Source: Abditibacterium sp.
GTDB lineage: Bacteria; Armatimonadota; Abditibacteriia; Abditibacteriales; Abditibacteriaceae
Assembly (NCBI GenBank): GCA_965199495.1
Contig: CBDASK010000003.1
Location: forward strand, 3,616,001-3,680,000
Direction: 5' to 3'
DNA length: 64,000 nucleotides
Shown here: positions 1 to 64,000 of the stretch, one piece after another
Numbering within the stretch: position 1 is the first letter of the stretch
How the letters are laid out: each line of letters begins with the position of its first letter
Notes under the pieces: generated by a model
The model's database searches: none
What the model was told of the DNA's origin: nothing
The model's input: only the letters and a program-made list of their open reading frames with translations
Made by a program: the position numbers and the translations under genes

Positions 1-102
1 GATGTTGGTGATGTCGGTTGAGGTCGCGCGATTCTGGGCGTGAGCCGCAAAGCCGACCGCGCCCAGCGCGGCGAGCGCGATCAAAGAAGTTTTGGAGTGC
101 AT
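1..102 (-). CDS. N-terminus of a secreted protein (partial, continues off the left edge)
   Basis: ATG at 102 reads MHSKTSLIALAALGAVGFAAHAQNRATSTDITNI: signal peptide with AHA|Q cleavage motif, open to base 1. Confidence 0.7.
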   Translation of the reverse strand, partial: MHSKTSLIALAALGAVGFAAHAQNRATSTDITNI

Positions 103-272
103 TGGAATGAACGGAAGATGAGACATCGCGGCGCCGCTCGCGGTGCGTGGCATTCGCGAATAGCTCTCCGATGGCTCACCCTTTTAAAAGTGAAGGGCTG
201 TGACGAGTTCCCGTTGGAAATTGTTGTGGCTTATTTTATCAAAACCGGCGAATGTAGTTATAAGATTCTGGT

Positions 273-433
273 GTGAACAAGATTTTAACCACAAAAACAC
301 AGAACTCACAAAGGGCACAAAAAGATCAAAAAGGTGAGAAGAACTCTCTTTGCAGAATGGTCTTTCTTCAAAGCCTTTTGATCTTTTTGTGCCCTTTGTG
401 AATTCTGTGTTTTTGTGGTTAATTCTTGTTCAC
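273..433. repeat. Long imperfect inverted repeat, 'CCAC(A/G)AAA..CACAAAA' family
   Basis: Arms 273-334 (gtgaacaagattttaaccacaaaaacacagaactcacaaagggcacaaaaagatc..) and 374-433 are near-perfect reverse complements. Confidence 0.9.
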
Positions 434-443
434 GTCCCATCAC

Positions 444-1724
444 TCAAATTTGCTGCGCCGCCGCCAAAGCCGTTTCGTAAACCTCGCGCGCCGAAACGTT
501 GTTTTCTGACGCCCGTGCTTTGACATCTTCCCATTCGGGATGCGCGCGCCGCACATTGCCTTCTGCCCACGCGACGACTTTGACGCGAATGGGGCCAAAT
601 TTCGTCTCAATTGTCTCAATCGAACGCGGTAGCGCCGCGCGCTCGACAACAGATGCGCGCACGCCGATGGTCGTGGTATGACGTGTAATCGCGCTCAAAA
701 CCGCGTCGCGCGCGTCCGCCAAACACAGCGCGCACAATTGTTGCGCGGGCCGACCTTTTTTCATATGGATGGGAATTGTCCAAACATCGAGCGCGCCCGC
801 GTCGAATAATGCGGCGAACACGGCTTCCCATAATTGCGGGTTCATATCGTCAATATTGGTTTCAAGCAGCGACAAAGTCGTCCATTCCAAACCTTTTAAT
901 TTTTCTGTTGCGCTCAGTTCTCCGATAAATACGCGCAATAAATTGGGCTGCTCGCCCCACATTTCTTTGGTGCCCGCGCCCATGCCGATGGTTTCCATCT
1001 GCATCGCCGGAGCCGGGCCGTAATTTTGGCACAACGCGGCCAAAATGCCCGCGCCGGTTGGCGTCACGAGTTCGCCTACGATGTCGGTCGGCGTCCACGG
1101 CGCGCCTTTGAGAATTTCCAGCGTCGCCGGAGCGGGAATCGGCATCAATCCATGTGCGCATTTCACCGTTCCGCTCGACATCGGCAGCGCCGACGCGTAA
1201 ACCGCTTCGATGCCCAAATAATCCAGACACCAGGCCACGCCGACGATGTCGAGCAGCGAGTCTAAGCCGCCGATTTCGTGAAAATGCACTTCGTCGGGCG
1301 TCGAATGATGAATCTTCGCCTCGGCCCGCGCGACCTCGCCAAAAATCGCGAGGGCTTTGGCTTTCACGTTTGGGTTCAGCGAACTGCTTTCGATAATCTC
1401 GCGAATCTCGGTCATCGAACGCCCGTGATGATGTTGGTGCGAATGCTCGTCTTCCTCGTCGCCGTGGCTGTGATGCTCGCCGTGATGATGTTCGTGCGAA
1501 TGCGCCAGTTCGTCGGCGTCGCTGATGCCGCCTTCGGTGATGCTGACTTTGACGCCGTGAATGCCGCTGCGCATTACATCGTGGGCACGAATGTCCCAAT
1601 TTTCGACGGCGAGCGAAGCCAGATCGGTTTTGAGTTGGTCGAGCGGCGCGCCGCAATCGAGTAACGCGGCCAAAGCCATATCGCCCGCGATGCCGGTGAA
1701 ACAATCGAAATACGCGATTTTCAT
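444..1724 (-). CDS. larC: Nickel-pincer cofactor nickel insertase LarC
   Basis: MKIAYFDCFTGIAGDM, EVHFHEIG, ELVTPTGA, LETNIDDM, MKKGRP motifs; His-rich insert. Confidence 0.95.
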   Translation of the reverse strand: MKIAYFDCFTGIAGDMALAALLDCGAPLDQLKTDLASLAVENWDIRAHDVMRSGIHGVKVSITEGGISDADELAHSHEHHHGEHHSHGDEEDEHSHQHHHGRSMTEIREIIESSSLNPNVKAKALAIFGEVARAEAKIHHSTPDEVHFHEIGGLDSLLDIVGVAWCLDYLGIEAVYASALPMSSGTVKCAHGLMPIPAPATLEILKGAPWTPTDIVGELVTPTGAGILAALCQNYGPAPAMQMETIGMGAGTKEMWGEQPNLLRVFIGELSATEKLKGLEWTTLSLLETNIDDMNPQLWEAVFAALFDAGALDVWTIPIHMKKGRPAQQLCALCLADARDAVLSAITRHTTTIGVRASVVERAALPRSIETIETKFGPIRVKVVAWAEGNVRRAHPEWEDVKARASENNVSAREVYETALAAAQQI

Positions 1725-1736
1725 GATTTTATTTTA

Positions 1737-1830
1737 GCCGCGAAAAAGCACAAAAAATATAAAAGTTTGGAAGCGCGACCTAAACGCGCGACGCCTTCGA
1801 CTTTTTGTATCTTTTGTGCCTTTTCGTGGC
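1737..1830. repeat. Inverted repeat, 'CCAC(A/G)AAA..CACAAAA' family
   Basis: gccgcgaaaaagcacaaaaaatataaaagt / actttttgtatcttttgtgccttttcgtggc. Confidence 0.8.
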
Positions 1831-1838
1831 CAATAGAA

Positions 1839-2588
1839 TTACTTCCTGCCCCGCAACATCGAAGCCACGAACGCCGCCGCGCCAAAGCCGTTGTCTATAT
1901 TGACAACCGCCACTCCGCTCGCGCAGGTATTGAGCATACCGAGCAATGCAGCCACGCCGCCAAAGGCGGCGCCGTAGCCGACGCTGGTCGGCACCGCCAC
2001 AACCGGCACGCTGACCAAACCGGCGACGACCGAAGGTAACGCGCCTTCCATTCCGGCAGCGACAATTAAGGCGTCGCACTCGCGAATTTCGTCCATGCGA
2101 TTGAGCAACCGATGCAAACCCGCGACGCCGACATCGCTTAAACGCGTGACTTCAACGCCCATCGCTTGCAAACACAACGCGGCTTCATCGGCGACGGGCA
2201 AATCCGACGTGCCAGCGCACAAAACGCCCGCGCGGCCTTGAAGTTTGGGCGTTTTGCCATCCACGATGATTAAACGCGCCAATTCTTCATAGCGCGCGGC
2301 GGGCACGAGTTTTTTCGTCGCCTCGAACGCCTCCAAACTGGCGCGCGTGACCAAAACGATGTCGCCGCTTTGGCTGAGATTCTCAACGATTTGCGCGATT
2401 TGTTCGGGCGTTTTTCCGGCGCCAAACACGACTTCGGGAAAGCCCTGACGCAGCGCGCGGTGATGGTCAACAGTGGCGAATCCCAAATCTTGAAACGGCA
2501 AATCGCGCAGTTGAGTTATTGCGTCTTCGACGGGCAAATTTTGGTTCTGGACTTGTTCGAGCAATTGACGCAGTGAATCGGGAGACAT
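1839..2588 (-). CDS. larB: Nickel-pincer cofactor biosynthesis protein LarB (PurE-like)
   Basis: DHHRALRQGFPEVVFGAGKT, AGTSDLPVA, DVGVAGLHR, AGMEGALPSVV, VVNIDNGFGAA; start moved to ATG 2588 (MSPDSL). Confidence 0.95.
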   Translation of the reverse strand: MSPDSLRQLLEQVQNQNLPVEDAITQLRDLPFQDLGFATVDHHRALRQGFPEVVFGAGKTPEQIAQIVENLSQSGDIVLVTRASLEAFEATKKLVPAARYEELARLIIVDGKTPKLQGRAGVLCAGTSDLPVADEAALCLQAMGVEVTRLSDVGVAGLHRLLNRMDEIRECDALIVAAGMEGALPSVVAGLVSVPVVAVPTSVGYGAAFGGVAALLGMLNTCASGVAVVNIDNGFGAAAFVASMLRGRK

Positions 2589-2593
2589 GGGGA

Positions 2594-2623
2594 AAGGCTG
2601 AAGGATTAAGGCTGAAGGCTGAA
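2594..2623. repeat. Heptamer tandem repeat (AAGGCTG/AAGGATT)x4
   Basis: aaggctg aaggatt aaggctg aaggctg; same unit as at 16587. Confidence 0.7.
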
Positions 2624-2757
2624 AATGTCGGGGTGAAATTTTTGGCTGAACAACAAATTTTAGCAGTTGTGCCTTGCAGCGTCTCGCGTATTTGGGTAAT
2701 ATCTGTCGGGCCGCTTCGATTCTTCCTCGGAATTTGGCGCGGCCTCTTGATTCGATC

Positions 2758-3126
2758 ATGGGAACTTTTCTGCTCGTTTTGCAAATTATCACCGCCTTGG
2801 TGTTCATCGTCTTGATGGCGGTGCAGACCGACAAAGCCGAAGCTGGCGGCGTCATGGGTTTGGGCGGGCAGGGCGGTCGCGTGGGCGAAGAAGTGGATAT
2901 GCCGGTTGGTGCCGAACGTATTCTCAAGCCGCTTTCCAAGTGGACAGCGATTGGGTTTTTGTTTCTTTCGATTTTGGCCGCAATGAACGGTGAAATCGTG
3001 GCGACCAGCAAAGGCGCGCAATCTTTGCCGTTCTGGGTTTTGCTCGTCGGCGTGTTGCTTTACTTATTCATCATGCTCGTCGGGGATCGGATATGGAAAG
3101 GTTTTACCGGCGTTTTCGGCAGCTAA
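2758..3126 (+). CDS. secG: Preprotein translocase subunit SecG
   Basis: TM1 ending 'LMAVQ', Gly-rich loop, 'ERILKPLSKWTAIGF' before TM2; directly upstream of tRNA-Leu(GAG), the conserved secG-leuU arrangement. Confidence 0.8.
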   Translation: MGTFLLVLQIITALVFIVLMAVQTDKAEAGGVMGLGGQGGRVGEEVDMPVGAERILKPLSKWTAIGFLFLSILAAMNGEIVATSKGAQSLPFWVLLVGVLLYLFIMLVGDRIWKGFTGVFGS

Positions 3127-3158
3127 CTCGGAATAATTTGGGTAATTAAACAGTCCAC

Positions 3159-3241
3159 GTCGCAGTGGCGAAATGGCAGACGCGTCAGCTTGAGGGGCTG
3201 GTGCCCGCAAGGGCGTGGAGGTTCGAGTCCTCTCTGCGACA
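3159..3241 (+). tRNA. tRNA-Leu (anticodon GAG), long variable arm, CCA not encoded
   Basis: Acceptor GTCGCAG/CTGCGAC; D-loop TGGC; anticodon arm TCAGC-TTGAGGG-GCTGG; variable arm GCCCGCAAGGGC; T-loop GTTCGAGTC. Confidence 0.97.
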
Positions 3242-3247
3242 AACACG

Positions 3248-3290
3248 AAAAACTCCCGTTGACTTTTCAGTCAACGGGAGTTTTTTCTTT
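3248..3290 (+). terminator. Rho-independent terminator after secG-tRNA
   Basis: aaaaactcccgttgac-tttca-gtcaacgggagtttttt. Confidence 0.9.
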
Positions 3291-3326
3291 GCGCGCGGCA
3301 TCTGTTTTGAAGCGTCTGGCTTCACC

Positions 3327-4094
3327 ATGAGAAAAGTTTTAGTCGCTCTCGCCCTCGTCGGCGCCTCTTCCGTTCCGCTCGGCGTCTTCGTCGCCGTCAA
3401 CGCGCAAGGCGAAGCCAAAAGTCAACCTTCAACGCCCAAACTCGAACGCAAAACCGCGCAACCGTGGACGGGCAGTCCGTTGGAATTTGAATATGCCAAC
3501 CGCGACCAAACCCTGAAAATCCCGCAGGTTTTTCGCGCCCTAAAGATCGGCAAAGGCAGCCACGTCGCCGACGTTGGTGCGGGCGGTGGCTGGCTTTCGA
3601 CGCGATTGGCGCGTCAAGTTGGGCCAAAAGGCGTCGTTTATGCCGAAGAGATTTTGCCGCGCTATGTCGAATTTTTGCAACAACGCGCGCGCCGCGAAAA
3701 ATTACCGCAGATGAAAACTGTGCTGGGCACGACTTCCGACCCGAAACTGCCGCACAATTTGGACGCCGTGATGATTCTCAACGCCTATCACGAATTCGAT
3801 GAACCGCTCGAAATGCTGGGCAAAATCAAATCTTCGATGAAGCCGGGCGCGCGTCTGGGCTTCATCGAGCGCGACGATCTCGAACTGCGCGCGGAAGCCG
3901 AACTGGCCTATCGCCAAACCGGAAAGATCAAACGGCGCGTGACCGAGCGTGATGACGGCAATCCCATCACAGACGATCATCGTTTGGCGTTGCCAATCGT
4001 CGAACGTGAAGCCGCCGAAGTTGGCTTCAAAAAAGTGAGTTCGATGCAATTGGGCGAAGACAAATATCTGCTCGTCGTCGAAAAAGTGCGTTAG
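3327..4094 (+). CDS. Class I SAM-dependent methyltransferase with N-terminal signal peptide
   Basis: VADVGAGGG motif I, 'NAYHEFDEP'; MRKVLVALALVGASS..VNA|Q leader. Confidence 0.85.
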   Translation: MRKVLVALALVGASSVPLGVFVAVNAQGEAKSQPSTPKLERKTAQPWTGSPLEFEYANRDQTLKIPQVFRALKIGKGSHVADVGAGGGWLSTRLARQVGPKGVVYAEEILPRYVEFLQQRARREKLPQMKTVLGTTSDPKLPHNLDAVMILNAYHEFDEPLEMLGKIKSSMKPGARLGFIERDDLELRAEAELAYRQTGKIKRRVTERDDGNPITDDHRLALPIVEREAAEVGFKKVSSMQLGEDKYLLVVEKVR

Positions 4095-4150
4095 ACGAAT
4101 CCCTAATGTTAGCCACAGGAGTTATTGTGCGATGAAGCAACTGTAGCGTT

Positions 4151-4505
4151 TAGCGGGGCTAACGCCTCCTTCCAATCGAGCGAAGTTCCTCGCACGTCCG
4201 CCCGATTGGAAGAGGGCGTCAGCCCAAGGGCGAACGCACTACAACAGTTATAAATTTCCCTTCTGTCATTCTGAGCCGGGTGCCCCTTGGGCGTGAGGCA
4301 CGAACGAAGTCGAAGAATCCACGACTTTGGGCGAAGTGAAAGCGAAGTCAACGGGCAACCTATGAATTCTTCGACTTCATTCGTGCCTCACGCCCAAGGG
4401 GCACCCCGGTCAGAATGACAAATTTAGTTTTATCATCTGTTATGATACGTTGTCGAAAAGCTAATTACTGTTGTAGTGCGTTTGCCCTTGGCGTCAGCCC
4501 CGCTA
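4151..4505. repeat. Composite palindromic region: family-B palindrome (4155-4225) plus an outer inverted pair (4224-4248/4467-4491) enclosing a family-A element
   Basis: ggggctaacgcctccttccaatcg/cgattggaagagggcgtcagccc; ccaagggcgaacgcactacaacagt/actgttgtagtgcgtttgcccttgg. Confidence 0.8.
4264..4420. mobile_element. Family-A1 MITE/REPIN-like palindrome (TGTCATTCTGAG...CAGAATGACA)
   Basis: About 57-bp arms with cgaacgaagtcgaagaatcc core; spacer contains gcgaagtcaac, homologous to other copies. Confidence 0.85.
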
Positions 4506-4581
4506 TCAAAGCCACGAGCAAAGTCCGGTTTAGACAATCAAAGTGCTAAAGCCAAGTAGCGCCGAACAAATTCGAGCGCAC

Positions 4582-5835
4582 TCAAAAAGAGATGGCTGAA
4601 CCTTTTTCGCCGAAATGATTTTCCTCGGAAATCTTTGAGTTTTGTTTCGCGATCAAGGATTCGTTGAGCGCGCTTTGGATCGCCAGATTTTCGGCTCTGG
4701 CGATCCAAACCAAAAATAAAAGCGATAACACCATCGCCCCGGCCATCAAAGTGCGTGCGGCTAATCCGGGGAGCGATTGCTCGAAAAACCAGTTCGGCGG
4801 AAGAATCATCAGCGCGACGAAGGTGATTACAAGCCCTCGCGCGCAAACGCGTTGCGCGCTTGGAGCCGCGTTCAGCGCGATTTGGAGCAAAAGCAACATC
4901 GGAATAGCCAGTAACATATCGTCATAGATATTATGATACGTCCAGAGGCGCGCGACCAAGGCGGTGATGCTGAGCAGCAAAAGCCGGTCGAGATGCCGGT
5001 GCCGATACGTCCAATAGCCCAACCAGAGCCATATCACCAGTGAAAGCGGATTGCTCCATTGTTTGATGCCGAGGGCTTCCGCCCATGCGCGCAAATTGGC
5101 GTAGCCTTCGCTGAGATGCGCCCCATCACGATTGACCGTTTGCGCCCACAAAGTCACTTCGTGCGTGGCGTTGTGTTGAAACCACAGCGCAACTAACGTC
5201 AAAATCGCATAGCCAACGATCACGCCCAATCCCAGGCGAAGCCGCATGGGTTTCCACAAAACCAACCACAGAAATGGCGCCGCGACGCTGGGTTTGGCGA
5301 GAGCGAAAAGCAAGAGAGCGCCCGCCAAAACTTCGCGTTGCCAGCCGAGTTTTTGGTCGGGCGGCGGATGAAGCAAAAACATCGCGCCCACGATGGCGGC
5401 CATCGAAAGTGGCACCAACTGGCCCAGCCAGACCGCCGCCGAAGTCGCCGTCAGCGAGAGAAAAACCATCGCCGCGAACCAGCGCGCCGAATGCGAGGCA
5501 ATCGCCTGATGACGCGCGCACAGCGTCGCCATCCAGCCCAGAGTTGCCGCGTAAAGTAACGTCCACAACCAACTCGCGTGCGCCAACGAAAGCCAGCCCA
5601 AGAGCGGCCACAGCAAAACATAACTGGCGGGCGGGTAGGTCGAACTCTGATACGCGTAAAGTTCTTGCCCGCTAAACCAACGCTCGACCGCGACCGCACG
5701 CGAGCCTAAATCGAGTGCCGAACCTGCCCAAAGGTGCTGAAACACAAAGGCCAGCCGCGTGGCTGCAATGTAGGCCAACAACAGCGTGAGCGCATAAAAA
5801 GTCAGGCGTCGGGCGGACAGAGGAAATGCGGGCAA
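4582..5835 (-). CDS. GT-C fold membrane glycosyltransferase (GT87/DUF2029-like)
   Basis: 'STYPPASYVLLWPL', 'LGQL', 'LAKPS', 'YHNIYD'; about 10 TM helices. Confidence 0.75.
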   Translation of the reverse strand: MPAFPLSARRLTFYALTLLLAYIAATRLAFVFQHLWAGSALDLGSRAVAVERWFSGQELYAYQSSTYPPASYVLLWPLLGWLSLAHASWLWTLLYAATLGWMATLCARHQAIASHSARWFAAMVFLSLTATSAAVWLGQLVPLSMAAIVGAMFLLHPPPDQKLGWQREVLAGALLLFALAKPSVAAPFLWLVLWKPMRLRLGLGVIVGYAILTLVALWFQHNATHEVTLWAQTVNRDGAHLSEGYANLRAWAEALGIKQWSNPLSLVIWLWLGYWTYRHRHLDRLLLLSITALVARLWTYHNIYDDMLLAIPMLLLLQIALNAAPSAQRVCARGLVITFVALMILPPNWFFEQSLPGLAARTLMAGAMVLSLLFLVWIARAENLAIQSALNESLIAKQNSKISEENHFGEKGSAISF

Positions 5836-5856
5836 GAGAAATCAGGGAAATTGAGC

Positions 5857-6708
5857 TTATTGCGGGCTGGCAATCGGCGGCGGCGGGAAGTTGGGACGTG
5901 CCATGTCGCCTTCGCTGCGGCCTACGCCAAACAGGTTGCGATAAGTCAGGGCAATCGCGATTTGCGTTAGCGGATACGTCACCAAAAGACCCAGACCACA
6001 CGCGCAGAGGCCCGCAAGGTTAATCAGGCCCAACACGAAAAAGAGCAGGAATAGCGCGCCCAGATGCGGTTTGCAGGCTTCCCACGAACGCTTGATCGAA
6101 TCAATCGCATCGGCTTTTTGGTCAACGAGAAGCGGTGTATACATCGAGAACCCCAGCGCCATAATAACGCCGGGAATGATACACGCGATAAACCCCAGCC
6201 CCGTCGCGAGACTAACCAAAATGCCCGCGACGAGAATCGGCGCGATGATGTCGGTGATGTCGAAGAGTTTGGCGATTTCGGCTTGGCCGCTACGCACTTG
6301 GTGAATCGCCATTTTCATCAGGCCCGCATTGGCCAACAGACCAATAGCGAAACCCGCGATAGAAATGATGATCGAAAGCAGCGTCACGACAGCCGATGGC
6401 TCCCGCCCACCCGCCGCGCTAATGACAGTACTTATGCCGTTTAAGGCGCCGGTAGCGGCGCCGTAAATCAGCATGGCGACGATCCACATACCGATTTGCG
6501 GTTGCAACAGTTGCCACGCTTGCCCGATAACATCGGTGTTGACGGTTGCCGTTGCGGGCGCGGGCACGCCCGTCGGCGGCAACGGCGGCGAGTTTGGCGG
6601 CTGGTAAGGATTGCTCGGCGGCGGTGGCTGCATTGAGGGTGGCGTCGGCTCTTTCGAGAGATTGAGCGGATCGTTGGGAGTGGGATTGTTGGGATCGTTG
6701 TTTTGCAT
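5857..6708 (-). CDS. Proline-rich integral membrane protein
   Basis: Pro-rich N-tail, 5-6 TM helices, 'AIDSIKRSW', 'CGLGLLVTYP..AYR' pattern. Confidence 0.8.
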   Translation of the reverse strand: MQNNDPNNPTPNDPLNLSKEPTPPSMQPPPPSNPYQPPNSPPLPPTGVPAPATATVNTDVIGQAWQLLQPQIGMWIVAMLIYGAATGALNGISTVISAAGGREPSAVVTLLSIIISIAGFAIGLLANAGLMKMAIHQVRSGQAEIAKLFDITDIIAPILVAGILVSLATGLGFIACIIPGVIMALGFSMYTPLLVDQKADAIDSIKRSWEACKPHLGALFLLFFVLGLINLAGLCACGLGLLVTYPLTQIAIALTYRNLFGVGRSEGDMARPNFPPPPIASPQ

Positions 6709-6782
6709 GAGAGAAAAAGTTGAGGCTCAGAAACTGCGTTCTTCAACGTCTATTTCTGAGCCTCGGTCAAAACGGCTTGAAG

Positions 6783-7025
6783 TTAGTGAACGGGCACGCC
6801 GCCGCCCGCGCCAATGCCCAGCGCAAAGCGTCCGATGATGCCCAGCACCAACAGCACTGTGCCAATAATAGCGATGATGCGCGCAATGTTCGCGTTGCTC
6901 AGGTCGTCGGCGGGCAAAGTTCCAGTTGTAATGGCCTGATTGCTCAGATACCACGTTACGGGTGACAGAATTTGGCAACAGATCAAGCCGAAGATGCTCA
7001 TTCCCAACAAAGTTTTTCCATTCAT
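6783..7025 (-). CDS. Small two-TM membrane protein (DUF4190-like)
   Basis: 'GLICCQILSPV..ARIIAIIG'; GGAG SD about 10 nt upstream. Confidence 0.7.
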   Translation of the reverse strand: MNGKTLLGMSIFGLICCQILSPVTWYLSNQAITTGTLPADDLSNANIARIIAIIGTVLLVLGIIGRFALGIGAGGGVPVH

Positions 7026-7177
7026 AATTGATTAGCTCCCCAAGGTGGATGCTGCTCGCAAATTACTCAAATGTAAGATGCGAAACAGTCTGTCACCAAT
7101 TTTACCACGCATTTCTTGTCAAGTGTTAAATTTGCCTCCGAAATTATTAAATTATCTGAGAATCTTTTCAATCCCCC

Positions 7178-7206
7178 TTGACTTGAACCCAAATCCCCTT
7201 TAGAAT
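7178..7206 (+). promoter_or_regulatory. Sigma70-type promoter of groESL
   Basis: TTGACT (7178-7183) -17 bp- TAGAAT (7201-7206). Confidence 0.8.
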
Positions 7207-7220
7207 AATCCCTTGGCAAA

Positions 7221-7247
7221 TTAGCACTCTCGCTCCGAGAGTGCCAG
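7221..7247 (+). promoter_or_regulatory. CIRCE operator (HrcA binding site)
   Basis: TTAGCACTC-N9-GAGTGCCAG versus consensus TTAGCACTC-N9-GAGTGCTAA, upstream of groES. Confidence 0.93.
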
Positions 7248-7306
7248 AAAATGTCCGCTCTGTTTCATCCGAAGCGGCGCGAGAATCTCAAGGAGAAACT
7301 TAAAAT

Positions 7307-7600
7307 ATGGCAACTATTAAACCGTTGGCCGACAAAGTGTTGGTCAAACCCAGCCAGTCCGGCGAAATGACCAAAGGCGGCATCGCCTTGCCCGAAAGCG
7401 CCAAAGAGCGCCCGCAGGAAGGCACCGTTATCAGCGTCGGCCCAGGCCGCACGCTCGACTCGGGCGAAAAAACGTCGGTTTCAGTGAAAGAGGGCGATGT
7501 CGTCATCTACTCGAAATACGGCGGCACCGAAATCAAAGAAGACGGCGTCGAGTATCTGATTCTCGATGAATCGAGCTTGCTCGCCGTTAAAGAAGGTTAG
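7307..7600 (+). CDS. groES: Co-chaperonin GroES
   Basis: [24 protein letters not shown]. Confidence 0.98.
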
Positions 7601-7609
7601 GAACACCGA

Positions 7610-9376
<1,767 letters not shown>

Positions 9377-9392
9377 AGTTAGGCCGCAAGGT

Positions 9393-9433
9393 AAAAGCGC
9401 CCCGCATTCCTTATGGATGCGGGGCGCTTTTTT
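9393..9433. terminator. Bidirectional intrinsic terminator after groEL
   Basis: aaaagcgccccgcat..atgcggggcgctttttt. Confidence 0.9.
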
Positions 9434-9437
9434 GTGT

Positions 9438-9881
9438 TTATACTTTCTGCGAATCGGCGGCTGCGTTTTCTAAATCGAATAAATTTTCGCTCAAATTCAA
9501 GCTGTTGTTGCCTGTCTTTGGCCAATCAATCTGAAGTTGCTCTGACGTTTGATGAACTTTGTAGGACAAATGCTCGATTTCAAAAGTAGGTTGCACTTCT
9601 ATCGTTTTGCGAGTGTGAATATGCGGTTCCAATCGTTTAATGCCAGTTAAGACAATCCAGCCCGGCGATGTGGAAGCCCAATGAAAAAAGTTGATTTCCC
9701 ATGTGTAATCGTTAGAAACTTTGAGCCATCCATTGCCATCCGATTTGAAAACTAAAGTCGCCGCCGAGTCGGGGATAAAATGATATTCGGTTCGAGTTGT
9801 CCAAACACCGACGAGAATTGATTCATTTCGCATGACGTGAAGTTTCCACGAATCGTCAAAGTTGAGGAAACGCTGACTCAC
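9438..9881 (-). CDS. Hypothetical protein, AT-richer than its neighbours (start uncertain)
   Basis: 147-codon ORF; candidate GTG start lies inside the left arm of the adjacent palindrome. Confidence 0.55.
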   Translation of the reverse strand: MSQRFLNFDDSWKLHVMRNESILVGVWTTRTEYHFIPDSAATLVFKSDGNGWLKVSNDYTWEINFFHWASTSPGWIVLTGIKRLEPHIHTRKTIEVQPTFEIEHLSYKVHQTSEQLQIDWPKTGNNSLNLSENLFDLENAAADSQKV

Positions 9882-10034
9882 ACCCCCACTGCCTTCGGCA
9901 TCTCCCCCTCCGGGAGGGGAAGAATGCCTCAGTGACTTTCGCCGCTTCGCATGAACTAAGTCAGTTCTGAAACCTGATGAGGCATTCTTCCCCTCTCGGA
10001 GGGGGAGATGCCGAAGGCAGTGGGGGTGGGAGTC
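9875..10034. repeat. Family-D palindrome (CCCCCTCC/CCCTCTCCC-type), 57-bp arms
   Basis: Arms 9875-9931 and 9978-10034 differ at 2 positions; each arm has internal hairpins (gccttcggc; ccctcc-g-ggaggg). Confidence 0.9.
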
Positions 10035-10043
10035 GTAATCTCG

Positions 10044-10436
10044 TCATTCTTCCGCTCTCGCCTCGTCCAACCCCGCTTTCATCTCCGCCACAACCAACGC
10101 GATACCCTCAGCCACGTCCAATGCGCTGCGGTAAACATCCTCGTTGCTCACGCGAATAAATCGCACTCCCAAACTTTCGATTTCGCGTTGCCGAACTGCG
10201 TCATATTCCTGCGCGACTTCGCCCGCGTGCGATTCGCCATCGACTTCGATGGCCAGATGAAGCGACGGACAATAGAAATCCAACACATATTTACCAATCG
10301 AAACTTGGCGGCGAAATTTTACGCCTAATGCTTCATTGCGCAACTGCTTCCACAACAATCGTTCGGCGACAGGCATCTCGGCACGCAGTTGCTGGCGCTT
10401 GAGCGTCCCATCGCGATTGTTGAAGATTTTACGCAC
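10044..10436 (-). CDS. DUF559 / Vsr-like PD-(D/E)XK endonuclease
   Basis: AERLLWKQLR, GVKFRRQ, YVLDFYC, AIEVDGESH, 'YDAVR..ESLGVRFIRVSNEDV'. Confidence 0.92.
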   Translation of the reverse strand: MRKIFNNRDGTLKRQQLRAEMPVAERLLWKQLRNEALGVKFRRQVSIGKYVLDFYCPSLHLAIEVDGESHAGEVAQEYDAVRQREIESLGVRFIRVSNEDVYRSALDVAEGIALVVAEMKAGLDEARAEE

Positions 10437-10437
10437 T

Positions 10438-10884
10438 TTAACTCAGTAAAAAGCCGCCGACTTTGTCGTCTTTGACGCTCATCTGCGCCAGAAAATCGTC
10501 GCCGCCATCTTCAAATCTCACGCGCCACAGATAAACCACGTAACCGGAGCGATTGATTTCGCCCAGATAATTGAACGTATGTTCGCCCTTTAGACGCGGC
10601 GCGACTTGCTTTGTCACCTGTTGAAATACCGGCGGCGTGAGAGCGGTCTTAAAATCGTCGTCGGCAAATGCGATGAACGCGGCGCGGTTGTTGTCTTCGA
10701 TGGCGCCCATCATCGCCTCGAAAGTCTCGCTCGCGAATTTGGGTGCGACTGGCGCGCTTTGCGGTTCTGCTGGCGCGACTTGAGCGAGCGGCGGCTCGGC
10801 TTGAATCGGGGCATTTTGTGCTTGTGCGACCGAACCGATGAACGCGACTGATGCTAAAATTTGCAATGTTTTTGAGAATTTCAT
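10438..10884 (-). CDS. Secreted hypothetical protein
   Basis: Signal peptide ending AQA|Q; CAGGAG SD; C-terminal 'VGGFLL'. Confidence 0.8.
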   Translation of the reverse strand: MKFSKTLQILASVAFIGSVAQAQNAPIQAEPPLAQVAPAEPQSAPVAPKFASETFEAMMGAIEDNNRAAFIAFADDDFKTALTPPVFQQVTKQVAPRLKGEHTFNYLGEINRSGYVVYLWRVRFEDGGDDFLAQMSVKDDKVGGFLLS

Positions 10885-11003
10885 CCGAACTCCTGTGACC
10901 GAAATGGCTTGGCGAAAAGTATCGCTGGCGATAACGTCATCCGCAATGCGACTTGTTTTGTATCGCTAATACTGCGGCGAAGGTTTTGCTCCCTCGCGGC
11001 GCA

Positions 11004-11900
11004 ATGCAAACCACTCCAAATTCTCCGCAAATCGAACAACTCGCCGCCGATTACGCGGGCGGCAAACTCAATCGCCGCGACTTTTTGGCGCGCCTCGCCG
11101 CTATTACCGGCAGCATGGCGGCGGCGCATTTGTTGGTCGAAAAGAGCGGGTTGGCCCAGACAATTTCGGATAAAGAGACTGCCGAGGGCGCCATCAAAAT
11201 TAGCGGCGCCGATGTCGATTTTTCGACGCCCAACACCAAAATCGGCGGTTATCTCGCCGCGCCCGCAACGGGCCGGGGCGACGGGCCGTTTCCCGGCGTC
11301 GTGGTGATTCACGAGAATCGCGGCCTCAACGAGCACACGCGCGATGTCGCGCGCCGCTTCGCCATCGAAGGTTTCGTGGCGCTGGCGCCCGATGCGCTGG
11401 CGCGTCTGGGCGGCACCGCTTCAATGGCCGATCCCGACGCCGCGCGGACGGCGATTGGCACGTTGACAGCCGACCAAATTATGGCCGACTTGGACGCGGC
11501 GCTGGTTTATCTGCAAAACCAACCCAACGTGCAAAAAGGCAAACTGGGCAGCGTTGGTTTTTGTTGGGGCGGCGCGCGCTCGTTCAATCTGGCGCTCCAT
11601 AGCGACAAAATCGGAGCCGCCGTTGTGTTTTATGGGAGCGCGCCCGAACTGGATCAATTGCCCAATATCAAGGCGCCGGTTTTGGGACTTTATGGTGCGA
11701 CCGACGAGCGCATCACGTCGCAGGTGCCCGCCGTGGCTGCTGCGATGAAGGCAGCGAATAAATCTTACGAAACCAAAATTTACGACGGCGCGGGCCACGC
11801 CTTTTTCAACGATACCGGCGAACGTTATAATGCTCAAGCCGCCGCCGACGCTTGGCCGCGCGCCATCGCGTTTTTGCGCGCGAACTTGATGGCCGCATAA
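11004..11900 (+). CDS. Dienelactone hydrolase family protein (YghX-like) with twin-arginine-like leader
   Basis: LNRRDFL; HENRGLN; GFCWGG nucleophile elbow; GAGHAFFND. Confidence 0.92.
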   Translation: MQTTPNSPQIEQLAADYAGGKLNRRDFLARLAAITGSMAAAHLLVEKSGLAQTISDKETAEGAIKISGADVDFSTPNTKIGGYLAAPATGRGDGPFPGVVVIHENRGLNEHTRDVARRFAIEGFVALAPDALARLGGTASMADPDAARTAIGTLTADQIMADLDAALVYLQNQPNVQKGKLGSVGFCWGGARSFNLALHSDKIGAAVVFYGSAPELDQLPNIKAPVLGLYGATDERITSQVPAVAAAMKAANKSYETKIYDGAGHAFFNDTGERYNAQAAADAWPRAIAFLRANLMAA

Positions 11901-11939
11901 TCGGTGAGCCTTTGACCTGCACATTTCTCCTTTAAATGT

Positions 11940-11968
11940 GCGGGCGCGAACACAAAGTTCGCGCCCGC
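11940..11968. terminator. GC-rich hairpin between convergent genes
   Basis: gcgggcgcgaac-acaaa-gttcgcgcccgc. Confidence 0.6.
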
Positions 11969-12020
11969 GCAGCTAAAAATCGCTCCAATTGATGCCATCG
12001 CGTTGCCGACCGAACGCAGA

Positions 12021-12908
12021 TTATTTCGATAAACGCGACAACTGAAAGCCGTGACCGAAGGCTTCGCGCGCGATGGGAATAATCGGTTTGTTCGCGGGAT
12101 GCACGATGATCTCGAACGGTCTTGAACTCGCGTCCTCATCTTCTATATCAACGTAAAATACGAAGGAAAGGCCGCGCGCCTTGCTGTCGTAGATCGCGAG
12201 GCCGCCATCAGCCACGGGGAACGAATAGGTCTGGCGCTTGAGCGGTCTAACGGTTTGGCGGATTTTGCTCAGAGAATTACTTGTCGAGATTTTCTCGGCA
12301 GTAGCGAACTCACCGGCGGTGATCTGGATTTGCGCGACCTTATCGGCGCGATAAACGAGCGTTGCTGCCGCCAGCGCCATGCGGTTGTGCGTGCCCTCGA
12401 AATAATAACAATCCTGCGACAGTTTGTCGGGGCGCTTTTGCGTTTCGCCCGGTTTGCCCCACAACGCCAGAACTTTGGCGCGACTCATGCCCAGCGCAAT
12501 ATCGCCGACGCTCTGGCCGGGTTTAATGAGGCGATGACGCACATAAGACGCGTTTTGATAATTGGTTTCGGTCTGGGCCACGAACTCGGCGTTGCGCTTT
12601 TCGGTCGCCGAAAGTCGCTGCGTTTCATCGCTTGCCTTCCAATTGGCGTCCTTATGATACCATGATTGCGCGCCAAAAAACTTGGCCAAATCGGCGTCGG
12701 TGAACGGGCGACCGTGGCGCGCATAAATCGCGTTGCGAATCAGGCGACGCTCGTGCGAAGTGGTGTCCTCCAAATCTTTGCCGGTGAGCGCGCGCTCGAA
12801 CGGATATTTTTGGACATAAGGCAAATTATCTTCTTGCGCGTGGGCCGAATTGGCGCAAAAGCTCGCGCAAAGCAAGGCGAACAGAGCAAAACAAGGTGGG
12901 AGTTTCAT
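12021..12908 (-). CDS. Secreted YARHG-domain protein
   Basis: 'RNAIYARHGRPF..DL..FF...WY'; signal peptide from MKLPP. Confidence 0.88.
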   Translation of the reverse strand: MKLPPCFALFALLCASFCANSAHAQEDNLPYVQKYPFERALTGKDLEDTTSHERRLIRNAIYARHGRPFTDADLAKFFGAQSWYHKDANWKASDETQRLSATEKRNAEFVAQTETNYQNASYVRHRLIKPGQSVGDIALGMSRAKVLALWGKPGETQKRPDKLSQDCYYFEGTHNRMALAAATLVYRADKVAQIQITAGEFATAEKISTSNSLSKIRQTVRPLKRQTYSFPVADGGLAIYDSKARGLSFVFYVDIEDEDASSRPFEIIVHPANKPIIPIAREAFGHGFQLSRLSK

Positions 12909-13110
12909 AGTTATTAAGGGCAATTTCACGAGTCGAGACGAGATCAACGACTGGCAACCGCTGGCTTCGACTGCTGGTCGGTTTTCAGTGTTCCCCAACT
13001 GTTTCAAATGACCAACGCCAGATACTTTTACCATAATCGCGCGATTTTCGAGTGATCCCACTTCGATTTTTCGCTTGTGCGCGCGTTCTCGCCGCGTCTT
13101 ACTGTTACGC

Positions 13111-13539
13111 GTGCTTAATTTTTTGTTGGCGATATTGGCGGGCGCAGCGTTACCCGTGCAAACCGGCGTGAACTCGACTTTGCGCGGAACCGTTGGGCAT
13201 CCGTTGTGGGCGACGATTATCTCGTTTAGCGTGGGCGCTCTAACCGTGGGGGCATTGTTGCTTGTTATGCGCGTGCCCGCACCGATAGATTTGCCGCCGT
13301 TGGGCTGGAAGTGGCTGGGCGGCAGTCTGGGCGTGATCTACGTTTGCCTTTCCTTAATCTTGGCGCCGCGACTTGGCTCGGCTTCGCTTGTCGCAACAGT
13401 TGTCGCCGGACAGTTAGTGGCGTCGCTCGTTCTCGATCATTTCGGCTGGCTCGGATTCCCGCAACATCTGATTTCCCTTCCGCGCATCGCGGGCGCGGTT
13501 TTGCTGGGAATCGGCGCGTGGCTCATTGGCCGTTATTAA
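13111..13539 (+). CDS. DMT-family transporter (DUF606/YdcZ-like)
   Basis: AGAALPVQTGVNSTL, WLGGSLG, GQLVASLVLDHFGWLG. Confidence 0.9.
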   Translation: MLNFLLAILAGAALPVQTGVNSTLRGTVGHPLWATIISFSVGALTVGALLLVMRVPAPIDLPPLGWKWLGGSLGVIYVCLSLILAPRLGSASLVATVVAGQLVASLVLDHFGWLGFPQHLISLPRIAGAVLLGIGAWLIGRY

Positions 13540-13590
13540 GTCCCAATAAAACACAAACTCTGCCGATGTTGCATCGTCCGTTTTCTTCCT

Positions 13591-15468
13591 GTGAAACTCT
13601 CTTTCCTCGCGCCTTCGAGCGCTTTTCTCATAGCGCTATCGTTGCTGCCAAACGTTGCGAAGGCGCAAATTGTAACGCAAAGTTCACCGCAAATCGTGCA
13701 ATCGGGCGCGACACTCACCGTTCCGGTTGCGACGGGCGACTCGAAAGTGCGCTTGCGACTGCGCAACGGCGCGGCCTATCTCGATGAAGAAACCGTCAAG
13801 CGCAACGGCAACACAGTTTCGGCGCGTTTGGATGCCGAGCCGGGATTGTATCTGTTGCGCCCGTTTTCGACCGCTAAAAACGCGGGATTAGTTGGCAATC
13901 CGCTTTCGCTTGTGGTGCCAGGACTGCGGCGCGAGGCGGGCGTCTGGCTGTTCAACGGCTCGATGTGGATTGCTAAAACGGCGCCAATTGCTAATGGCAA
14001 TCCGACGTTTTTGGCGAATCTGCGGCGTGGCGATAAAGCCAAATTGCCGGTCAGCGACGCGACTACTGGGCTTTTGGGTTGGCAAACTTTGCCGCTTGAT
14101 GCTCCGGTGATAGGTTCGGGCGCGGGCGGAAATATCGTGGGTTACACCTATCAGGCGCGCGGCGAAATGAATGGTAACTCAGCGTTGGTAGGCAATGCCG
14201 ATAAATCGCGGGCAACCATTTTAGAAGTCAGCACTTCCGACGCGCCGTTGGCCGCCCGCCAATTGCAAAACGCCGCGCGCAACGCCGATGCCGTCGTCTT
14301 AAAATTCGACGCCGCCAAACCGTGGGTTGCGCAATTGTGGCCGCTCAAAATGGCGCGTCGCATGGCCGAAGAAACCAAAGATTACGATTTGCCGATCTTC
14401 GCCGATGTGAGTTCGGGCGGGTTTTCCGATGCGCAATTATTGGAAATTTACTCCAACGGCGCGACCGGATTTTTAACCGCGCCCGGCACGCCCGAACCGG
14501 CTTGGACGCAGATTTGGGACGCCAACTCGAACTGGCTGAGCGGCGCCGTCACGCTCGAAGACATGGGCGTTACAAACACCGATTCGCCGCGTCTGGCGCC
14601 CTTACTTTCCGATTTGCGCGCGGCAGGACGCATTCCGCTCGTCGGGCAAATGCCGTCCGATAAAAATCCCAAAGGCGAATCGAATATAATTCTGCTCGAT
14701 GATTCGACGACGGCGGATATTTTGGATGGCGTCAAAACAGCAGCCACGGCGGGCAACACGGTTTACTTGGAAGGTCTGCCCTCGCCCGCGCTCTACGACA
14801 AAATGGGCGAAATCACCGGCACGCAGGTCACGCCTTTGGACGCGCCGCGCGACGATGTGATGACGCTTGACGATCCGTGGACATGGGGCGCCATCAACGG
14901 GCGCGAGTTCGCCGTGACGCAGCGCGTGACAATCGCCGTGAAAAAATCGTTGGCCGCGCAGACCAAAGAAGAAAAAGGTCTGTCCATCGAAACCGTGCCG
15001 CGCCCGGCGGCCAAACTGACGCGCGATTTGAATGGTTGGATGGTCTGTCCAGTCGGCAAAGGCCGCGTTTTCTGGATGCCGCAAAGTTTCAGCGCCGCCA
15101 AACGCCCGGATTTAACTTCGTATTACGCGGCGGTTGCGGGCGGCATGCAAACCGCCTTGCTCGAAACGACCGGCGACAGCCAGAACGTGCGCGTGGCTCT
15201 GCGCGCGACGCAGGGCCAAACCGCGTTATTGGGTTTGTTCAACGCGGGCACGACCGACGCAAAATTGAACGTCGGCGTGCGCGGCGATGCGACGTATGTT
15301 TTAGATTTGCTCAGCGATAAAACCATTGATAACAGCGTCGTCGGCTTTGAAACCAAGTTCGACGTGAGCGTTCCGGCGGGCGGCTATCGTTGGCTGGCGC
15401 TGGCGACCAACGAGGAAGCGTTGGATAAAGAACGCGAATTCAAACGCGTCAAAGCGCGCTTGAAGTAA
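13591..15468 (+). CDS. Secreted hypothetical protein; C-terminal half resembles a GATase-like (GH42 trimerisation-type) domain
   Basis: Signal peptide AKA|Q; 'AGNTVYLEG..PVGKGRVFW' pattern (domain call tentative). Confidence 0.65.
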   Translation: MKLSFLAPSSAFLIALSLLPNVAKAQIVTQSSPQIVQSGATLTVPVATGDSKVRLRLRNGAAYLDEETVKRNGNTVSARLDAEPGLYLLRPFSTAKNAGLVGNPLSLVVPGLRREAGVWLFNGSMWIAKTAPIANGNPTFLANLRRGDKAKLPVSDATTGLLGWQTLPLDAPVIGSGAGGNIVGYTYQARGEMNGNSALVGNADKSRATILEVSTSDAPLAARQLQNAARNADAVVLKFDAAKPWVAQLWPLKMARRMAEETKDYDLPIFADVSSGGFSDAQLLEIYSNGATGFLTAPGTPEPAWTQIWDANSNWLSGAVTLEDMGVTNTDSPRLAPLLSDLRAAGRIPLVGQMPSDKNPKGESNIILLDDSTTADILDGVKTAATAGNTVYLEGLPSPALYDKMGEITGTQVTPLDAPRDDVMTLDDPWTWGAINGREFAVTQRVTIAVKKSLAAQTKEEKGLSIETVPRPAAKLTRDLNGWMVCPVGKGRVFWMPQSFSAAKRPDLTSYYAAVAGGMQTALLETTGDSQNVRVALRATQGQTALLGLFNAGTTDAKLNVGVRGDATYVLDLLSDKTIDNSVVGFETKFDVSVPAGGYRWLALATNEEALDKEREFKRVKARLK

Positions 15469-15498
15469 ATTATTTGTTTGTGGTTATTTACCCCGCGC

Positions 15499-15631
15499 TG
15501 TCCTTCTGAGCGGAGTGAGGGACGAACGAAGTCGAAGAATCCATCGGTCGCGTGTTGACTTCGCATTCGTTGGTGCCGTTAAGTCATGGATTCTTCGACT
15601 TCGTTCGTCCCTCACTCCGCTCAGAAGGACA
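15499..15631. mobile_element. Family-A1 MITE/REPIN-like palindrome
   Basis: Perfect 46-bp arms tgtccttctgagcggagtgagggacgaacgaagtcgaagaatccat; 41-bp spacer. Confidence 0.9.
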
Positions 15632-15678
15632 AATGTGAGCGCGAAGTAATTATGCACCAAACGTCAAAAGTAGGAGTT

Positions 15679-15833
15679 TTAGCCTGCGTCTGTCATTTCG
15701 AGCTTGCCGAGAAATCTTACGGCCCCGCGCCAGCGGAAATGACGGGTGAGTTGAACGTAAAAATGGCTTTTACTTGCGCTGCCGCGCGGGCGTAAGATTT
15801 CTCGGCAAGCTCGAAATGACAAACGCAGGCTAA
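15679..15833. mobile_element. Family-A2 palindrome (TGTCATTTCGAGC..CCGAGAAATCTT)
   Basis: ttagcctgcgtctgtcatttcgagcttgccgagaaatcttac / gtaagatttctcggcaagctcgaaatgacaaacgcaggctaa; further flanked by taggagtt/aactccta. Confidence 0.9.
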
Positions 15834-15894
15834 CTGCGTAACTCCTAAAAAGATAACGAAACTTGTAATCGAAATTTTATTTCTCTCAACATTT

Positions 15895-16608
15895 ATGTCA
15901 TCACGCTTTGATTTTTGGACGGACGACCGTCCGTGGAGCGACATCCGCAATTGGCTGGTGCCGCGCGCGTTTCGCTTTTTGCATTCGGCTCTATTTAACA
16001 CGCTCAAACTTTCGACGACGGGCGTGCATCGCATGATGCCCTCGCTCGAAGGGCGCGAAAAACCAGCAGCATTGTTTGTCATCTGGCACGATCAAACTCT
16101 GGTGCCATTACACATTTTTCGCGGCACGGGCATCACGACTTTGATGTCCACTTCGCGCAATGGGCGCATGTTCGCCAATGTGTGGGCGCTCTTTGGCTGG
16201 CCGGTCGTCTACGGCTCGACCAACAAGAAAGCCGCCGTGGCTGCTTTGCGCGAGATGCTCAATCGCTTGGAAAACGGCGTCACCGTCGGCCTGACGCCCG
16301 ATGGCCCACGCGGCCCGCGCCACGAAGCGCACGGCGGCTCGGTTTATCTGGCCTCGAAAACCGGGACAGTGATTTTGCCGATGGCGTGGCGCGCGTCCGA
16401 CGCGTGGGTTTTATCCACATGGGACAAATACACGATTCCCAAACCTTTCGCGCGCGTGCATCTGCACGTCGGGCCGCCGCTCCATATCCCGCCCAAACTC
16501 AGTCGCGAAGAAACCGACGCATGGCAACTCAAACTCGGCGCCGCCATTGACGAAGCCGGGCGCGTCGCGCAGTGGGAACTGGGAGAAAGGATGAGGGCTG
16601 AAGGATAA
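15895..16608 (+). CDS. DUF374 lysophospholipid-acyltransferase-like protein
   Basis: IWH, S.SRNG, V.GST, TPDGPRGP, WDKYTIPKPF. Confidence 0.9.
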   Translation: MSSRFDFWTDDRPWSDIRNWLVPRAFRFLHSALFNTLKLSTTGVHRMMPSLEGREKPAALFVIWHDQTLVPLHIFRGTGITTLMSTSRNGRMFANVWALFGWPVVYGSTNKKAAVAALREMLNRLENGVTVGLTPDGPRGPRHEAHGGSVYLASKTGTVILPMAWRASDAWVLSTWDKYTIPKPFARVHLHVGPPLHIPPKLSREETDAWQLKLGAAIDEAGRVAQWELGERMRAEG

Positions 16609-16679
16609 AGGATGAAAATTAGGAAGAAAGCTCCGAAATGATGAAGAGCTTTCTTCCTAATTTTCATCCTTCAGCCTTT
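16587..16679. repeat. Heptamer-armed palindrome (AAGGATG/AGGGCTG) overlapping the DUF374 stop codon
   Basis: aaggatg agggctg aaggata aaggatgaaaattaggaagaaagctc / gagctttcttcctaattttcatccttcagccttt. Confidence 0.8.
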
Positions 16680-16682
16680 CCC

Positions 16683-17657
16683 CTATCCCAGTCCCGCTTT
16701 GAGCAATTCGCCGATTTCCAGCCAGCCGACGGGCTGATTCGCTTCGTCCATAACTGGCGCGTCGTTAAAAGTGCGGCTTTGGAGCAATCGCAACGCTTCG
16801 AGCGCGGGCATTTGTGGGCGCAGGGCAAGTGGCGAACGCGTCATCCATTTTTCGACGGGCGACTGCAAATGCTGCGTCGCGTCGGCGCTTTGTAACAGAT
16901 GGCGCCGCACGTCGCCGTCGGTGAGATAACCGATTAATTCGCCCGTTTCGTCGGTGACGAGCGCGGCGCCAGCTCCGGCGCGCGTGATTTCCTGTAAAGC
17001 GGCGCGCACGTTGGCGTTGTCGCGACAAATCGCCACGCGTTGCTCGGTGCGCATCAAGTCGCCGACGGTCAAAGCGGCGCCGCGTCCCAGCGCGCCGCCG
17101 GGATGAAAACGGGCGAAATCGGGAATGGCAAAGCCGCGCGTTTCCATCAGACAAACCGCGATGGCGTCGCCGAGGGCGAGCGCGGCGGTCGTCGAAGAAG
17201 TCGGCGCCAGATTGAGCGGACAGGCTTCTTTCTCGACACTGGTATCCAGAGCCACATCGGCTTGCCGGGCCAGATACGATTCCAAATTGCCCGTTAATGC
17301 GATGACCGGAACGTCCATGCCGCGCACGACGGGCAACATTCCCAGCAATTCGTCGGAACGGCCCGAATATGAAATCGCGATGAGAACGTCGCCGCGCGCG
17401 ACCATACCCAAATCGCCATGCAGCGCTTCGGCGGCGTGAACGAACAACGCGGGCGTGCCAGTTGAAGCCAAAGTCGAAGCCATTTTTCGCCCAATTGCCC
17501 CGCTTTTGCCCAGTCCCGTGACGACGACGCGGCCCTGACAATGGGTCAAAATCGCGATGGCGCGCTCGAACGGTTCAGCCAGTCGCGCAGCCATTTGGTC
17601 AATAGCCGCGCTTTCGAGCGATAGGACGCGGTGGGCAATTTCGAGAACGGGAGTCAT
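16683..17657 (-). CDS. kdsD: Arabinose-5-phosphate isomerase KdsD/KpsF (SIS plus 2 CBS domains)
   Basis: GLGKSG, EALHGDLG, EACPLNLAPTSSTT, FHPGGALG, TDGDVRR. Confidence 0.93.
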   Translation of the reverse strand: MTPVLEIAHRVLSLESAAIDQMAARLAEPFERAIAILTHCQGRVVVTGLGKSGAIGRKMASTLASTGTPALFVHAAEALHGDLGMVARGDVLIAISYSGRSDELLGMLPVVRGMDVPVIALTGNLESYLARQADVALDTSVEKEACPLNLAPTSSTTAALALGDAIAVCLMETRGFAIPDFARFHPGGALGRGAALTVGDLMRTEQRVAICRDNANVRAALQEITRAGAGAALVTDETGELIGYLTDGDVRRHLLQSADATQHLQSPVEKWMTRSPLALRPQMPALEALRLLQSRTFNDAPVMDEANQPVGWLEIGELLKAGLG

Positions 17658-17686
17658 GGGGGAAAATGATTATATTTACGAATTTG

Positions 17687-17833
17687 TTCCGCTTGTCATT
17701 TCGAGCGAAGCCGAGAAATCTTCCGGCACCGCGCCAGGGGAAATATGCGCGAGTCTGAACCTGGATCATGCTTGAACCTGCGCTGCCGCGCGGTCAAAAG
17801 ATTTCTCGGCTTCGCTCGAAATGACAAGCGGAA
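17687..17833. mobile_element. Family-A2 palindrome
   Basis: Perfect 36-bp arms ttccgcttgtcatttcgagcgaagccgagaaatctt; spacer homologous to 15721-15791. Confidence 0.9.
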
Positions 17834-17858
17834 TGGATGCCTAATTAATCTGACTTTC

Positions 17859-18707
17859 CTACACGCGCGCCGCGTTGAGCGCGATTTCGATGCGGTCGAA
17901 CAATTCGAGATCGGGATTCAAATCCAACGCGGTTTTATACTGTTCTTCAGCGTCGTCTTCGCGCCCGGCGGCGCGATAAATTTCGGCCATGTGATAGGGA
18001 ATTTCGGCATTGTATTGTCCCGTATTGATAATCACCGGATGTTGGCGCACGAACGCGATGACCTGTTCTTCTGCTTTCTCCGCTTCGCCAACGCGCCCCA
18101 GCCGAAACAGTGCCCACGCGTAGGAATCGAGCGCGCCTAAGGTGCGCGCGGCTTGCAAATCCAATCGCTCCTTGTCGTCGGGCGCAAGCGCTTTGATTTG
18201 TTTGTCCCATTCGGCCAGCGAAAGTTTGGTGAGCTGGGCGGCGCGCTGCCAATCGGCGCGCGTAGTGCCCCGGTCGGCGAGCGGATAGCCGATCATGTTG
18301 AGCGTGCTGGCGCTGACCGTTCCGGGTTTGGGATTGGCGGGCAAGAACGCGCTGGCGGCGCGATATTTCGCCAGCGCGCGTTGCAGCAACGCGTCGCGAT
18401 GCGCAAGCGAAGCCTCTTTGGCGTCGTTTTCCAGTTCCTGCGCCGCCGCTGTCACCGTCGCGATGCCATCGAGCAAGCGGCCTTTGTCGTCAATCGCAGT
18501 CAGCGCGTTTCCATACTGGCGCCCGGCGCGTTGCAATTTGGCGTTGTCGGCGCTTTTGAGCGCCAGTTGCGTGTTATCGAAAGCACGACCCGCCACAAAC
18601 GACGCGGCCAGACCGCGCATTTCGGCGGCGGGCGTTTGCGTCGAGGTCGCGCCGCAACCCGACAAAATCAAAGCGGCGATGGGCAAAAGGAGCGTAAATC
18701 GTTTCAT
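17859..18707 (-). CDS. TPR-containing lipoprotein
   Basis: MKRFTLLLPIAALILSG|C lipobox; 'LNMIGYPLAD', 'LDSYAWALFRLG', 'YHMAEIY' TPRs. Confidence 0.85.
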   Translation of the reverse strand: MKRFTLLLPIAALILSGCGATSTQTPAAEMRGLAASFVAGRAFDNTQLALKSADNAKLQRAGRQYGNALTAIDDKGRLLDGIATVTAAAQELENDAKEASLAHRDALLQRALAKYRAASAFLPANPKPGTVSASTLNMIGYPLADRGTTRADWQRAAQLTKLSLAEWDKQIKALAPDDKERLDLQAARTLGALDSYAWALFRLGRVGEAEKAEEQVIAFVRQHPVIINTGQYNAEIPYHMAEIYRAAGREDDAEEQYKTALDLNPDLELFDRIEIALNAARV

Positions 18708-18751
18708 CAAGAAGTGGAGTACCCAACGCTTTGCAGCGCGACGGGTGCGTT

Positions 18752-19270
18752 CTATTCGCGACACAAACTTAAAGCGAGCGCGCGCACGTTGCGCAGGATG
18801 CGCGCGCCGCATTCTTCGTAGGCTTCGCTGGAGCCACCATACGGATCGGGAATGTCGAATTGTGCTTCTTTGCTTTGTGGCTCGCCCCACAACGGCGCCG
18901 CCGTGGCTGCTCCGAACTCGCCCAAAATCGTGATTTGTGCGGGCATTGGCGCCGCCGTAAATCCCAACCGAAAACGCAGTTGCGTGGCCTGTTCGCGCGT
19001 CATCGCGATTAACATTTCGTCCGGCGCGAGCGGCGGCTCCCAAGATTGCGCGCGATGCTCGCTCAAATCGGCGTCCCAACTCGCCGCCACCAACTGCGCC
19101 ATCGCGTTAGCGCGGTTGCCCACGCGCGCGTTCAGGCCCGCCGAACCGACTTCGATGGGTTCCAACTGCGCGCGACACGCGGGCGCCATTTCATGCAACA
19201 CGACTTGCCACGCCGCCACCGCGAGTGGCGAGCGACAAGTGTTGCCGGAACAAACGAAAGTGATTCGCAT
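18752..19270 (-). CDS. Low-molecular-weight protein (Tyr/Arg) phosphatase
   Basis: FVCSGNTCRSP P-loop, SAG, DIPDPYGG. Confidence 0.9.
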   Translation of the reverse strand: MRITFVCSGNTCRSPLAVAAWQVVLHEMAPACRAQLEPIEVGSAGLNARVGNRANAMAQLVAASWDADLSEHRAQSWEPPLAPDEMLIAMTREQATQLRFRLGFTAAPMPAQITILGEFGAATAAPLWGEPQSKEAQFDIPDPYGGSSEAYEECGARILRNVRALALSLCRE

Positions 19271-19299
19271 TGAGTGAATTGCAATAAAAGTTGATGCGA

Positions 19300-19394
19300 G
19301 CGCTTCGCTTTGAGCGGGGCTTACGCACCCTTCCAATCGAGTGCGAAGAAACTTCGTTTGGAAGAGGGCGCAAGCCCCGCTCAAAGCGAAGCGC
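19300..19394. repeat. Family-B palindrome (GCGGGGCT..CTTCCAATCG)
   Basis: gcgcttcgctttgagcggggcttacgcacccttccaa / ttggaagagggcgcaagccccgctcaaagcgaagcgc. Confidence 0.85.
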
Positions 19395-19401
19395 AACAAA
19401 A

Positions 19402-20070
19402 TCACGAATTATCTGCCATCAAATTTTTCACCAGCGCCACCAATTCGCTCAATTCGCTAATCTGAAAATCAGCGCGGCCCGCAAAGGCAGCCACGTCGTG
19501 CCAGCGCGGGTCGGGCAGGGCGACGGTGCGCGCGCCCGCCGCGTTGCCCGACTGCAATCCGGCCAAAGCGTCTTCGATAACCAGACAATTTTCGGGTGCG
19601 GTCTGCACGCCCGCCGCCGCTTTGAGATAAATATCGGGATGCGGCTTGCCGTTTTCGACTTGCTCGCCAGTTACCACGAAATCAAAAAATTGTTCGATAT
19701 TGTGGCTCTGCAAAAACGGACGAATGAGCTGGCCGACCGAACTCGTCGCGACCGCCATTTTGAGATTCAGCGCGCGACACTCGCGCAGCGTTTCGACGGT
19801 GCCGGGATAAATCGGGATTTCGTTGGCGTAGAAATGTGCCGCGACTTTGGTGCGATGTTCGATCATTTCATCGAGCGGCGCCGCGATACCGAAATGTTCG
19901 CGATAAAAGCCAATCGCCGTCGGAAAACTGGTGCCGATGACGTGTTCTTTGAGCTGGCCGCCATAATCGGGCACGCCATAAGCCGCCAAATGTTCGCGGT
20001 CAATCGCGTTCCAGTGCATCTCGGAATCGGCGATGATGCCGTCACAATCGAAAAGTAGAGCTTGAAGCAT
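19402..20070 (-). CDS. HAD-superfamily phosphatase (beta-PGM-like)
   Basis: FDCDG motif I, ATSS, GKPHPDIY, IEDALAG. Confidence 0.93.
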   Translation of the reverse strand: MLQALLFDCDGIIADSEMHWNAIDREHLAAYGVPDYGGQLKEHVIGTSFPTAIGFYREHFGIAAPLDEMIEHRTKVAAHFYANEIPIYPGTVETLRECRALNLKMAVATSSVGQLIRPFLQSHNIEQFFDFVVTGEQVENGKPHPDIYLKAAAGVQTAPENCLVIEDALAGLQSGNAAGARTVALPDPRWHDVAAFAGRADFQISELSELVALVKNLMADNS

Positions 20071-20138
20071 GAAAGTGGGAGTATGAGATAATTACGCGAA
20101 TCACCAGTAGGAGCAAAACTTATTTTGTGCTTCAATCT

Positions 20139-20771
20139 CTACTTTTTCGAGGCGCCTCTGAAGATTTGTGAATTATGATACTCAACGTTTTCATCATTCA
20201 ATTTGTGCTTTGGGTGAATACGCAAATTAGACTGATTTAACTCAATCGCACCGTAATCGAGTTGAGCGTGGCAATTTGGGCAGACGCAAATAATATTGCC
20301 CTCAAAGTCTGGGCCATGATGGTCAGAGCCGAGAGGTTGGATATGGTGAGCTTCGGCATAGCTCTGCCCTCCAAACATAGTTAAGGTAAGCCCGCAAATT
20401 TGACATTCGTTGCCATACAAATGCTTTAATTGGCGCGCTAAAGGGCTATCTCGAATGATGCGATTTGAAACGCTCAAGGCGCGTTGAGCCTTTTGAGGTT
20501 CTGCTAAGTCAGAAGCTTTACCTTCGGGACTTCCAACATGAATATAGCCAGGAATGGAAGATATACCTTTAGGGCAGCTTGTTTCTACTCCTAAATGTAA
20601 ATAAGAACAATGTTGATAATCTTCTTCGGTTTCAAAGACGATATATCCTGACGCGTCCAACAACGCGCCAGGAAATTTTTTCAAAAGGTGATACCAAGTT
20701 CCATTGGAACGATAAAGTGCATGGGCGGCATCAATCCCCCATTCACGTTTCAGTTATTTTGCTGTTGCCAT
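20139..20771 (-). pseudogene. HNH endonuclease with an in-frame nonsense codon at codon 6
   Basis: GAGGTG SD and ATG at 20771: MATAK*LKREWGIDAAHALY... continues in frame into the 20139-20684 ORF (CQIC..EAHHIQPLG..GPD..NIICVCPNCH); low GC. Confidence 0.75.
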
Positions 20772-20796
20772 TTGGAGAATTCACCTCTAAAAACTG

Positions 20797-22608
20797 TTAC
20801 CCCGCCAACTTTTCCATTTCGGCAATCGTTTCCTCGAACACGTCAATCGCCGCGTTGATCGGGTCGGGCGTCGTCATGTCCACGCCCGCGCCTTTGAGCA
20901 AATCAATCGAAGTTTTGCTGCCGCCGCCGCGCAGAAAATTGAGATAACGTTCGACGGCGGGTTGGCCTTCGCGCAGGATTTGGCGCGCCAAGGTTTGCGC
21001 CGCCGAAATTCCCGTTGCGTATTGATAAACGTAGTAGCCGTAATAAAAATGTGGAATTCTCGCCCATTCGATGTTGGCAATCGGGTCAACTTGGACTTCA
21101 GCGCCGTAAAAGCTGCGGTTGATTTCGCCATACATTTCGGTCATCTTCTCCGCCGTCAACGCCTCTTTGTTCTCGACAACCGTATGGATTTTTAACTCGA
21201 ATTCGGCGAATAACGTCTGGCGATACAAAGTCGTGCGGAAGCGTTCGGCGGTCTGGTTGAGCAGGAACAGTTGCAACTCTTTGTCGCCCGATTCACGCGC
21301 GTCGGAAATCATTTTGTGGCTGAGCAACGCTTCCAATAAAGTCGAGGCGACTTCGGCGACGAAGATGGTGTAACCGGCGTAAACGTAAGGCTGAGTTTCG
21401 CGCGCCAGATAAGAATGCAAACTGTGGCCCCACTCGTGCGCGAGCGTGAAAACGCTGCCCAGTTTGTCGTTGTAGTTGAGCAGCATATAGGGCGGCGTCA
21501 AATACGAACCGTCGGAAAAGGCGCCTGAACGTTTGCCCTGATTCTCCAAAACGTCCACCCAGCGCTCCTCGAAACCTCGGCGGATAACAGCAGCCACGGC
21601 GTTGCCCAGGGGGCCGACGGAATTCAGAACCAAGTCTTTGCCGTCGCTAAACGGGATGTCGCGCTCGACGTTTTCGATGATCGGTACATACAAATCCCAC
21701 ATTTGCAGTTCGTCCAATTTCAACAACTTTTTGCGCAACCGCAAATAGCGATGCAAAACCGGCATACGTTGGTGAACCGTGTCAATCAAGTTGGTATAAA
21801 CGCTGGTCGGAATCGCTTCGGGATCGAGTTCCATGTTGAGCGCCGTCGGATAATTGCGAATGCGCGCCATCGCGACGTGACTTTTCACCGTGCCGCTCAA
21901 CGTGGCTGCTGTTGTGTTCTGCCAACCTTCGTAGGTGCCGTGCATGGTGCGAAACGCGTTTTCCCGCACGCTGCGGTCGTTCGATTGCAAAAAATTGATG
22001 TATTTGCCGTGCGTCAATTCCTGCTCGTCGCCGTTTTCGTCGCGGACGTTGGGAAATTTCAGATCAGCGTTATCGAACATCCGAAACGCGCCCGCGCAGG
22101 CGCCGCGCGTTTCGGCCAATTGCGCCAAAACTTCCTCGACTTCGCTGCTTCGCGTGTGAGCGCGCTCGCGTTCGAGCGTCTCGAAATAATATCGGTAAAG
22201 TTTGAGTCCATCTTCGTCGGCAATCATGCGCGCCAAATCGGCGGCGGGAATCGTCAGAATTTCGGGTTGAATCCAGGAAGTCGCGGCGGCACGGCGAGAA
22301 TACAAACCGCTCATGCGGTCGTTGCGCGCCTGAGATTGCGGATTGGTCGTGTCTTCCGCGTTTTTCAGGCTCGCCCACGAACCCAATTTGCCGATGATTT
22401 CGCCGGTTTGGTCGCGCAATGTCAGGCATTCGAGCAACTTTTTAGAATTGTTGAGCGTGCCGGAAAAGGCGGCAAACGCGGGGATTTGCGCTTCGAGCGC
22501 GCTAAATTCGGCTTCCCAATCTTCGGTTGTTTGGTAAACATGGGTCAAATCCCATGTCATTTCGATGGGAACTTGCGAACGTTTGGGCGTAATTTTGGTG
22601 GCGGTCAT
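20797..22608 (-). CDS. pepF: Oligoendopeptidase F (M3B)
   Basis: TWDL, GKRSGAFS, TLAHEWGHSLH, AEVAST, WARIPHFYY.YYVYQYATG. Confidence 0.96.
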   Translation of the reverse strand: MTATKITPKRSQVPIEMTWDLTHVYQTTEDWEAEFSALEAQIPAFAAFSGTLNNSKKLLECLTLRDQTGEIIGKLGSWASLKNAEDTTNPQSQARNDRMSGLYSRRAAATSWIQPEILTIPAADLARMIADEDGLKLYRYYFETLERERAHTRSSEVEEVLAQLAETRGACAGAFRMFDNADLKFPNVRDENGDEQELTHGKYINFLQSNDRSVRENAFRTMHGTYEGWQNTTAATLSGTVKSHVAMARIRNYPTALNMELDPEAIPTSVYTNLIDTVHQRMPVLHRYLRLRKKLLKLDELQMWDLYVPIIENVERDIPFSDGKDLVLNSVGPLGNAVAAVIRRGFEERWVDVLENQGKRSGAFSDGSYLTPPYMLLNYNDKLGSVFTLAHEWGHSLHSYLARETQPYVYAGYTIFVAEVASTLLEALLSHKMISDARESGDKELQLFLLNQTAERFRTTLYRQTLFAEFELKIHTVVENKEALTAEKMTEMYGEINRSFYGAEVQVDPIANIEWARIPHFYYGYYVYQYATGISAAQTLARQILREGQPAVERYLNFLRGGGSKTSIDLLKGAGVDMTTPDPINAAIDVFEETIAEMEKLAG

Positions 22609-22690
22609 GTGGGCGAAAGTATGGGGCAAACGCGGGGCCGCGAGGAAAATCTAAAGATTTCTTTTAAATGCTTTTCGCTATCCTTTTCTC

Positions 22691-23197
22691 GTGAACGAAA
22701 CAACAAAGCCCGTCGCCGATAAACCCGCCGAAATTCGCCGTCGTTTTGGCACGCGCGAAGAACTGATTTTGGCGCTGTTGCCCACTTCAATTGTTTTGCT
22801 GGTCTTCGGGTTTGTGCAAGCGTGGAGCAAGCAGGAACTTTTGTTCGCATCGCTCGCTTCGAGCGCGTTTTTGATTTATCTCGATCCTAAACACGCCACC
22901 AACAGCGCGCGCACTTTAGTCATTTCGCAAGTTTTATCGGCTTTAATCGGCTTCACGATGTTCTACATTTTCGGCCCCGGCTATCTGTCGGCGGCGGGTT
23001 CGATGGTCGTGGCGATTATCGCGATGGTGACTTTAGATGCAGTTCATCCGCCTGCCGTTTCGACGGCGCTGGCGTTCGGGTTTCGGCCCAGCAACGAACA
23101 TAATTTAACGCTGTTTATTTTGTCGGTTTTTCTCATCGTTTTGCTGGTCGGTTTGCAGCGCGTCTCGCTGTGGCTGGTGGCGCGCGCTTCGCGTTAA
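22691..23197 (+). CDS. HPP-family membrane protein
   Basis: LFASLASSAFLIYLDP; 'DAVHPPAVSTAL'. Confidence 0.88.
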   Translation: MNETTKPVADKPAEIRRRFGTREELILALLPTSIVLLVFGFVQAWSKQELLFASLASSAFLIYLDPKHATNSARTLVISQVLSALIGFTMFYIFGPGYLSAAGSMVVAIIAMVTLDAVHPPAVSTALAFGFRPSNEHNLTLFILSVFLIVLLVGLQRVSLWLVARASR

Positions 23198-23207
23198 CTT
23201 CATTTTT

Positions 23208-24035
23208 ATGACAAACGCTCCCAACACAAAAGCTCCCAACATCGCGCCCGAAAAGCAAATTCTCGACGACGAACGCCGCCGACTTTTGCAGCGTATCGAA
23301 GACGGATTGGAAACGCCGCTCCTCGTTCTGGGCATTCTCTGGCTGGGACTTTTGGGCGCCGAATTGATCTGGAACGTTGAAAATTTGTGGATGGAAGTCG
23401 CGGTCTGGACGATCTGGGCAGTTTTCGCGGTTGATTTCGCGATTAAATTCGTCTTGGCGCCCGACAAAGTTGACTATCTCAAAAGCAACTGGCTGAGCGC
23501 GATTTCTCTGTTTGTCCCGGCACTGCGCATCTTTCGGTTTGCGCGCGTGTTTCGACTGTTTCGCGTGGCGCGCGCGGCCCGTGGCTTCCGTTTGGTGCGC
23601 GTGTTGGGCAGTTTGAATAATGGAATGGGCGCGCTGGGCAACGTGATGGGGCGGCGCGGTTTCGGCTACGTTTTGGCGCTCACTCTCATCGTGACTTTTG
23701 TGGGCGCGGCGGGCATGTTGGCCTTTGAAGATCGCGCGTCGGGCGGCGGCATGGACGGTTACGGCCAGGCGATTTGGTGGACGGCGATGTTGATGACGAC
23801 GTTGGGCGCCGGTTACGAACCGCAAACCATCGAAGGCCGCGTGTTGGCATTCTTTTTGGCGTTGTATGCTTTTACCGTGTTCGGCTACTTCACGGCGACG
23901 CTCGCCACGTTTTTCATCGGGCGCGATGCCGAAAACCCCGATGCCGAACTGCCCTCGGCCCAAATGATCGGCGAACTGCGCGAGGAAATCGCCGGACTGC
24001 GCGCCGAAATGCGCGCGCTGAAAGAGGACAAATAA
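23208..24035 (+). CDS. 6-TM voltage-gated-like ion channel (potassium-channel family) with atypical filter
   Basis: Arg-repeat S4 (LRIFRFARVFRLFRVAR); pore helix WWTAMLMTTLGAGYEPQT.EGR; C-terminal coiled coil. Confidence 0.85.
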   Translation: MTNAPNTKAPNIAPEKQILDDERRRLLQRIEDGLETPLLVLGILWLGLLGAELIWNVENLWMEVAVWTIWAVFAVDFAIKFVLAPDKVDYLKSNWLSAISLFVPALRIFRFARVFRLFRVARAARGFRLVRVLGSLNNGMGALGNVMGRRGFGYVLALTLIVTFVGAAGMLAFEDRASGGGMDGYGQAIWWTAMLMTTLGAGYEPQTIEGRVLAFFLALYAFTVFGYFTATLATFFIGRDAENPDAELPSAQMIGELREEIAGLRAEMRALKEDK

Positions 24036-24038
24036 TTC

Positions 24039-24515
24039 ATGGACGAAACAGCTAAAATTGCACTCAACGCTTTGGGCGATAAAGGCGCTGAAACTTTCGC
24101 GGGCAATCCGCTGGGGCAAGCAACCGAACTGTGGATTCAAAACGCGGTGCAGTGGTTGCGTCTGGGTGTCGAAACGATGGGCGCCATTGTGATTGGCGTC
24201 GGTATTTTGGTGGCGTTGCTGGCTTTGTTGCGCACATTAATCGCGCGTCAGCCCGCCAATTTTAACGCGATCCGTTTGGGATTTGCGCGTTATTTAGCGA
24301 TGGCATTGGAATTTCAGTTGGGCGCTGATATTCTTTCGACGGCCATCGCTCCGAGTTGGGGCACCATTGGGCGCCTGGCGGCTATCGCCATCATTCGCAC
24401 GGCGCTCAACTACTTTTTGATGAAAGAAATCAACGAAGAAACAAAACGCGCCGAAAACGAAAAAGGGGTGGAGGCGCGCACCAGCGATGATCCGTCGAAA
24501 CATATCGCGGTGTGA
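24039..24515 (+). CDS. DUF1622 membrane protein
   Basis: 'RL.FARYL..ALEFQLGADILSTAIAPSW..IG.LAAIA.IRT.LNYFL.KE'. Confidence 0.9.
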   Translation: MDETAKIALNALGDKGAETFAGNPLGQATELWIQNAVQWLRLGVETMGAIVIGVGILVALLALLRTLIARQPANFNAIRLGFARYLAMALEFQLGADILSTAIAPSWGTIGRLAAIAIIRTALNYFLMKEINEETKRAENEKGVEARTSDDPSKHIAV

Positions 24516-24534
24516 ATAAAAGCGCCCATTTTCC

Positions 24535-25551
24535 TCAACTCCCCAACTTTTCCACCCATTCCGCGACTTCGTCCGCGCTTAATTCGCGATCTACGTCCAC
24601 GCTCGCTTTGAGCGAGGCGAACAAACGTTGCGCTTTCCAGCTACGCGAATACGACGACGGCCCCAAGATAATAACGCGATATTGCTCCCACTTGGGAATG
24701 ACGAGGGGCGAATCTTCGTTCCAAATCCAATGCTGGCTGTCGGCCAAATCGTCTTTGATCGAGCCGTCGCGGTTGAGCGCGCGATACGAATACAAATTCC
24801 AATCGCTTTCGACGCTCATTTCGCTGGTCTGCTCGCCGCTACCATCGAAAATCGCGGTCGCGGCTTTGGGATATTTGCGCGCCGCGTCGGGATAGTGCGC
24901 CATCAAAAGCGCGTGCAACTGCGCGATATCGGCGATGCCGCTAAACGTGCCGATAAAACCGCGTTGGCGCGCCGGTTCGATTACCAAAATCGGTTCTTTA
25001 TCCAAAACTCCCAACATCGCATCGAGAAAAAACGCGCCTTCGTGGCGCTCGGACAATGGAGCAGCCACGTCGCGCAGAGGCCGCATTTGCGCGCGCGCTT
25101 CGGGACTGGCCGACAAAGCCGCCATCAGGGGCAAATAAAACGCCTGCAAGCGTTCCCAGTCGCGCGCTTCGGCGGGCATTTGCGCGGTCACTTCTTCCAC
25201 GACGGCATCCACATTTTGCCCGTCGCCCTCGGCATGAATCACGGCGTCGAGCAAACGAGTAGCGCCATCTAACCATTGCGGCAAACGCGGCGCGAACGCT
25301 TCCAATAGCGGTTCGGGCGCGAATCCGTTTTCGACTAAGGCGCCGCTCATCATCAGCGCGAACTGGGCGCGCGCCAAATTCTCCCAATCCATCACGCCCG
25401 CCAATTGAATCTGCGCATCCAAAATCGCCTGAATCGAATCGGGATTTTGTAGCGTCTTGACCCACTTGTCGGCGGCGCTTTGAATGGCGCGTTCGTCCGA
25501 ATCTGGATTGGCCAGAACGTCGAGCAGTTGTTGCGTTTGTTGAGCGGGCAT
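24535..25551 (-). CDS. Conserved hypothetical protein
   Basis: 338-codon ORF with native codon usage; 'SGIAD..QLH.LL', 'WIWNE..P..IP'. Confidence 0.75.
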   Translation of the reverse strand: MPAQQTQQLLDVLANPDSDERAIQSAADKWVKTLQNPDSIQAILDAQIQLAGVMDWENLARAQFALMMSGALVENGFAPEPLLEAFAPRLPQWLDGATRLLDAVIHAEGDGQNVDAVVEEVTAQMPAEARDWERLQAFYLPLMAALSASPEARAQMRPLRDVAAPLSERHEGAFFLDAMLGVLDKEPILVIEPARQRGFIGTFSGIADIAQLHALLMAHYPDAARKYPKAATAIFDGSGEQTSEMSVESDWNLYSYRALNRDGSIKDDLADSQHWIWNEDSPLVIPKWEQYRVIILGPSSYSRSWKAQRLFASLKASVDVDRELSADEVAEWVEKLGS

Positions 25552-25563
25552 CGGCCAAACAAG

Positions 25564-25986
25564 TTACCAAATCTGGCGCCACCATGCCCACGCGAACACG
25601 CTCGTAAAATAAAGCCAGCCCGCCGCGAACAAGTAATGAATCGTCGTCTCGAAGATTTTGCCGCGCCACAATTGGGAATCGTAGACCGCGAACTGAAAGA
25701 CCAATCGGCAACCCCAAAACAGCGTCAATCCGCCGCACAGCCAATTTCCGGCCAGCGTCGGTTCGAGCAAAGCGCGCGTGCCCAACAGTGCCAAAGCGCC
25801 CATCATGGCGCAAATCAGCGCGATGAAGAAATTATGAACGTAGAAAATCTGCCGGTTGAGCGGTGACATCTTCGCGGTCTCTTCGTCCCAATGGAAGCGT
25901 TTGTCGAAAAGCGCGTGGGAAACTCCGAGAAAAATGAGAATCGCTCCGGTAAATTTCAGGTGCAACGCGAGATCGAAAAGCGACAT
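25564..25986 (-). CDS. Four-TM membrane protein
   Basis: MSLFDLALH..; 'W.EE...S.LNRQ.FYVH.FFI', 'FW..RL..QF..Y...LW.GK.FET'. Confidence 0.8.
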   Translation of the reverse strand: MSLFDLALHLKFTGAILIFLGVSHALFDKRFHWDEETAKMSPLNRQIFYVHNFFIALICAMMGALALLGTRALLEPTLAGNWLCGGLTLFWGCRLVFQFAVYDSQLWRGKIFETTIHYLFAAGWLYFTSVFAWAWWRQIW

Positions 25987-26132
25987 TGGCGTTAGTTTAA
26001 TGGATGGACTTTTGACAAGTGGCCGAGCAAACCGACGAAATTTGGGGCCAAAAGTCCGCCATCCATCCGAAATTGAAAATCGCCCGGTAAACTGAAAGAG
26101 GCGACTTTTACGCCGTCTTCCCAACCTATTTC

Positions 26133-29100
26133 ATGAAAAATTCGCTCGTTATCCTCGCCGTGGCTGCTTGGGGCGCTGGTTCGGCATTGGTCGGTTGCGC
26201 CGCACTGCGCCCGACCAACGCGGCAGTGGTGAATCAAGCGCCAGCCAATATCGGCTCTGAAAAAATCGCGATGGCGCCCGCCGCTTTGCGCGGTTACGGT
26301 CAAGTCACGGCGAGCTTTACCGCCACGCGCGCCGAGTTCGAGTGCGAAACTGCGGATTACGCCGACCGTTTGATGGGAAAATTGTTGGCGGACGCGTTTT
26401 GGGAGGCGGGCGCCAATCACATTCAGACGACGGCGCGCGCGGGCAAAGTTTCGATTCCGCTTCATCAACGCGCGGGCTACGGCGTTTTGAGCGTCGCGCG
26501 CAACGGCAATCGCGTCGTGGTTTTGGGCGGCGAAACGCCCACCGATGTCGTCGCGTTGGCGACCAAAGAACCGCTATTTCAGCAAGCGGGGACGATTTTC
26601 GCGCCAGCCAAACCGTATCCGATTTATCTCGATTTTTACGATTTGCGCGCCGTCAAATTTTATACGGGCGCGATGGACGGCGGCGAGTTGGGCTTGGAAA
26701 GCCATTGGCCGTTCCTCCAAAAATTCGGTCTGGGCGGCCTGACCGTGCAGGGGCCTTCGGCCAATTTTAACAATCCGGCGTCCGGCGTTGTGCAATGGGC
26801 GCCCTACGATTACGAAGTGCGACAGGCGCAGCGCAGTGGCGGTATGATCGTGCCGTCGCTTTATCTGGGCGGCGAGGTCTCATTGTGGGATTATAACGAC
26901 CGGCCCTTTTCCATGATGCAGCCGTCGCCGACGGCGCTGGTGGGCGCCTGGGGCTATGGTGCAGCCACGGCGGGCGCGCACTATCTCAGTTGGGGCTTGA
27001 GCGGCGCCGCTGATAACATCGCGCCCACCCAATTCGCGCGTCAGGTCGTCGCGCGTTACGGCGATAATCCCGCCGTCGGTGGCTGGCATCTTTATGCCGG
27101 TTCGCCCGGTGTCGAGATGGCATTTCACGACCGCGTAACCGATTTATGGGATTATTCGGTGGCGGGAGAGCGTGGTTTTCGCCAGTGGTTGCGCGACGAG
27201 AAAAAGTTGACTTTGGCCGAATTGGGCGCGCGCTGGTTTGGCGATTCCGCGCATTTCGCTTCGTGGGACGAAGTTCATGTTCCCGATGTGCGCGGCTTCA
27301 CCGCCGATTTAGCGGGCGGCGCTTTGCGCTTGGGCGCGGGTTGGAGTTGGAAAAAAGCCGATGGCGCGCAGTCCTCGGAAGCTGCGCCGCCCGGCGCGGG
27401 CAAGCCGTGGATTCCCGTGGCGATGCCGCCCGCGCAAGATCAGGATTTCTTGCCGTTTGGTGCGGCGTTCTATCGCGATTCGTTCGATGCGAGCGCTTGG
27501 ATGCGCGGCAAAACCGATCAGAAAATCTATCTGGCGATTGACACCAACGACCGCAGCGCGGACGGCACGCAAATTTGGATCAACGGCCAAACCGTCGGCC
27601 AATTCAAAAGCCAGCCCGAAACTCGTCAAGTCGGCGTGGATGTCACAGCTTACCTCCAAAACGGGCGCAACGAACTGGTTTTGCGCGTGCCTTCGGGCCG
27701 CGATATTCACCGCGACGGCAAACTTTTTGGCCCGGTCGCGCTCAGCACAACGCCACCACGAATCTATCCGTTTTTGGGGCGCGAGGCCAACGCGCGCTGG
27801 GTGGACGTGCGCGAGTGGCAAGCCTACGGCATCTATCACAGCCATCTTTTGGCGGCCCAAACCGCGCGCGCCGCCGACCCCAATCGCCCGCTCATTTTGT
27901 CAGGGACGGCGGCGGAGTTGGGCAATTACAACCAGGATTTGGCCGTGCGTTTTGGAATGGGCTTGCAGTTCACCGGGCGCGAGGCCTACTATTTTCCGTG
28001 GAGTTCGCGTGCCGGGCAGATCGCGGGCTTTTATGGCACTTCGGAGCCGTCGGCGCCCACCCTCGATCCGCGCGATCTCTCGCGCACCATCGGTTGGAGC
28101 TTGTTCGACGGCGATAGCAACATTGACCTGTTTTATCATATCGAACAATATATCGGCATGGAAAACAAAACCGGTTGGTTTTCCAAAAACAAGCCGTTGC
28201 TGCAATTGGTCGGCAAGTCGTTGCCCGAACCGGCGCCGATGGTGATTTTGCGCTCGGCGCAGACTTATCTATTGGGCAGTCAGGCGCCCGATAACTGGGA
28301 CATCGGGCGCGGCGAATTGCACAGCGCGCATTTCGATTACGGTTATGCCACCGAACGCGAAGTCCGCAACGGCCAAATCAATGGCACGCCGCTCGTATTC
28401 GATGCGGGCAGTGAGTTCATGGACGCTCAAACCCTCGCGGCCCTCGAAAAATATGTGCGGGCGGGCGGCACTTTCGTGGCGCTTCACCAAACCGGACGCC
28501 ACAGTTTGCTCGCGCCCGATACTTATCCGATCTCGACGCTGACCGGTTTCAAGGTGGCGTCCGGTTCGGCGTCGGGGCCGATCCGTTTTGGCGCCGATTT
28601 GCCGATTTTTAAGGGCTGGGAAAACGATCAATTCGATGGTCGCGAAGGCATCGAACTCGACGCGAAAACGGCGGCGCCCGGCACGGTCGCCCTCGCCAAA
28701 TGGGCGAATGGCAACGTCGCCGTCGGAATGCGGACGCTGGGCAAAGGCCGCGTTATCACGCTGGCTTCGACATTTTGGCGCGCGGACGGCGCGCGCGCGA
28801 CCGATTTTTTCGAGCGGCTTTTTGGCGCCGTCGGCATCGAGCGCACGGCGCGCAGTGCGGACACAAATATCTGGACGCGCAAAGTCATCAGCAAAAACGG
28901 GCAGCAAGATTGGCTGCTCGCCTTCAACAACAGCGACAACGCGCGCACGGCGGGCGTCTCGTTTCGCACCGCGCAACGTCCCGCGCAAGTCACCGATTTG
29001 CTGACGGGGCAGTCCGTTTCGTTCGATTATCAAAACGGCATGGTCGAAATCGCTGGGGTAGGCTTCGACCGGCAGGGCACGCGTGCCTTCGCGGCGCGGC

Positions 29101-30062
29101 GCGCCAGTCTGGTGGGCGGTTTGCCGTTTTGGTGGGCCGAAAAACTCAAGTATTGGCGCCAAACCGAAACCGAAAGCGGAACTTTGCCGCCTTCATCTCC
29201 GGCGAACAACGCGCGCACCCTCGCTTTCGATGGGTGGAAGTTTCGCCGCGACGATGCAGCCATCGGCGCCGATTCGGCTTGGATGCAGCCGAATTTCGAT
29301 GATGCCAAGTGGCAAACGCTGCCAACTGGGCCGTGGAATTTGCGGGACGAAAACCTGCGCGATTATCACGGCGCCGCCGCTTATCGCGCGCGCTTTACTC
29401 TTCCGCCGACTTGGAAAGGGCGCACAATTACGCTCAACCTTTATTCGTTCAACACGCCGATTGTTTACGATAGCGGCGAGTTTTTCATCAATGGCCAGAA
29501 AGTCACGTCGTATCAGGGGCGCCCCGGCAGCCAGACTTTGAATTATGATGTGACCCCGCTACTGCGCGACGGCGAAAATATATTATCGGTCAAAGTCAAG
29601 GGCGGCCCCAAACTGTCCGGCGTGGCTGGTTGCGTGTGGCTCGCACCCGAACGCGCGTTTGACGCCCAACTCGATTTGAGCGGTTCGTGGGACATGGTTA
29701 AAGGCGATTATTTGACGCGCGAAAAAATCAGTTTGCCCGGTGGCGGGCAGGGCAAATATCTGGAAAAAACCGTGGACGTGCCCGCCGATTGGAGCGGCGG
29801 CGAAACTTTCGTTCACATCGAAGTGCCCAATGGGCAGTGGATGAAATGCGTCGCGGTGAACGGACATCCCATCGCGCTCAACTCGTATTTGCATCCGTTT
29901 GGGTTGCGCAGCGAGATTAATATCTCGCCTTATGTGCGCGCGGGCGAACCCAATCGCATCCAAATTTGGCCGTGGAACACGATTCCCGCTCAAGGAGAAA
30001 ACGCGCAAGTCGCCGAAGATCGTTTCGATATTTCGCGAATTTTTCTGGGGCGCGCCAAGTAG
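26133..30062 (+). CDS. Large multidomain glycoside hydrolase (GH42/beta-galactosidase-like catalytic and trimerisation domains, plus several sugar-binding jelly-rolls); probable lipoprotein
   Basis: LVG|C lipobox; 'RYGDNPAVGGW', 'FRQWL..LAEL.ARW..F.SWDEV', 'LEKYVRAGGTFV', 'GKGRVI', repeated 'WING..VG..DVT..L..G.N.L.V.V'. Confidence 0.8.
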   Translation: MKNSLVILAVAAWGAGSALVGCAALRPTNAAVVNQAPANIGSEKIAMAPAALRGYGQVTASFTATRAEFECETADYADRLMGKLLADAFWEAGANHIQTTARAGKVSIPLHQRAGYGVLSVARNGNRVVVLGGETPTDVVALATKEPLFQQAGTIFAPAKPYPIYLDFYDLRAVKFYTGAMDGGELGLESHWPFLQKFGLGGLTVQGPSANFNNPASGVVQWAPYDYEVRQAQRSGGMIVPSLYLGGEVSLWDYNDRPFSMMQPSPTALVGAWGYGAATAGAHYLSWGLSGAADNIAPTQFARQVVARYGDNPAVGGWHLYAGSPGVEMAFHDRVTDLWDYSVAGERGFRQWLRDEKKLTLAELGARWFGDSAHFASWDEVHVPDVRGFTADLAGGALRLGAGWSWKKADGAQSSEAAPPGAGKPWIPVAMPPAQDQDFLPFGAAFYRDSFDASAWMRGKTDQKIYLAIDTNDRSADGTQIWINGQTVGQFKSQPETRQVGVDVTAYLQNGRNELVLRVPSGRDIHRDGKLFGPVALSTTPPRIYPFLGREANARWVDVREWQAYGIYHSHLLAAQTARAADPNRPLILSGTAAELGNYNQDLAVRFGMGLQFTGREAYYFPWSSRAGQIAGFYGTSEPSAPTLDPRDLSRTIGWSLFDGDSNIDLFYHIEQYIGMENKTGWFSKNKPLLQLVGKSLPEPAPMVILRSAQTYLLGSQAPDNWDIGRGELHSAHFDYGYATEREVRNGQINGTPLVFDAGSEFMDAQTLAALEKYVRAGGTFVALHQTGRHSLLAPDTYPISTLTGFKVASGSASGPIRFGADLPIFKGWENDQFDGREGIELDAKTAAPGTVALAKWANGNVAVGMRTLGKGRVITLASTFWRADGARATDFFERLFGAVGIERTARSADTNIWTRKVISKNGQQDWLLAFNNSDNARTAGVSFRTAQRPAQVTDLLTGQSVSFDYQNGMVEIAGVGFDRQGTRAFAARRASLVGGLPFWWAEKLKYWRQTETESGTLPPSSPANNARTLAFDGWKFRRDDAAIGADSAWMQPNFDDAKWQTLPTGPWNLRDENLRDYHGAAAYRARFTLPPTWKGRTITLNLYSFNTPIVYDSGEFFINGQKVTSYQGRPGSQTLNYDVTPLLRDGENILSVKVKGGPKLSGVAGCVWLAPERAFDAQLDLSGSWDMVKGDYLTREKISLPGGGQGKYLEKTVDVPADWSGGETFVHIEVPNGQWMKCVAVNGHPIALNSYLHPFGLRSEINISPYVRAGEPNRIQIWPWNTIPAQGENAQVAEDRFDISRIFLGRAK

Positions 30063-30082
30063 CGGTCGCATAAACTGAGTCA

Positions 30083-30316
30083 ATGCCCCGTGAAATTCAG
30101 GATGAAAACACGATTTGGAGCTTGGCTCAGGCCTACGCCGGATTGGAAGAATTGCACAGCGCCCGCAAAGACGTGGCGCACAAGGACGGCTTAGTTTGGG
30201 TTATCGCCACGCCCAATGGTGGCGCGCAATCGGTGCGTTTGCACTTGGCGGAAGATTGGGAAAGCGAACTCGACGATGAAGACTTGCTCGCGGTAATCGC
30301 CGAGAACGCGAAATAA
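30083..30316 (+). CDS. Small acidic hypothetical protein
   Basis: 77-codon ORF; TAAACT 6 nt before ATG; its TAA is the first 3 nt of the following palindrome. Confidence 0.7.
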   Translation: MPREIQDENTIWSLAQAYAGLEELHSARKDVAHKDGLVWVIATPNGGAQSVRLHLAEDWESELDDEDLLAVIAENAK

Positions 30317-30528
30317 CCTAAGTTGCGCCCTACTTCTTCATTGTCATTCTGAGCCGGGTGCCCCTTGGGCGGTAGGCACGAACGAAGTCGAAGAATCCAT
30401 GACGTAACGGCACCGATGAGAGCGGAGTCAAAAAGCAACCGATGGATTCTTCGACTTCGTTCGTGCCTACCGCCCAAGGGGCACCCGGCTCAGAATGACA
30501 ATGAAGAAGTAGGGCGCAACTTAGGTTA
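30314..30528. mobile_element. Family-A1 palindrome with extended perfect 87-bp arms
   Basis: 30314-30400 is the exact reverse complement of 30442-30528; 41-bp spacer homologous to the one at 15545-15585. Confidence 0.93.
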
Positions 30529-31286
30529 ACTACTTCTTCATCGCCCGCTTTGCGCCAAACCCAAACGCGCACAAACGGCGTGATTTTAAATGCGTCAACC
30601 GTCTCGAACATTTCGCCCAAGTGGCGCCATTCGCTCGCGGCGAAAAAGTGAAACGCGCCCGGCCCAAACGCCACAAAGTTCGCCGCGTCGCGAACGTGTT
30701 CGGCGACGATTAATTGTCCGTCCGGCTTTAATATTCGTCTGAGTTCGGCGAAAAATCGCTCGCGGTCGGCGCGCTCGCGCAGTTCGTGCGCGGCCAACAT
30801 CACAAACGCCGTATCGAGCGAATCGCTTTCGATATTCAAAGCGCGGAAATCTACCGTTGCGGCTTCAACTTCGGGCCGCGAAACCGCGCGCGCGCGGTGA
30901 ATTGAAGGCTCGACCATGACTTTGGCGTCAAAAAAATCGTAAGCCGCGCCGTCGCTGCCAAATAATTCGCGCAGCATTGGCGTGGCATCGTCAACTCCGG
31001 CGTGGAACGTCGCCCAAGCGTGCGGGTTTTCGGGGAAATAGGCGCGTAGCCAATGCCATTTATAAAGCGGCGACACATCGTAAATCCACCAAGAAACGAA
31101 AATCGAAGCCGCGCTCCACCACGCGCCCGCTACCAAACCCAATTGCGCGCCGCGCTCGACAATCGGCGCCCAACGCCGCGCACGCAATGCAGCCACGGCG
31201 ACTGTTGCCGCCGTGGCTGCTATGGCATAGAAAGGCCAGTTGAACTGCAAAATCTGGCGTGTGCCGTGAAAGGGTGAGCGGGACAT
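30330..31286 (-). CDS. SAM-dependent methyltransferase-like protein; last ~66 codons derived from the palindrome
   Basis: ILQFNWPFY, SWWIYDVSPLYKW, 'LAAHELR..R..FF.EL.R.LKPDG.L.V.EH.RD..NF.AFGPG.FHF'; conserved part ends near 30540. Confidence 0.8.
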   Translation of the reverse strand: MSRSPFHGTRQILQFNWPFYAIAATAATVAVAALRARRWAPIVERGAQLGLVAGAWWSAASIFVSWWIYDVSPLYKWHWLRAYFPENPHAWATFHAGVDDATPMLRELFGSDGAAYDFFDAKVMVEPSIHRARAVSRPEVEAATVDFRALNIESDSLDTAFVMLAAHELRERADRERFFAELRRILKPDGQLIVAEHVRDAANFVAFGPGAFHFFAASEWRHLGEMFETVDAFKITPFVRVWVWRKAGDEEVVNLSCALLLHCHSEPGAPWAVGTNEVEESIGCFLTPLSSVPLRHGFFDFVRAYRPRGTRLRMTMKK

Positions 31287-31289
31287 CGT

Positions 31290-32795
31290 TCAAACTTTCG
31301 CGACTTCCGGCTCCGGTCTTTCAGGTTCGATCATCTTCGGTTCAGTTTCGGTTTCGACGGTTCTATAATCGTCTTTTATGTCCCAACCGTAACCGAAGTA
31401 GCCGCGTTCCTTAATCATTTGCGCGACTTCGGCGGGCACCATCTCTTCCCACGACGAATCGCCCGCGATGATTAGTCGCAAAACTTCGCGCGAGAAGATA
31501 TGCAAATAATCGCGATTGTAAAAATCAATTGCCTGAATCGAACCGTTTTCGACCAAGAATTGATACAGGTTATGCAAGTGCGGCGCGACCTTTAATCGCG
31601 ATACGTTAACGAGATGATGCGTATCTTCTAACAACGGATAAACATAGAGTTTCAAATCGTTCTTGAACAATCGTCCAAACGATTCCAAAATACCGCCTTC
31701 GAGATGTTCGTAATACTTTTCATCGAACAAATCGCGCAGACTGGGAACGCCCATAACCATCGCGATTTTCTTTTTGGTGTAGTTGCCCAGATATTGCGCT
31801 AATCGGTAATATTCGGCGTAATCCGAAATTAAAACCGTGGCGCCGGTCGAGGCCAAAAGTTCGACGCGCGCGATGAAGTCGGCGTAGTCAATGGCGCCCG
31901 GCTCCATCAGGTTTTTGAGCGTGAGTTCAAACAAAACCAACGGTTTATCGGAGTCGCCGCCCCCGTCGGCGGCGAACTGGGCGGTCGCACATTCGATCAT
32001 GTCGAGGTTGACGTGCGTGACGGGACGAAAACTGCCGCGCTCGACGACAACCGCGCGTTTATAAAGCGCTTCGGACGGCTGCAAAACCGTGCCGTCGGGC
32101 CGGAACATCGCGGCATCGGAAAGCCCTAATCGCACCAGTTTTAGCGCCGTCATGCGATGGTCAACGTCCGCGAATTCGGGGCCGCTGAAATGAATCATAT
32201 CTATCTCAACGCGTTCAATGGACAAGTTATCCAACAGGCTTTCCATCAAATCATCCACGCTGTCGGTATGATAAAACGCGCCGTGAACCAGGTTAATTCC
32301 GACGATGCCCAGCGCTTCCTGCTGCGCCAATCGGTCGGCGTCTAACATACGCACATGAAGCAAAAGCGTGTTGGCCTCCGATTCGGGCGCGGATTGGAAA
32401 GTAATGCCCATCCAGCCGTGACATTCGGTGTTGCCGTTGCCGTTGCGCCGATTGCGCGTCGTCACCGTGTCGGCAAACGCGAAAAATTGGCTTTGCGCGC
32501 CGCGCTTCTCGCCCAGCCGTTTGACGACCAAATCGTATTCGTGCGACAGCATTTTTTCCAAACGCTCGCGCGAAACGTAGCGTTCGCAGGGGCCATAAAT
32601 CGCGTCGGAAATCGTCATGTCGTAAGCCGACATGGACTTGGCGATGGTGTTGGAGGCGCTGCCGACGCGAAAAAACCAGCGCACGACTTCTTGTCCCGCG
32701 CCGATTTCGGCGAAAGCGCCATATTTGCTGGCGTCTTGGTTAAGCTTGAGCGCCTTTTGGCCAGTCGCAATGATTTCTCGTTCGAGGGTTTCCAT
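31290..32795 (-). CDS. Conserved CinA/PncC-like plus nucleotidylyltransferase-like protein (family often labelled 'TonB-dependent receptor' or NMN adenylyltransferase)
   Basis: YGAFAEIGAGQEVVRWFF, AKSMSAYDM.ISD.IYG, ERGSFRPVTHVN, C-terminal 'SREV...I..G..SWEEMVP'; no signal peptide. Confidence 0.75.
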   Translation of the reverse strand: METLEREIIATGQKALKLNQDASKYGAFAEIGAGQEVVRWFFRVGSASNTIAKSMSAYDMTISDAIYGPCERYVSRERLEKMLSHEYDLVVKRLGEKRGAQSQFFAFADTVTTRNRRNGNGNTECHGWMGITFQSAPESEANTLLLHVRMLDADRLAQQEALGIVGINLVHGAFYHTDSVDDLMESLLDNLSIERVEIDMIHFSGPEFADVDHRMTALKLVRLGLSDAAMFRPDGTVLQPSEALYKRAVVVERGSFRPVTHVNLDMIECATAQFAADGGGDSDKPLVLFELTLKNLMEPGAIDYADFIARVELLASTGATVLISDYAEYYRLAQYLGNYTKKKIAMVMGVPSLRDLFDEKYYEHLEGGILESFGRLFKNDLKLYVYPLLEDTHHLVNVSRLKVAPHLHNLYQFLVENGSIQAIDFYNRDYLHIFSREVLRLIIAGDSSWEEMVPAEVAQMIKERGYFGYGWDIKDDYRTVETETEPKMIEPERPEPEVAKV

Positions 32796-32933
32796 AATTA
32801 AAAAAGCACGGCGATTTAAATGCCACCGCTTTAGTTAAGGGTAGCAAATCCGTGTTTCGCGCGGGTTAATTGGGCGAATGTTTGAGTTAGTTGGAAGCGG
32901 CTCGGCCCCCTCCAACTAAGAGGGTATCCGCAG

Positions 32934-33063
32934 AGTGAGATTCGCCGTTCGTAGAGACACCGACTTGTCGTGTCTAAAAAGTAGATGAGCTTGCAAAATT
33001 CTGCGGAAGCTTTGACATTTTAGACACGACAAGTCGGTGTCTCTACGAACGGCGAATCTCACT
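32934..33063. repeat. GTAG-type REP doublet with extended arms
   Basis: agtgagattcgccgttcGTAGagacaccgacttgtcgtgtctaaaa has an exact reverse complement at 33018-33063. Confidence 0.9.
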
Positions 33064-33087
33064 ATTCCGATAGCCTCTAACACAAAT

Positions 33088-34554
33088 CTACCGTTTCAAC
33101 CCTCCAAACGTCCCAAACTTCTCGTCCCATTTCGCCTTTTCTTTCGCTTGCGGCTCGAACGTTTGGCTTGGAAACGAAGCCCGCACGACTTCGCGAATCT
33201 GCGCCAGATCGCGAATTTCTCCGCTCGCCATCGCCTGAATTAATACGTTGCCCGCCGCCGTGGCTTCTATCGGCCCGGCGATGACCGGCTTGCCAATGCA
33301 ATTCGCCGTCAGTTGCGATAACAACTCATTTTGCGTGCCGCCTCCGACGATATACAACGCGTCGAGCGGGCCGCGCAATTCTTCCAATCGCTCGAACGTC
33401 CAACGATATTTGAGCGCCAGTGAATCCAGACAGCAACGCACCAACTCGCCCGGCGATTGTGGCGAGGTTTGCCCGCTTTCGCGGCAAACTTCGCGAATCG
33501 TCGTCGGCATATCGAGCGGCGCGGCGAAACGCGCGTCGTCGGGTTCGATGAACGGGCCGTCCGCAACTTCGCTGGCCATTTGCGTCATCGTCGCGTAATC
33601 AATTGGGTTTCCGGCGCGCTCGAAACTGCGGCGACACTCCTGCACCAACCACAAACCGGCGATATTTTTCAAAAACCGAATCGTGCCCGCGACGCCGCCT
33701 TCGTTGGTAAAACCTAACTCAAAGGCGCGCTCGCTGAGCAACGGCTGTTCCAATTCGACGCCCATCAAACTCCAGGTGCCGCTCGACAAATAAGCCGCGT
33801 TTTCGCCCGGCGCAAACGGCACGGCGGCGATGGCGCTGGCCGTATCATGTCCGGCGGGCGCGATAATCGGCGTCTCTTTCTTTAACCCAATGCGAGCAGC
33901 CACGGCGGGACGTAGCGTGCCCAGTTTAGTGCCGGGCAAAACCAAATCGCACAAAATCGAAGCGGGCAAATCGAATTGGCGCAACAAATCTTCGTCATAT
34001 AAGCGCGCCTTCGCGTCCAATAACTGCGAAGTCGAGGCGATGGAATATTCGTTTTTCTTGGCGCCGCACAGCCAGAAGTGCAGCAAATCCGGCATCCACA
34101 ATAGCGTTTTGGCAATCGGCAGTTGCGGCGAATCGGCTTTCATCGCGAGCAGTTGGTAAAGCGTGTTGAACGGCAAAAACTGCAAACCGGTGCGCGCGTA
34201 AATCTCCGATTTCGGCATCGTCTGCGTCGCGATTTCCAGATACGGCGCATGGCGCGCATCGCGATAATGAACCGGATTGCCGAGCAGTTCATCGCGCGCA
34301 TCGAGCAGACCAAAGTCCACGCCCCAAGTATCTACGCCGATGCCAGATACGTCGCCCTGAACCTTCGATAAACCGTCACAAATATCGTTCCACAGGCGCA
34401 AAACGTCCCAATACATCGCATCGCCAGTGCGCGCGGGCAAGTTGGGAAAACGGTGGGCGACATCCAATTTCAAGGCCTCGCCATCGAAGCGACCTTCGAC
34501 GACGCGACCCGATTCGGCGCCCAGATCAACGGCGCAATAGAGCAGAGAAGACAC
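33088..34554 (-). CDS. rhaB: Rhamnulokinase (FGGY family)
   Basis: AVDLGAESGR, GVDTWGVDF, GHDTASA, SSGTWSL.G.E, NEGG, KNI.GLW..QE. Confidence 0.92.
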   Translation of the reverse strand: MSSLLYCAVDLGAESGRVVEGRFDGEALKLDVAHRFPNLPARTGDAMYWDVLRLWNDICDGLSKVQGDVSGIGVDTWGVDFGLLDARDELLGNPVHYRDARHAPYLEIATQTMPKSEIYARTGLQFLPFNTLYQLLAMKADSPQLPIAKTLLWMPDLLHFWLCGAKKNEYSIASTSQLLDAKARLYDEDLLRQFDLPASILCDLVLPGTKLGTLRPAVAARIGLKKETPIIAPAGHDTASAIAAVPFAPGENAAYLSSGTWSLMGVELEQPLLSERAFELGFTNEGGVAGTIRFLKNIAGLWLVQECRRSFERAGNPIDYATMTQMASEVADGPFIEPDDARFAAPLDMPTTIREVCRESGQTSPQSPGELVRCCLDSLALKYRWTFERLEELRGPLDALYIVGGGTQNELLSQLTANCIGKPVIAGPIEATAAGNVLIQAMASGEIRDLAQIREVVRASFPSQTFEPQAKEKAKWDEKFGTFGGLKR

Positions 34555-34561
34555 TCCTTAG

Positions 34562-34692
34562 AGAATACAGGAGACGGGAGACAGGAGACAAGGGAAACGA
34601 CAATTGTCGCCGCTCATTCGATTCAACTGCCGCGATTTAAAATCAGCTATGCCGCGCTCCCCCTGACTTCTGTCTCCCGTCTCCTGTATTCT
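34562..34692. repeat. Heptamer-armed palindrome (CAGGAGA)n filling the rhaB/tsaD divergent intergenic region
   Basis: agaatacaggagacgggagacag / ctgtctcccgtctcctgtattct. Confidence 0.88.
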
Positions 34693-34699
34693 TAAAACC

Positions 34700-35713
34700 A
34701 TGCTAATTTTGGGAATCGAAACCAGTTGCGACGAAACTTCGGTCGCTTTGTTAGAAAGCGGCGACGGAAATCGGTTGGAAATTCGCGCGAATTTGATCGC
34801 CTCGCAGATCGAGGCGCACAGTTTGTTTGGCGGTGTCGTGCCCGAAATCGCCTCGCGCAAACATTTGGAAGCGCTCAATCCATTGTTGGAAATGTGCTGG
34901 CAGGAAACCAGCGTCGCGCTGACCGATTTGGACTTGATTTGCGTGACGCGCGGCCCCGGTTTGGCGGGCGCGCTGTTGGTCGGCGTCGCGGGCGGCAAGG
35001 CGTTGAGTTATGCGACGCGCGTGCCGTGCGTCGGCGTCAATCACGTCGAGGGACACATCAATTCGCTGTTTCTGGCCAATCCCGAATTAAGTTTGCCGAT
35101 GTTAGTTACAGTCGTTTCGGGCGGCCACACCGATTTGATTTTGATGCGCGACTTCGGCGAATACGAGCGTTTGGGCCACACGCGCGATGACGCCGTTGGC
35201 GAGGCATTCGATAAAGTCGGGCGCGCCATCGGTTTGCCGTTGCCGGGCGGCCCGAATTTGGAACGTGCCGCACGCGCGGGCAACGCGAAAGCGTTCGATT
35301 TCAAGGCGTCTAACATGGCGCCATCGTTCGATTTTTCGTATTCGGGCTTGAAAACGGCGGCTTCGCAAGCGTTCGTCAAATATCCCGACCGCGTCCAGGA
35401 CATCGCGGCGGCGTTTCAAAAGTCGGCGATTCGGCAACTTCGCAAACAAATCGAACGCGCTTTGGACGAATTTTCGCCCAAAACTCTGGGCGTGTGCGGC
35501 GGCGTGGCTGCCAACGGCGCCCTGCGCGAAGCGTTGGCGAAAGTCTGCGCGGAGAAATCAATCGCGTTCGTGGTGCCCGAACCGATTTTATGCACCGACA
35601 ACGCCGCGATGATCGCCGCCGCCGGATATTTTCGCGCGCGCCAGAACGGTTTTCCCGCGTTCGATGTGGCGGATTTGGGTTTTGAGGCGCAATCGGTGTG
35701 GCCCGTCGGTTGA
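34700..35713 (+). CDS. tsaD: tRNA N6-threonylcarbamoyltransferase TsaD
   Basis: ILGIETSCDET, GGVVPEIASRKH, VNHVEGH, VSGGHT, TRDDA.GEAFDK, GGVAAN, CTDNAAMI. Confidence 0.98.
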   Translation: MLILGIETSCDETSVALLESGDGNRLEIRANLIASQIEAHSLFGGVVPEIASRKHLEALNPLLEMCWQETSVALTDLDLICVTRGPGLAGALLVGVAGGKALSYATRVPCVGVNHVEGHINSLFLANPELSLPMLVTVVSGGHTDLILMRDFGEYERLGHTRDDAVGEAFDKVGRAIGLPLPGGPNLERAARAGNAKAFDFKASNMAPSFDFSYSGLKTAASQAFVKYPDRVQDIAAAFQKSAIRQLRKQIERALDEFSPKTLGVCGGVAANGALREALAKVCAEKSIAFVVPEPILCTDNAAMIAAAGYFRARQNGFPAFDVADLGFEAQSVWPVG

Positions 35714-35730
35714 ATTGTGGCGCGACAAAG

Positions 35731-37908
35731 CTACTTCTCCACCCGAACAGCCACGCCGCCTTGCACCCACACGACCTGCTCGCCCACGCTGAGCCACTGC
35801 GCGACATTTTGATCGTTTAGCAGCGCGAAATATTCGTCTGATCCGAATTTAATCGTTTTCGGATTGGCAAATTTCGCCGCGTCGAACGCGCTGTCCGTCC
35901 ACACGCCGTCGCGCAAAACGAAGGTTTTGCCGCCCGCGATTTTGGTATCGGCGCTGGCAATTGGCGCGGCGTAACCTTGCTGCAATTGCTTTTGCGCCTG
36001 CGAAGCCACGACCGCTCCGGCGCCGGTAACGGCGTTATAATTGGCGCCGCCCGCCGCGCGCAAATTGATTCCATCGGCTTCTCGGCTGCGAAATACTCCG
36101 CCGATCATCGGAACATCGCCCAACATCGGCACTCGCCCGCCGTTTCCAATTACGCGGCGTGGGTTTTCGTCTTCGGTAATCAGCGCCGCCGTGAGCGGCG
36201 TGACGACGCCATATTTTTTGCTGATGTCGAGGATTTCGTCGCGCACTTCGCCCGCGATGGGGCGCCCGGCCCGGCGCGCGTCTTCGATGAGAAAACCGAC
36301 TTTGCGCGTCGCCCACAAACGCGGCAATTCGTCGCCGCCCGCGCTGATGCCACCTTCAAAAGTGCGCGCTTTGCCGCCGATGGTGCCGCTTAAACTGGCG
36401 GTTTTTGGTATGCCTTTATAGCGGCCCATCACGATCATCTGGCCGCCGCGAAACAGGTCGGGCAAGTGGCGCGGATAAACATCATAAACCTCCAGACCGT
36501 TGAAATTGAGCTTTAAATCAGTCAAAACCGGATAGGCGATTTTCTCATAAAGCGCGCCGACTTTGGTTTCGATGTCCTCTTTGGGCAACACGTAATCGGC
36601 GTCGCCGCCGTTTTCTGAAGCCAAACCGTCGAGCAAGCGCGTGTTCACATCGAAGCCCACGCCAAACGTCCAGATGCGCGCTTTGGTGTCGTTCTCTTTT
36701 TGCGCGTCATTCAGCAATTCTTCCACGCGCGTTTCGCCGACAGTCGGCAAACCATCAGTCAGAAAAACGACTTGTTTGGGCCGCGCTTTGTCATCGGATT
36801 TCTCGTCGAGCGCTTTATTCAACGCCGCCTCGATATTGGTGCCGCCAACCGCTTTGATGTCGGCGATAAAAGCGCGCGCGGCGTCCAAATTGCCTTTAGT
36901 CGCGGGCGTCAAACCATCGCGAAACGGTTTGACATCCGAGGCGAACGTCACGATATTAAAGCGATCTTCCGCGCGCAAACTCGACAGCAACGTGAGCAAG
37001 GCGCGGCGGGCCTGTTCGATTTTTTCGTTGTCGTTCATCGAGCCGGACGTATCGAAGACGAAGGTCACGTCTTTGGCTTCGATGGGCGCTTCGTCCGTGC
37101 GCGCGTCGGGCGCGGCTAATAACATAAAAAAGCCGTCGGTTTCGGTCGGACTTTGATAGGTCAACATTTGCAAATCAACGGCTTTATCGCCGCGCGTCCA
37201 CAACAGCGAAAAATCGCGGTCGGCGGAAGAAAATTCGCCGGTCACGCGCGTTTGGTCGCCGCTCCGCACCGTTTCAATTGGATGCGACGGCGACACAACC
37301 GCGCGCACATCGCGATTTTTGAAAGTGACATCAAGGGTCGCCGCAACGTCGGTTTGGGCGCCGGGTGTGCGCAACGGCAAGTTAAAGCGGTTGCCAGAGA
37401 GCGGTTGCGAATAGGTCAATTCGACTTCGACCTGGCCGTTGGCGGGCACGGGGAAAATTTTGGCGCGCACCAAGTCGCGTCCGACGAATTCTAAAATCGC
37501 CGGGTCGCGCATTTGGCGCACGATGCCGGTATAAATTTCGCGCGCTTTTTCGGCGGACAAAATCTCGGCGGCGATCTTTTTGCCGCCCAAAGTCACTGCC
37601 AAATCCGAAATCGCCGCGCCCGGCGGCACGCTCCACAAATAGGTGCCCTCGATTTGCCGATTTTGCGGATTGAGAAACGTCTGCGTCAGCTTAACGCGCG
37701 CGCTGGCCTCGCCGATTTCGACGCTGGCCGCTTGCTTTTGCAACTGCAACTCGTCGGTCGCGGGTTGCGGAATCGGGCGAGGAAACGGCGGGCGCGGCGG
37801 AAACGGGCGTGGCGGGCGCACCGGCACGATTTGCGCGTGTGCAAACGGGACAAAAATCGCCAGACCGCACGCGGTGGCTATCAGCAGGGAACGAGGGGAA
37901 ATTTTCAT
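35731..37908 (-). CDS. Secreted VIT plus vWA domain protein
   Basis: Signal peptide; VIT 'TQTF.NP....EG.Y'; MIDAS DTSGSM, GGTNI, FLTDG. Confidence 0.92.
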   Translation of the reverse strand: MKISPRSLLIATACGLAIFVPFAHAQIVPVRPPRPFPPRPPFPRPIPQPATDELQLQKQAASVEIGEASARVKLTQTFLNPQNRQIEGTYLWSVPPGAAISDLAVTLGGKKIAAEILSAEKAREIYTGIVRQMRDPAILEFVGRDLVRAKIFPVPANGQVEVELTYSQPLSGNRFNLPLRTPGAQTDVAATLDVTFKNRDVRAVVSPSHPIETVRSGDQTRVTGEFSSADRDFSLLWTRGDKAVDLQMLTYQSPTETDGFFMLLAAPDARTDEAPIEAKDVTFVFDTSGSMNDNEKIEQARRALLTLLSSLRAEDRFNIVTFASDVKPFRDGLTPATKGNLDAARAFIADIKAVGGTNIEAALNKALDEKSDDKARPKQVVFLTDGLPTVGETRVEELLNDAQKENDTKARIWTFGVGFDVNTRLLDGLASENGGDADYVLPKEDIETKVGALYEKIAYPVLTDLKLNFNGLEVYDVYPRHLPDLFRGGQMIVMGRYKGIPKTASLSGTIGGKARTFEGGISAGGDELPRLWATRKVGFLIEDARRAGRPIAGEVRDEILDISKKYGVVTPLTAALITEDENPRRVIGNGGRVPMLGDVPMIGGVFRSREADGINLRAAGGANYNAVTGAGAVVASQAQKQLQQGYAAPIASADTKIAGGKTFVLRDGVWTDSAFDAAKFANPKTIKFGSDEYFALLNDQNVAQWLSVGEQVVWVQGGVAVRVEK

Positions 37909-39443
37909 GGCACCGGCAGTTCAAATGTCGAACTACTGATTGGATTGTCGTCGCCGCCAATTTGTTCCAAACGCGCGTGCAACGTTTGTCCGCTTTTGCC
38001 GTTCGCCTTTTCGATTGTCGTCTGCGAAAGCTCGACTTGCGCGGGCAGGGCGTTCAATTCGCCGCGCCAAATCGTCTGCTCGCCGCCCGGCGTTAGCAAA
38101 ATCAGGCGCGCTTTTCCAATCGGCTGGGCGACGCCAAACGTCAAAATTAGCGGGAATTTCGACGGTGGTGCGAGGGCAAAATTTCCTCCTGCACTGGAGC
38201 GTTGGTTATCGCCGCGTTGGGTTTGCGCGCGCGGCGAAAGCGTCGCTTTGACGGCTCCGCCCGGCCATTGGGCCGAAGTCGCAGACGCGGCGAGCGTCAT
38301 ATCGGCGGCGCCCGCCGTCTCACTGGCGCGATCCGTCTGCGCCGCAGACGGCGCGATTCTCCCCATCGCTCTGTTCGGTTTGACGGCTTTGGGCGCTTGG
38401 AACGCCGCATCGTTTCTGGCGCTCGAAGCGGCACCATTGGCAAAACTCGTTGACGGTGCTGGCGCCGCCATCGGCGGAACTATTGGTGCGGCGGGAATTG
38501 TCGCGCGCGACACCGAATTTTCCTGCGAAAACGAGTTATCTTCTGCCGATTTGGGCGCGGGTTTTTCCACTTTACCGGGCGCGTTTTGCGCGGGACTATC
38601 GTTTTTCGTTGCGCCATCGCTCGGTTTTGTGGAGCCGAATTTGGCTTTGGAACGCCCGTTGTTTTCCCGTTCAAACTTTGCTTTTGGCTCCGGTTCGAAA
38701 TCGCCTGGCGCGACAGCACGCGACTTCGACTTGTTGATTTGCGGTGGCGACAACGGGGCGGGCGCCACTGGAAACGCGAACGACGGTTGCGCGCCGCCGT
38801 TGGCGTCCGCACGCGGTTTTGTCGAAATGGATGGCGCGGGCAATGAGGGCAATGGTGCCATCGCTTTGGGCGCTTGGCCATTTACGTCAACGCCGGGCGC
38901 GGATTGGACGGGCGCGGGTTTTTGCGGCGCGGTTTTGGGCGGCGGCGCGCCATCGGACGCGCGCGGTTGTGGCGCTTTCGGCCCGGTCGCTTTATCTTGA
39001 ATCGCGCTGTCAGGTTTGGCAGATTGAGCAGACCCGTCATGTTTGGCGGCGCCCGCAGCCATTTCGGTTTCGCTGACGGGCGCCGAGGGCGAATAAACGT
39101 CGTTTTGCAGCGACGGCCTTCCCAGCAACATCAAGCCGATGGCGCCGACGACGGCGGCGCCGCCCCACGCGAGTTGGCTGGTTTTGAGCGGAAACGCGAA
39201 CGGCAAAACAAACGCGCGCGGCGGTCTTTCGCGCAATTGCGCGCGCACATTGGCGCGAACGCTGACCGGAACGGGCGCGGCGGGCAATGCAGCCACGGCG
39301 GCTTGAATCTGTTTTAATTCGCGCAGTTCGCGCGCGCACTGGGCGCACTCGCGCAGATGCGACTCAACGCGGGCGCGCTCGTTGGCATCGAGCGCGTCGG
39401 AAAGCAAATCGGGCAATTGCTCGCGTTGGTGGGGAGAATTCAT
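37905..39443 (-). CDS. zf-HC2 anti-sigma factor with TM helix and long Pro/Ala-rich extracytoplasmic region
   Basis: 'VESHLRECAQC' HxxxCxxC; TM 'LAWGGAAVVGAIGLMLL'; ATGA overlap with the vWA gene. Confidence 0.88.
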   Translation of the reverse strand: MNSPHQREQLPDLLSDALDANERARVESHLRECAQCARELRELKQIQAAVAALPAAPVPVSVRANVRAQLRERPPRAFVLPFAFPLKTSQLAWGGAAVVGAIGLMLLGRPSLQNDVYSPSAPVSETEMAAGAAKHDGSAQSAKPDSAIQDKATGPKAPQPRASDGAPPPKTAPQKPAPVQSAPGVDVNGQAPKAMAPLPSLPAPSISTKPRADANGGAQPSFAFPVAPAPLSPPQINKSKSRAVAPGDFEPEPKAKFERENNGRSKAKFGSTKPSDGATKNDSPAQNAPGKVEKPAPKSAEDNSFSQENSVSRATIPAAPIVPPMAAPAPSTSFANGAASSARNDAAFQAPKAVKPNRAMGRIAPSAAQTDRASETAGAADMTLAASATSAQWPGGAVKATLSPRAQTQRGDNQRSSAGGNFALAPPSKFPLILTFGVAQPIGKARLILLTPGGEQTIWRGELNALPAQVELSQTTIEKANGKSGQTLHARLEQIGGDDNPISSSTFELPVP

Positions 39444-39487
39444 GGGGCAAAAGTCGGGCGAAATGGAACGACGCCGGATTGACTGGG

Positions 39488-40090
39488 TTAGATGTCAAAA
39501 AGTTCCCGGTCGGCGCCCAGAGCGTCTCGCAGAGCGGCGCGCGCGCGGCTCAGGCGGCTTTTGACGGTGCCCGTCGGCACCTCCAAAATGGCGGCGCAAT
39601 CTTCGTAGGAGCGGCCCTGCAAATCGAACAGAATCAGCGCCGTGCGATAGTTTTCGGGCACTTTGGCGAGCGCGATGCGCACCGCAATTTGCCGTTCTCG
39701 CCGCGCGATTTCTTCGGGCGCCGGGCGCGCGGTTTCGTCCTGCGGGTCGAATTCCGGGCCGTCGTCCCATTCCATCGAAGAGAAATCGCGCGGACGTTTG
39801 CGCTTTTTCTTCAGAGCATCGCGCGCCACGTTGACCGCGATGCGCGAAACCCACGCGCCAAACCCGCAGTCGCCCCTGAACTTTTTCAGGTGCCGATACG
39901 CCCGAATAAACGCGTCCTGCGCCGCATCGGCAGCTTCGTCGCGGTCGGCCAAAATCCACAGACAGAGGTTGAAAACTTTGCTTTCGTGCCGCGCCATCAA
40001 CGCATCGAACGCATCCACATCGCCGCCGCGCGCGCGCGCAACGTCCGCTTCGTCGCGCTGGGCTTCGAGGTCGAGTGGATGTTCGATCAT
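39488..40090 (-). CDS. ECF sigma-70 factor
   Basis: 'A..GD.DAF..L', 'AADAAQDAFI.AY..L..F.G...F..W..RIA.N', 'SYE..A.IL.VP.GTVKSRLSRAR'. Confidence 0.95.
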   Translation of the reverse strand: MIEHPLDLEAQRDEADVARARGGDVDAFDALMARHESKVFNLCLWILADRDEAADAAQDAFIRAYRHLKKFRGDCGFGAWVSRIAVNVARDALKKKRKRPRDFSSMEWDDGPEFDPQDETARPAPEEIARRERQIAVRIALAKVPENYRTALILFDLQGRSYEDCAAILEVPTGTVKSRLSRARAALRDALGADRELFDI

Positions 40091-40137
40091 GTTCGGATGG
40101 CGGATAAGAGATTTCAGATTTCGGATATGGCCGCATC

Positions 40138-40268
40138 TGTCATTCTGAGCGCAGTGAGGCACGAACGAAGTCGAAGAATCCATAACTCTCGATGATGTAA
40201 AAGCGAAGTCCACGCGCAATCAATGGATTCTTCGACTTCGTTCGTGCCTCACTGCGCTCAGAATGATA
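40138..40268. mobile_element. Family-A1 palindrome
   Basis: tgtcattctgagcgcagtgaggcacgaacgaagtcgaagaatccat / atggattcttcgacttcgttcgtgcctcactgcgctcagaatgata. Confidence 0.9.
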
Positions 40269-40280
40269 CGTAGTTATGAA

Positions 40281-42365
40281 TTACAAACTGTCTTCGCGTA
40301 GCAGTTGGTCGCCGACATAAACACGCACGAGGGCGGGATCGGAATCGGGGCGCGTGACGTTGACGGTGCGCGAAACGGTGCGGCCCGCCGGGCGCGAGCG
40401 TTGATAAATCGTGCGCTCGCCTTTGCTATCGCGCACCACGATGCGCACGACCTGCGTGCCGCCATCGGTCGGAACTTTGACCGTGATCGTCGCGGTTTTC
40501 GTTTTGAGTTCGTTGCTGGCCGGAGCAGCAATCGCGGGTTTGCTCGAATCGTCCGCGCTGGACGAGGCGCCCGTGGCTGGTTCGAGCGGGGTGAAATCGG
40601 TGCCGCCATCGGGCAACGCTTCCAGACCCGACGCGTTGTTGCCGTTGGCCGCATTGGCGCCGTTGGTCGGGTCAATGACGTCGCCTCCCTGATCCATGCC
40701 GATGCCTTTTTGGGCGTCAATTTCGGTCGGTTGCGGCCCGCGCGAAACAATTAAAGTAATCGGTTCCGAGCGCCGCAACGGCTCACCCGCGTCGGGGTAC
40801 TGGCCGCAAATGTAGCCACGCGGCACGCGCGGATGATACTGCTCGATGGATTGGCCCAATCGCAGACCGTGTTGCAGAATAATCGCGCGCGCCTGTTCCA
40901 GCGAGAGCTTGGAAAAATCCACCATCTTAATCGGCGCGCTGCCCGCCGAAACCGTGACTAAAACTTCGCGTTGTGCGCGCACAAGTTTGCCCTGTTTCGG
41001 CTCGCCCGCCAGCACGGTGCCTTCGGGTTTTTTCGGATCGTAGCTTTCGCGCGCGACTTTCATTTTGAGGCCTTTCTTCGCCAGAGCCGCCTTGGCCGCG
41101 TCCGAACTCAATCCGACGTATTTGGGCACCGTCACTTCGGCGGGGATTTCGCCGAGCCAGTAATTATAAGCGCCCACGACCATGCCGCCGAGCGCGCCGA
41201 ACAACAAAAGCAGGCCCAGCAACGCGCCCAGAGCGCCTCTAAATTCGCGCCATTTATGCTTTTTGCGCGCGCGCTGCAAAACTTCGGCGCGTTTGGCCTC
41301 GGCGTCTTTTGACATAGTTTCGGCCACCACTTCGTCGAGGGGGCGGCGCTTTGGCCCCAGACTTTCCGTGCTTTCCTCGTCTTCGTTCGCTTCTGTTTCC
41401 GGTTCAATTTCGACAATCATCGGGGCACCTGTTGGCGGCGTGGCTGCTACGGCTGGCAACGGCAACGCCGTATCGCGCAGCAACGCTTCCAATTCGGCGG
41501 CGGTCGGGCGCGCGCCGGGGTCTTTATCCAATAGGCGTAGCGCCAACGCGTCCTGCGCCGAACTGATGCGCTCGTTATATTCGGACGGCGCCACGACTTC
41601 GTCGTTGCGATGGCGCGTGGCAATCGCCAAGGCCGAGGCTCCATCGAAGGGCACGCGCCCGCACAGCATGCGATAAAAACAGACGCCCAACGCGTAAATA
41701 TCGGCGGGGCCGGACAAACCCTCGCCCTGCGAACGTTCGGGCGCCAGATAGTGCGCGACTTCGGGTTGCACATCGGCCAACGCCAAACCCGCCGTCGCGA
41801 AGGCTTCAGCCACGCCGCCGTCGGTTAGAACCGGCTTGTCGTCCGCGTCGAACAAAATTTGGCGCGGGCGCACATCGCCGTGGCTCAGTTGGCAGTTGTG
41901 CAGATAGGCCAAAGCGCCCGCGATGTCGGCCAGCCAACCTTGCGCCTGCGTGCCGGAAATCGGGCCGCGCGCCAGACGCGTTTCCAGCGACGGCGCCGCC
42001 AGCCAATCCGTGGTGAAGTAGAGCGTGTCATCCTCGATGTTGACATCGCGCGGCACCGCTAAATGCGGGTGCGATAATGTAGCCCAGCGCTGCGCGCTTT
42101 GCGTGAGCGCGCCCGGCAAACGCGGGTGACGGTTGGCGACCTGCTTGAGCGCCTTGAGCGCCAGCATTGGCGCGGGCGCGCCATTTTTGGGCGCCGCTTT
42201 GTCGGCCCGCTCGCGCACGCGATAGACGATCCACAGTGTGCCTTCGCCGCGCCGTTCGAGAACTTCGTAGCGCGAAGAGCCATCGGCGCGCCCGTTGCGG
42301 CGTCCGTTGCGGGCGCTTTTGCGGCCCGAAGAATCGGTTTGAGCTTTACGCTCTGAGGCTAACAT
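40281..42365 (-). CDS. Hanks-type Ser/Thr (pseudo)kinase with TM helix and two PASTA domains
   Basis: YEVLE, ALK, HGDVRPRQI, LTDGG, YLAPE, ADIYALG; PASTA 'VTVPKYVG', 'GYICGQYP..G'; start uncertain. Confidence 0.88.
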   Translation of the reverse strand: MLASERKAQTDSSGRKSARNGRRNGRADGSSRYEVLERRGEGTLWIVYRVRERADKAAPKNGAPAPMLALKALKQVANRHPRLPGALTQSAQRWATLSHPHLAVPRDVNIEDDTLYFTTDWLAAPSLETRLARGPISGTQAQGWLADIAGALAYLHNCQLSHGDVRPRQILFDADDKPVLTDGGVAEAFATAGLALADVQPEVAHYLAPERSQGEGLSGPADIYALGVCFYRMLCGRVPFDGASALAIATRHRNDEVVAPSEYNERISSAQDALALRLLDKDPGARPTAAELEALLRDTALPLPAVAATPPTGAPMIVEIEPETEANEDEESTESLGPKRRPLDEVVAETMSKDAEAKRAEVLQRARKKHKWREFRGALGALLGLLLLFGALGGMVVGAYNYWLGEIPAEVTVPKYVGLSSDAAKAALAKKGLKMKVARESYDPKKPEGTVLAGEPKQGKLVRAQREVLVTVSAGSAPIKMVDFSKLSLEQARAIILQHGLRLGQSIEQYHPRVPRGYICGQYPDAGEPLRRSEPITLIVSRGPQPTEIDAQKGIGMDQGGDVIDPTNGANAANGNNASGLEALPDGGTDFTPLEPATGASSSADDSSKPAIAAPASNELKTKTATITVKVPTDGGTQVVRIVVRDSKGERTIYQRSRPAGRTVSRTVNVTRPDSDPALVRVYVGDQLLREDSL

Positions 42366-42579
42366 CTCAAAAAATTCTACCTTCTTTAGAACAATTTGCC
42401 TAATTATCGCGCGATTTACGCGAGACAACCCGTCAAGAAAACCCGCGCCCCCGAAAAATTACTTACACTGTGGCAACGCAAACGAGGCGCCCTTCGGACT
42501 GTTCTCGTTTACTTTATAGCAAATGTTAGGCGCTCGCCGGGAGTTCTTGCCCGCGCGGTGGCTGCTCTTCTTTTTACCA

Positions 42580-43290
42580 ATGAATCCCTGGCACGACATT
42601 GATCCGCGCAACGCCTCTTCCGACTTGCTGGACTGCGTTATCGAGATTCCGCGCGGCGGGCGTCTCAAATACGAACTCGACAAAACTTCCGGTCTGCTCC
42701 GTCTGGATCGCGTGTTGTTTTCGGCGGTGTTTTACCCGGCCAATTACGGTTTCATTCCGCGCACCTACTGCGACGACAAAGACCCACTCGATATTTTGGT
42801 TTTGGGCCAAGAACCGGTGATGCCGCTGTGCATCCTAACCGCGCGCCCCATCGGCGTAATGCAGATGGTTGATCAGGACGAGGAAGACGACAAAATCATC
42901 GCGGTTCACGAACACGATCCGGCCTATCATCACCTGCGCGATATTTCGGAATTGCCCGATCACACGTTGCAGGAGTTGCAGCGGTTTTTCGAGGATTACA
43001 AAGCGCTCGAACTGAAAAGCGTGCGCATCGAGCGCTTCAAAAATCGCGAGGGCGCTCAAAAAATTATTGATAAAGCGTTCGAGCTTTACGAAGAAACGTT
43101 CAACTTCACGCCCGACCCGCTGGCGCCCGCGCCCGTCGAAGAACCGAAACCCAAACCCGGCGCGACGCCTTCGATGAAAGCGCGTTTGCAAGCGGCCCAG
43201 CGCGCTGCCAATGTGCTTTCGGCGGGCGACGCGCAGCAACGCGATCACGCCGCGCGCGAAGGTAAAGGTGGCGACGAAGTGGACGATTGA
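42580..43290 (+). CDS. ppa: Family I inorganic pyrophosphatase with C-terminal extension
   Basis: IEIP.G...[35 protein letters not shown]. Confidence 0.95.
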
Positions 43291-43331
43291 GGCATGGATT
43301 GCAATGGTTCAGTTCCGTCGAAATTTGTCCT

Positions 43332-43415
43332 GTTCTGCGGGGCTGACGCCCTCTTCCAATCGGCGGACTTTCAGAAAATTTTACTGATTGGAAGAGGGCG
43401 TCAGCCCCGCAGAAC
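43332..43415. repeat. Family-B palindrome overlapping the 3' end of the next gene
   Basis: gttctgcggggctgacgccctcttccaatc / gattggaagagggcgtcagccccgcagaac. Confidence 0.9.
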
Positions 43416-44103
43416 GCTCCAAACCGCGCATCACCCACGCTTGCGCCGCGACACAACCGACCGCCGCATAAACCACGATTTTCTGGCTGGTCGCCTGAAC
43501 TGCTAATCCCATCGCGGTATCGGTGTTCGGCCCGCGCCAAATCAATAATAAATAGGCGAACAGTAAAATCGTGAAAACGCCGATAAATTTCACCAACAAA
43601 CGCGGGAACTCTGGGCGCTTGGAAACGATGGCGCCAGAAGAGAGCGAAGCCAACAAGAAAAAGCGAAACGCCCACACCACGAAAAATCCATGACGGTAAG
43701 ACGCCAAATCGGCGGTGTTGAGCGCGACGCCAACGAAGCAATAGCCCGCAGCCACGCCGCAAGCAGCCACGGCGGCGATGGCGCAATCAGCGAGCAGGAC
43801 GCGCGCCGTGGCTGTGCGCCAGAGGGCGCGCGCCAAAGTCAGATGAAATATCGCCAGCGCTGCGCCCGCCGCGCTTAACGCGAATTTGAATAACAGCGCC
43901 GCAGTCGCGTTGGGCGCGCCATTGCGCGCCGTCGTGCGGCCCAAATCGCTGAAGAAATTGAGCCAGAAATGATAGCCCGCGCTGTGCGCGTCAATTGAAG
44001 TTCCGCCCGCATAAAATGGCATCGCCAGCGCGGTCAAAACTACAAACAGCGCGCACGCGGCTAAAACAAGGTCGAAGCAGAAACGCTCCCCACGATTTTT
44101 CAT
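43381..44103 (-). CDS. Multi-pass membrane protein (DUF998-like)
   Basis: 'AM.FY.GGT....GY.FW.NFFSDLG', 'QKIVVY'; 6 TM helices. Confidence 0.8.
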   Translation of the reverse strand: MKNRGERFCFDLVLAACALFVVLTALAMPFYAGGTSIDAHSAGYHFWLNFFSDLGRTTARNGAPNATAALLFKFALSAAGAALAIFHLTLARALWRTATARVLLADCAIAAVAACGVAAGYCFVGVALNTADLASYRHGFFVVWAFRFFLLASLSSGAIVSKRPEFPRLLVKFIGVFTILLFAYLLLIWRGPNTDTAMGLAVQATSQKIVVYAAVGCVAAQAWVMRGLERSAGLTPSSNQ

Positions 44104-44187
44104 CGCACGCTTTGACGCTTTAACGCGGGCAAGAGCCGACATCGAAACGCGCGAAAGCGTTAAAATATGGCGGGCAAAAACTTTTTT

Positions 44188-44577
44188 ATGCGCACACTTT
44201 TGTTAATGATGTTAGCGGGAGCGTTGGGCGCGGGCGCGCGCTACGGCCTGACGCTGTGGATTCAAAACGGCCCCGGCGCGCTTTTTAATTTCCCCTTGGG
44301 CACGCTGGTAATTAACGTCGTGGGTTGCCTGTTACTCAGCGTGATTACGACCATCGGTCTGGCGCGCGCCGCGCCCGATATGCGATTGATTCTGGGGACG
44401 GGTTTTTGCGGCGCCTTCACCACGTTTTCGACGTTTGAACTCGAAGCCGAAGAATTGTTGGGACGCGCGCCCAAAGCCGCCGTGATTTATGTCGGTGGCA
44501 ATTTGGTTCTGGGTTTTGGCGCGATATTTCTGGGCCGTTGGCTGGCGATGCAAATTTTGGAGCGGCTTTCGCCATGA
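44188..44577 (+). CDS. crcB: Fluoride channel CrcB/FluC
   Basis: GA.ARY, FPLGTL.IN..GC, GTGFCGAFTTFSTF. Confidence 0.95.
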   Translation: MRTLLLMMLAGALGAGARYGLTLWIQNGPGALFNFPLGTLVINVVGCLLLSVITTIGLARAAPDMRLILGTGFCGAFTTFSTFELEAEELLGRAPKAAVIYVGGNLVLGFGAIFLGRWLAMQILERLSP

Positions 44578-46565
44578 AAAGTTTGGCGCGTTTCGGAAAG
44601 TTCGTAGGCCGATTCTGGCCATTGTGGCTGGTGTGCGTCGTCATCGGGGCCATCCCAGTTTCGCGCGATGTGGCGCGGCGGCATCTCGTCGGCTCGATTT
44701 ATGATTCCTATTCGGAGTTTTCACTGCGCTCTTTGTGGCGCGATATCTTCGGCAATCGGGATCACGATGTCGCCAATCCTTTGCCCGCCGTCAGCCAGCA
44801 TCCGCGCGACCTCGATTTGGCGTTGTGGGAAGCGCTCTGGAATAGCGACGGATTTTATATCCGAGGCCGCGACACTAATTATTCTCGCGATTTGAACGGG
44901 CTGGTCAAAAAATTCCCTGACCAAATACTCGCTTACGCGCCGATTTTGCAAAACGAGTTGGAAATTTACGCGTGGAGCAACAGCTTTCGTCAGGGACAAT
45001 CGCCGCCCAATTCTCTGAGCAATACGCAGTTGCGCGACTTGGCAAAACGCGCGCGCCAGTTGGAGCCGAATAACGCGCTGTGGCCGGTCGCACAGGCGAT
45101 GAGCGCCTCGCGTCGGGGCGACAACGCGGAAACTTTAAAATTGTTGCAAATCGCGGCGCGTTGCCCGCTTTACGACGACAAAACGCTCGAAATCACGCGA
45201 CGCGTTTTGAAGGCGCACGAGCGTTATGGCGCGTTGCAAGATTACGAAAAGCGCGCGATTGCAAAAACACTGCGCCAGAGCAATAACGGCTCTGCGGGCG
45301 ATACGATTCAATTTTGGGCCAAACACGCCGCCGCCTTGCGTCGCAACGGCAAGCACGCCGAAGCGTTGCAATGGAGCGCGGCGCTGGCGGGCATCGGCAC
45401 CCTGATGCAGCGCGACCCGAATTCGAGCGCGACGATTGCGGATGGCAACGACTGGCAACAGTGGGCATGGAGCATGGGTGGGCAGGGCAGCAAAAAGCTC
45501 TCGGTCAGCGAACGTTTCGCGGGCTATGCCATTACTCAGGGCCGCGCCGACATAGCAGCCACGGCGCGCGCTCAGAAAAAGCAATCGAACTCGACGAGCC
45601 AGCTTTTGGCGAGCGCGGCGGGCGATGGCGGTTGGAACCGTTGGCAGGGCGAACTCTGGCTCAACCCCGACGGTTTACTGGGCACTCTATCGTTGCTTGA
45701 AATCTTTGGATTCGGCCTCATTCTGGCGAGCTTTTATCTGCTCGGTTGGTGGCTGGCCGCCAACCTTTTGCTGTGGCGCGCGAGCGGCGCGCCCTCGACG
45801 CGCGCCGCGCGGGTTTCGCTTTCGTTCGTTGTTGTCGCGGTTTTGCTTTTGATGGCGACGGCGGGCCTGAGCTGGATGGTTTTCCACCAGCAAAGTGGGC
45901 GGGTCACTAATGCTCATTTCGACGCTTACCAAAACGGGTTCGGTTCGCTCATGGTATTCAGCTTTTTGGGCGCACCGTTCGTGCTGGCGCTCGCCGTGGC
46001 TGCTCTGACGCTGTGGCGCCAGCGCGAGCGTTTCGATTTATCTCCGCGCGTGGATATGGAATTGGCGCTACCGAATTGGGCGCGCGCGTTGCTGCGTTGG
46101 TTTTTGCCGATGGGCGTTGTGGCCACGCTGTTGTTTTTCATCGGCGGTTGGACATTGTGGATAACCGCTTCGTGGAACGATTGGGGCAACGTGGATTTGC
46201 TGGCCCAATTGCCGCCCGACCGCAACGGCGTCACCGGTTCGTTGATGTGGAACTTGAAAGATGATCCGACTCCTTTTATTTACGGCATTTTCATGTGCTT
46301 CATTTGTTTCGCGGTTTGGTTCGCCAAATGGCGCTGGGCGACCGCGCGCGATTTGCGCCCCTTCACTCAGGGCGCGTTGCGTTGGTGGAAAGAGTCGCTG
46401 GGTTGCACTCTTGTCGTTTTGTTCTGGACTTATTTCGCCATTGCTTTGGTCGGCTGGCCAATACACAATCGCGCCGATGCGCGTTTGGAGCGCGTTTTGT
46501 CGCACGGAGACATCACGGTTTTGCGCGAATTGCGGGCAGTTACGAAACCTACGAACAAAACCTGA
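44574..46565 (+). CDS. Large membrane protein with helical periplasmic domain
   Basis: ATGA overlap with crcB; N-terminal TM, 'ARQLEPNNA' TPR-like segment, about 6 C-terminal TM helices. Confidence 0.75.
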   Translation: MKSLARFGKFVGRFWPLWLVCVVIGAIPVSRDVARRHLVGSIYDSYSEFSLRSLWRDIFGNRDHDVANPLPAVSQHPRDLDLALWEALWNSDGFYIRGRDTNYSRDLNGLVKKFPDQILAYAPILQNELEIYAWSNSFRQGQSPPNSLSNTQLRDLAKRARQLEPNNALWPVAQAMSASRRGDNAETLKLLQIAARCPLYDDKTLEITRRVLKAHERYGALQDYEKRAIAKTLRQSNNGSAGDTIQFWAKHAAALRRNGKHAEALQWSAALAGIGTLMQRDPNSSATIADGNDWQQWAWSMGGQGSKKLSVSERFAGYAITQGRADIAATARAQKKQSNSTSQLLASAAGDGGWNRWQGELWLNPDGLLGTLSLLEIFGFGLILASFYLLGWWLAANLLLWRASGAPSTRAARVSLSFVVVAVLLLMATAGLSWMVFHQQSGRVTNAHFDAYQNGFGSLMVFSFLGAPFVLALAVAALTLWRQRERFDLSPRVDMELALPNWARALLRWFLPMGVVATLLFFIGGWTLWITASWNDWGNVDLLAQLPPDRNGVTGSLMWNLKDDPTPFIYGIFMCFICFAVWFAKWRWATARDLRPFTQGALRWWKESLGCTLVVLFWTYFAIALVGWPIHNRADARLERVLSHGDITVLRELRAVTKPTNKT

Positions 46566-46729
46566 GCGAACTCCTAATTATCTGAAACGAAACTCGATAC
46601 AGCGCGCCTTATCTAAACTCCGCTTTGCCGTTGCCAGTTCGCGTTTTGCGGCATCTCAAGCCGTTCAGTTGTAAAATTAATCGGGTTTGCTGCCTTTTTA
46701 TTGGCGCGCAAACACCCATTCGCGTTCTT

Positions 46730-48019
46730 ATGCCTCAAGCCTCATCCATCGCAGCTCCCCGTCCGGCTCACGCTTCCTACTCCGAAACTCAGTCGCAACG
46801 CGCCCGGCGCGTCTCGCTCGATTTGATGCGCGAGTTGAAGCCGATTTTAAATTCGCGGTGCCGGGTCAAGTTGTGGGACGGTTCGTTTTATCCCAGCGAC
46901 GAGGCGCGCGATTGCACGGTGACGCTGCGCCATCCCGGCTCGATGCGCGGGATGTTCATGGCGCACAACGGCATCACGTTGGCCGAAACTTATATTCGCG
47001 ATTTGTGGAATTGGGAAGGCGACCGCGAGGCGATGTTCGAGTTAATCGAGGCGATTGGCGCCGAGCCGTATTCCAACCTGCGCAAACTGCATCTGGGCGC
47101 GCAACTGCTGCGTTTGCCCAAGCCCGACGCGACGCAGCCACGGCGCTGGCGTAAGCGCGCGCAGTTGAGCGGAAAACCGCACTCCATCGAGCGCAGTAAG
47201 GCGGCGGTGGCTTATCATTACAACGTCGGCACCGATTTTTATGCCGAGTTTCTCGATGCCAACATGGTTTACAGTTGCGGCATCTTCCAAGACGGCGACA
47301 CGCTCGAACAGGCGCAAATTCGTAAGTTGGACGGCATTTGTCAGACGCTGAAATTACAACGCGGCCAACGCGTTTTGGATGTCGGCTGCGGTTGGGGCGG
47401 TTTCATGCTGCACGCCGCGCGTAACTACGGCGTCGAAGTCACGGGCATTACTTTGTCGCAGCCGCAATGCGACGAAGCCAATCTTCGCATCCAAGCGGCG
47501 GGTTTGGAACAGACGTGTCGCGCCATCGTGTGCGATTATCGCGAAATCGCGAACTGGGAACATTTCGATGCCATTGCTTCGATTGAAATGTTCGAGCACG
47601 TTGGGCGCGAAATGCTCGAAACTTATTTCGAGCGCGCGCGCCATTTGCTCAAGCCGGGCGGTCTGTTTTTGAATCAGGGCACGACCGTGCAAATCGAGGA
47701 AGGCCGCAAGAATTATCCGAGTTTCATTAAACAATACGTTTTTCCCGACGGCGAAGTTTTGCCCATCGAAACCTCGATTCACGCCAGCGAAAAAGCCGGT
47801 TTCGAGGTTTTATCCAATATTTCGATTCGCGAACATTACGTCAAAACCTGCGACGCTTGGGTAAAAAATCTGGAAGACAATTACGATTCTGCCAGCCATA
47901 TCGTCGGCGACCCGACATGGCGCATCTGGCATTTATATACCGCGATTTCGGGTTATAGTTTTCGCACGGGCCGCTGCAATTGCTATCAAACGTTGATGAA
48001 GAAAAGCGATTTGAAATAA
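46730..48019 (+). CDS. cfa: Cyclopropane-fatty-acyl-phospholipid synthase family methyltransferase
   Basis: YHYNVG.DFY..FLD..MVYSC, AQ..KLD, LDVGCGWGG, SIEMFEHVG, FI..YVFPDG. Confidence 0.93.
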   Translation: MPQASSIAAPRPAHASYSETQSQRARRVSLDLMRELKPILNSRCRVKLWDGSFYPSDEARDCTVTLRHPGSMRGMFMAHNGITLAETYIRDLWNWEGDREAMFELIEAIGAEPYSNLRKLHLGAQLLRLPKPDATQPRRWRKRAQLSGKPHSIERSKAAVAYHYNVGTDFYAEFLDANMVYSCGIFQDGDTLEQAQIRKLDGICQTLKLQRGQRVLDVGCGWGGFMLHAARNYGVEVTGITLSQPQCDEANLRIQAAGLEQTCRAIVCDYREIANWEHFDAIASIEMFEHVGREMLETYFERARHLLKPGGLFLNQGTTVQIEEGRKNYPSFIKQYVFPDGEVLPIETSIHASEKAGFEVLSNISIREHYVKTCDAWVKNLEDNYDSASHIVGDPTWRIWHLYTAISGYSFRTGRCNCYQTLMKKSDLK

Positions 48020-48028
48020 GAGATTGGG

Positions 48029-48197
48029 CGTAATTCCCTCACCCGCCTTCGTAAAACTCAGGCACCCTCTCCCGGAGGGAGAAGGTTATCTGCGGGCCTC
48101 ATTGTCGAGAGTTTTGTTAAAAATTGAAGCGCCAGAATAACCTTCTCCCTCCGGGAGAGGGTGCCTGAGTTTTACGAAGGCGGGTGAGGGAATTACG
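48029..48197. repeat. Family-D palindrome with perfect 61-bp arms
   Basis: cgtaattccctcacccgccttcgtaaaactcaggcaccctctcccggagggagaaggttat and its exact reverse complement at 48137-48197. Confidence 0.93.
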
Positions 48198-48204
48198 TAA
48201 TCGC

Positions 48205-49617
48205 CTACCATTTCGGCAGCGATTTCTTCTTCAACGGAACCGGCACTTTGACCGCTTCCGATTTTTCCTCAACAATTACAACCGGTTCGGCCTCCACAAC
48301 TTTTGGCGCAATTTCAACGATTTTCGGCGCTTCGACAACTGGCGCCATAACTTCAACTGGTTCTTCAATCGGCTCGACGGCAATAGCAGCCACGGCGACT
48401 TCCAACTTTTCTAATTTCGGTGTTTGCGCTTCAACAACCGCAGGTTTCAATAAATTAACTTGTGACTCCGCGTCTTGCGCGGCGCGCTCGCGGCGTTTTT
48501 CGGCTTCGGCGGCTTCGCGTTGCGATTGCAATTCGCGCAGTTCGCGCAGCATGGATTCGTCGAAACCTTCGCTGGTGCCAAACTTGGTGCGATAACGATT
48601 CTCGCGTTCTTCGTCTTCCGCGACTTCCACTGTTTCTGGCGCAGCAACGGCGATTTGGGGCGCCGGTTCGCTTGCGGAATTGGGAGCGGTCAATTCCAAA
48701 TCGAGCAGCGCTTGCGGATGGTCGGGCGCTTGCAAAATCAACCAGATGAGCGCGAGCAGAACCGGCAGCAAAAAAAACGAGCCTTCGGCGCCGAAACTGC
48801 CGCCCGAAAGCCAGTTGTTCGCGTTGGCTTTCACGTCCAACAACTGAAACGTTTTGATGCCCGAAACCGGCAGCGAAAACAGACAGCCCAGCGAAAAATT
48901 CCACGCCGCGTGAAAGCCAATCGGGAACCACAGCGAACCAGTTTTGCGATAAGACAACGCGAAGAAAATGCCGATGAGAAATATCGAAGGCATCGCGCCC
49001 AGCGCCGCCAGACGCGCCTCGTCGGACGCCGTGGCGACATTGCCCAGATGAATCAAGGCAAAGACCGCCGCCTGCAAAAATACGGCGCCTTTCCAGCCCA
49101 ACCAATCGGTCAGATTATGCAGCGCGTAGCCGCGAAACACGAACTCCTCGAAAAAACCGACGCACGCGAACGCGATGATATAACCCAGCAAAGAAAAGAG
49201 GGCGGTCGGGCTTTGGGCTGCCGCGCTAAAACCGCTCACCGAAATTGCGCCCGTCAGCCACAAAATCGCCCAGATGACCGCGATAGAAAGAAAGCCCGTT
49301 ACCGCGCCGCGCCCCAGATTGGAGCCGACGCGAGAACGCCGCAAACCCAGCGAGACAAAAGAACGTTTGTCGAGTTTGGCGCGACAAAAGCCCAGCCATA
49401 ACAGACCCGCCGGATAAACGAAAAGCGTCAGAACTAACGCGTTGGTTTCGGTCGCGTCGGTCAGTTGACCAATGATTTTATCAACCGGCACGCCCGGCGA
49501 GCGCGCCATCAAGACGCCGATGCAAACCGCCGCCAACGCCAAACCAGCCACGACCATCGTGATAAACAAACCGAGAGCCGCGATGAGCAAACGCGCGAAC
49601 GGGTGAAGGCGAGACAT
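48205..49617 (-). CDS. CPBP (CAAX/Abi) intramembrane metalloprotease with long acidic C-terminal tail
   Basis: EEFVFRG, FALIH, TGSLW..IG.H..WN, GG.FG.EGS. Confidence 0.9.
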   Translation of the reverse strand: MSRLHPFARLLIAALGLFITMVVAGLALAAVCIGVLMARSPGVPVDKIIGQLTDATETNALVLTLFVYPAGLLWLGFCRAKLDKRSFVSLGLRRSRVGSNLGRGAVTGFLSIAVIWAILWLTGAISVSGFSAAAQSPTALFSLLGYIIAFACVGFFEEFVFRGYALHNLTDWLGWKGAVFLQAAVFALIHLGNVATASDEARLAALGAMPSIFLIGIFFALSYRKTGSLWFPIGFHAAWNFSLGCLFSLPVSGIKTFQLLDVKANANNWLSGGSFGAEGSFFLLPVLLALIWLILQAPDHPQALLDLELTAPNSASEPAPQIAVAAPETVEVAEDEERENRYRTKFGTSEGFDESMLRELRELQSQREAAEAEKRRERAAQDAESQVNLLKPAVVEAQTPKLEKLEVAVAAIAVEPIEEPVEVMAPVVEAPKIVEIAPKVVEAEPVVIVEEKSEAVKVPVPLKKKSLPKW

Positions 49618-49620
49618 TTT

Positions 49621-49746
49621 TCAGGAGACAGAAGACAGGAGACGGGAGACAGAGAGAGTTGATGCGCGTCGGAACGCTGCTGTTACTGCGCAACGTTCCG
49701 ACGCGCATTAACTTCTGTCTCCTGTTTTCCGTCTCCTGTCTCCTGA
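49621..49746. repeat. Heptamer-armed palindrome (CAGGAGA)n with inner hairpin
   Basis: tcaggagacagaagacaggagacgggagacag..gttgatgcgcgtcggaacg / cgttccgacgcgcattaac..ctgtctcctga. Confidence 0.88.
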
Positions 49747-49748
49747 TG

Positions 49749-50525
49749 TTACCGTGTGCCGTTGAAGTCCGAGTTGGAGTAGTTGGTGCTGACGTAGGGA
49801 TCGCGCAGGTCGTCGCCGTAGGTCGCCGAATTGGAGCGCAGCGATTCTTTGCCCGCCTCGACGCTCGAATTGAGTTTGTCCAAGGCGCCCGAAATTTTGT
49901 CCAAGACTTCAAACGCGTAATCGTCGGCGTGACGGCGCAACTCTTCGGCTTGCGCGTTGGCGCTGGCGAGATGGGCGTCGGCTTCTTCGTTGGCGCGCTG
50001 GGTCACGGCGTCTTCGGCGACCAGAGCGTCGGCCCGTTTTTGCGCGTTTTCTTCGATGTGCATGGCGCGGTCATTGGCTTCGTCAATTGTGCGTTTGGCC
50101 TGCGCATCGGCGGCTTCGGTGGTGCGCGTGGCTTTAGTGTTGGCGACTTCGGTGGTGCGATTGATTTGGATTTCCGCGTCGTTCATCATCCGATCCACCT
50201 GGTTTTTGGCTTCGGCAATCGCCCGATCCGAGCGATTGCGCGCATCGGTCACCAATTTCTCGGCGTCGCGCTCGGCGGTATTAATCAGCCGGTCGGCCTC
50301 GGTCTGGGCGCTCTTGACGACGGCCTCGGCTTTGTTCATCAAGTCCTCGGCTTCCTTCATGGACTTGGGCAGGGCCGAGCGCAGTTGCTGCACTTTGCTG
50401 AAAAAATCCTCTTCGGGCACCAATCGTTTGCCCAAAATGCCTTTTCCTTCTTCTACGAGCTGTTCCAGCTCGTCAATAATACGTAAAATATTGATGGTAA
50501 TTGTCTCCTCCGATGCTCGAAACAT
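49749..50525 (-). CDS. Coiled-coil protein of the family usually found downstream of rsmD-coaD (ATP-synthase-b-like)
   Basis: 'IDELEQLVE....LR.ALP....EA' N-terminus, Ala/Glu heptads, 'AD.YA..L..I...L......V..G...L' C-terminus. Confidence 0.8.
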   Translation of the reverse strand: MFRASEETITINILRIIDELEQLVEEGKGILGKRLVPEEDFFSKVQQLRSALPKSMKEAEDLMNKAEAVVKSAQTEADRLINTAERDAEKLVTDARNRSDRAIAEAKNQVDRMMNDAEIQINRTTEVANTKATRTTEAADAQAKRTIDEANDRAMHIEENAQKRADALVAEDAVTQRANEEADAHLASANAQAEELRRHADDYAFEVLDKISGALDKLNSSVEAGKESLRSNSATYGDDLRDPYVSTNYSNSDFNGTR

Positions 50526-50650
50526 CGGCTTGAAATTTGAATGATTTGAGTTGCGCCGGGAAAGATTTTCGGCTTTCTCGCGCGCGTAATTTTTCGCTAC
50601 GACGTGTTTTGATGTTATCGAATTCGCGCCTGTTTTCCTGCGTCCTAACT

Positions 50651-51310
50651 TCAGTCTACTTTCTGCTCTGCGACGATTTTTTCTCGCAAAAACGACAAGA
50701 CCGATTCGCCCGCGCGTTTGGTTCGCACTAAATCGAAGTGCTCCAATGCGGGCAGTTCCACACGGCGCGAGTGCTGCACGACAATGAGTCCATCCGCTCT
50801 TGCGGCGCGCGCAGAAATGACGTTATTTTCAGTATGCTGGTTTTCGATCTCGTTTTCACGCGTTTCGACCCTTTCATTATTCAACAAAATGGGCAACGCG
50901 TCCAACCTTTTTGCGATTTCTGCACCCTCTTCGGGCTTGGCAAACGGCGGGTCAGCGAAAATAAAATCGAACTTCACGCCGTCATCGGCCAATTTCTGGG
51001 GCGCCGTGCGCGCGTTAGCCGACCAAATCTGCGTCAAACCGTCGGCTCGCAACTTTTTGACATTGGCGCGCAAAGCCCGAATCGCGCTATGTTCTAATTC
51101 AACAAAAGTGCAATGCGCCGCGCCGCGCGACAGCGCTTCCAGCCCGACGGCACCCGAACCCGCGTATAAATCTAAAACGCGCGCGTCCACGATCCAGTCG
51201 CCCAACGAATTGAACAGCATTTCGCGCGTGCGCCCGTCGGTTGGGCGCGTCGCGTTGCTGTGCGGAGCCTGTAAAACCTGCCCCAGCCAATAACCACCTT
51301 CGATTCTCAT
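50651..51310 (-). CDS. rsmD: 16S rRNA m2G966 methyltransferase RsmD
   Basis: MRI.GG, TRPT..R.RE.LFN, LDLYAGSGAVGLEALSRGA, FADPPF. Confidence 0.95.
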   Translation of the reverse strand: MRIEGGYWLGQVLQAPHSNATRPTDGRTREMLFNSLGDWIVDARVLDLYAGSGAVGLEALSRGAAHCTFVELEHSAIRALRANVKKLRADGLTQIWSANARTAPQKLADDGVKFDFIFADPPFAKPEEGAEIAKRLDALPILLNNERVETRENEIENQHTENNVISARAARADGLIVVQHSRRVELPALEHFDLVRTKRAGESVLSFLREKIVAEQKVD

Positions 51311-51516
51311 CGCTGACAGTTTGACTGATTGGTGCCTTTCCCATTGGCGTTGTGTTGAGGAGAGAAAGCGGGCATTCCCCCAGCACCCCAAGCGAGTTTG
51401 GAACGTCCTTTGCTTTAGTCCGCCCCACGACTCGATAAGACCGAATTCTCGCCGCAAATTTCATTGTAATTGTGCGATAATTGTCACTCGAATCACCCTA
51501 AATTTCAGGAGTTTTG

Positions 51517-52755
51517 ATGTCCGCTTCATCCTTAGTATCTTCTCACCTTTCGCTTTCCTATCCAATTATCGTCCACTGTCATCTGCACTGGGATTTCGTG
51601 TGGCAACGCCCGCAACAATTTCACTCGCGACTTTCGACGCGCCATCGCATTCTGTTCGTCGAAGGCCCGCGCGTTTATCCCGGCACCATACCGCCGCATT
51701 TTACGTTGCGCCCAAGCGACGAATATCCCGGCGTAACGGTGATGCAGACGCATTTCAACGAAACCGATTGGGCCAAAGGCGGCGCGTTCATTGACGCCAT
51801 GCGTCGCGAATTGCTCGACGAAGCGTTACGCGGGCCACTCAAAGGCAAGTTCGAGCGTGCCGTGCAGTGGTTCTACGATCCGATGGCTGTCGAGTCGCAT
51901 CTGGGCCAGCACGGCGCCGTGGCGACTGTTTACGACTGCATGGACGAACTGTCGCAATTCAAATTCGCGCCGCCCGAACTCATTACGCGCGAGCGCCGCT
52001 TGCTTCACAATTCCGATGTCGTGTTCGCAGGCGGGCGCAAAATGGCCGAGAATAAAACGCGCTTCAACGCCAACACGCACTTTTACGGTTGCGGTGTCGA
52101 TGTCGCCCATTTTGGCAAGGCGCGCGCTGCGGCGACGCTCATTCCCGAAGACATCGCGCATTTGGACGGCCCGATTCTGGGCTATTTCGGCGTGGTTGAC
52201 GAGCGTTTGGATTACGAACTCATCGCGCAACTGGCCGATGCGCGTCCCGATTGGAACGTTGTAATGGTCGGCCCAACCGCCAAGGTTTTGCCCGAAGATT
52301 TGCCGCAACGCCCCAATTTGCATTGGCTGGGCGGACGTCCTTACGAGCAGTTGCCCGCCTACACCAAAGCGTTCGATGTCTGTTTGATGCCGTTCGCGCT
52401 CAATGAGGCGACGGAATATATCAATCCGACCAAAGCCTTGGAGTACATGGCCACAGCCACGCCGATTGTTTCGAGCGCGGTGCCTGATGTCTGCTCCAAT
52501 TTTTCGAGTGTGGTGAAAATTGCCGCTTCGACCGATGAGTTCGTCGCGATGTGCCGCGAACAAGTCGCGCAACCCGACGAAATGGCCGTCGAGCGCGGAT
52601 TGAAAATGGCGCACGAAAACACCTGGGAAGCGATTGTGGCCAAATTGGAAGGCCATATTGATAAAGCGTTGCACCAACGCGAAAACGCCGTGATGAAACT
52701 GCGTTTGCCGGTCGCCGTGCCTCCACTCCAAGGAGCGACGGCAGTCGCGGCCTAA
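51517..52755 (+). CDS. GT-B glycosyltransferase (GT4-like, glf-associated)
   Basis: HL.WDFVWQRPQ, VYDCMDELS.F, GYFGVVDERLD, PFALNEAT..INPTK.LEY. Confidence 0.9.
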   Translation: MSASSLVSSHLSLSYPIIVHCHLHWDFVWQRPQQFHSRLSTRHRILFVEGPRVYPGTIPPHFTLRPSDEYPGVTVMQTHFNETDWAKGGAFIDAMRRELLDEALRGPLKGKFERAVQWFYDPMAVESHLGQHGAVATVYDCMDELSQFKFAPPELITRERRLLHNSDVVFAGGRKMAENKTRFNANTHFYGCGVDVAHFGKARAAATLIPEDIAHLDGPILGYFGVVDERLDYELIAQLADARPDWNVVMVGPTAKVLPEDLPQRPNLHWLGGRPYEQLPAYTKAFDVCLMPFALNEATEYINPTKALEYMATATPIVSSAVPDVCSNFSSVVKIAASTDEFVAMCREQVAQPDEMAVERGLKMAHENTWEAIVAKLEGHIDKALHQRENAVMKLRLPVAVPPLQGATAVAA

Positions 52756-52760
52756 TTCTC

Positions 52761-52843
52761 GTAGAGGCGCAGATTTATCGCGTCTCAAACAGAAGGTTGG
52801 AATTAACCATTCTGTTTGAGACGCGATAAATCTGCGCCTCTAC
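52761..52843. repeat. GTAG-type REP doublet with perfect 34-bp arms
   Basis: gtagaggcgcagatttatcgcgtctcaaacagaa / ttctgtttgagacgcgataaatctgcgcctctac. Confidence 0.9.
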
Positions 52844-52853
52844 TCAACGAACA

Positions 52854-53954
52854 ATGTTTGATTTTCTCATCGTCGGCGCCGGTTTTTCCGGCTCCGTTAT
52901 CGCCGAAAGATTAGCTTCGCAGCAAAATAAAAAAGTATTATTGGTAGATCGTCGTCCGCATATCGCCGGTAACGCCTACGACTATTACGATGACGCCGGA
53001 ATTTTAATTCATAAATACGGCCCGCATATCTTTCATACCAACTCGAAAGATGTTTTCGATTATTTGTCGCACTTTACCGCGTGGCGTCAGTATCAACACT
53101 GGGTCAAAGCCAATGTGGACGGTCAATTGGTGCCGATGCCGATTAACCTCGACACGATTAACCAGCTTTACGGCTTAAACCTCAATTCGATGCAGGTCGA
53201 AGAGTTCTTCGCCAGTCAAGCCGAAAAAGTCGAGCAGATTCGCACGAGCGAAGATGTCGTCGTCTCCAAAGTCGGGCGTGAGTTATACGAAAAGTTTTTC
53301 CAAGGCTACACCCGCAAACAATGGGCGCTTGACCCGTCGGAACTCGATGCGAGCGTCACGTCTCGCGTGCCGACGCGCACCAATCGCGACGGGCGCTATT
53401 TCACCGATAGTTATCAGGCGATGCCGCGATATGGTTTCACGCGGATGTTCGAGAATATGCTCGATCACGATAACATCAAGATTCTGCTCAACTGCGATTA
53501 TCGCGAAGTCATGGATTTCGTGCCCTACAAAAACATCATTTACACCGGCCCAGTTGACGAATTTTTCGACTATCGTTTTGGCAAATTGCCGTATCGTTCA
53601 ATTGATTTTAAGTTCGAGAGCTACGATCAGGAACAATATCAAGTCGCGCCAGTTATTAATTATCCCAACGATTACGCGTATACGCGCATCACCGAATTCA
53701 AATATTTGACGGGTCAGGAACATCGCAAAACCAGCATCGTTTACGAATTCCCGACGGCGGACGGCGATCCGTATTACCCGATTCCGCGCCCGGAAAACGC
53801 CGAGGTTTACAAGCAATATCAAGCGTTGGCGAGCGAGCAGAAAAACGTGTGGTTTGTAGGACGTTTGGCGACTTACAAATACTACAACATGGATCAGTGC
53901 GTGGCGCAGGCGCTCGCGACTTACAAGAAAATCGTGGCGAGCGAAGGGTTATAA
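52854..53954 (+). CDS. glf: UDP-galactopyranose mutase
   Basis: IVGAGFSG, HKYGPHIFHT, LPYRS, YTRITEFK, GRLATYKYYNMDQ. Confidence 0.97.
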   Translation: MFDFLIVGAGFSGSVIAERLASQQNKKVLLVDRRPHIAGNAYDYYDDAGILIHKYGPHIFHTNSKDVFDYLSHFTAWRQYQHWVKANVDGQLVPMPINLDTINQLYGLNLNSMQVEEFFASQAEKVEQIRTSEDVVVSKVGRELYEKFFQGYTRKQWALDPSELDASVTSRVPTRTNRDGRYFTDSYQAMPRYGFTRMFENMLDHDNIKILLNCDYREVMDFVPYKNIIYTGPVDEFFDYRFGKLPYRSIDFKFESYDQEQYQVAPVINYPNDYAYTRITEFKYLTGQEHRKTSIVYEFPTADGDPYYPIPRPENAEVYKQYQALASEQKNVWFVGRLATYKYYNMDQCVAQALATYKKIVASEGL

Positions 53955-55274
53955 ATTCGCGTTTTCTTGGAGAATCTGAACGACGCCGCTGGCGTGGCTG
54001 TTGCCAGCCACGTCGAGCGGCGTTTGTCCTTTGTTATTGCGCGCCGTCGGGTCGGCGCCGCGTCGTAATAATTTGCGCACGATGTCGCCGACATCTTGCA
54101 AATGAGCCACGCGATGAAGCGGCGTATCGCCGTTTGCGTCGCGCGATTTAACGTTGGCGCCGTTTTCCAGTAGCCAATTGACGACGAGCCAATTTCTGTC
54201 GTCAATAGCCTCAGCTAACGGCGTCTGTTCTTTAACGGCTTTATCAAACGGCGTCTGTTTCTGAAAATAATGACCGTTGATATTGGCGCCATAATCGCGC
54301 AAAATCCACAGGGTTTGCAGCGTTAAGTTCGGTGTGTTTCCATGCACATAATTTTTATTAATATAAGCGACGGCATTGCGTCCGCTTTTGTCGCGCGCGT
54401 TGACATCGGCGCCCTGACGCAGTAACCATGAAATTGTCACCGGTTCGCGTTGCTCGGCGGCGGCCATCAGTAGCGTCGTGCCGTCTTTGGCAACTTGGTC
54501 GAGATGGGCGCCCGCTTTCATCAATTTTGGAGCAATTATAAGAACCCAATCGTTTTGAAAGTGCGGGCAATAACTATTGACCGCGTAAAACAAAACGTTG
54601 CGGCCTTTGTCGTCAAGGCGCGTGGCATCGGCGCCCTGTTGTAACAATAATTCGACCGCCGATTGTTTCCCATTTTCTGCCGCCAACATCAGCCACGTCG
54701 TGCCGCCAGTTCGATTATCGTTCCAACTATCGGCGATTTGAGCGGGTGTAAATCGCGCGCCTGCCGCGATGAGTTTCGCCGCATTATGATTGGAGATAAC
54801 CGCGTTGGTCAGCGCATCCGCGCCCTGTGGCGCTTTCAAATCGGCGCCCGCTTCGATATACCAATTCATCGCGTCGTCTTTGTCGTCGCCATACCAACTG
54901 GCGGTTGTGGCAATTGTTAGCGCCGTTTCGCCTTTGTTGTCGCGCAAATTCACGTCGGCGCCTCGGTCGAGCAGCAACCGAATAATAGCCGAATTTTGCA
55001 TCGGATTGCTGCGCTCGACGTAAACGCTGCTCGCCGCCATCAGCGCCGTCGTCCCATCGGCATTGCGCGCGTTGACATCGGTGCCCGCGTCCAACAAGGC
55101 GGCGACGTTTTTCGGATCGTTTTCCCAAATGCTGGCTTGACCGATTAAAGCATCGGCTCCTATATCGTCAGTTTTAAGTGAAGCGGGCGGCGTCACGGGT
55201 TGCGCCCGCAACGGCGCCGCTAACGACAATGCAATGCTTAATGCAAAAACTCTCTGAAAAAAGCGTTGGTTCAT
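53949..55274 (-). CDS. Secreted ankyrin-repeat protein
   Basis: Signal peptide LRA|Q; multiple 'LL..GADVN.RD..G.TAL' repeats. Confidence 0.92.
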   Translation of the reverse strand: MNQRFFQRVFALSIALSLAAPLRAQPVTPPASLKTDDIGADALIGQASIWENDPKNVAALLDAGTDVNARNADGTTALMAASSVYVERSNPMQNSAIIRLLLDRGADVNLRDNKGETALTIATTASWYGDDKDDAMNWYIEAGADLKAPQGADALTNAVISNHNAAKLIAAGARFTPAQIADSWNDNRTGGTTWLMLAAENGKQSAVELLLQQGADATRLDDKGRNVLFYAVNSYCPHFQNDWVLIIAPKLMKAGAHLDQVAKDGTTLLMAAAEQREPVTISWLLRQGADVNARDKSGRNAVAYINKNYVHGNTPNLTLQTLWILRDYGANINGHYFQKQTPFDKAVKEQTPLAEAIDDRNWLVVNWLLENGANVKSRDANGDTPLHRVAHLQDVGDIVRKLLRRGADPTARNNKGQTPLDVAGNSHASGVVQILQENANL

Positions 55275-55343
55275 TGAAGTTATATTATCAATAAATGCGA
55301 GTGTGAGCAAGTCAGAGCGCGATTTGAGTAAAATCAAAAGTCA

Positions 55344-56144
55344 ATGATTCCCGTCACCATTATCGGCGCCGCCGGGCGCATGGGCCGCGAAACCGTGAAA
55401 GCCGTTTGCGCCGATTCAGAAATTGAACTCGTCGGCGCCGTCGGGCGCTCGCTCGCCGGAAATGATGCCGGAGAAGTCGCTGGCATCAGCCACGTCGGCG
55501 TGGCGATTTCGGATGACATCGAAACCGCGCTCAAGAATGCGCGCGTCGCGGTTGATTTATCGGTTCCCGCCGTCGTCAAAGCGAACATCGCGGCGATACT
55601 CGCGGCGGGCGTGGCTGGTGTTGTCGGCACGACCGGTTTGACCGAATCCGATTTAAGCGAATTAGACGAAGCGGCGAAAAAAGCGAATGTGCCGCTTTTA
55701 ATCGCGCCCAACTTTGCCATCGGCGCGATTTTGATGATGCGATTTGCCGCCGATGCCGCGCGGTATTTCGACAGCGCCGAAATTATCGAGCGCCATCACG
55801 ATAAAAAATTGGACGCGCCATCGGGCACGGCTTTTAAAACCGCGCTCGCCATGCGAGAAGCGCGCGGCGCAGATTTCGCGCGCATCGGCGGCGACAGCGC
55901 CGACGAGAATTCGTCCGCGATTGGCGCGCGCGGTGGCGCGATTGGCGGCGTTTCCATTCATTCCGTGCGTTTGCCGGGTTATCTGGCGCATCAGGAAGTC
56001 GTGTTTGGCATGGCCGGACAAACCTTAAAAATTCAGCACGACGCAATTTCGCGCGAATGTTATATGCCGGGTGTGTTGCTGGCGATTAAAAAAGTCTGGG
56101 ATTTGCCGGTCGGTTTGACGTTTGGCTTGGAGGCGATTTTGTAA
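55344..56144 (+). CDS. dapB: 4-hydroxy-tetrahydrodipicolinate reductase
   Basis: GAAGRMG, VVGTTG, APNFAIG, E.HHDKKLDAPSGTA, HSVRLPG..AHQEV. Confidence 0.97.
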   Translation: MIPVTIIGAAGRMGRETVKAVCADSEIELVGAVGRSLAGNDAGEVAGISHVGVAISDDIETALKNARVAVDLSVPAVVKANIAAILAAGVAGVVGTTGLTESDLSELDEAAKKANVPLLIAPNFAIGAILMMRFAADAARYFDSAEIIERHHDKKLDAPSGTAFKTALAMREARGADFARIGGDSADENSSAIGARGGAIGGVSIHSVRLPGYLAHQEVVFGMAGQTLKIQHDAISRECYMPGVLLAIKKVWDLPVGLTFGLEAIL

Positions 56145-56641
56145 TGCGAATCAACTCGGTCGCAATCTTGATTCGGCGCTTCAATGAAGCGGGCGTGCGT
56201 TACCTTATCGCGGGCGGTTTCGCCGTTGTGGCGCATGGTTACTCGCGCTTCACGGTGGATTTGGATTTCGTGTTGGACTTGGAGCCGGAGAACGCCGCCA
56301 AAGCATTGGAGATTTTGAAAGACGAGGGCTACGCGCCGACGATTCCCGTGCCCATTGAACAGTTCGCCGATGCGGAACTGCGCAAAGATTGGGCGGAAAA
56401 TCGCAATATGGTCGCGTTTCCCTTGCAAAGCGAGAAGCACCGCGAAACCAGAGTTGACGTTTTCGTGCGAGAACCTTTCGATTTCGAGCGCGCTCATGCC
56501 GAGCGGTTTCGCGGCGACATCGTGCCCGAACTCACTGCCGATTTCGTCTCGTTTGAGGATTTGATGAAGCTGAAAACCGAAGCCAGTCGTCCCAAGGATT
56601 TGCAGGACATTTATTATTTGCGACAGATCAAATTGCCATGA
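56144..56641 (+). CDS. Pol-beta-superfamily nucleotidyltransferase (DUF6036-like, putative TA component)
   Basis: 'YLIAGGFAVVAHGYSRFTVDLDF', 'VDVF', C-terminal 'L..LK..A.RPKD..DI'; TAATG coupling to dapB. Confidence 0.85.
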   Translation: MRINSVAILIRRFNEAGVRYLIAGGFAVVAHGYSRFTVDLDFVLDLEPENAAKALEILKDEGYAPTIPVPIEQFADAELRKDWAENRNMVAFPLQSEKHRETRVDVFVREPFDFERAHAERFRGDIVPELTADFVSFEDLMKLKTEASRPKDLQDIYYLRQIKLP

Positions 56642-56841
56642 GTAACATCCCCGCCGACTTTCCCGAAATCGATTGGACGGTGCCCGCCGATCCCTACGAA
56701 ATCGCGCAACTCCGCGATGTTGCAAAATGGCCGTTGTGGGAAAAATTGCAGTGGCTTGAATCGGCGCAAGAAATCGCGGATTCGCTGGAAGCATCGCGTT
56801 TGAAGCAGGCCCGTTTGGCGCGCGAGTCACGGCAAAAGTGA
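56638..56841 (+). CDS. Small partner protein of the nucleotidyltransferase (copy 1)
   Basis: ATGA overlap; 67 aa, 'EIAQLR..A.WP.WEKL.WLE.AQ'; paralogue at 58664. Confidence 0.8.
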   Translation: MSNIPADFPEIDWTVPADPYEIAQLRDVAKWPLWEKLQWLESAQEIADSLEASRLKQARLARESRQK

Positions 56842-56876
56842 GTTTTATAGACATGCGCTCGCGCCAACCTTGGTAA

Positions 56877-56990
56877 ATTTTGCGCGCGGGGGTTTCGACG
56901 ACCCAGCGCCCACAGCGCGGTGCCGAAGTCGTGGCGGCGTGCGGCCAACTGCGCGTTTTGCAAGAAAAACCGGCGTTTGGTATCGAGTGA
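56877..56990 (+). pseudogene. 3' remnant of rlmN (radical-SAM rRNA methyltransferase)
   Basis: Unannotated frame reads ILRAGVSTTQRPQRGAEVVAACGQLRVLQEKPAFGIE*, matching the RlmN C-terminal signature R...G.DI.AACGQL; preceded by an in-frame TAA. Confidence 0.7.
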
Positions 56991-57067
56991 ATTCCGCTTT
57001 TGACCCTACGGTTGGCGGGGATCTATCAGCCGCAACTTTTTCAAACCCACAAACTCAATACAATTCT

Positions 57068-58516
57068 ATGAAACCGACTTTTCGCGGCGTTTGGCTGATT
57101 CCGGCGAGTTTTATTCTGGTTTTCGCGGCCCAAGCACAGCCGCAAGATCCGCCGCCGACGGCGGCGGATGAGAGAACTTCGCTGACGCCGCCGATGTCTT
57201 TGGCGGATCTGGAAACATTCATCGGCGGACGCACTTTGCTTTCGGTCGATTTGAAAAATGTGCCGCTCGCCGACGTTGCCAGCGCGCTCGGTCAAGCGGC
57301 GGGTTGGAAAATCACGTCGCCGACCGTGGCTCAGAACCATTACTCATTGCAAGCGCAAAATGCGCCGTTTTGGGAGGCGCTTCTCGACCATTCGCGCCTG
57401 ATTCGCCGAGGCCGCGCCGCCAAAGACAAATCCACCGTTGACCAAACGCAGCTCAATGACTTCAATTTGAGCAAAGACGGCGAGAATTGGCTTTTGCGCG
57501 AATCTGGCGAAATGCCCGCTGGTTACGTCTCGAAAAGTTGGCCGTTTTTGCTGGTGGGAACGCAACTCACGCGCACTCAAAAGGCGTTCTTGGGCGACGA
57601 CGAGATTCAAATTCCACCCAAATCGTTCGATTTCATGCGCTTTCCTCTGACGCCCGCGCCCCAATTTGGCAAGCCCAAAACCGAAGCCGAAACGCCCGAA
57701 ATGCCGCAGGAAAAACGTTGGATGGATGGTTTGGATTTCCAAATCAGCGCCTTCAACGACCCCAAAATCGAGGCGCGTGAACTCACGGTGGAAGTTCTCG
57801 AAGCGACTGACGAACTTGGCAACGATTTGCGAGTGCCGCTCATCGCTCAAAACCGCAATCGCAATTTATATGGCGGCAATTATTATGGCGGCAGCACGCC
57901 AATCACGCTCGCGCTGCAATCGAAGCCGAAAATGGGCAAAAAGCTCGTCAAATTGCGCGGGAATTTGCGATTCCTCATCACCACAAAGCTCCAGCATTGG
58001 GAAACGACGGCTCTCCAAACGCCCGTCAACGGCAACATTTGGCAAGACGGCGGCGAGTTTCAGACCCAATTTTCCGGTCTGAAAAAGGACGCTGTGGGCC
58101 GTGGCGATTGGAGACTGACTTTAACGGCGCAAAGTCGCGGTGACCATTTGCGCCGTTTGTGGAACACGCGCGATTTTGGCACTTTTCTTTTTAACGGTTG
58201 GAAAATGATTTTGACCGACGACAAAGGCCAAAATTTCCGAATTTCCCCTGCTGGCTTACGTGCTTCTTTAACTATGGGCGCTGAGCAACAAAATGGGCCA
58301 CTTTCGCCCGACCGTTCGCCGCTCCCGCCCGATATTTCCGACTGGAAATATGAGGGCGAGGCGAATTTCTATTTCGCAGCGCCACAAAATTCCGGCTCCG
58401 ACGCGCCCGAAATCAAGATGGGGCAGCCGATCAAACTCAGCATTGATTATCCCGCCGAGCAGCGCGAAATCGTGGTGCCGTTTGAATTCGATAATCTGCC
58501 GTTGCCGCCTTCGTGA
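57068..58516 (+). CDS. Secreted hypothetical protein
   Basis: MKPTFRG..AAQA|Q signal; 'V.L..VPLADV...L' N-domain; C-terminal 'VPFEF.NLPLP'. Confidence 0.8.
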   Translation: MKPTFRGVWLIPASFILVFAAQAQPQDPPPTAADERTSLTPPMSLADLETFIGGRTLLSVDLKNVPLADVASALGQAAGWKITSPTVAQNHYSLQAQNAPFWEALLDHSRLIRRGRAAKDKSTVDQTQLNDFNLSKDGENWLLRESGEMPAGYVSKSWPFLLVGTQLTRTQKAFLGDDEIQIPPKSFDFMRFPLTPAPQFGKPKTEAETPEMPQEKRWMDGLDFQISAFNDPKIEARELTVEVLEATDELGNDLRVPLIAQNRNRNLYGGNYYGGSTPITLALQSKPKMGKKLVKLRGNLRFLITTKLQHWETTALQTPVNGNIWQDGGEFQTQFSGLKKDAVGRGDWRLTLTAQSRGDHLRRLWNTRDFGTFLFNGWKMILTDDKGQNFRISPAGLRASLTMGAEQQNGPLSPDRSPLPPDISDWKYEGEANFYFAAPQNSGSDAPEIKMGQPIKLSIDYPAEQREIVVPFEFDNLPLPPS

Positions 58517-58577
58517 GCGCATCGCGCAAACTGTGGTTTGGATGAAAAATTTTAGTTTTGCACGATTCCAATTTGAA

Positions 58578-58667
58578 TTCGAGGATTTGATGAAGTTCAA
58601 AGCCGAGGCGGGGCGTCCCAAAGATTTGCAGGATATTTATTATCTGCGACAGATCAAATTGCCATGA
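58578..58667 (+). pseudogene. 3' fragment of a second nucleotidyltransferase copy
   Basis: FEDLMKFKAEAGRPKDLQDIYYLRQIKLP* versus FEDLMKLKTEASRPKDLQDIYYLRQIKLP*; possible short ORF from ATG 58542. Confidence 0.85.
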
Positions 58668-58867
58668 ACCCAATTCCCGCCGACTTCCCCGATATTGATT
58701 GGACGGTGCCCGCCGATCCGCACGAAATCGCGCAGTTGCGCTCTTTCGCGCAGTGGCCGCAGTGGGAGAAGTTGGCGTGGCTCGAATCCGCGCAAATTAT
58801 CGCGCAATCTCTGGAAAAATCGCGCTTGCAACAGGCGCGCGAACAGGACGGCGCGTCCGAAAAATAA
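58664..58867 (+). CDS. Small partner protein (copy 2)
   Basis: 47/67 aa identical to 56638-56841; same ATGA overlap. Confidence 0.8.
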   Translation: MNPIPADFPDIDWTVPADPHEIAQLRSFAQWPQWEKLAWLESAQIIAQSLEKSRLQQAREQDGASEK

Positions 58868-58881
58868 ACCCGAAAACTCTG

Positions 58882-59637
58882 ATGAAAACGCGAATTATCC
58901 TTGCTTTATGTTGCGGCGCCGCTTTGAGTGCGTCCTCTTTAACGTTTGTTGCTCAAGCCAAAGAGGACGATAACCAGCGCAGTTGGCGCGGCGTGGCTAC
59001 GCTCAAGACGCTTGCCAAAAAAGACAAACGGCATGACATTTCGGTGATTTATCCGATTTTTAGCGGTCATCGCGCTGTGGCTCAGGTTGCGGGCCTGAAA
59101 CTAAAACGCGATGCGATTGATAGTTACAACGCGTTCGAGGAAGAATCGCGCGAACCCGATCCCGATTGGAAAAATGACACGCCCGAATATGAACTCGACA
59201 ACGTACCGACGCTGGTGACGAATCTGCCGCACTTTATTTCGGTTTCGGTGATGGACTGGCAATACACCGGTGGCGCGCACGGATTTGGCGGCACGAGCGG
59301 TTATAATTTCGGCATTCCTGCGGGCGCGAGCCGCCCGCGCCAACTGAAATTAGCCGATTTTTTCACCGATGGCGCGGCGTCATCGAAACGCATCAACGAT
59401 TTATTGATGGCGAAATTGCGCGCCACCAAAGACACCGAACAAGAAGCGAGTTTTGTGCTTGATGGCAGCGTGAAATGGGTGGATGTAAATTCGCGAGAAA
59501 ATTTCGTCGCGCACAAAGACGGCTTGCACTGGTTCTTCGCGCCCTACGAAATGGGGCCGTATGCGGCGGGCGAATTTGAAGTGAAACTCAGCCCGCGCGA
59601 GTTAGGGCCGAAGTTTCGCGCGTCGCTGATAAAGTAA
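58882..59637 (+). CDS. Secreted RsiV/PdaC-like (DUF4163-DUF3298) protein
   Basis: 'YTGGAHG...YNF', 'LKLADFF', 'F.PYEMGPYAAG'; signal peptide. Confidence 0.85.
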   Translation: MKTRIILALCCGAALSASSLTFVAQAKEDDNQRSWRGVATLKTLAKKDKRHDISVIYPIFSGHRAVAQVAGLKLKRDAIDSYNAFEEESREPDPDWKNDTPEYELDNVPTLVTNLPHFISVSVMDWQYTGGAHGFGGTSGYNFGIPAGASRPRQLKLADFFTDGAASSKRINDLLMAKLRATKDTEQEASFVLDGSVKWVDVNSRENFVAHKDGLHWFFAPYEMGPYAAGEFEVKLSPRELGPKFRASLIK

Positions 59638-59650
59638 AATTAAAGGTATC

Positions 59651-60997
59651 ATGGCCAAATCTAAAATTCGCGAAATCGCGCTGATTTCGCTGCCGATTGT
59701 TTTTCTCGGTGGCTTCAGTTGGTGGGCGAACGGGCGCCAACAGCAGCGCGCCGCGCGCGAAAACGGGCCGTATCGCACGCGCTTGGTTTCGATGGAAGAT
59801 GTGCCGCTCACGCCGTTCGAGCGTTGGCAGGGATTTGACAGTAAAGTGCGCATCGTGGCCACCGACGAGGGCAAACCGGATTTGCCCGCGAGCTTCAGAT
59901 GGGGAGGCCGCCGGGAATTGGCCAGTGACATATTTTTGAGCGGTAAAAACGGCGCGAAATTGCCAGTTGCTTCCAATGGTCAGGGCGATATGAGACCCAG
60001 TGCGCGAAATCCAGGGGCGCTGATGCGCATTCTCGATTACGACCGAACGCGCACCGAATCTGAAAATTTAGAACTGACTTTTTTGGCTGATACCAAAGCT
60101 GTCGCTGGCAAGGCGAAGTTGCAAGGCGAAATTCGTTTTGAAATTCCCGTAGGCTTTTGCACAGCGCGTCCCCTGCAAATTGAACGCGATTTGCGCGCCC
60201 AAAATACGCTGATAAATCGCACTGCGCCCCGATTTATTTCGGCGCAAGTCGCGCATTTTTCGCCGCGCGAGACCGCCATCGATCCAACGGGAGACAACGG
60301 CGATACTTTCGTGGAGGCCGCTTTCGATTGCTCGGCCTTGAAAGGGGCGATGCCCAACGCGCACTTCGCTAATGAGATTCTCGAAGATGAGTTCGGTAAA
60401 GAGGTCGAGGAACTCGACGTCAATAGGACAGCCGCAAATCCCGCTGGGCAAATCACTTTTAACGACCGCGTTAAAACTTTCTCGATTCCGGCCAGTCGCG
60501 GGCAAATTACCTTTAAAACCTGGTTTTCCTATTGCGATTCGTGGCCAACTCTGGTTTCGGTTGTCGTGCGCCTGCGCCCGCATACAGCCACGCCTCGTAA
60601 GTTGATGTTGCAAAGCGTTCGTCTGGCGGGTTCAAACGTCGAAGCGCGCGTGCGTTATACGGGCAATTTGCCGCTTGGAACTGAGCAAAGTGCTGTGCGG
60701 CAGGACGTCTCAACGTTTATTGGCGACCGTCCCGCGCCGCGTGCTGCCGGAACTGACCGTTTACTCAGCAATTGGTCGCAACATCTCGAATTCGCGGGCG
60801 GCAAAAAGCAATGGTCGGGACAATATGTCGGCGATGCGCGCGCGCAGTGCAAGCCCGATAATACCTGCGTCGTGACGTATCCCATTCCCGCGATGAAAAG
60901 TTGGCTCCCCGGCCAACGCGCGCGGTTTCGCGCGCAAATCGGTATCGAAGACGACGGCTTTCTCGACATTGATTTGCCGATTGTCAAAGCGAAATAA
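59651..60997 (+). CDS. Membrane-anchored hypothetical protein
   Basis: 448-codon ORF with one N-terminal TM helix. Confidence 0.7.
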   Translation: MAKSKIREIALISLPIVFLGGFSWWANGRQQQRAARENGPYRTRLVSMEDVPLTPFERWQGFDSKVRIVATDEGKPDLPASFRWGGRRELASDIFLSGKNGAKLPVASNGQGDMRPSARNPGALMRILDYDRTRTESENLELTFLADTKAVAGKAKLQGEIRFEIPVGFCTARPLQIERDLRAQNTLINRTAPRFISAQVAHFSPRETAIDPTGDNGDTFVEAAFDCSALKGAMPNAHFANEILEDEFGKEVEELDVNRTAANPAGQITFNDRVKTFSIPASRGQITFKTWFSYCDSWPTLVSVVVRLRPHTATPRKLMLQSVRLAGSNVEARVRYTGNLPLGTEQSAVRQDVSTFIGDRPAPRAAGTDRLLSNWSQHLEFAGGKKQWSGQYVGDARAQCKPDNTCVVTYPIPAMKSWLPGQRARFRAQIGIEDDGFLDIDLPIVKAK

Positions 60998-61057
60998 GCG
61001 CGGGTTGGGCAAAAATGGGTAATCTATAAAGGGAAATTTTTCCCGGAAATTATTTGT

Positions 61058-62140
61058 ATGAGCAAGCTCCAAGTCGCCGTTATCGGCGCGACCGGCATCG
61101 CTGGTCAACAGTTTTTAGCCGCTTTGCCCGGCCATCCGCAGTTTGAAGTCGTCGCTTTGGCCGCATCCAAACGCAGCGCGGGCAAAACTTATCTCGACGC
61201 GATTCGCAACGAGTCCGGCATGATCGGTTGGTGGTGCGACGAACCGTTGCATCCCAATTATGCCGCGATGAAGGTGCAGGACGCCGCCGAGTTTGACGCG
61301 CAAAGCGTTGACGTGGTTTTCACCGCCGTCGAAAGCGACGCCGCCAAAACCATCGAGCCGATGTATGCAGCCACGACGCCCGTCATCTCGACGGCGAGCG
61401 CGTTTCGCTACTTCGACGATACGCCGATAATTATTCCCGGCGTCAACTCCGATCACGCGAAGTTGCTCGACCGCCAGCGTAAAGAACGCGGTTGGAAAGG
61501 TTTCGTGACGCCGATTCCCAACTGTACCGTCACCGGTTTGGCCGTGACGCTGCGCCCGATACTGGACGCGTTCGGCATCGAAAACGTGATGCTGACTTCG
61601 ATGCAAGCGATGAGCGGCGCCGGGCGCAACGGCGGCGTTCTGGGCATGGACGCTTTGGATAATATCATTCCCTATATCGCGGGCGAAGAAGAAAAAGTGC
61701 AACGCGAAGCGCAGAAGTTGCTGGGCACTTTGAACGGTGGGGAAATCGAAAACGCGCAATTTGGCGTTTCGGCGACTTGCACGCGCGCGGCTGTCATTGA
61801 CGGGCACACCGAAGCGGTCTTCGTGGCGACGGAGAAGCCATGCGACGTGGCTGCTGTGGCCGAGGCGATGCGCGCGTTCGATGGCGGACTGCGCGGTTTG
61901 TATTCGGCGCCCGAACATATTATTTATGTTCACGACGATCCGTTTCGCCCACAGGTGCGGCGCGACCGCGATATGGGCAACGGCATGACGACTGTTGTCG
62001 GACGTTTGCGCGAAGAGAAAATTTTGGGCACGCACGGCATCAAATATGTGTTGGTTTCGCACAACACCAAAATGGGCGCGGCCAAAGGCGCGATTTTGCT
62101 GGGCGAACTGTTGGTGCGCGAGGGAATTATCGGGAATTAG
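61058..62140 (+). CDS. asd: Aspartate-semialdehyde dehydrogenase (archaeal/fungal-like subtype)
   Basis: GATG.AGQQF, AASKRSAGK.Y, PNC, MQAMSGAG, NIIPYI.GEEEK, DGHT, SHNT..GAA. Confidence 0.95.
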   Translation: MSKLQVAVIGATGIAGQQFLAALPGHPQFEVVALAASKRSAGKTYLDAIRNESGMIGWWCDEPLHPNYAAMKVQDAAEFDAQSVDVVFTAVESDAAKTIEPMYAATTPVISTASAFRYFDDTPIIIPGVNSDHAKLLDRQRKERGWKGFVTPIPNCTVTGLAVTLRPILDAFGIENVMLTSMQAMSGAGRNGGVLGMDALDNIIPYIAGEEEKVQREAQKLLGTLNGGEIENAQFGVSATCTRAAVIDGHTEAVFVATEKPCDVAAVAEAMRAFDGGLRGLYSAPEHIIYVHDDPFRPQVRRDRDMGNGMTTVVGRLREEKILGTHGIKYVLVSHNTKMGAAKGAILLGELLVREGIIGN

Positions 62141-62217
62141 GAATGGAGAAGTTGCGTCTCGCGTTTGTTTTCGCAGATTTCAACTTGTCACTTCCAACTT
62201 CTGTATTCTTATAAGAT

Positions 62218-63231
62218 ATGCCAGAACCTGAAGTCGAACTTTACGACGACCAGCAATATCAAATTTCGAGCAAGGCCAGCGAGCGTCGCTTGGCGGCGGC
62301 ACGTCAGCGCGCGCGGCGCTGGCGGCGCGTGCGCGCCGTTGGAATTGTGGTCGCAGCCCTGCTGGTGACGGGACTTGTTGCGGGCGCCGTCGCGGCGGCG
62401 CGCGCGCCCGATTCCCCGCTCTTAATTGTGACGTGGCCCAAACCCAAGGTCGCGCAGGTTCTGGCGCCTTCGCAAACCGTTTTGGGGCGCGGCGGGCAAC
62501 CGTTCGAGGTCGGCATCACCAATCCCGAAGATTGGCAGGTAACGTGGAAAAGCGGCGCGGCCCAGCAAAAAGAGGGCACATTCAAGTGGGCGCCCGCCGA
62601 AGGGAGCGGCGAACTCAAGGTCAATTGCCATCCCCTCGCGCAGGGTTGGGAACGTTATTTCGGATTTTTGTGGCCCGACCGCGAGATTACACTCGCCAGC
62701 GTGACCGCCAAATCGGGCGGTAATTACGCGCGCCAAATCACGACTGGGGTGGACGGAGTCTGGGTTTATCCGCACATTTTCGCGTTGGGCGCCGTTTCGT
62801 GGGACGAACGCGCTTTGCCGGTGCTGGGGCAAGCCGCCGACCAATTGCCCAAAAACGCGCTCGATGACAAGCTGGCTCCGCTCCGCGCCCAGCCAACCGC
62901 CGGTTTGTGGCAGTTAGTTTCTAACTTCGACGGCAGCGCCGATTTGCCTTCGGAAGACGGCACATTCGCCGCGTTTCACGGCGCGGACATCGAGAATTCT
63001 CTGCCGCAAATCGCCGCGCGCATGGTGAAAATCGCGCCCGATGCCAGCATCAAATTCGTGCTGCGCCTCGACCGCGATCCCTCGCAGGGCATCGTTCGCA
63101 TCGCCTTCGACGGCAAACGTCAACGCCAGGCGTGGGTGCGCGAAAAAGGTCAAGCCGCTGGCAAGCCTTTGACCGGTTGGGAAGACGGTAATTACACGCC
63201 CAAAGCTCCCGAAATTGCGCCCGGCACTTGA
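62218..63231 (+). CDS. Single-pass membrane hypothetical protein
   Basis: Arg-rich segment then a TM helix; TATTCT 8 nt before ATG. Confidence 0.75.
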   Translation: MPEPEVELYDDQQYQISSKASERRLAAARQRARRWRRVRAVGIVVAALLVTGLVAGAVAAARAPDSPLLIVTWPKPKVAQVLAPSQTVLGRGGQPFEVGITNPEDWQVTWKSGAAQQKEGTFKWAPAEGSGELKVNCHPLAQGWERYFGFLWPDREITLASVTAKSGGNYARQITTGVDGVWVYPHIFALGAVSWDERALPVLGQAADQLPKNALDDKLAPLRAQPTAGLWQLVSNFDGSADLPSEDGTFAAFHGADIENSLPQIAARMVKIAPDASIKFVLRLDRDPSQGIVRIAFDGKRQRQAWVREKGQAAGKPLTGWEDGNYTPKAPEIAPGT

Positions 63232-63338
63232 AATTCATTTCCCACGAAAACACAAAAATCCCAAAGGTTTTGAAGAACTCTATTCGGAAAAAGAAAGTTC
63301 GACAACTTATTTTGCGTTTTCGTGGGAAATGAATTTCA
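63229..63338. repeat. Inverted repeat, 'CCAC(A/G)AAA..CACAAAA' family; begins with the TGA stop of the upstream gene
   Basis: tgaaattcatttcccacgaaaacacaaaa / ttttgcgttttcgtgggaaatgaatttca. Confidence 0.88.
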
Positions 63339-63445
63339 CTCTCATGCTCTCCATTAAAGCGAGCGTTAGGATGAGGGAAACGCTCAAATTTTCTTTGACT
63401 CCATACCATTGCACGCAGCCCCTTAGCTTGTCGCGCAACCTCTCT

Positions 63446-64000
63446 CTAAACCGCGTGCAACTGCGGCCAATCCAATTCGACGCCGTCCGATTTTAAGCGC
63501 GCCTGAAACTCATCCAACAACGGCCCGTTGCGCACGTCACGCGGGCTGGCGTTTTTGTCCAGACAAAACGCCGCAAGCGCGCCCGCCGCTTCGCCGATGT
63601 TCCACTCGACGGGATGCAAACGATAGCAGCCGTTGGTGATGTGCGTGGTGCCGATGTTTTTGCTGGCGGGCAACAAATTCTGCACGCGTTTGGGAATGAG
63701 CGCGCCCAAGGGAATTTGAAACGGCCAACTGCCGACATCAATGTAATTGTCGCCGTCCGAGCCGTCGCCGCTTTTGCCCGTCGAGGGATGCAGATCAATG
63801 CGGTAGCAACCGATGCCGACCGAATCGGCGAATTTACACGCGCCGTCGGGCCGCAATTCCGACGCGACGTGTTGCTCGCAAACCGTAAATTCGGCTTCGA
63901 TTCTCCGGCTTTCGCGAATGTAGGGAGTTTTCGCCAGCCCGTCGCGCGTGCCCACGATGTCGGGACGCAAGCGAATTTCGGGATAGCCGACGCCGTCTCC
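63446..64000 (-). CDS. FAD-dependent oxidoreductase (C-terminal part, partial)
   Basis: [32 protein letters not shown]...[23 protein letters not shown]; frame open to base 64000. Confidence 0.88.

Follow-up and report, generated by a model that had tools for sequence, protein, structure and literature searches.

The 4.72-Mb chromosome of this Abditibacterium species (genome G000) carries 2,913 copies of a short asymmetric word, AGCCACGNCG (1,469 on the plus strand and 1,444 on the minus strand), and copies on the same strand avoid each other over a range of approximately 0.9 kb. On the strength of sequence comparisons, we lean toward interpreting it as a self tag of its clade that is linked to transformation and that is handled, in at least one step, strand by strand. 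Neither this word, nor others of its kind in Abditibacteriaceae, nor same-orientation exclusion was found described in a literature search that had most subscription papers outside its scope.

Within the window, which is the whole 64,000-nucleotide stretch that was analyzed, the nonamer occurs 29 times, against 0.78 expected and a maximum of 4 among 100 dinucleotide shuffles. Every nonamer counted by hand in the original prediction was recovered in place, with 17 on the plus strand (GCAGCCACG at 1948, 3556, 9323, 14740, 19487, 21590, 25061, 26961, 31189, 33896, 39289, 43748, 43763, 45555, 47134, 48386, and 61367) and 12 on the minus strand (5758, 8554, 11732, 16236, 18902, 21901, 26159, 31212, 35503, 41439, 45995, and 61846). 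The flanking 5′ base was also correctly described as mostly A/T, being A or T in 24 of the 29. Octamers number 46 against 2.05 expected; the 45 that had been listed all exist, and the one that was missed is a plus-strand octamer plus core site at 54690..54700. The octamer-only sites thus lie at 10109, 12209, 35748, 41807, 49545, 52454, 54005, 54690, 55487, and 60585 on the plus strand (n = 10) and at 1463, 7990, 29621, 40572, 43807, 53993, and 55610 on the minus strand (n = 7), and three further minus-strand copies of the core lack the 5′ C (33256, 41876, and 58989). Taken together, plus-strand copies span 1948..61378 and minus-strand copies span 1460..61854. Contigs of run X1 are identical to the window, and X1 may be its source. 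Among the sequencing runs listed for this DNA, none is of RNA.

Several recognizable genes are among those that carry the word. The core gene groEL (7745..9376, plus strand) has three sites (7990 −, 8554 −, and 9323 +), pepF (20797..22608, minus strand) has two (21590 + and 21901 −), tsaD (34700..35713, plus strand) has one (35503 −), and asd (61058..62140, plus strand) has two (61367 + and 61846 −). The claim that all sites fall in coding sequences was too strong. Called coding sequences hold 46 of the 49 core or octamer sites in the window, and an inverted pair of full words at 31186..31223 (plus at 31189, minus at 31212) lies outside them; a second inverted pair, of octamers, is found within an ankyrin-repeat ORF (53990..54015). 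At 43748..43814, two same-strand copies only 15 bp apart are accompanied by one opposite copy, which is a rare exception to the spacing described below.

Across the chromosome the consensus is (W)(G)(C)AGCCACG[G/C/T]CG. The word as initially proposed had been cut short on its 3′ side, since, downstream of the 4,533 genomic AGCCACG 7-mers, C occupies position 9 in 77% and G occupies position 10 in 69%. Using our own scripted gene calls rather than a curated annotation, we located 2,665 core sites (91%) in coding sequences, 234 in intergenic DNA, and 14 straddling a boundary. The codon-aware shuffle that had been proposed as a check did not refute the signal: relative to 12 synonymous shuffles, coding sequences contain 2,665 cores where 136 are expected (approximately 20-fold) and 1,612 nonamers where 93 are expected, and the WGC prefix joined to the core is 84-fold above the shuffled level. 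These shuffles rule out codon or codon-pair bias as the source of the word. Intergenic cores exceed expectation from base composition by 50x (234 versus 4.7), and their density (0.30/kb) is lower than that in coding sequences (0.68/kb). An imprint is visible in the proteome, wherein the tripeptide AAT occurs 1,406 times and its reverse TAA 766 times, and VAA 1,823 times and AAV 838 times; a similar imprint is reported for USS and DUS in the available portion of PMC2817400.

Density is flat along the chromosome except at islands. The core falls to 0.39/kb in the decile of most atypical codon usage, compared with 0.60–0.81 in the other deciles, and the largest word-free gaps are mostly of lower GC content. 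The small contigs C1 (24.7 kb) and C2 (64.6 kb) carry one and two cores, respectively, which is the chance level.

The strand polarity proposed as a second check was absent, as leading-strand sites number 1,464 and lagging-strand sites 1,449, with no bias under three choices of origin and terminus (p 0.77–0.91). This result rules out replichore polarity of the classical Chi/KOPS type. Note that three markers fall together, with the skew minimum at 1.92 Mb, dnaA at 2.03 Mb, and parB, accompanied by three parS-like sites, at 2.16 Mb. The GC skew itself is very weak, k-mers polarized by replichore were not found, and the replichores are therefore approximate and not certain to be fixed.

Spacing, by contrast, depends on relative orientation. 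At distances of 50–800 bp there are 218 same-strand pairs versus 645 opposite-strand pairs, and the fitted range of the same-strand exclusion is 863 ± 70 bp. The exclusion operates across different genes (132 same-strand versus 261 opposite) and also between variants of the word, and same-strand pairs closer than 30 bp occur once genome-wide versus 27 expected. The deficit at 30–600 bp makes the distribution more even than random; per strand, the fraction of gaps under 500 bp is 0.04 versus 0.14, the mean core spacing is 3.2 kb, and block-wise strand variance is below random (0.34–0.56). Close inverted pairs number 76, of which 23 are intergenic, and given the densities above there is no intergenic enrichment of the kind that inverted terminator pairs between genes would produce. 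No direction of action was apparent, either as a 5′/3′ asymmetry of weak sites around strong ones (328 versus 332) or from decayed sites. A generic avoidance of close direct repeats was rejected, as 1 Mb contains 28,297 direct but only 8,051 inverted pairs of 10-mers, and no exclusion is seen for three control words. In G011 the pattern recurs (25–600 bp: same-strand 8 observed versus 26 expected; opposite 26 versus 28), and in 400 kb of G004 it is not clearly repeated (core sites at 100–600 bp: same-strand 14 versus 8 expected; opposite 17 versus 8).

In a toy model, a reader that acts on single strands generates same-strand-only exclusion, whereas a duplex reader generates exclusion in both orientations. 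Comparable exclusion was observed for the Pasteurellaceae USS in 36 metagenome loci from a presumed Pasteurellaceae-type host. Same-strand USS pairs number 5 versus 26 at 50–300 bp (permutation p = 0.002), fewer than for any of 80 control 7-mers, with a range of approximately 0.3 kb; no USS-rich control genome was present among the 301 genomes searched. Neisseria DUS in 23 prophage loci exhibit no such effect (30 versus 33). The published H. influenzae uptake data, in the portion of PMC1939737 available, report that uptake does not depend on orientation, and a preference of DUS for a single strand is reported as cited in the accessible part of PMC12061091.

The word reaches high density in three of 27 genomes of the family (probably Abditibacteriaceae), those of this bacterium and its two closest relatives, which form one clade. 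It is absent entirely from other close relatives and from five Armatimonadota genomes obtained through a GroEL search. Seven other family genomes have different words at approximately 1 per kb, based on a sampling that left out G001, G005, G008, G019, and G021. Six of these have the palindrome RAGTACTY, which spans two genera at 2,695–4,371 copies per genome, and one species has the hairpin-paired AGTACGGTCGA. Orthologous sites are kept at 101 of 151 positions in G011, versus 33% for control 9-base patterns, and at 34 of 159 in G004, where they are no better kept than controls (23%). There is a weak signal that sites arise by multi-base changes, with at least three mismatches in 13 of 47 cases for G011 (p = 0.09) and 27 of 71 for G004 (p = 0.03), and no compensatory turnover of lost sites was seen (4 versus 3; 7 versus 6).

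The word resembles the USS (core AAGTGCGGT) in several respects. As described in the available text of PMC7811141, PMC2817400, and PMC1939737, the USS is likewise non-palindromic, equally divided between strands at approximately 0.6 per kb, located mostly in coding sequences with a frame bias and doubled tripeptides, built of a strong core between flanks of graded strength, evenly spaced, and rare in DNA that has been acquired, and our control loci add same-orientation exclusion to this list. Unlike the USS, the Abditibacteria word belongs to another phylum, is unrelated in sequence, and has no AT-rich flanking tracts, and its exclusion range is approximately 0.9 kb rather than 0.3 kb, its own role in uptake being putative. 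Unlike both USS and DUS, it is denser in coding than in intergenic DNA. With the Neisseriaceae DUS it shares a family organization into clade-specific words, inverted pairs, and, at some sites, differences of several bases from orthologues (PMC3630211, which describes DUS dialects within Neisseriaceae, PMC2397512, and PMC12061091, each consulted as partial text). Unlike DUS, terminator pairs are few and the Abditibacteria words lack one common core (AGCCACG versus AGTAC) and include palindromes.

Hyper-abundance, conservation, and a coding location are also features of cyanobacterial HIP1, which is linked to transformation in the accessible parts of PMC5861425, PMC13756078, and bioRxiv 2024.09.10.611283, and RAGTACTY of the relatives is a HIP-like palindrome. 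Unlike HIP1, the AGCCACG word is asymmetric, is limited to three species, and has no cognate methyltransferase that we could find. A broader proposal, which we consider doubtful, is that Abditibacteriaceae possess a single self-recognition system with interchangeable words that are read strand by strand, such that palindromes are words serving both strands at once. HIP1-type and USS/DUS-type words might in that case share a single mechanism in two forms, and a strand-level step might act on the Pasteurellaceae USS as well.

Returning to the transformation-linked self tag, the analysis establishes the statistics of the word, its confinement to one clade, the set of genes present, and the parallel with USS; uptake, drive, a strand-level step, and an effective fragment length of approximately 0.9 kb are inferred. 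Fragments bearing the word would be preferentially taken up or brought through to recombination, and the word would spread by this drive until approximately each 1-kb piece holds a copy. The benefit would accrue per strand, with a copy serving only its own strand or entry direction, most likely during or after the ComEC-mediated entry of one strand. A nearby second copy would then bring no gain on the same strand and a gain on the other.

The genome encodes ComEC, ComEA, DprA, PilB/T/C/D, N-methyl pilins, and secretins. The original proposal of an uptake-like word stands in part: the density of the word, its presence on both strands without polarity, the frame bias that marks the proteome, its absence from mobile DNA, its regular spacing, the pairs in inverted orientation, its confinement to one clade, and the intact competence gene set all agree with it. 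However, competence genes are equally present in word-free relatives (ComEC in 13 of 13 and ComEA in 12 of 13 genus genomes), and the strand-specific spacing shows that a simple duplex receptor blind to orientation cannot account for everything. Inspection by eye revealed no clade-specific feature of ComEA, and no ComP-type family match was found in the 4 scanned of 13 prepilin-like proteins. As leads for a reader of the word, we name a tandemly duplicated pilin-fold tip protein, whose two copies lie at C3:872853-880963, and a Dna2-like enzyme. A model of tip-protein residues 1-1049 (pLDDT 72.8, pTM 0.43) predicts a pilin fold at the N-terminus only (Z 5.4–6.4); Foldseek gave no whole-fold match (TM about 0.08), profiles gave none, atlas matches were under 0.9, and VIA matches were to small domains only.

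In the literature covered, partly as incomplete texts, sequence-specific uptake words are established only for Pasteurellaceae and Neisseriaceae, and there is still debate over the function of HIP1. If a third family of bacteria joins them, its several independent words and its word-free close relatives would supply natural cases of gain and loss with which to look for the reader. Exclusion confined to the same strand would provide a cheap test for any complete genome that separates duplex-reading from single-strand readers, and its range would estimate the DNA length served by one site. That it is seen for the USS also points to an overlooked step in the classic system.

Chi is asymmetric, orientation-dependent, and tied to recombination, and its enrichments are a few-fold. 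The main rival to the self tag, which we judge unlikely, is a Chi-like stop or recombination signal in double-strand-break processing, possibly read on single-stranded DNA by the Dna2-like enzyme; broken ends would each need a nearby, correctly oriented site, so that each strand would be tiled separately. It ranks first because the clade lacks the AddAB/AdnAB-like pair of the genus and has a Dna2-like helicase-nuclease. All 10 word-negative genus genomes have strong matches to the AddA-like helicase, and the three word-positive ones have weak UvrD matches only; queries with the genus AddA and AddB gave no full match in G000 (RecC family not searched separately), and none of the 10 family genomes that carry an iterated word of any kind has this AddA. 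Conversely, a 1,421-aa PD-(D/E)XK plus SF1B protein (C3:4111365-4115630) is present in all three word-positive genus genomes and in none of the 10 word-negative ones, has DNA2 as its top PDB matches (E 7e-13), and belongs to a set of 22 sequences at 64–100% identity before a drop to about 43%. It and a 299-aa island ORF are the PF12705 matches in G000. According to the available part of PMC7430649, a bacterial DNA2-like enzyme unwinds approximately 900 bp per event; the accessible literature on Bad does not mention sequence specificity. However, loss of AddA and presence of the Dna2-like gene represent one evolutionary event, and many genes share the word-positive pattern for this reason. The Dna2-like gene does not serve as a general marker for iterated words, given that six genomes have such words without it (G014, G018, G020, G022, G024, and G047). 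G016 encodes the protein, yet 159 kb of its sequence show no word, and seven family genomes without AddA have no clear word or were not sampled. The word also differs from Chi in its lack of leading-strand skew, its far higher enrichment, and the absent 5′/3′ asymmetry.

A one-strand methylation mark, used in the manner of HIP1 either to choose the strand in mismatch repair or to recognize self DNA in transformation, is improbable. Such a mark on an asymmetric site would yield symmetric, same-strand-only spacing, the six relatives with RAGTACTY recall HIP1, and HIP1 methylation increases transformation (bioRxiv 2024.09.10.611283, partial text). MutS and MutL-like genes are present, as judged by motif. 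However, no matching methyltransferase was found in a search that had the D12-class family outside it and in which N6_Mtase matches are not comparable across genomes. An aspS-linked orphan methyltransferase common to the clade was rejected, as in G000 it is broken across two frames and G009, which lacks the word, also has it. The enzyme adjacent to mutS has a partner gene, which we take to resemble a restriction enzyme family, and in G020 it is not beside mutS. The graded preference over 10–13 bases is also unlike typical methyltransferase sites.

We assign similarly little probability to a binding site for a protein that handles the chromosome, be it a primase, a nucleoid protein, or a segregation factor, and that depends on regularly placed sites on each strand. 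The core spacing per strand is near Okazaki length, and the uncertain replichores leave some room for it. Nevertheless, the coinciding origin markers without strand bias, the low block-wise strand variance, the flat density outside islands, and close relatives entirely without the word all argue against it.

Highly improbable is a REP/RAYT by-product, in which the word would be the degenerate remnant of a REP core disseminated by a Y1 transposase: Y1_Tnp genes occur in G000, G004, and G011, and G004 has a GTAG-type REP that contains the core (109 copies in 400 kb, mostly inverted pairs), but coding sites are in-frame substitutions without hairpins, none of 20 Y1_Tnp loci examined is enriched for the word, and Y1_Tnp matches are absent from G017, which has about 3,000 words of the hairpin type. 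Coding sites in G004 are thinned near word-bearing REPs (22 versus 55 expected within 2 kb) and are not thinned near the word-free REP of G000, which suggests that REP copies substitute for coding copies. Finally, and in favor of the self tag, avoided restriction-like sites are rarer close to the word, rising from 0.79 at <150 bp to 1.38 beyond 1.2 kb (p = 0.0001), and the corresponding profile for a control word is flat.

The iterated, asymmetric word in this Abditibacterium genome (G000; 4.81 Mb in three contigs) is a real signal. Homologues place the genome probably in Abditibacteriaceae: GroEL matches Armatimonadota best, and a pilus protein has one homologue named Abditibacterium sp. Within the window (G000:C3:3616001-3680000), 29 nonamers were recovered where the original prediction had placed them, against 0.78 expected, and groEL, pepF, tsaD and asd each bear sites as it had claimed; the 46 octamer sites (2.05 expected) include one at 54690 that it had overlooked. 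Under a maximal-order Markov model, AGCCAC is the highest-ranked hexamer (6,436 vs 3,111), the commonest 10-mer is CGCCGTGGCT, and the word profile reads (W)(G)(C)AGCCACG[G>C>T]CG. Enrichment stays far above 1 against amino acid-preserving shuffles, the control that had been proposed for codon bias: ratios over six synonymous shuffles rise from 1.0 for AGCCAC followed by A/T to 5.6 for AGCCACG, 19.7 for the core, AGCCACGNCG, and 84 for the core with its WGC prefix. By gene calls made in this analysis, coding sequence holds 2,665 of the 2,913 core sites on the chromosome (C3); another 234 are intergenic and 14 straddle. Two reading frames prevail, antisense xVA (1,267) and sense xATx (858), and in the proteome AAT and VAA are about twice as frequent as their reversed control tripeptides. 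Because intergenic core sites are 50-fold above the base-composition expectation, the signal is on DNA.

Spacing of the sites depends on strand. Adjacent sites share a strand in just 38% of cases, and same-strand pairs closer than 600 bp occur at ~0.1 to 0.45 of expectation, whereas opposite-strand pairs are near 1 (218 vs 645 pairs at 50-800 bp). The fitted exclusion range is 863 ± 70 bp, without 5′/3′ asymmetry around sites. Exclusion persists between genes and between variants differing at N, and three control words exhibit none. Changing any AGCCAC base largely abolishes it (ratios mostly 0.7-1.4, some from small counts), but G7C and several CG changes retain it. General avoidance of direct repeats was rejected as the cause, since such repeats are not avoided in general. 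In a toy model, a strand-level reader yields the observed pattern and a duplex reader does not. Exclusion was reproduced in G011, one of the two closest relatives, but not clearly in the other, G004, where a REP element supplies many copies.

As a comparison, 131 metagenome stretches with paired cores of USS, the Pasteurellaceae uptake sequence, were reduced to 49 by length and density and to 36 when made non-redundant (within L173-L244; 626 kb, 39% GC, host inferred). With close inverted pairs dropped, 5 same-strand and 26 opposite-strand pairs lie at 50-300 bp (permutation p = 0.002), and among 80 control 7-mers the same-strand share never falls below 0.37. At 300-600 bp the exclusion is gone (25 vs 28) in these 36 stretches of inferred Pasteurellaceae-type host. 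For DUS, the Neisseriaceae counterpart, the 23 stretches retained out of 83 from prophages had 30 same-strand and 33 opposite-strand pairs, hence no exclusion, at low power. The word resembles an uptake sequence in genomic behavior, one of the options in the original prediction, but lacks the terminator-pair feature of USS and DUS, and we do not claim membership in that family. On balance, we lean toward a self tag that is linked to transformation and involves a step operating strand by strand. In the literature searched, mostly openly accessible main texts, we found neither same-orientation exclusion nor this word or any such word in Abditibacteriaceae; within that literature the word is undescribed.

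The genome encodes ComEC, ComEA, DprA, PilB/PilT/PilC/PilD, pilins and secretins, although word-negative genomes possess competence and pilus genes equally. A tandem pair of 1,300-aa PilX-like proteins without a Pfam match ends the pilus operon (G000:C3:872853-880963, L426); all three word-positive genomes have the pair, and the other ten genomes of the genus have at most one strong match. The N-terminus is predicted to have a pilin fold, and a match to the ComZ fold was not found. A Thermus tip pilin binds DNA (PMC6561018). Identity is 54-58% both between copies and between species, which is fast divergence for species whose RpoB identity is 97%.

The word-positive clade also lacks the AddAB/AdnAB-like pair of the genus and carries a Dna2-like nuclease-helicase (G000:C3:4111365-4115630, minus strand; L425:7368-11630), with 381 homologues among 8,000 candidates scored. 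This enzyme difference and the PilX-like duplication are single events on one branch. A Chi-like signal, which the Dna2-like enzyme could read, is the main alternative but doubtful: strong leading-strand polarity had been named as its mark, and core sites number 1,464 leading vs 1,449 lagging when the origin is set where dnaA and parS-like sites coincide with the minimum of the weak skew.

A methyl mark on one strand could also explain the strand-specific spacing, but it is unlikely, as no methyltransferase among those compared tracks the word. The orphan methyltransferase beside aspS (G000:C3:3446463-3447708, L536) is split over two frames, which may be an assembly error, and is intact in both relatives. 

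Many palindromes are almost absent from the genome (CTAG 0.04, GGWCC 0.03), as in word-negative relatives. Those remaining in coding, non-island DNA thin out toward the word, from 1.38 at a distance to 0.79 close by (p = 0.0001; CCWGG alone, p = 0.002); a control word gave no gradient for them and a small one for GATC. This scarcity suggests more frequent replacement near the word by incoming DNA. Avoidance is extreme across the genus: five of the six genomes compared have 13-23 palindromic 6-mers, out of some 45-60 testable, at less than 0.2 of the expected frequency; the exception, G006, has 2 of 52.

A site for chromosome handling is similarly improbable. The strands of C3 are equal (1,469/1,444), the small contigs carry 1 and 2 core sites, and no replichore-polarized words were found in G000. 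The chromosome has nearly no GC skew or gene-strand bias, though dnaA and parB/parS lie together. Most of the longest stretches without the word (8-24 kb) have a lower GC content, and the most atypical codon decile holds 0.39 sites/kb vs 0.60-0.81, in line with the expected depletion in recently acquired DNA.

G000 has 1,350 copies of the 12-mer, G011 has 1,047 and G004 has 431, and none of the remaining 38 of 41 genomes exceeds 36; a family search agrees (3 of 27). The three form one clade (100/100) on an RpoB tree of 12 rows, from which G005 was left out as partial, with 97% mutual identity and 80-82% to others. Conservation of sites in orthologues, suggested as a check, held for G011 (101/151 vs 33%) but not for G004 (34/159 vs 23%). 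Origin as a REP by-product is very improbable: a GTAG-type REP that includes the core is present 109 times in 400 kb of G004 (G004:C3:440001-840000, L113-L132), but coding sites there grow sparser close to it. Three REP/REPIN-like families, usually inverted pairs, lie in the window (4264-4320, 9900-10010, 15530-15600, 30342-30500, 32951-33046 and 40138-40237), with about 157, 123 and 51 copies on C3; a long ORF at 30330-31286 overlaps one element and is doubtful. A one-directional cluster of ~130 copies of another repeat at about 2.70-2.75 Mb of G000:C3 is probably a CRISPR array.

Other words occur in the family, although none comparable was found in 12 of the other 17 genomes (35-159 kb each), with G013 and G015 ambiguous. 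AGTACGGTCGA has 2,981 copies in G017 alone among the 27 (L453-L462), very evenly spaced and often in A-tract-flanked hairpins between genes; this genome gave no Y1_Tnp match. The palindrome RAGTACTY, which we liken to HIP1 but here outside cyanobacteria, has 2,695-4,371 copies (about 1 per kb) in six genomes (G014, G018, G020, G022, G024 and G047; L504-L509) and 0-117 in the others. In G020 and G022, which carry GAGTACTC, its copies lie at even intervals and part of them are coding; G014 carries AAGTACTT.
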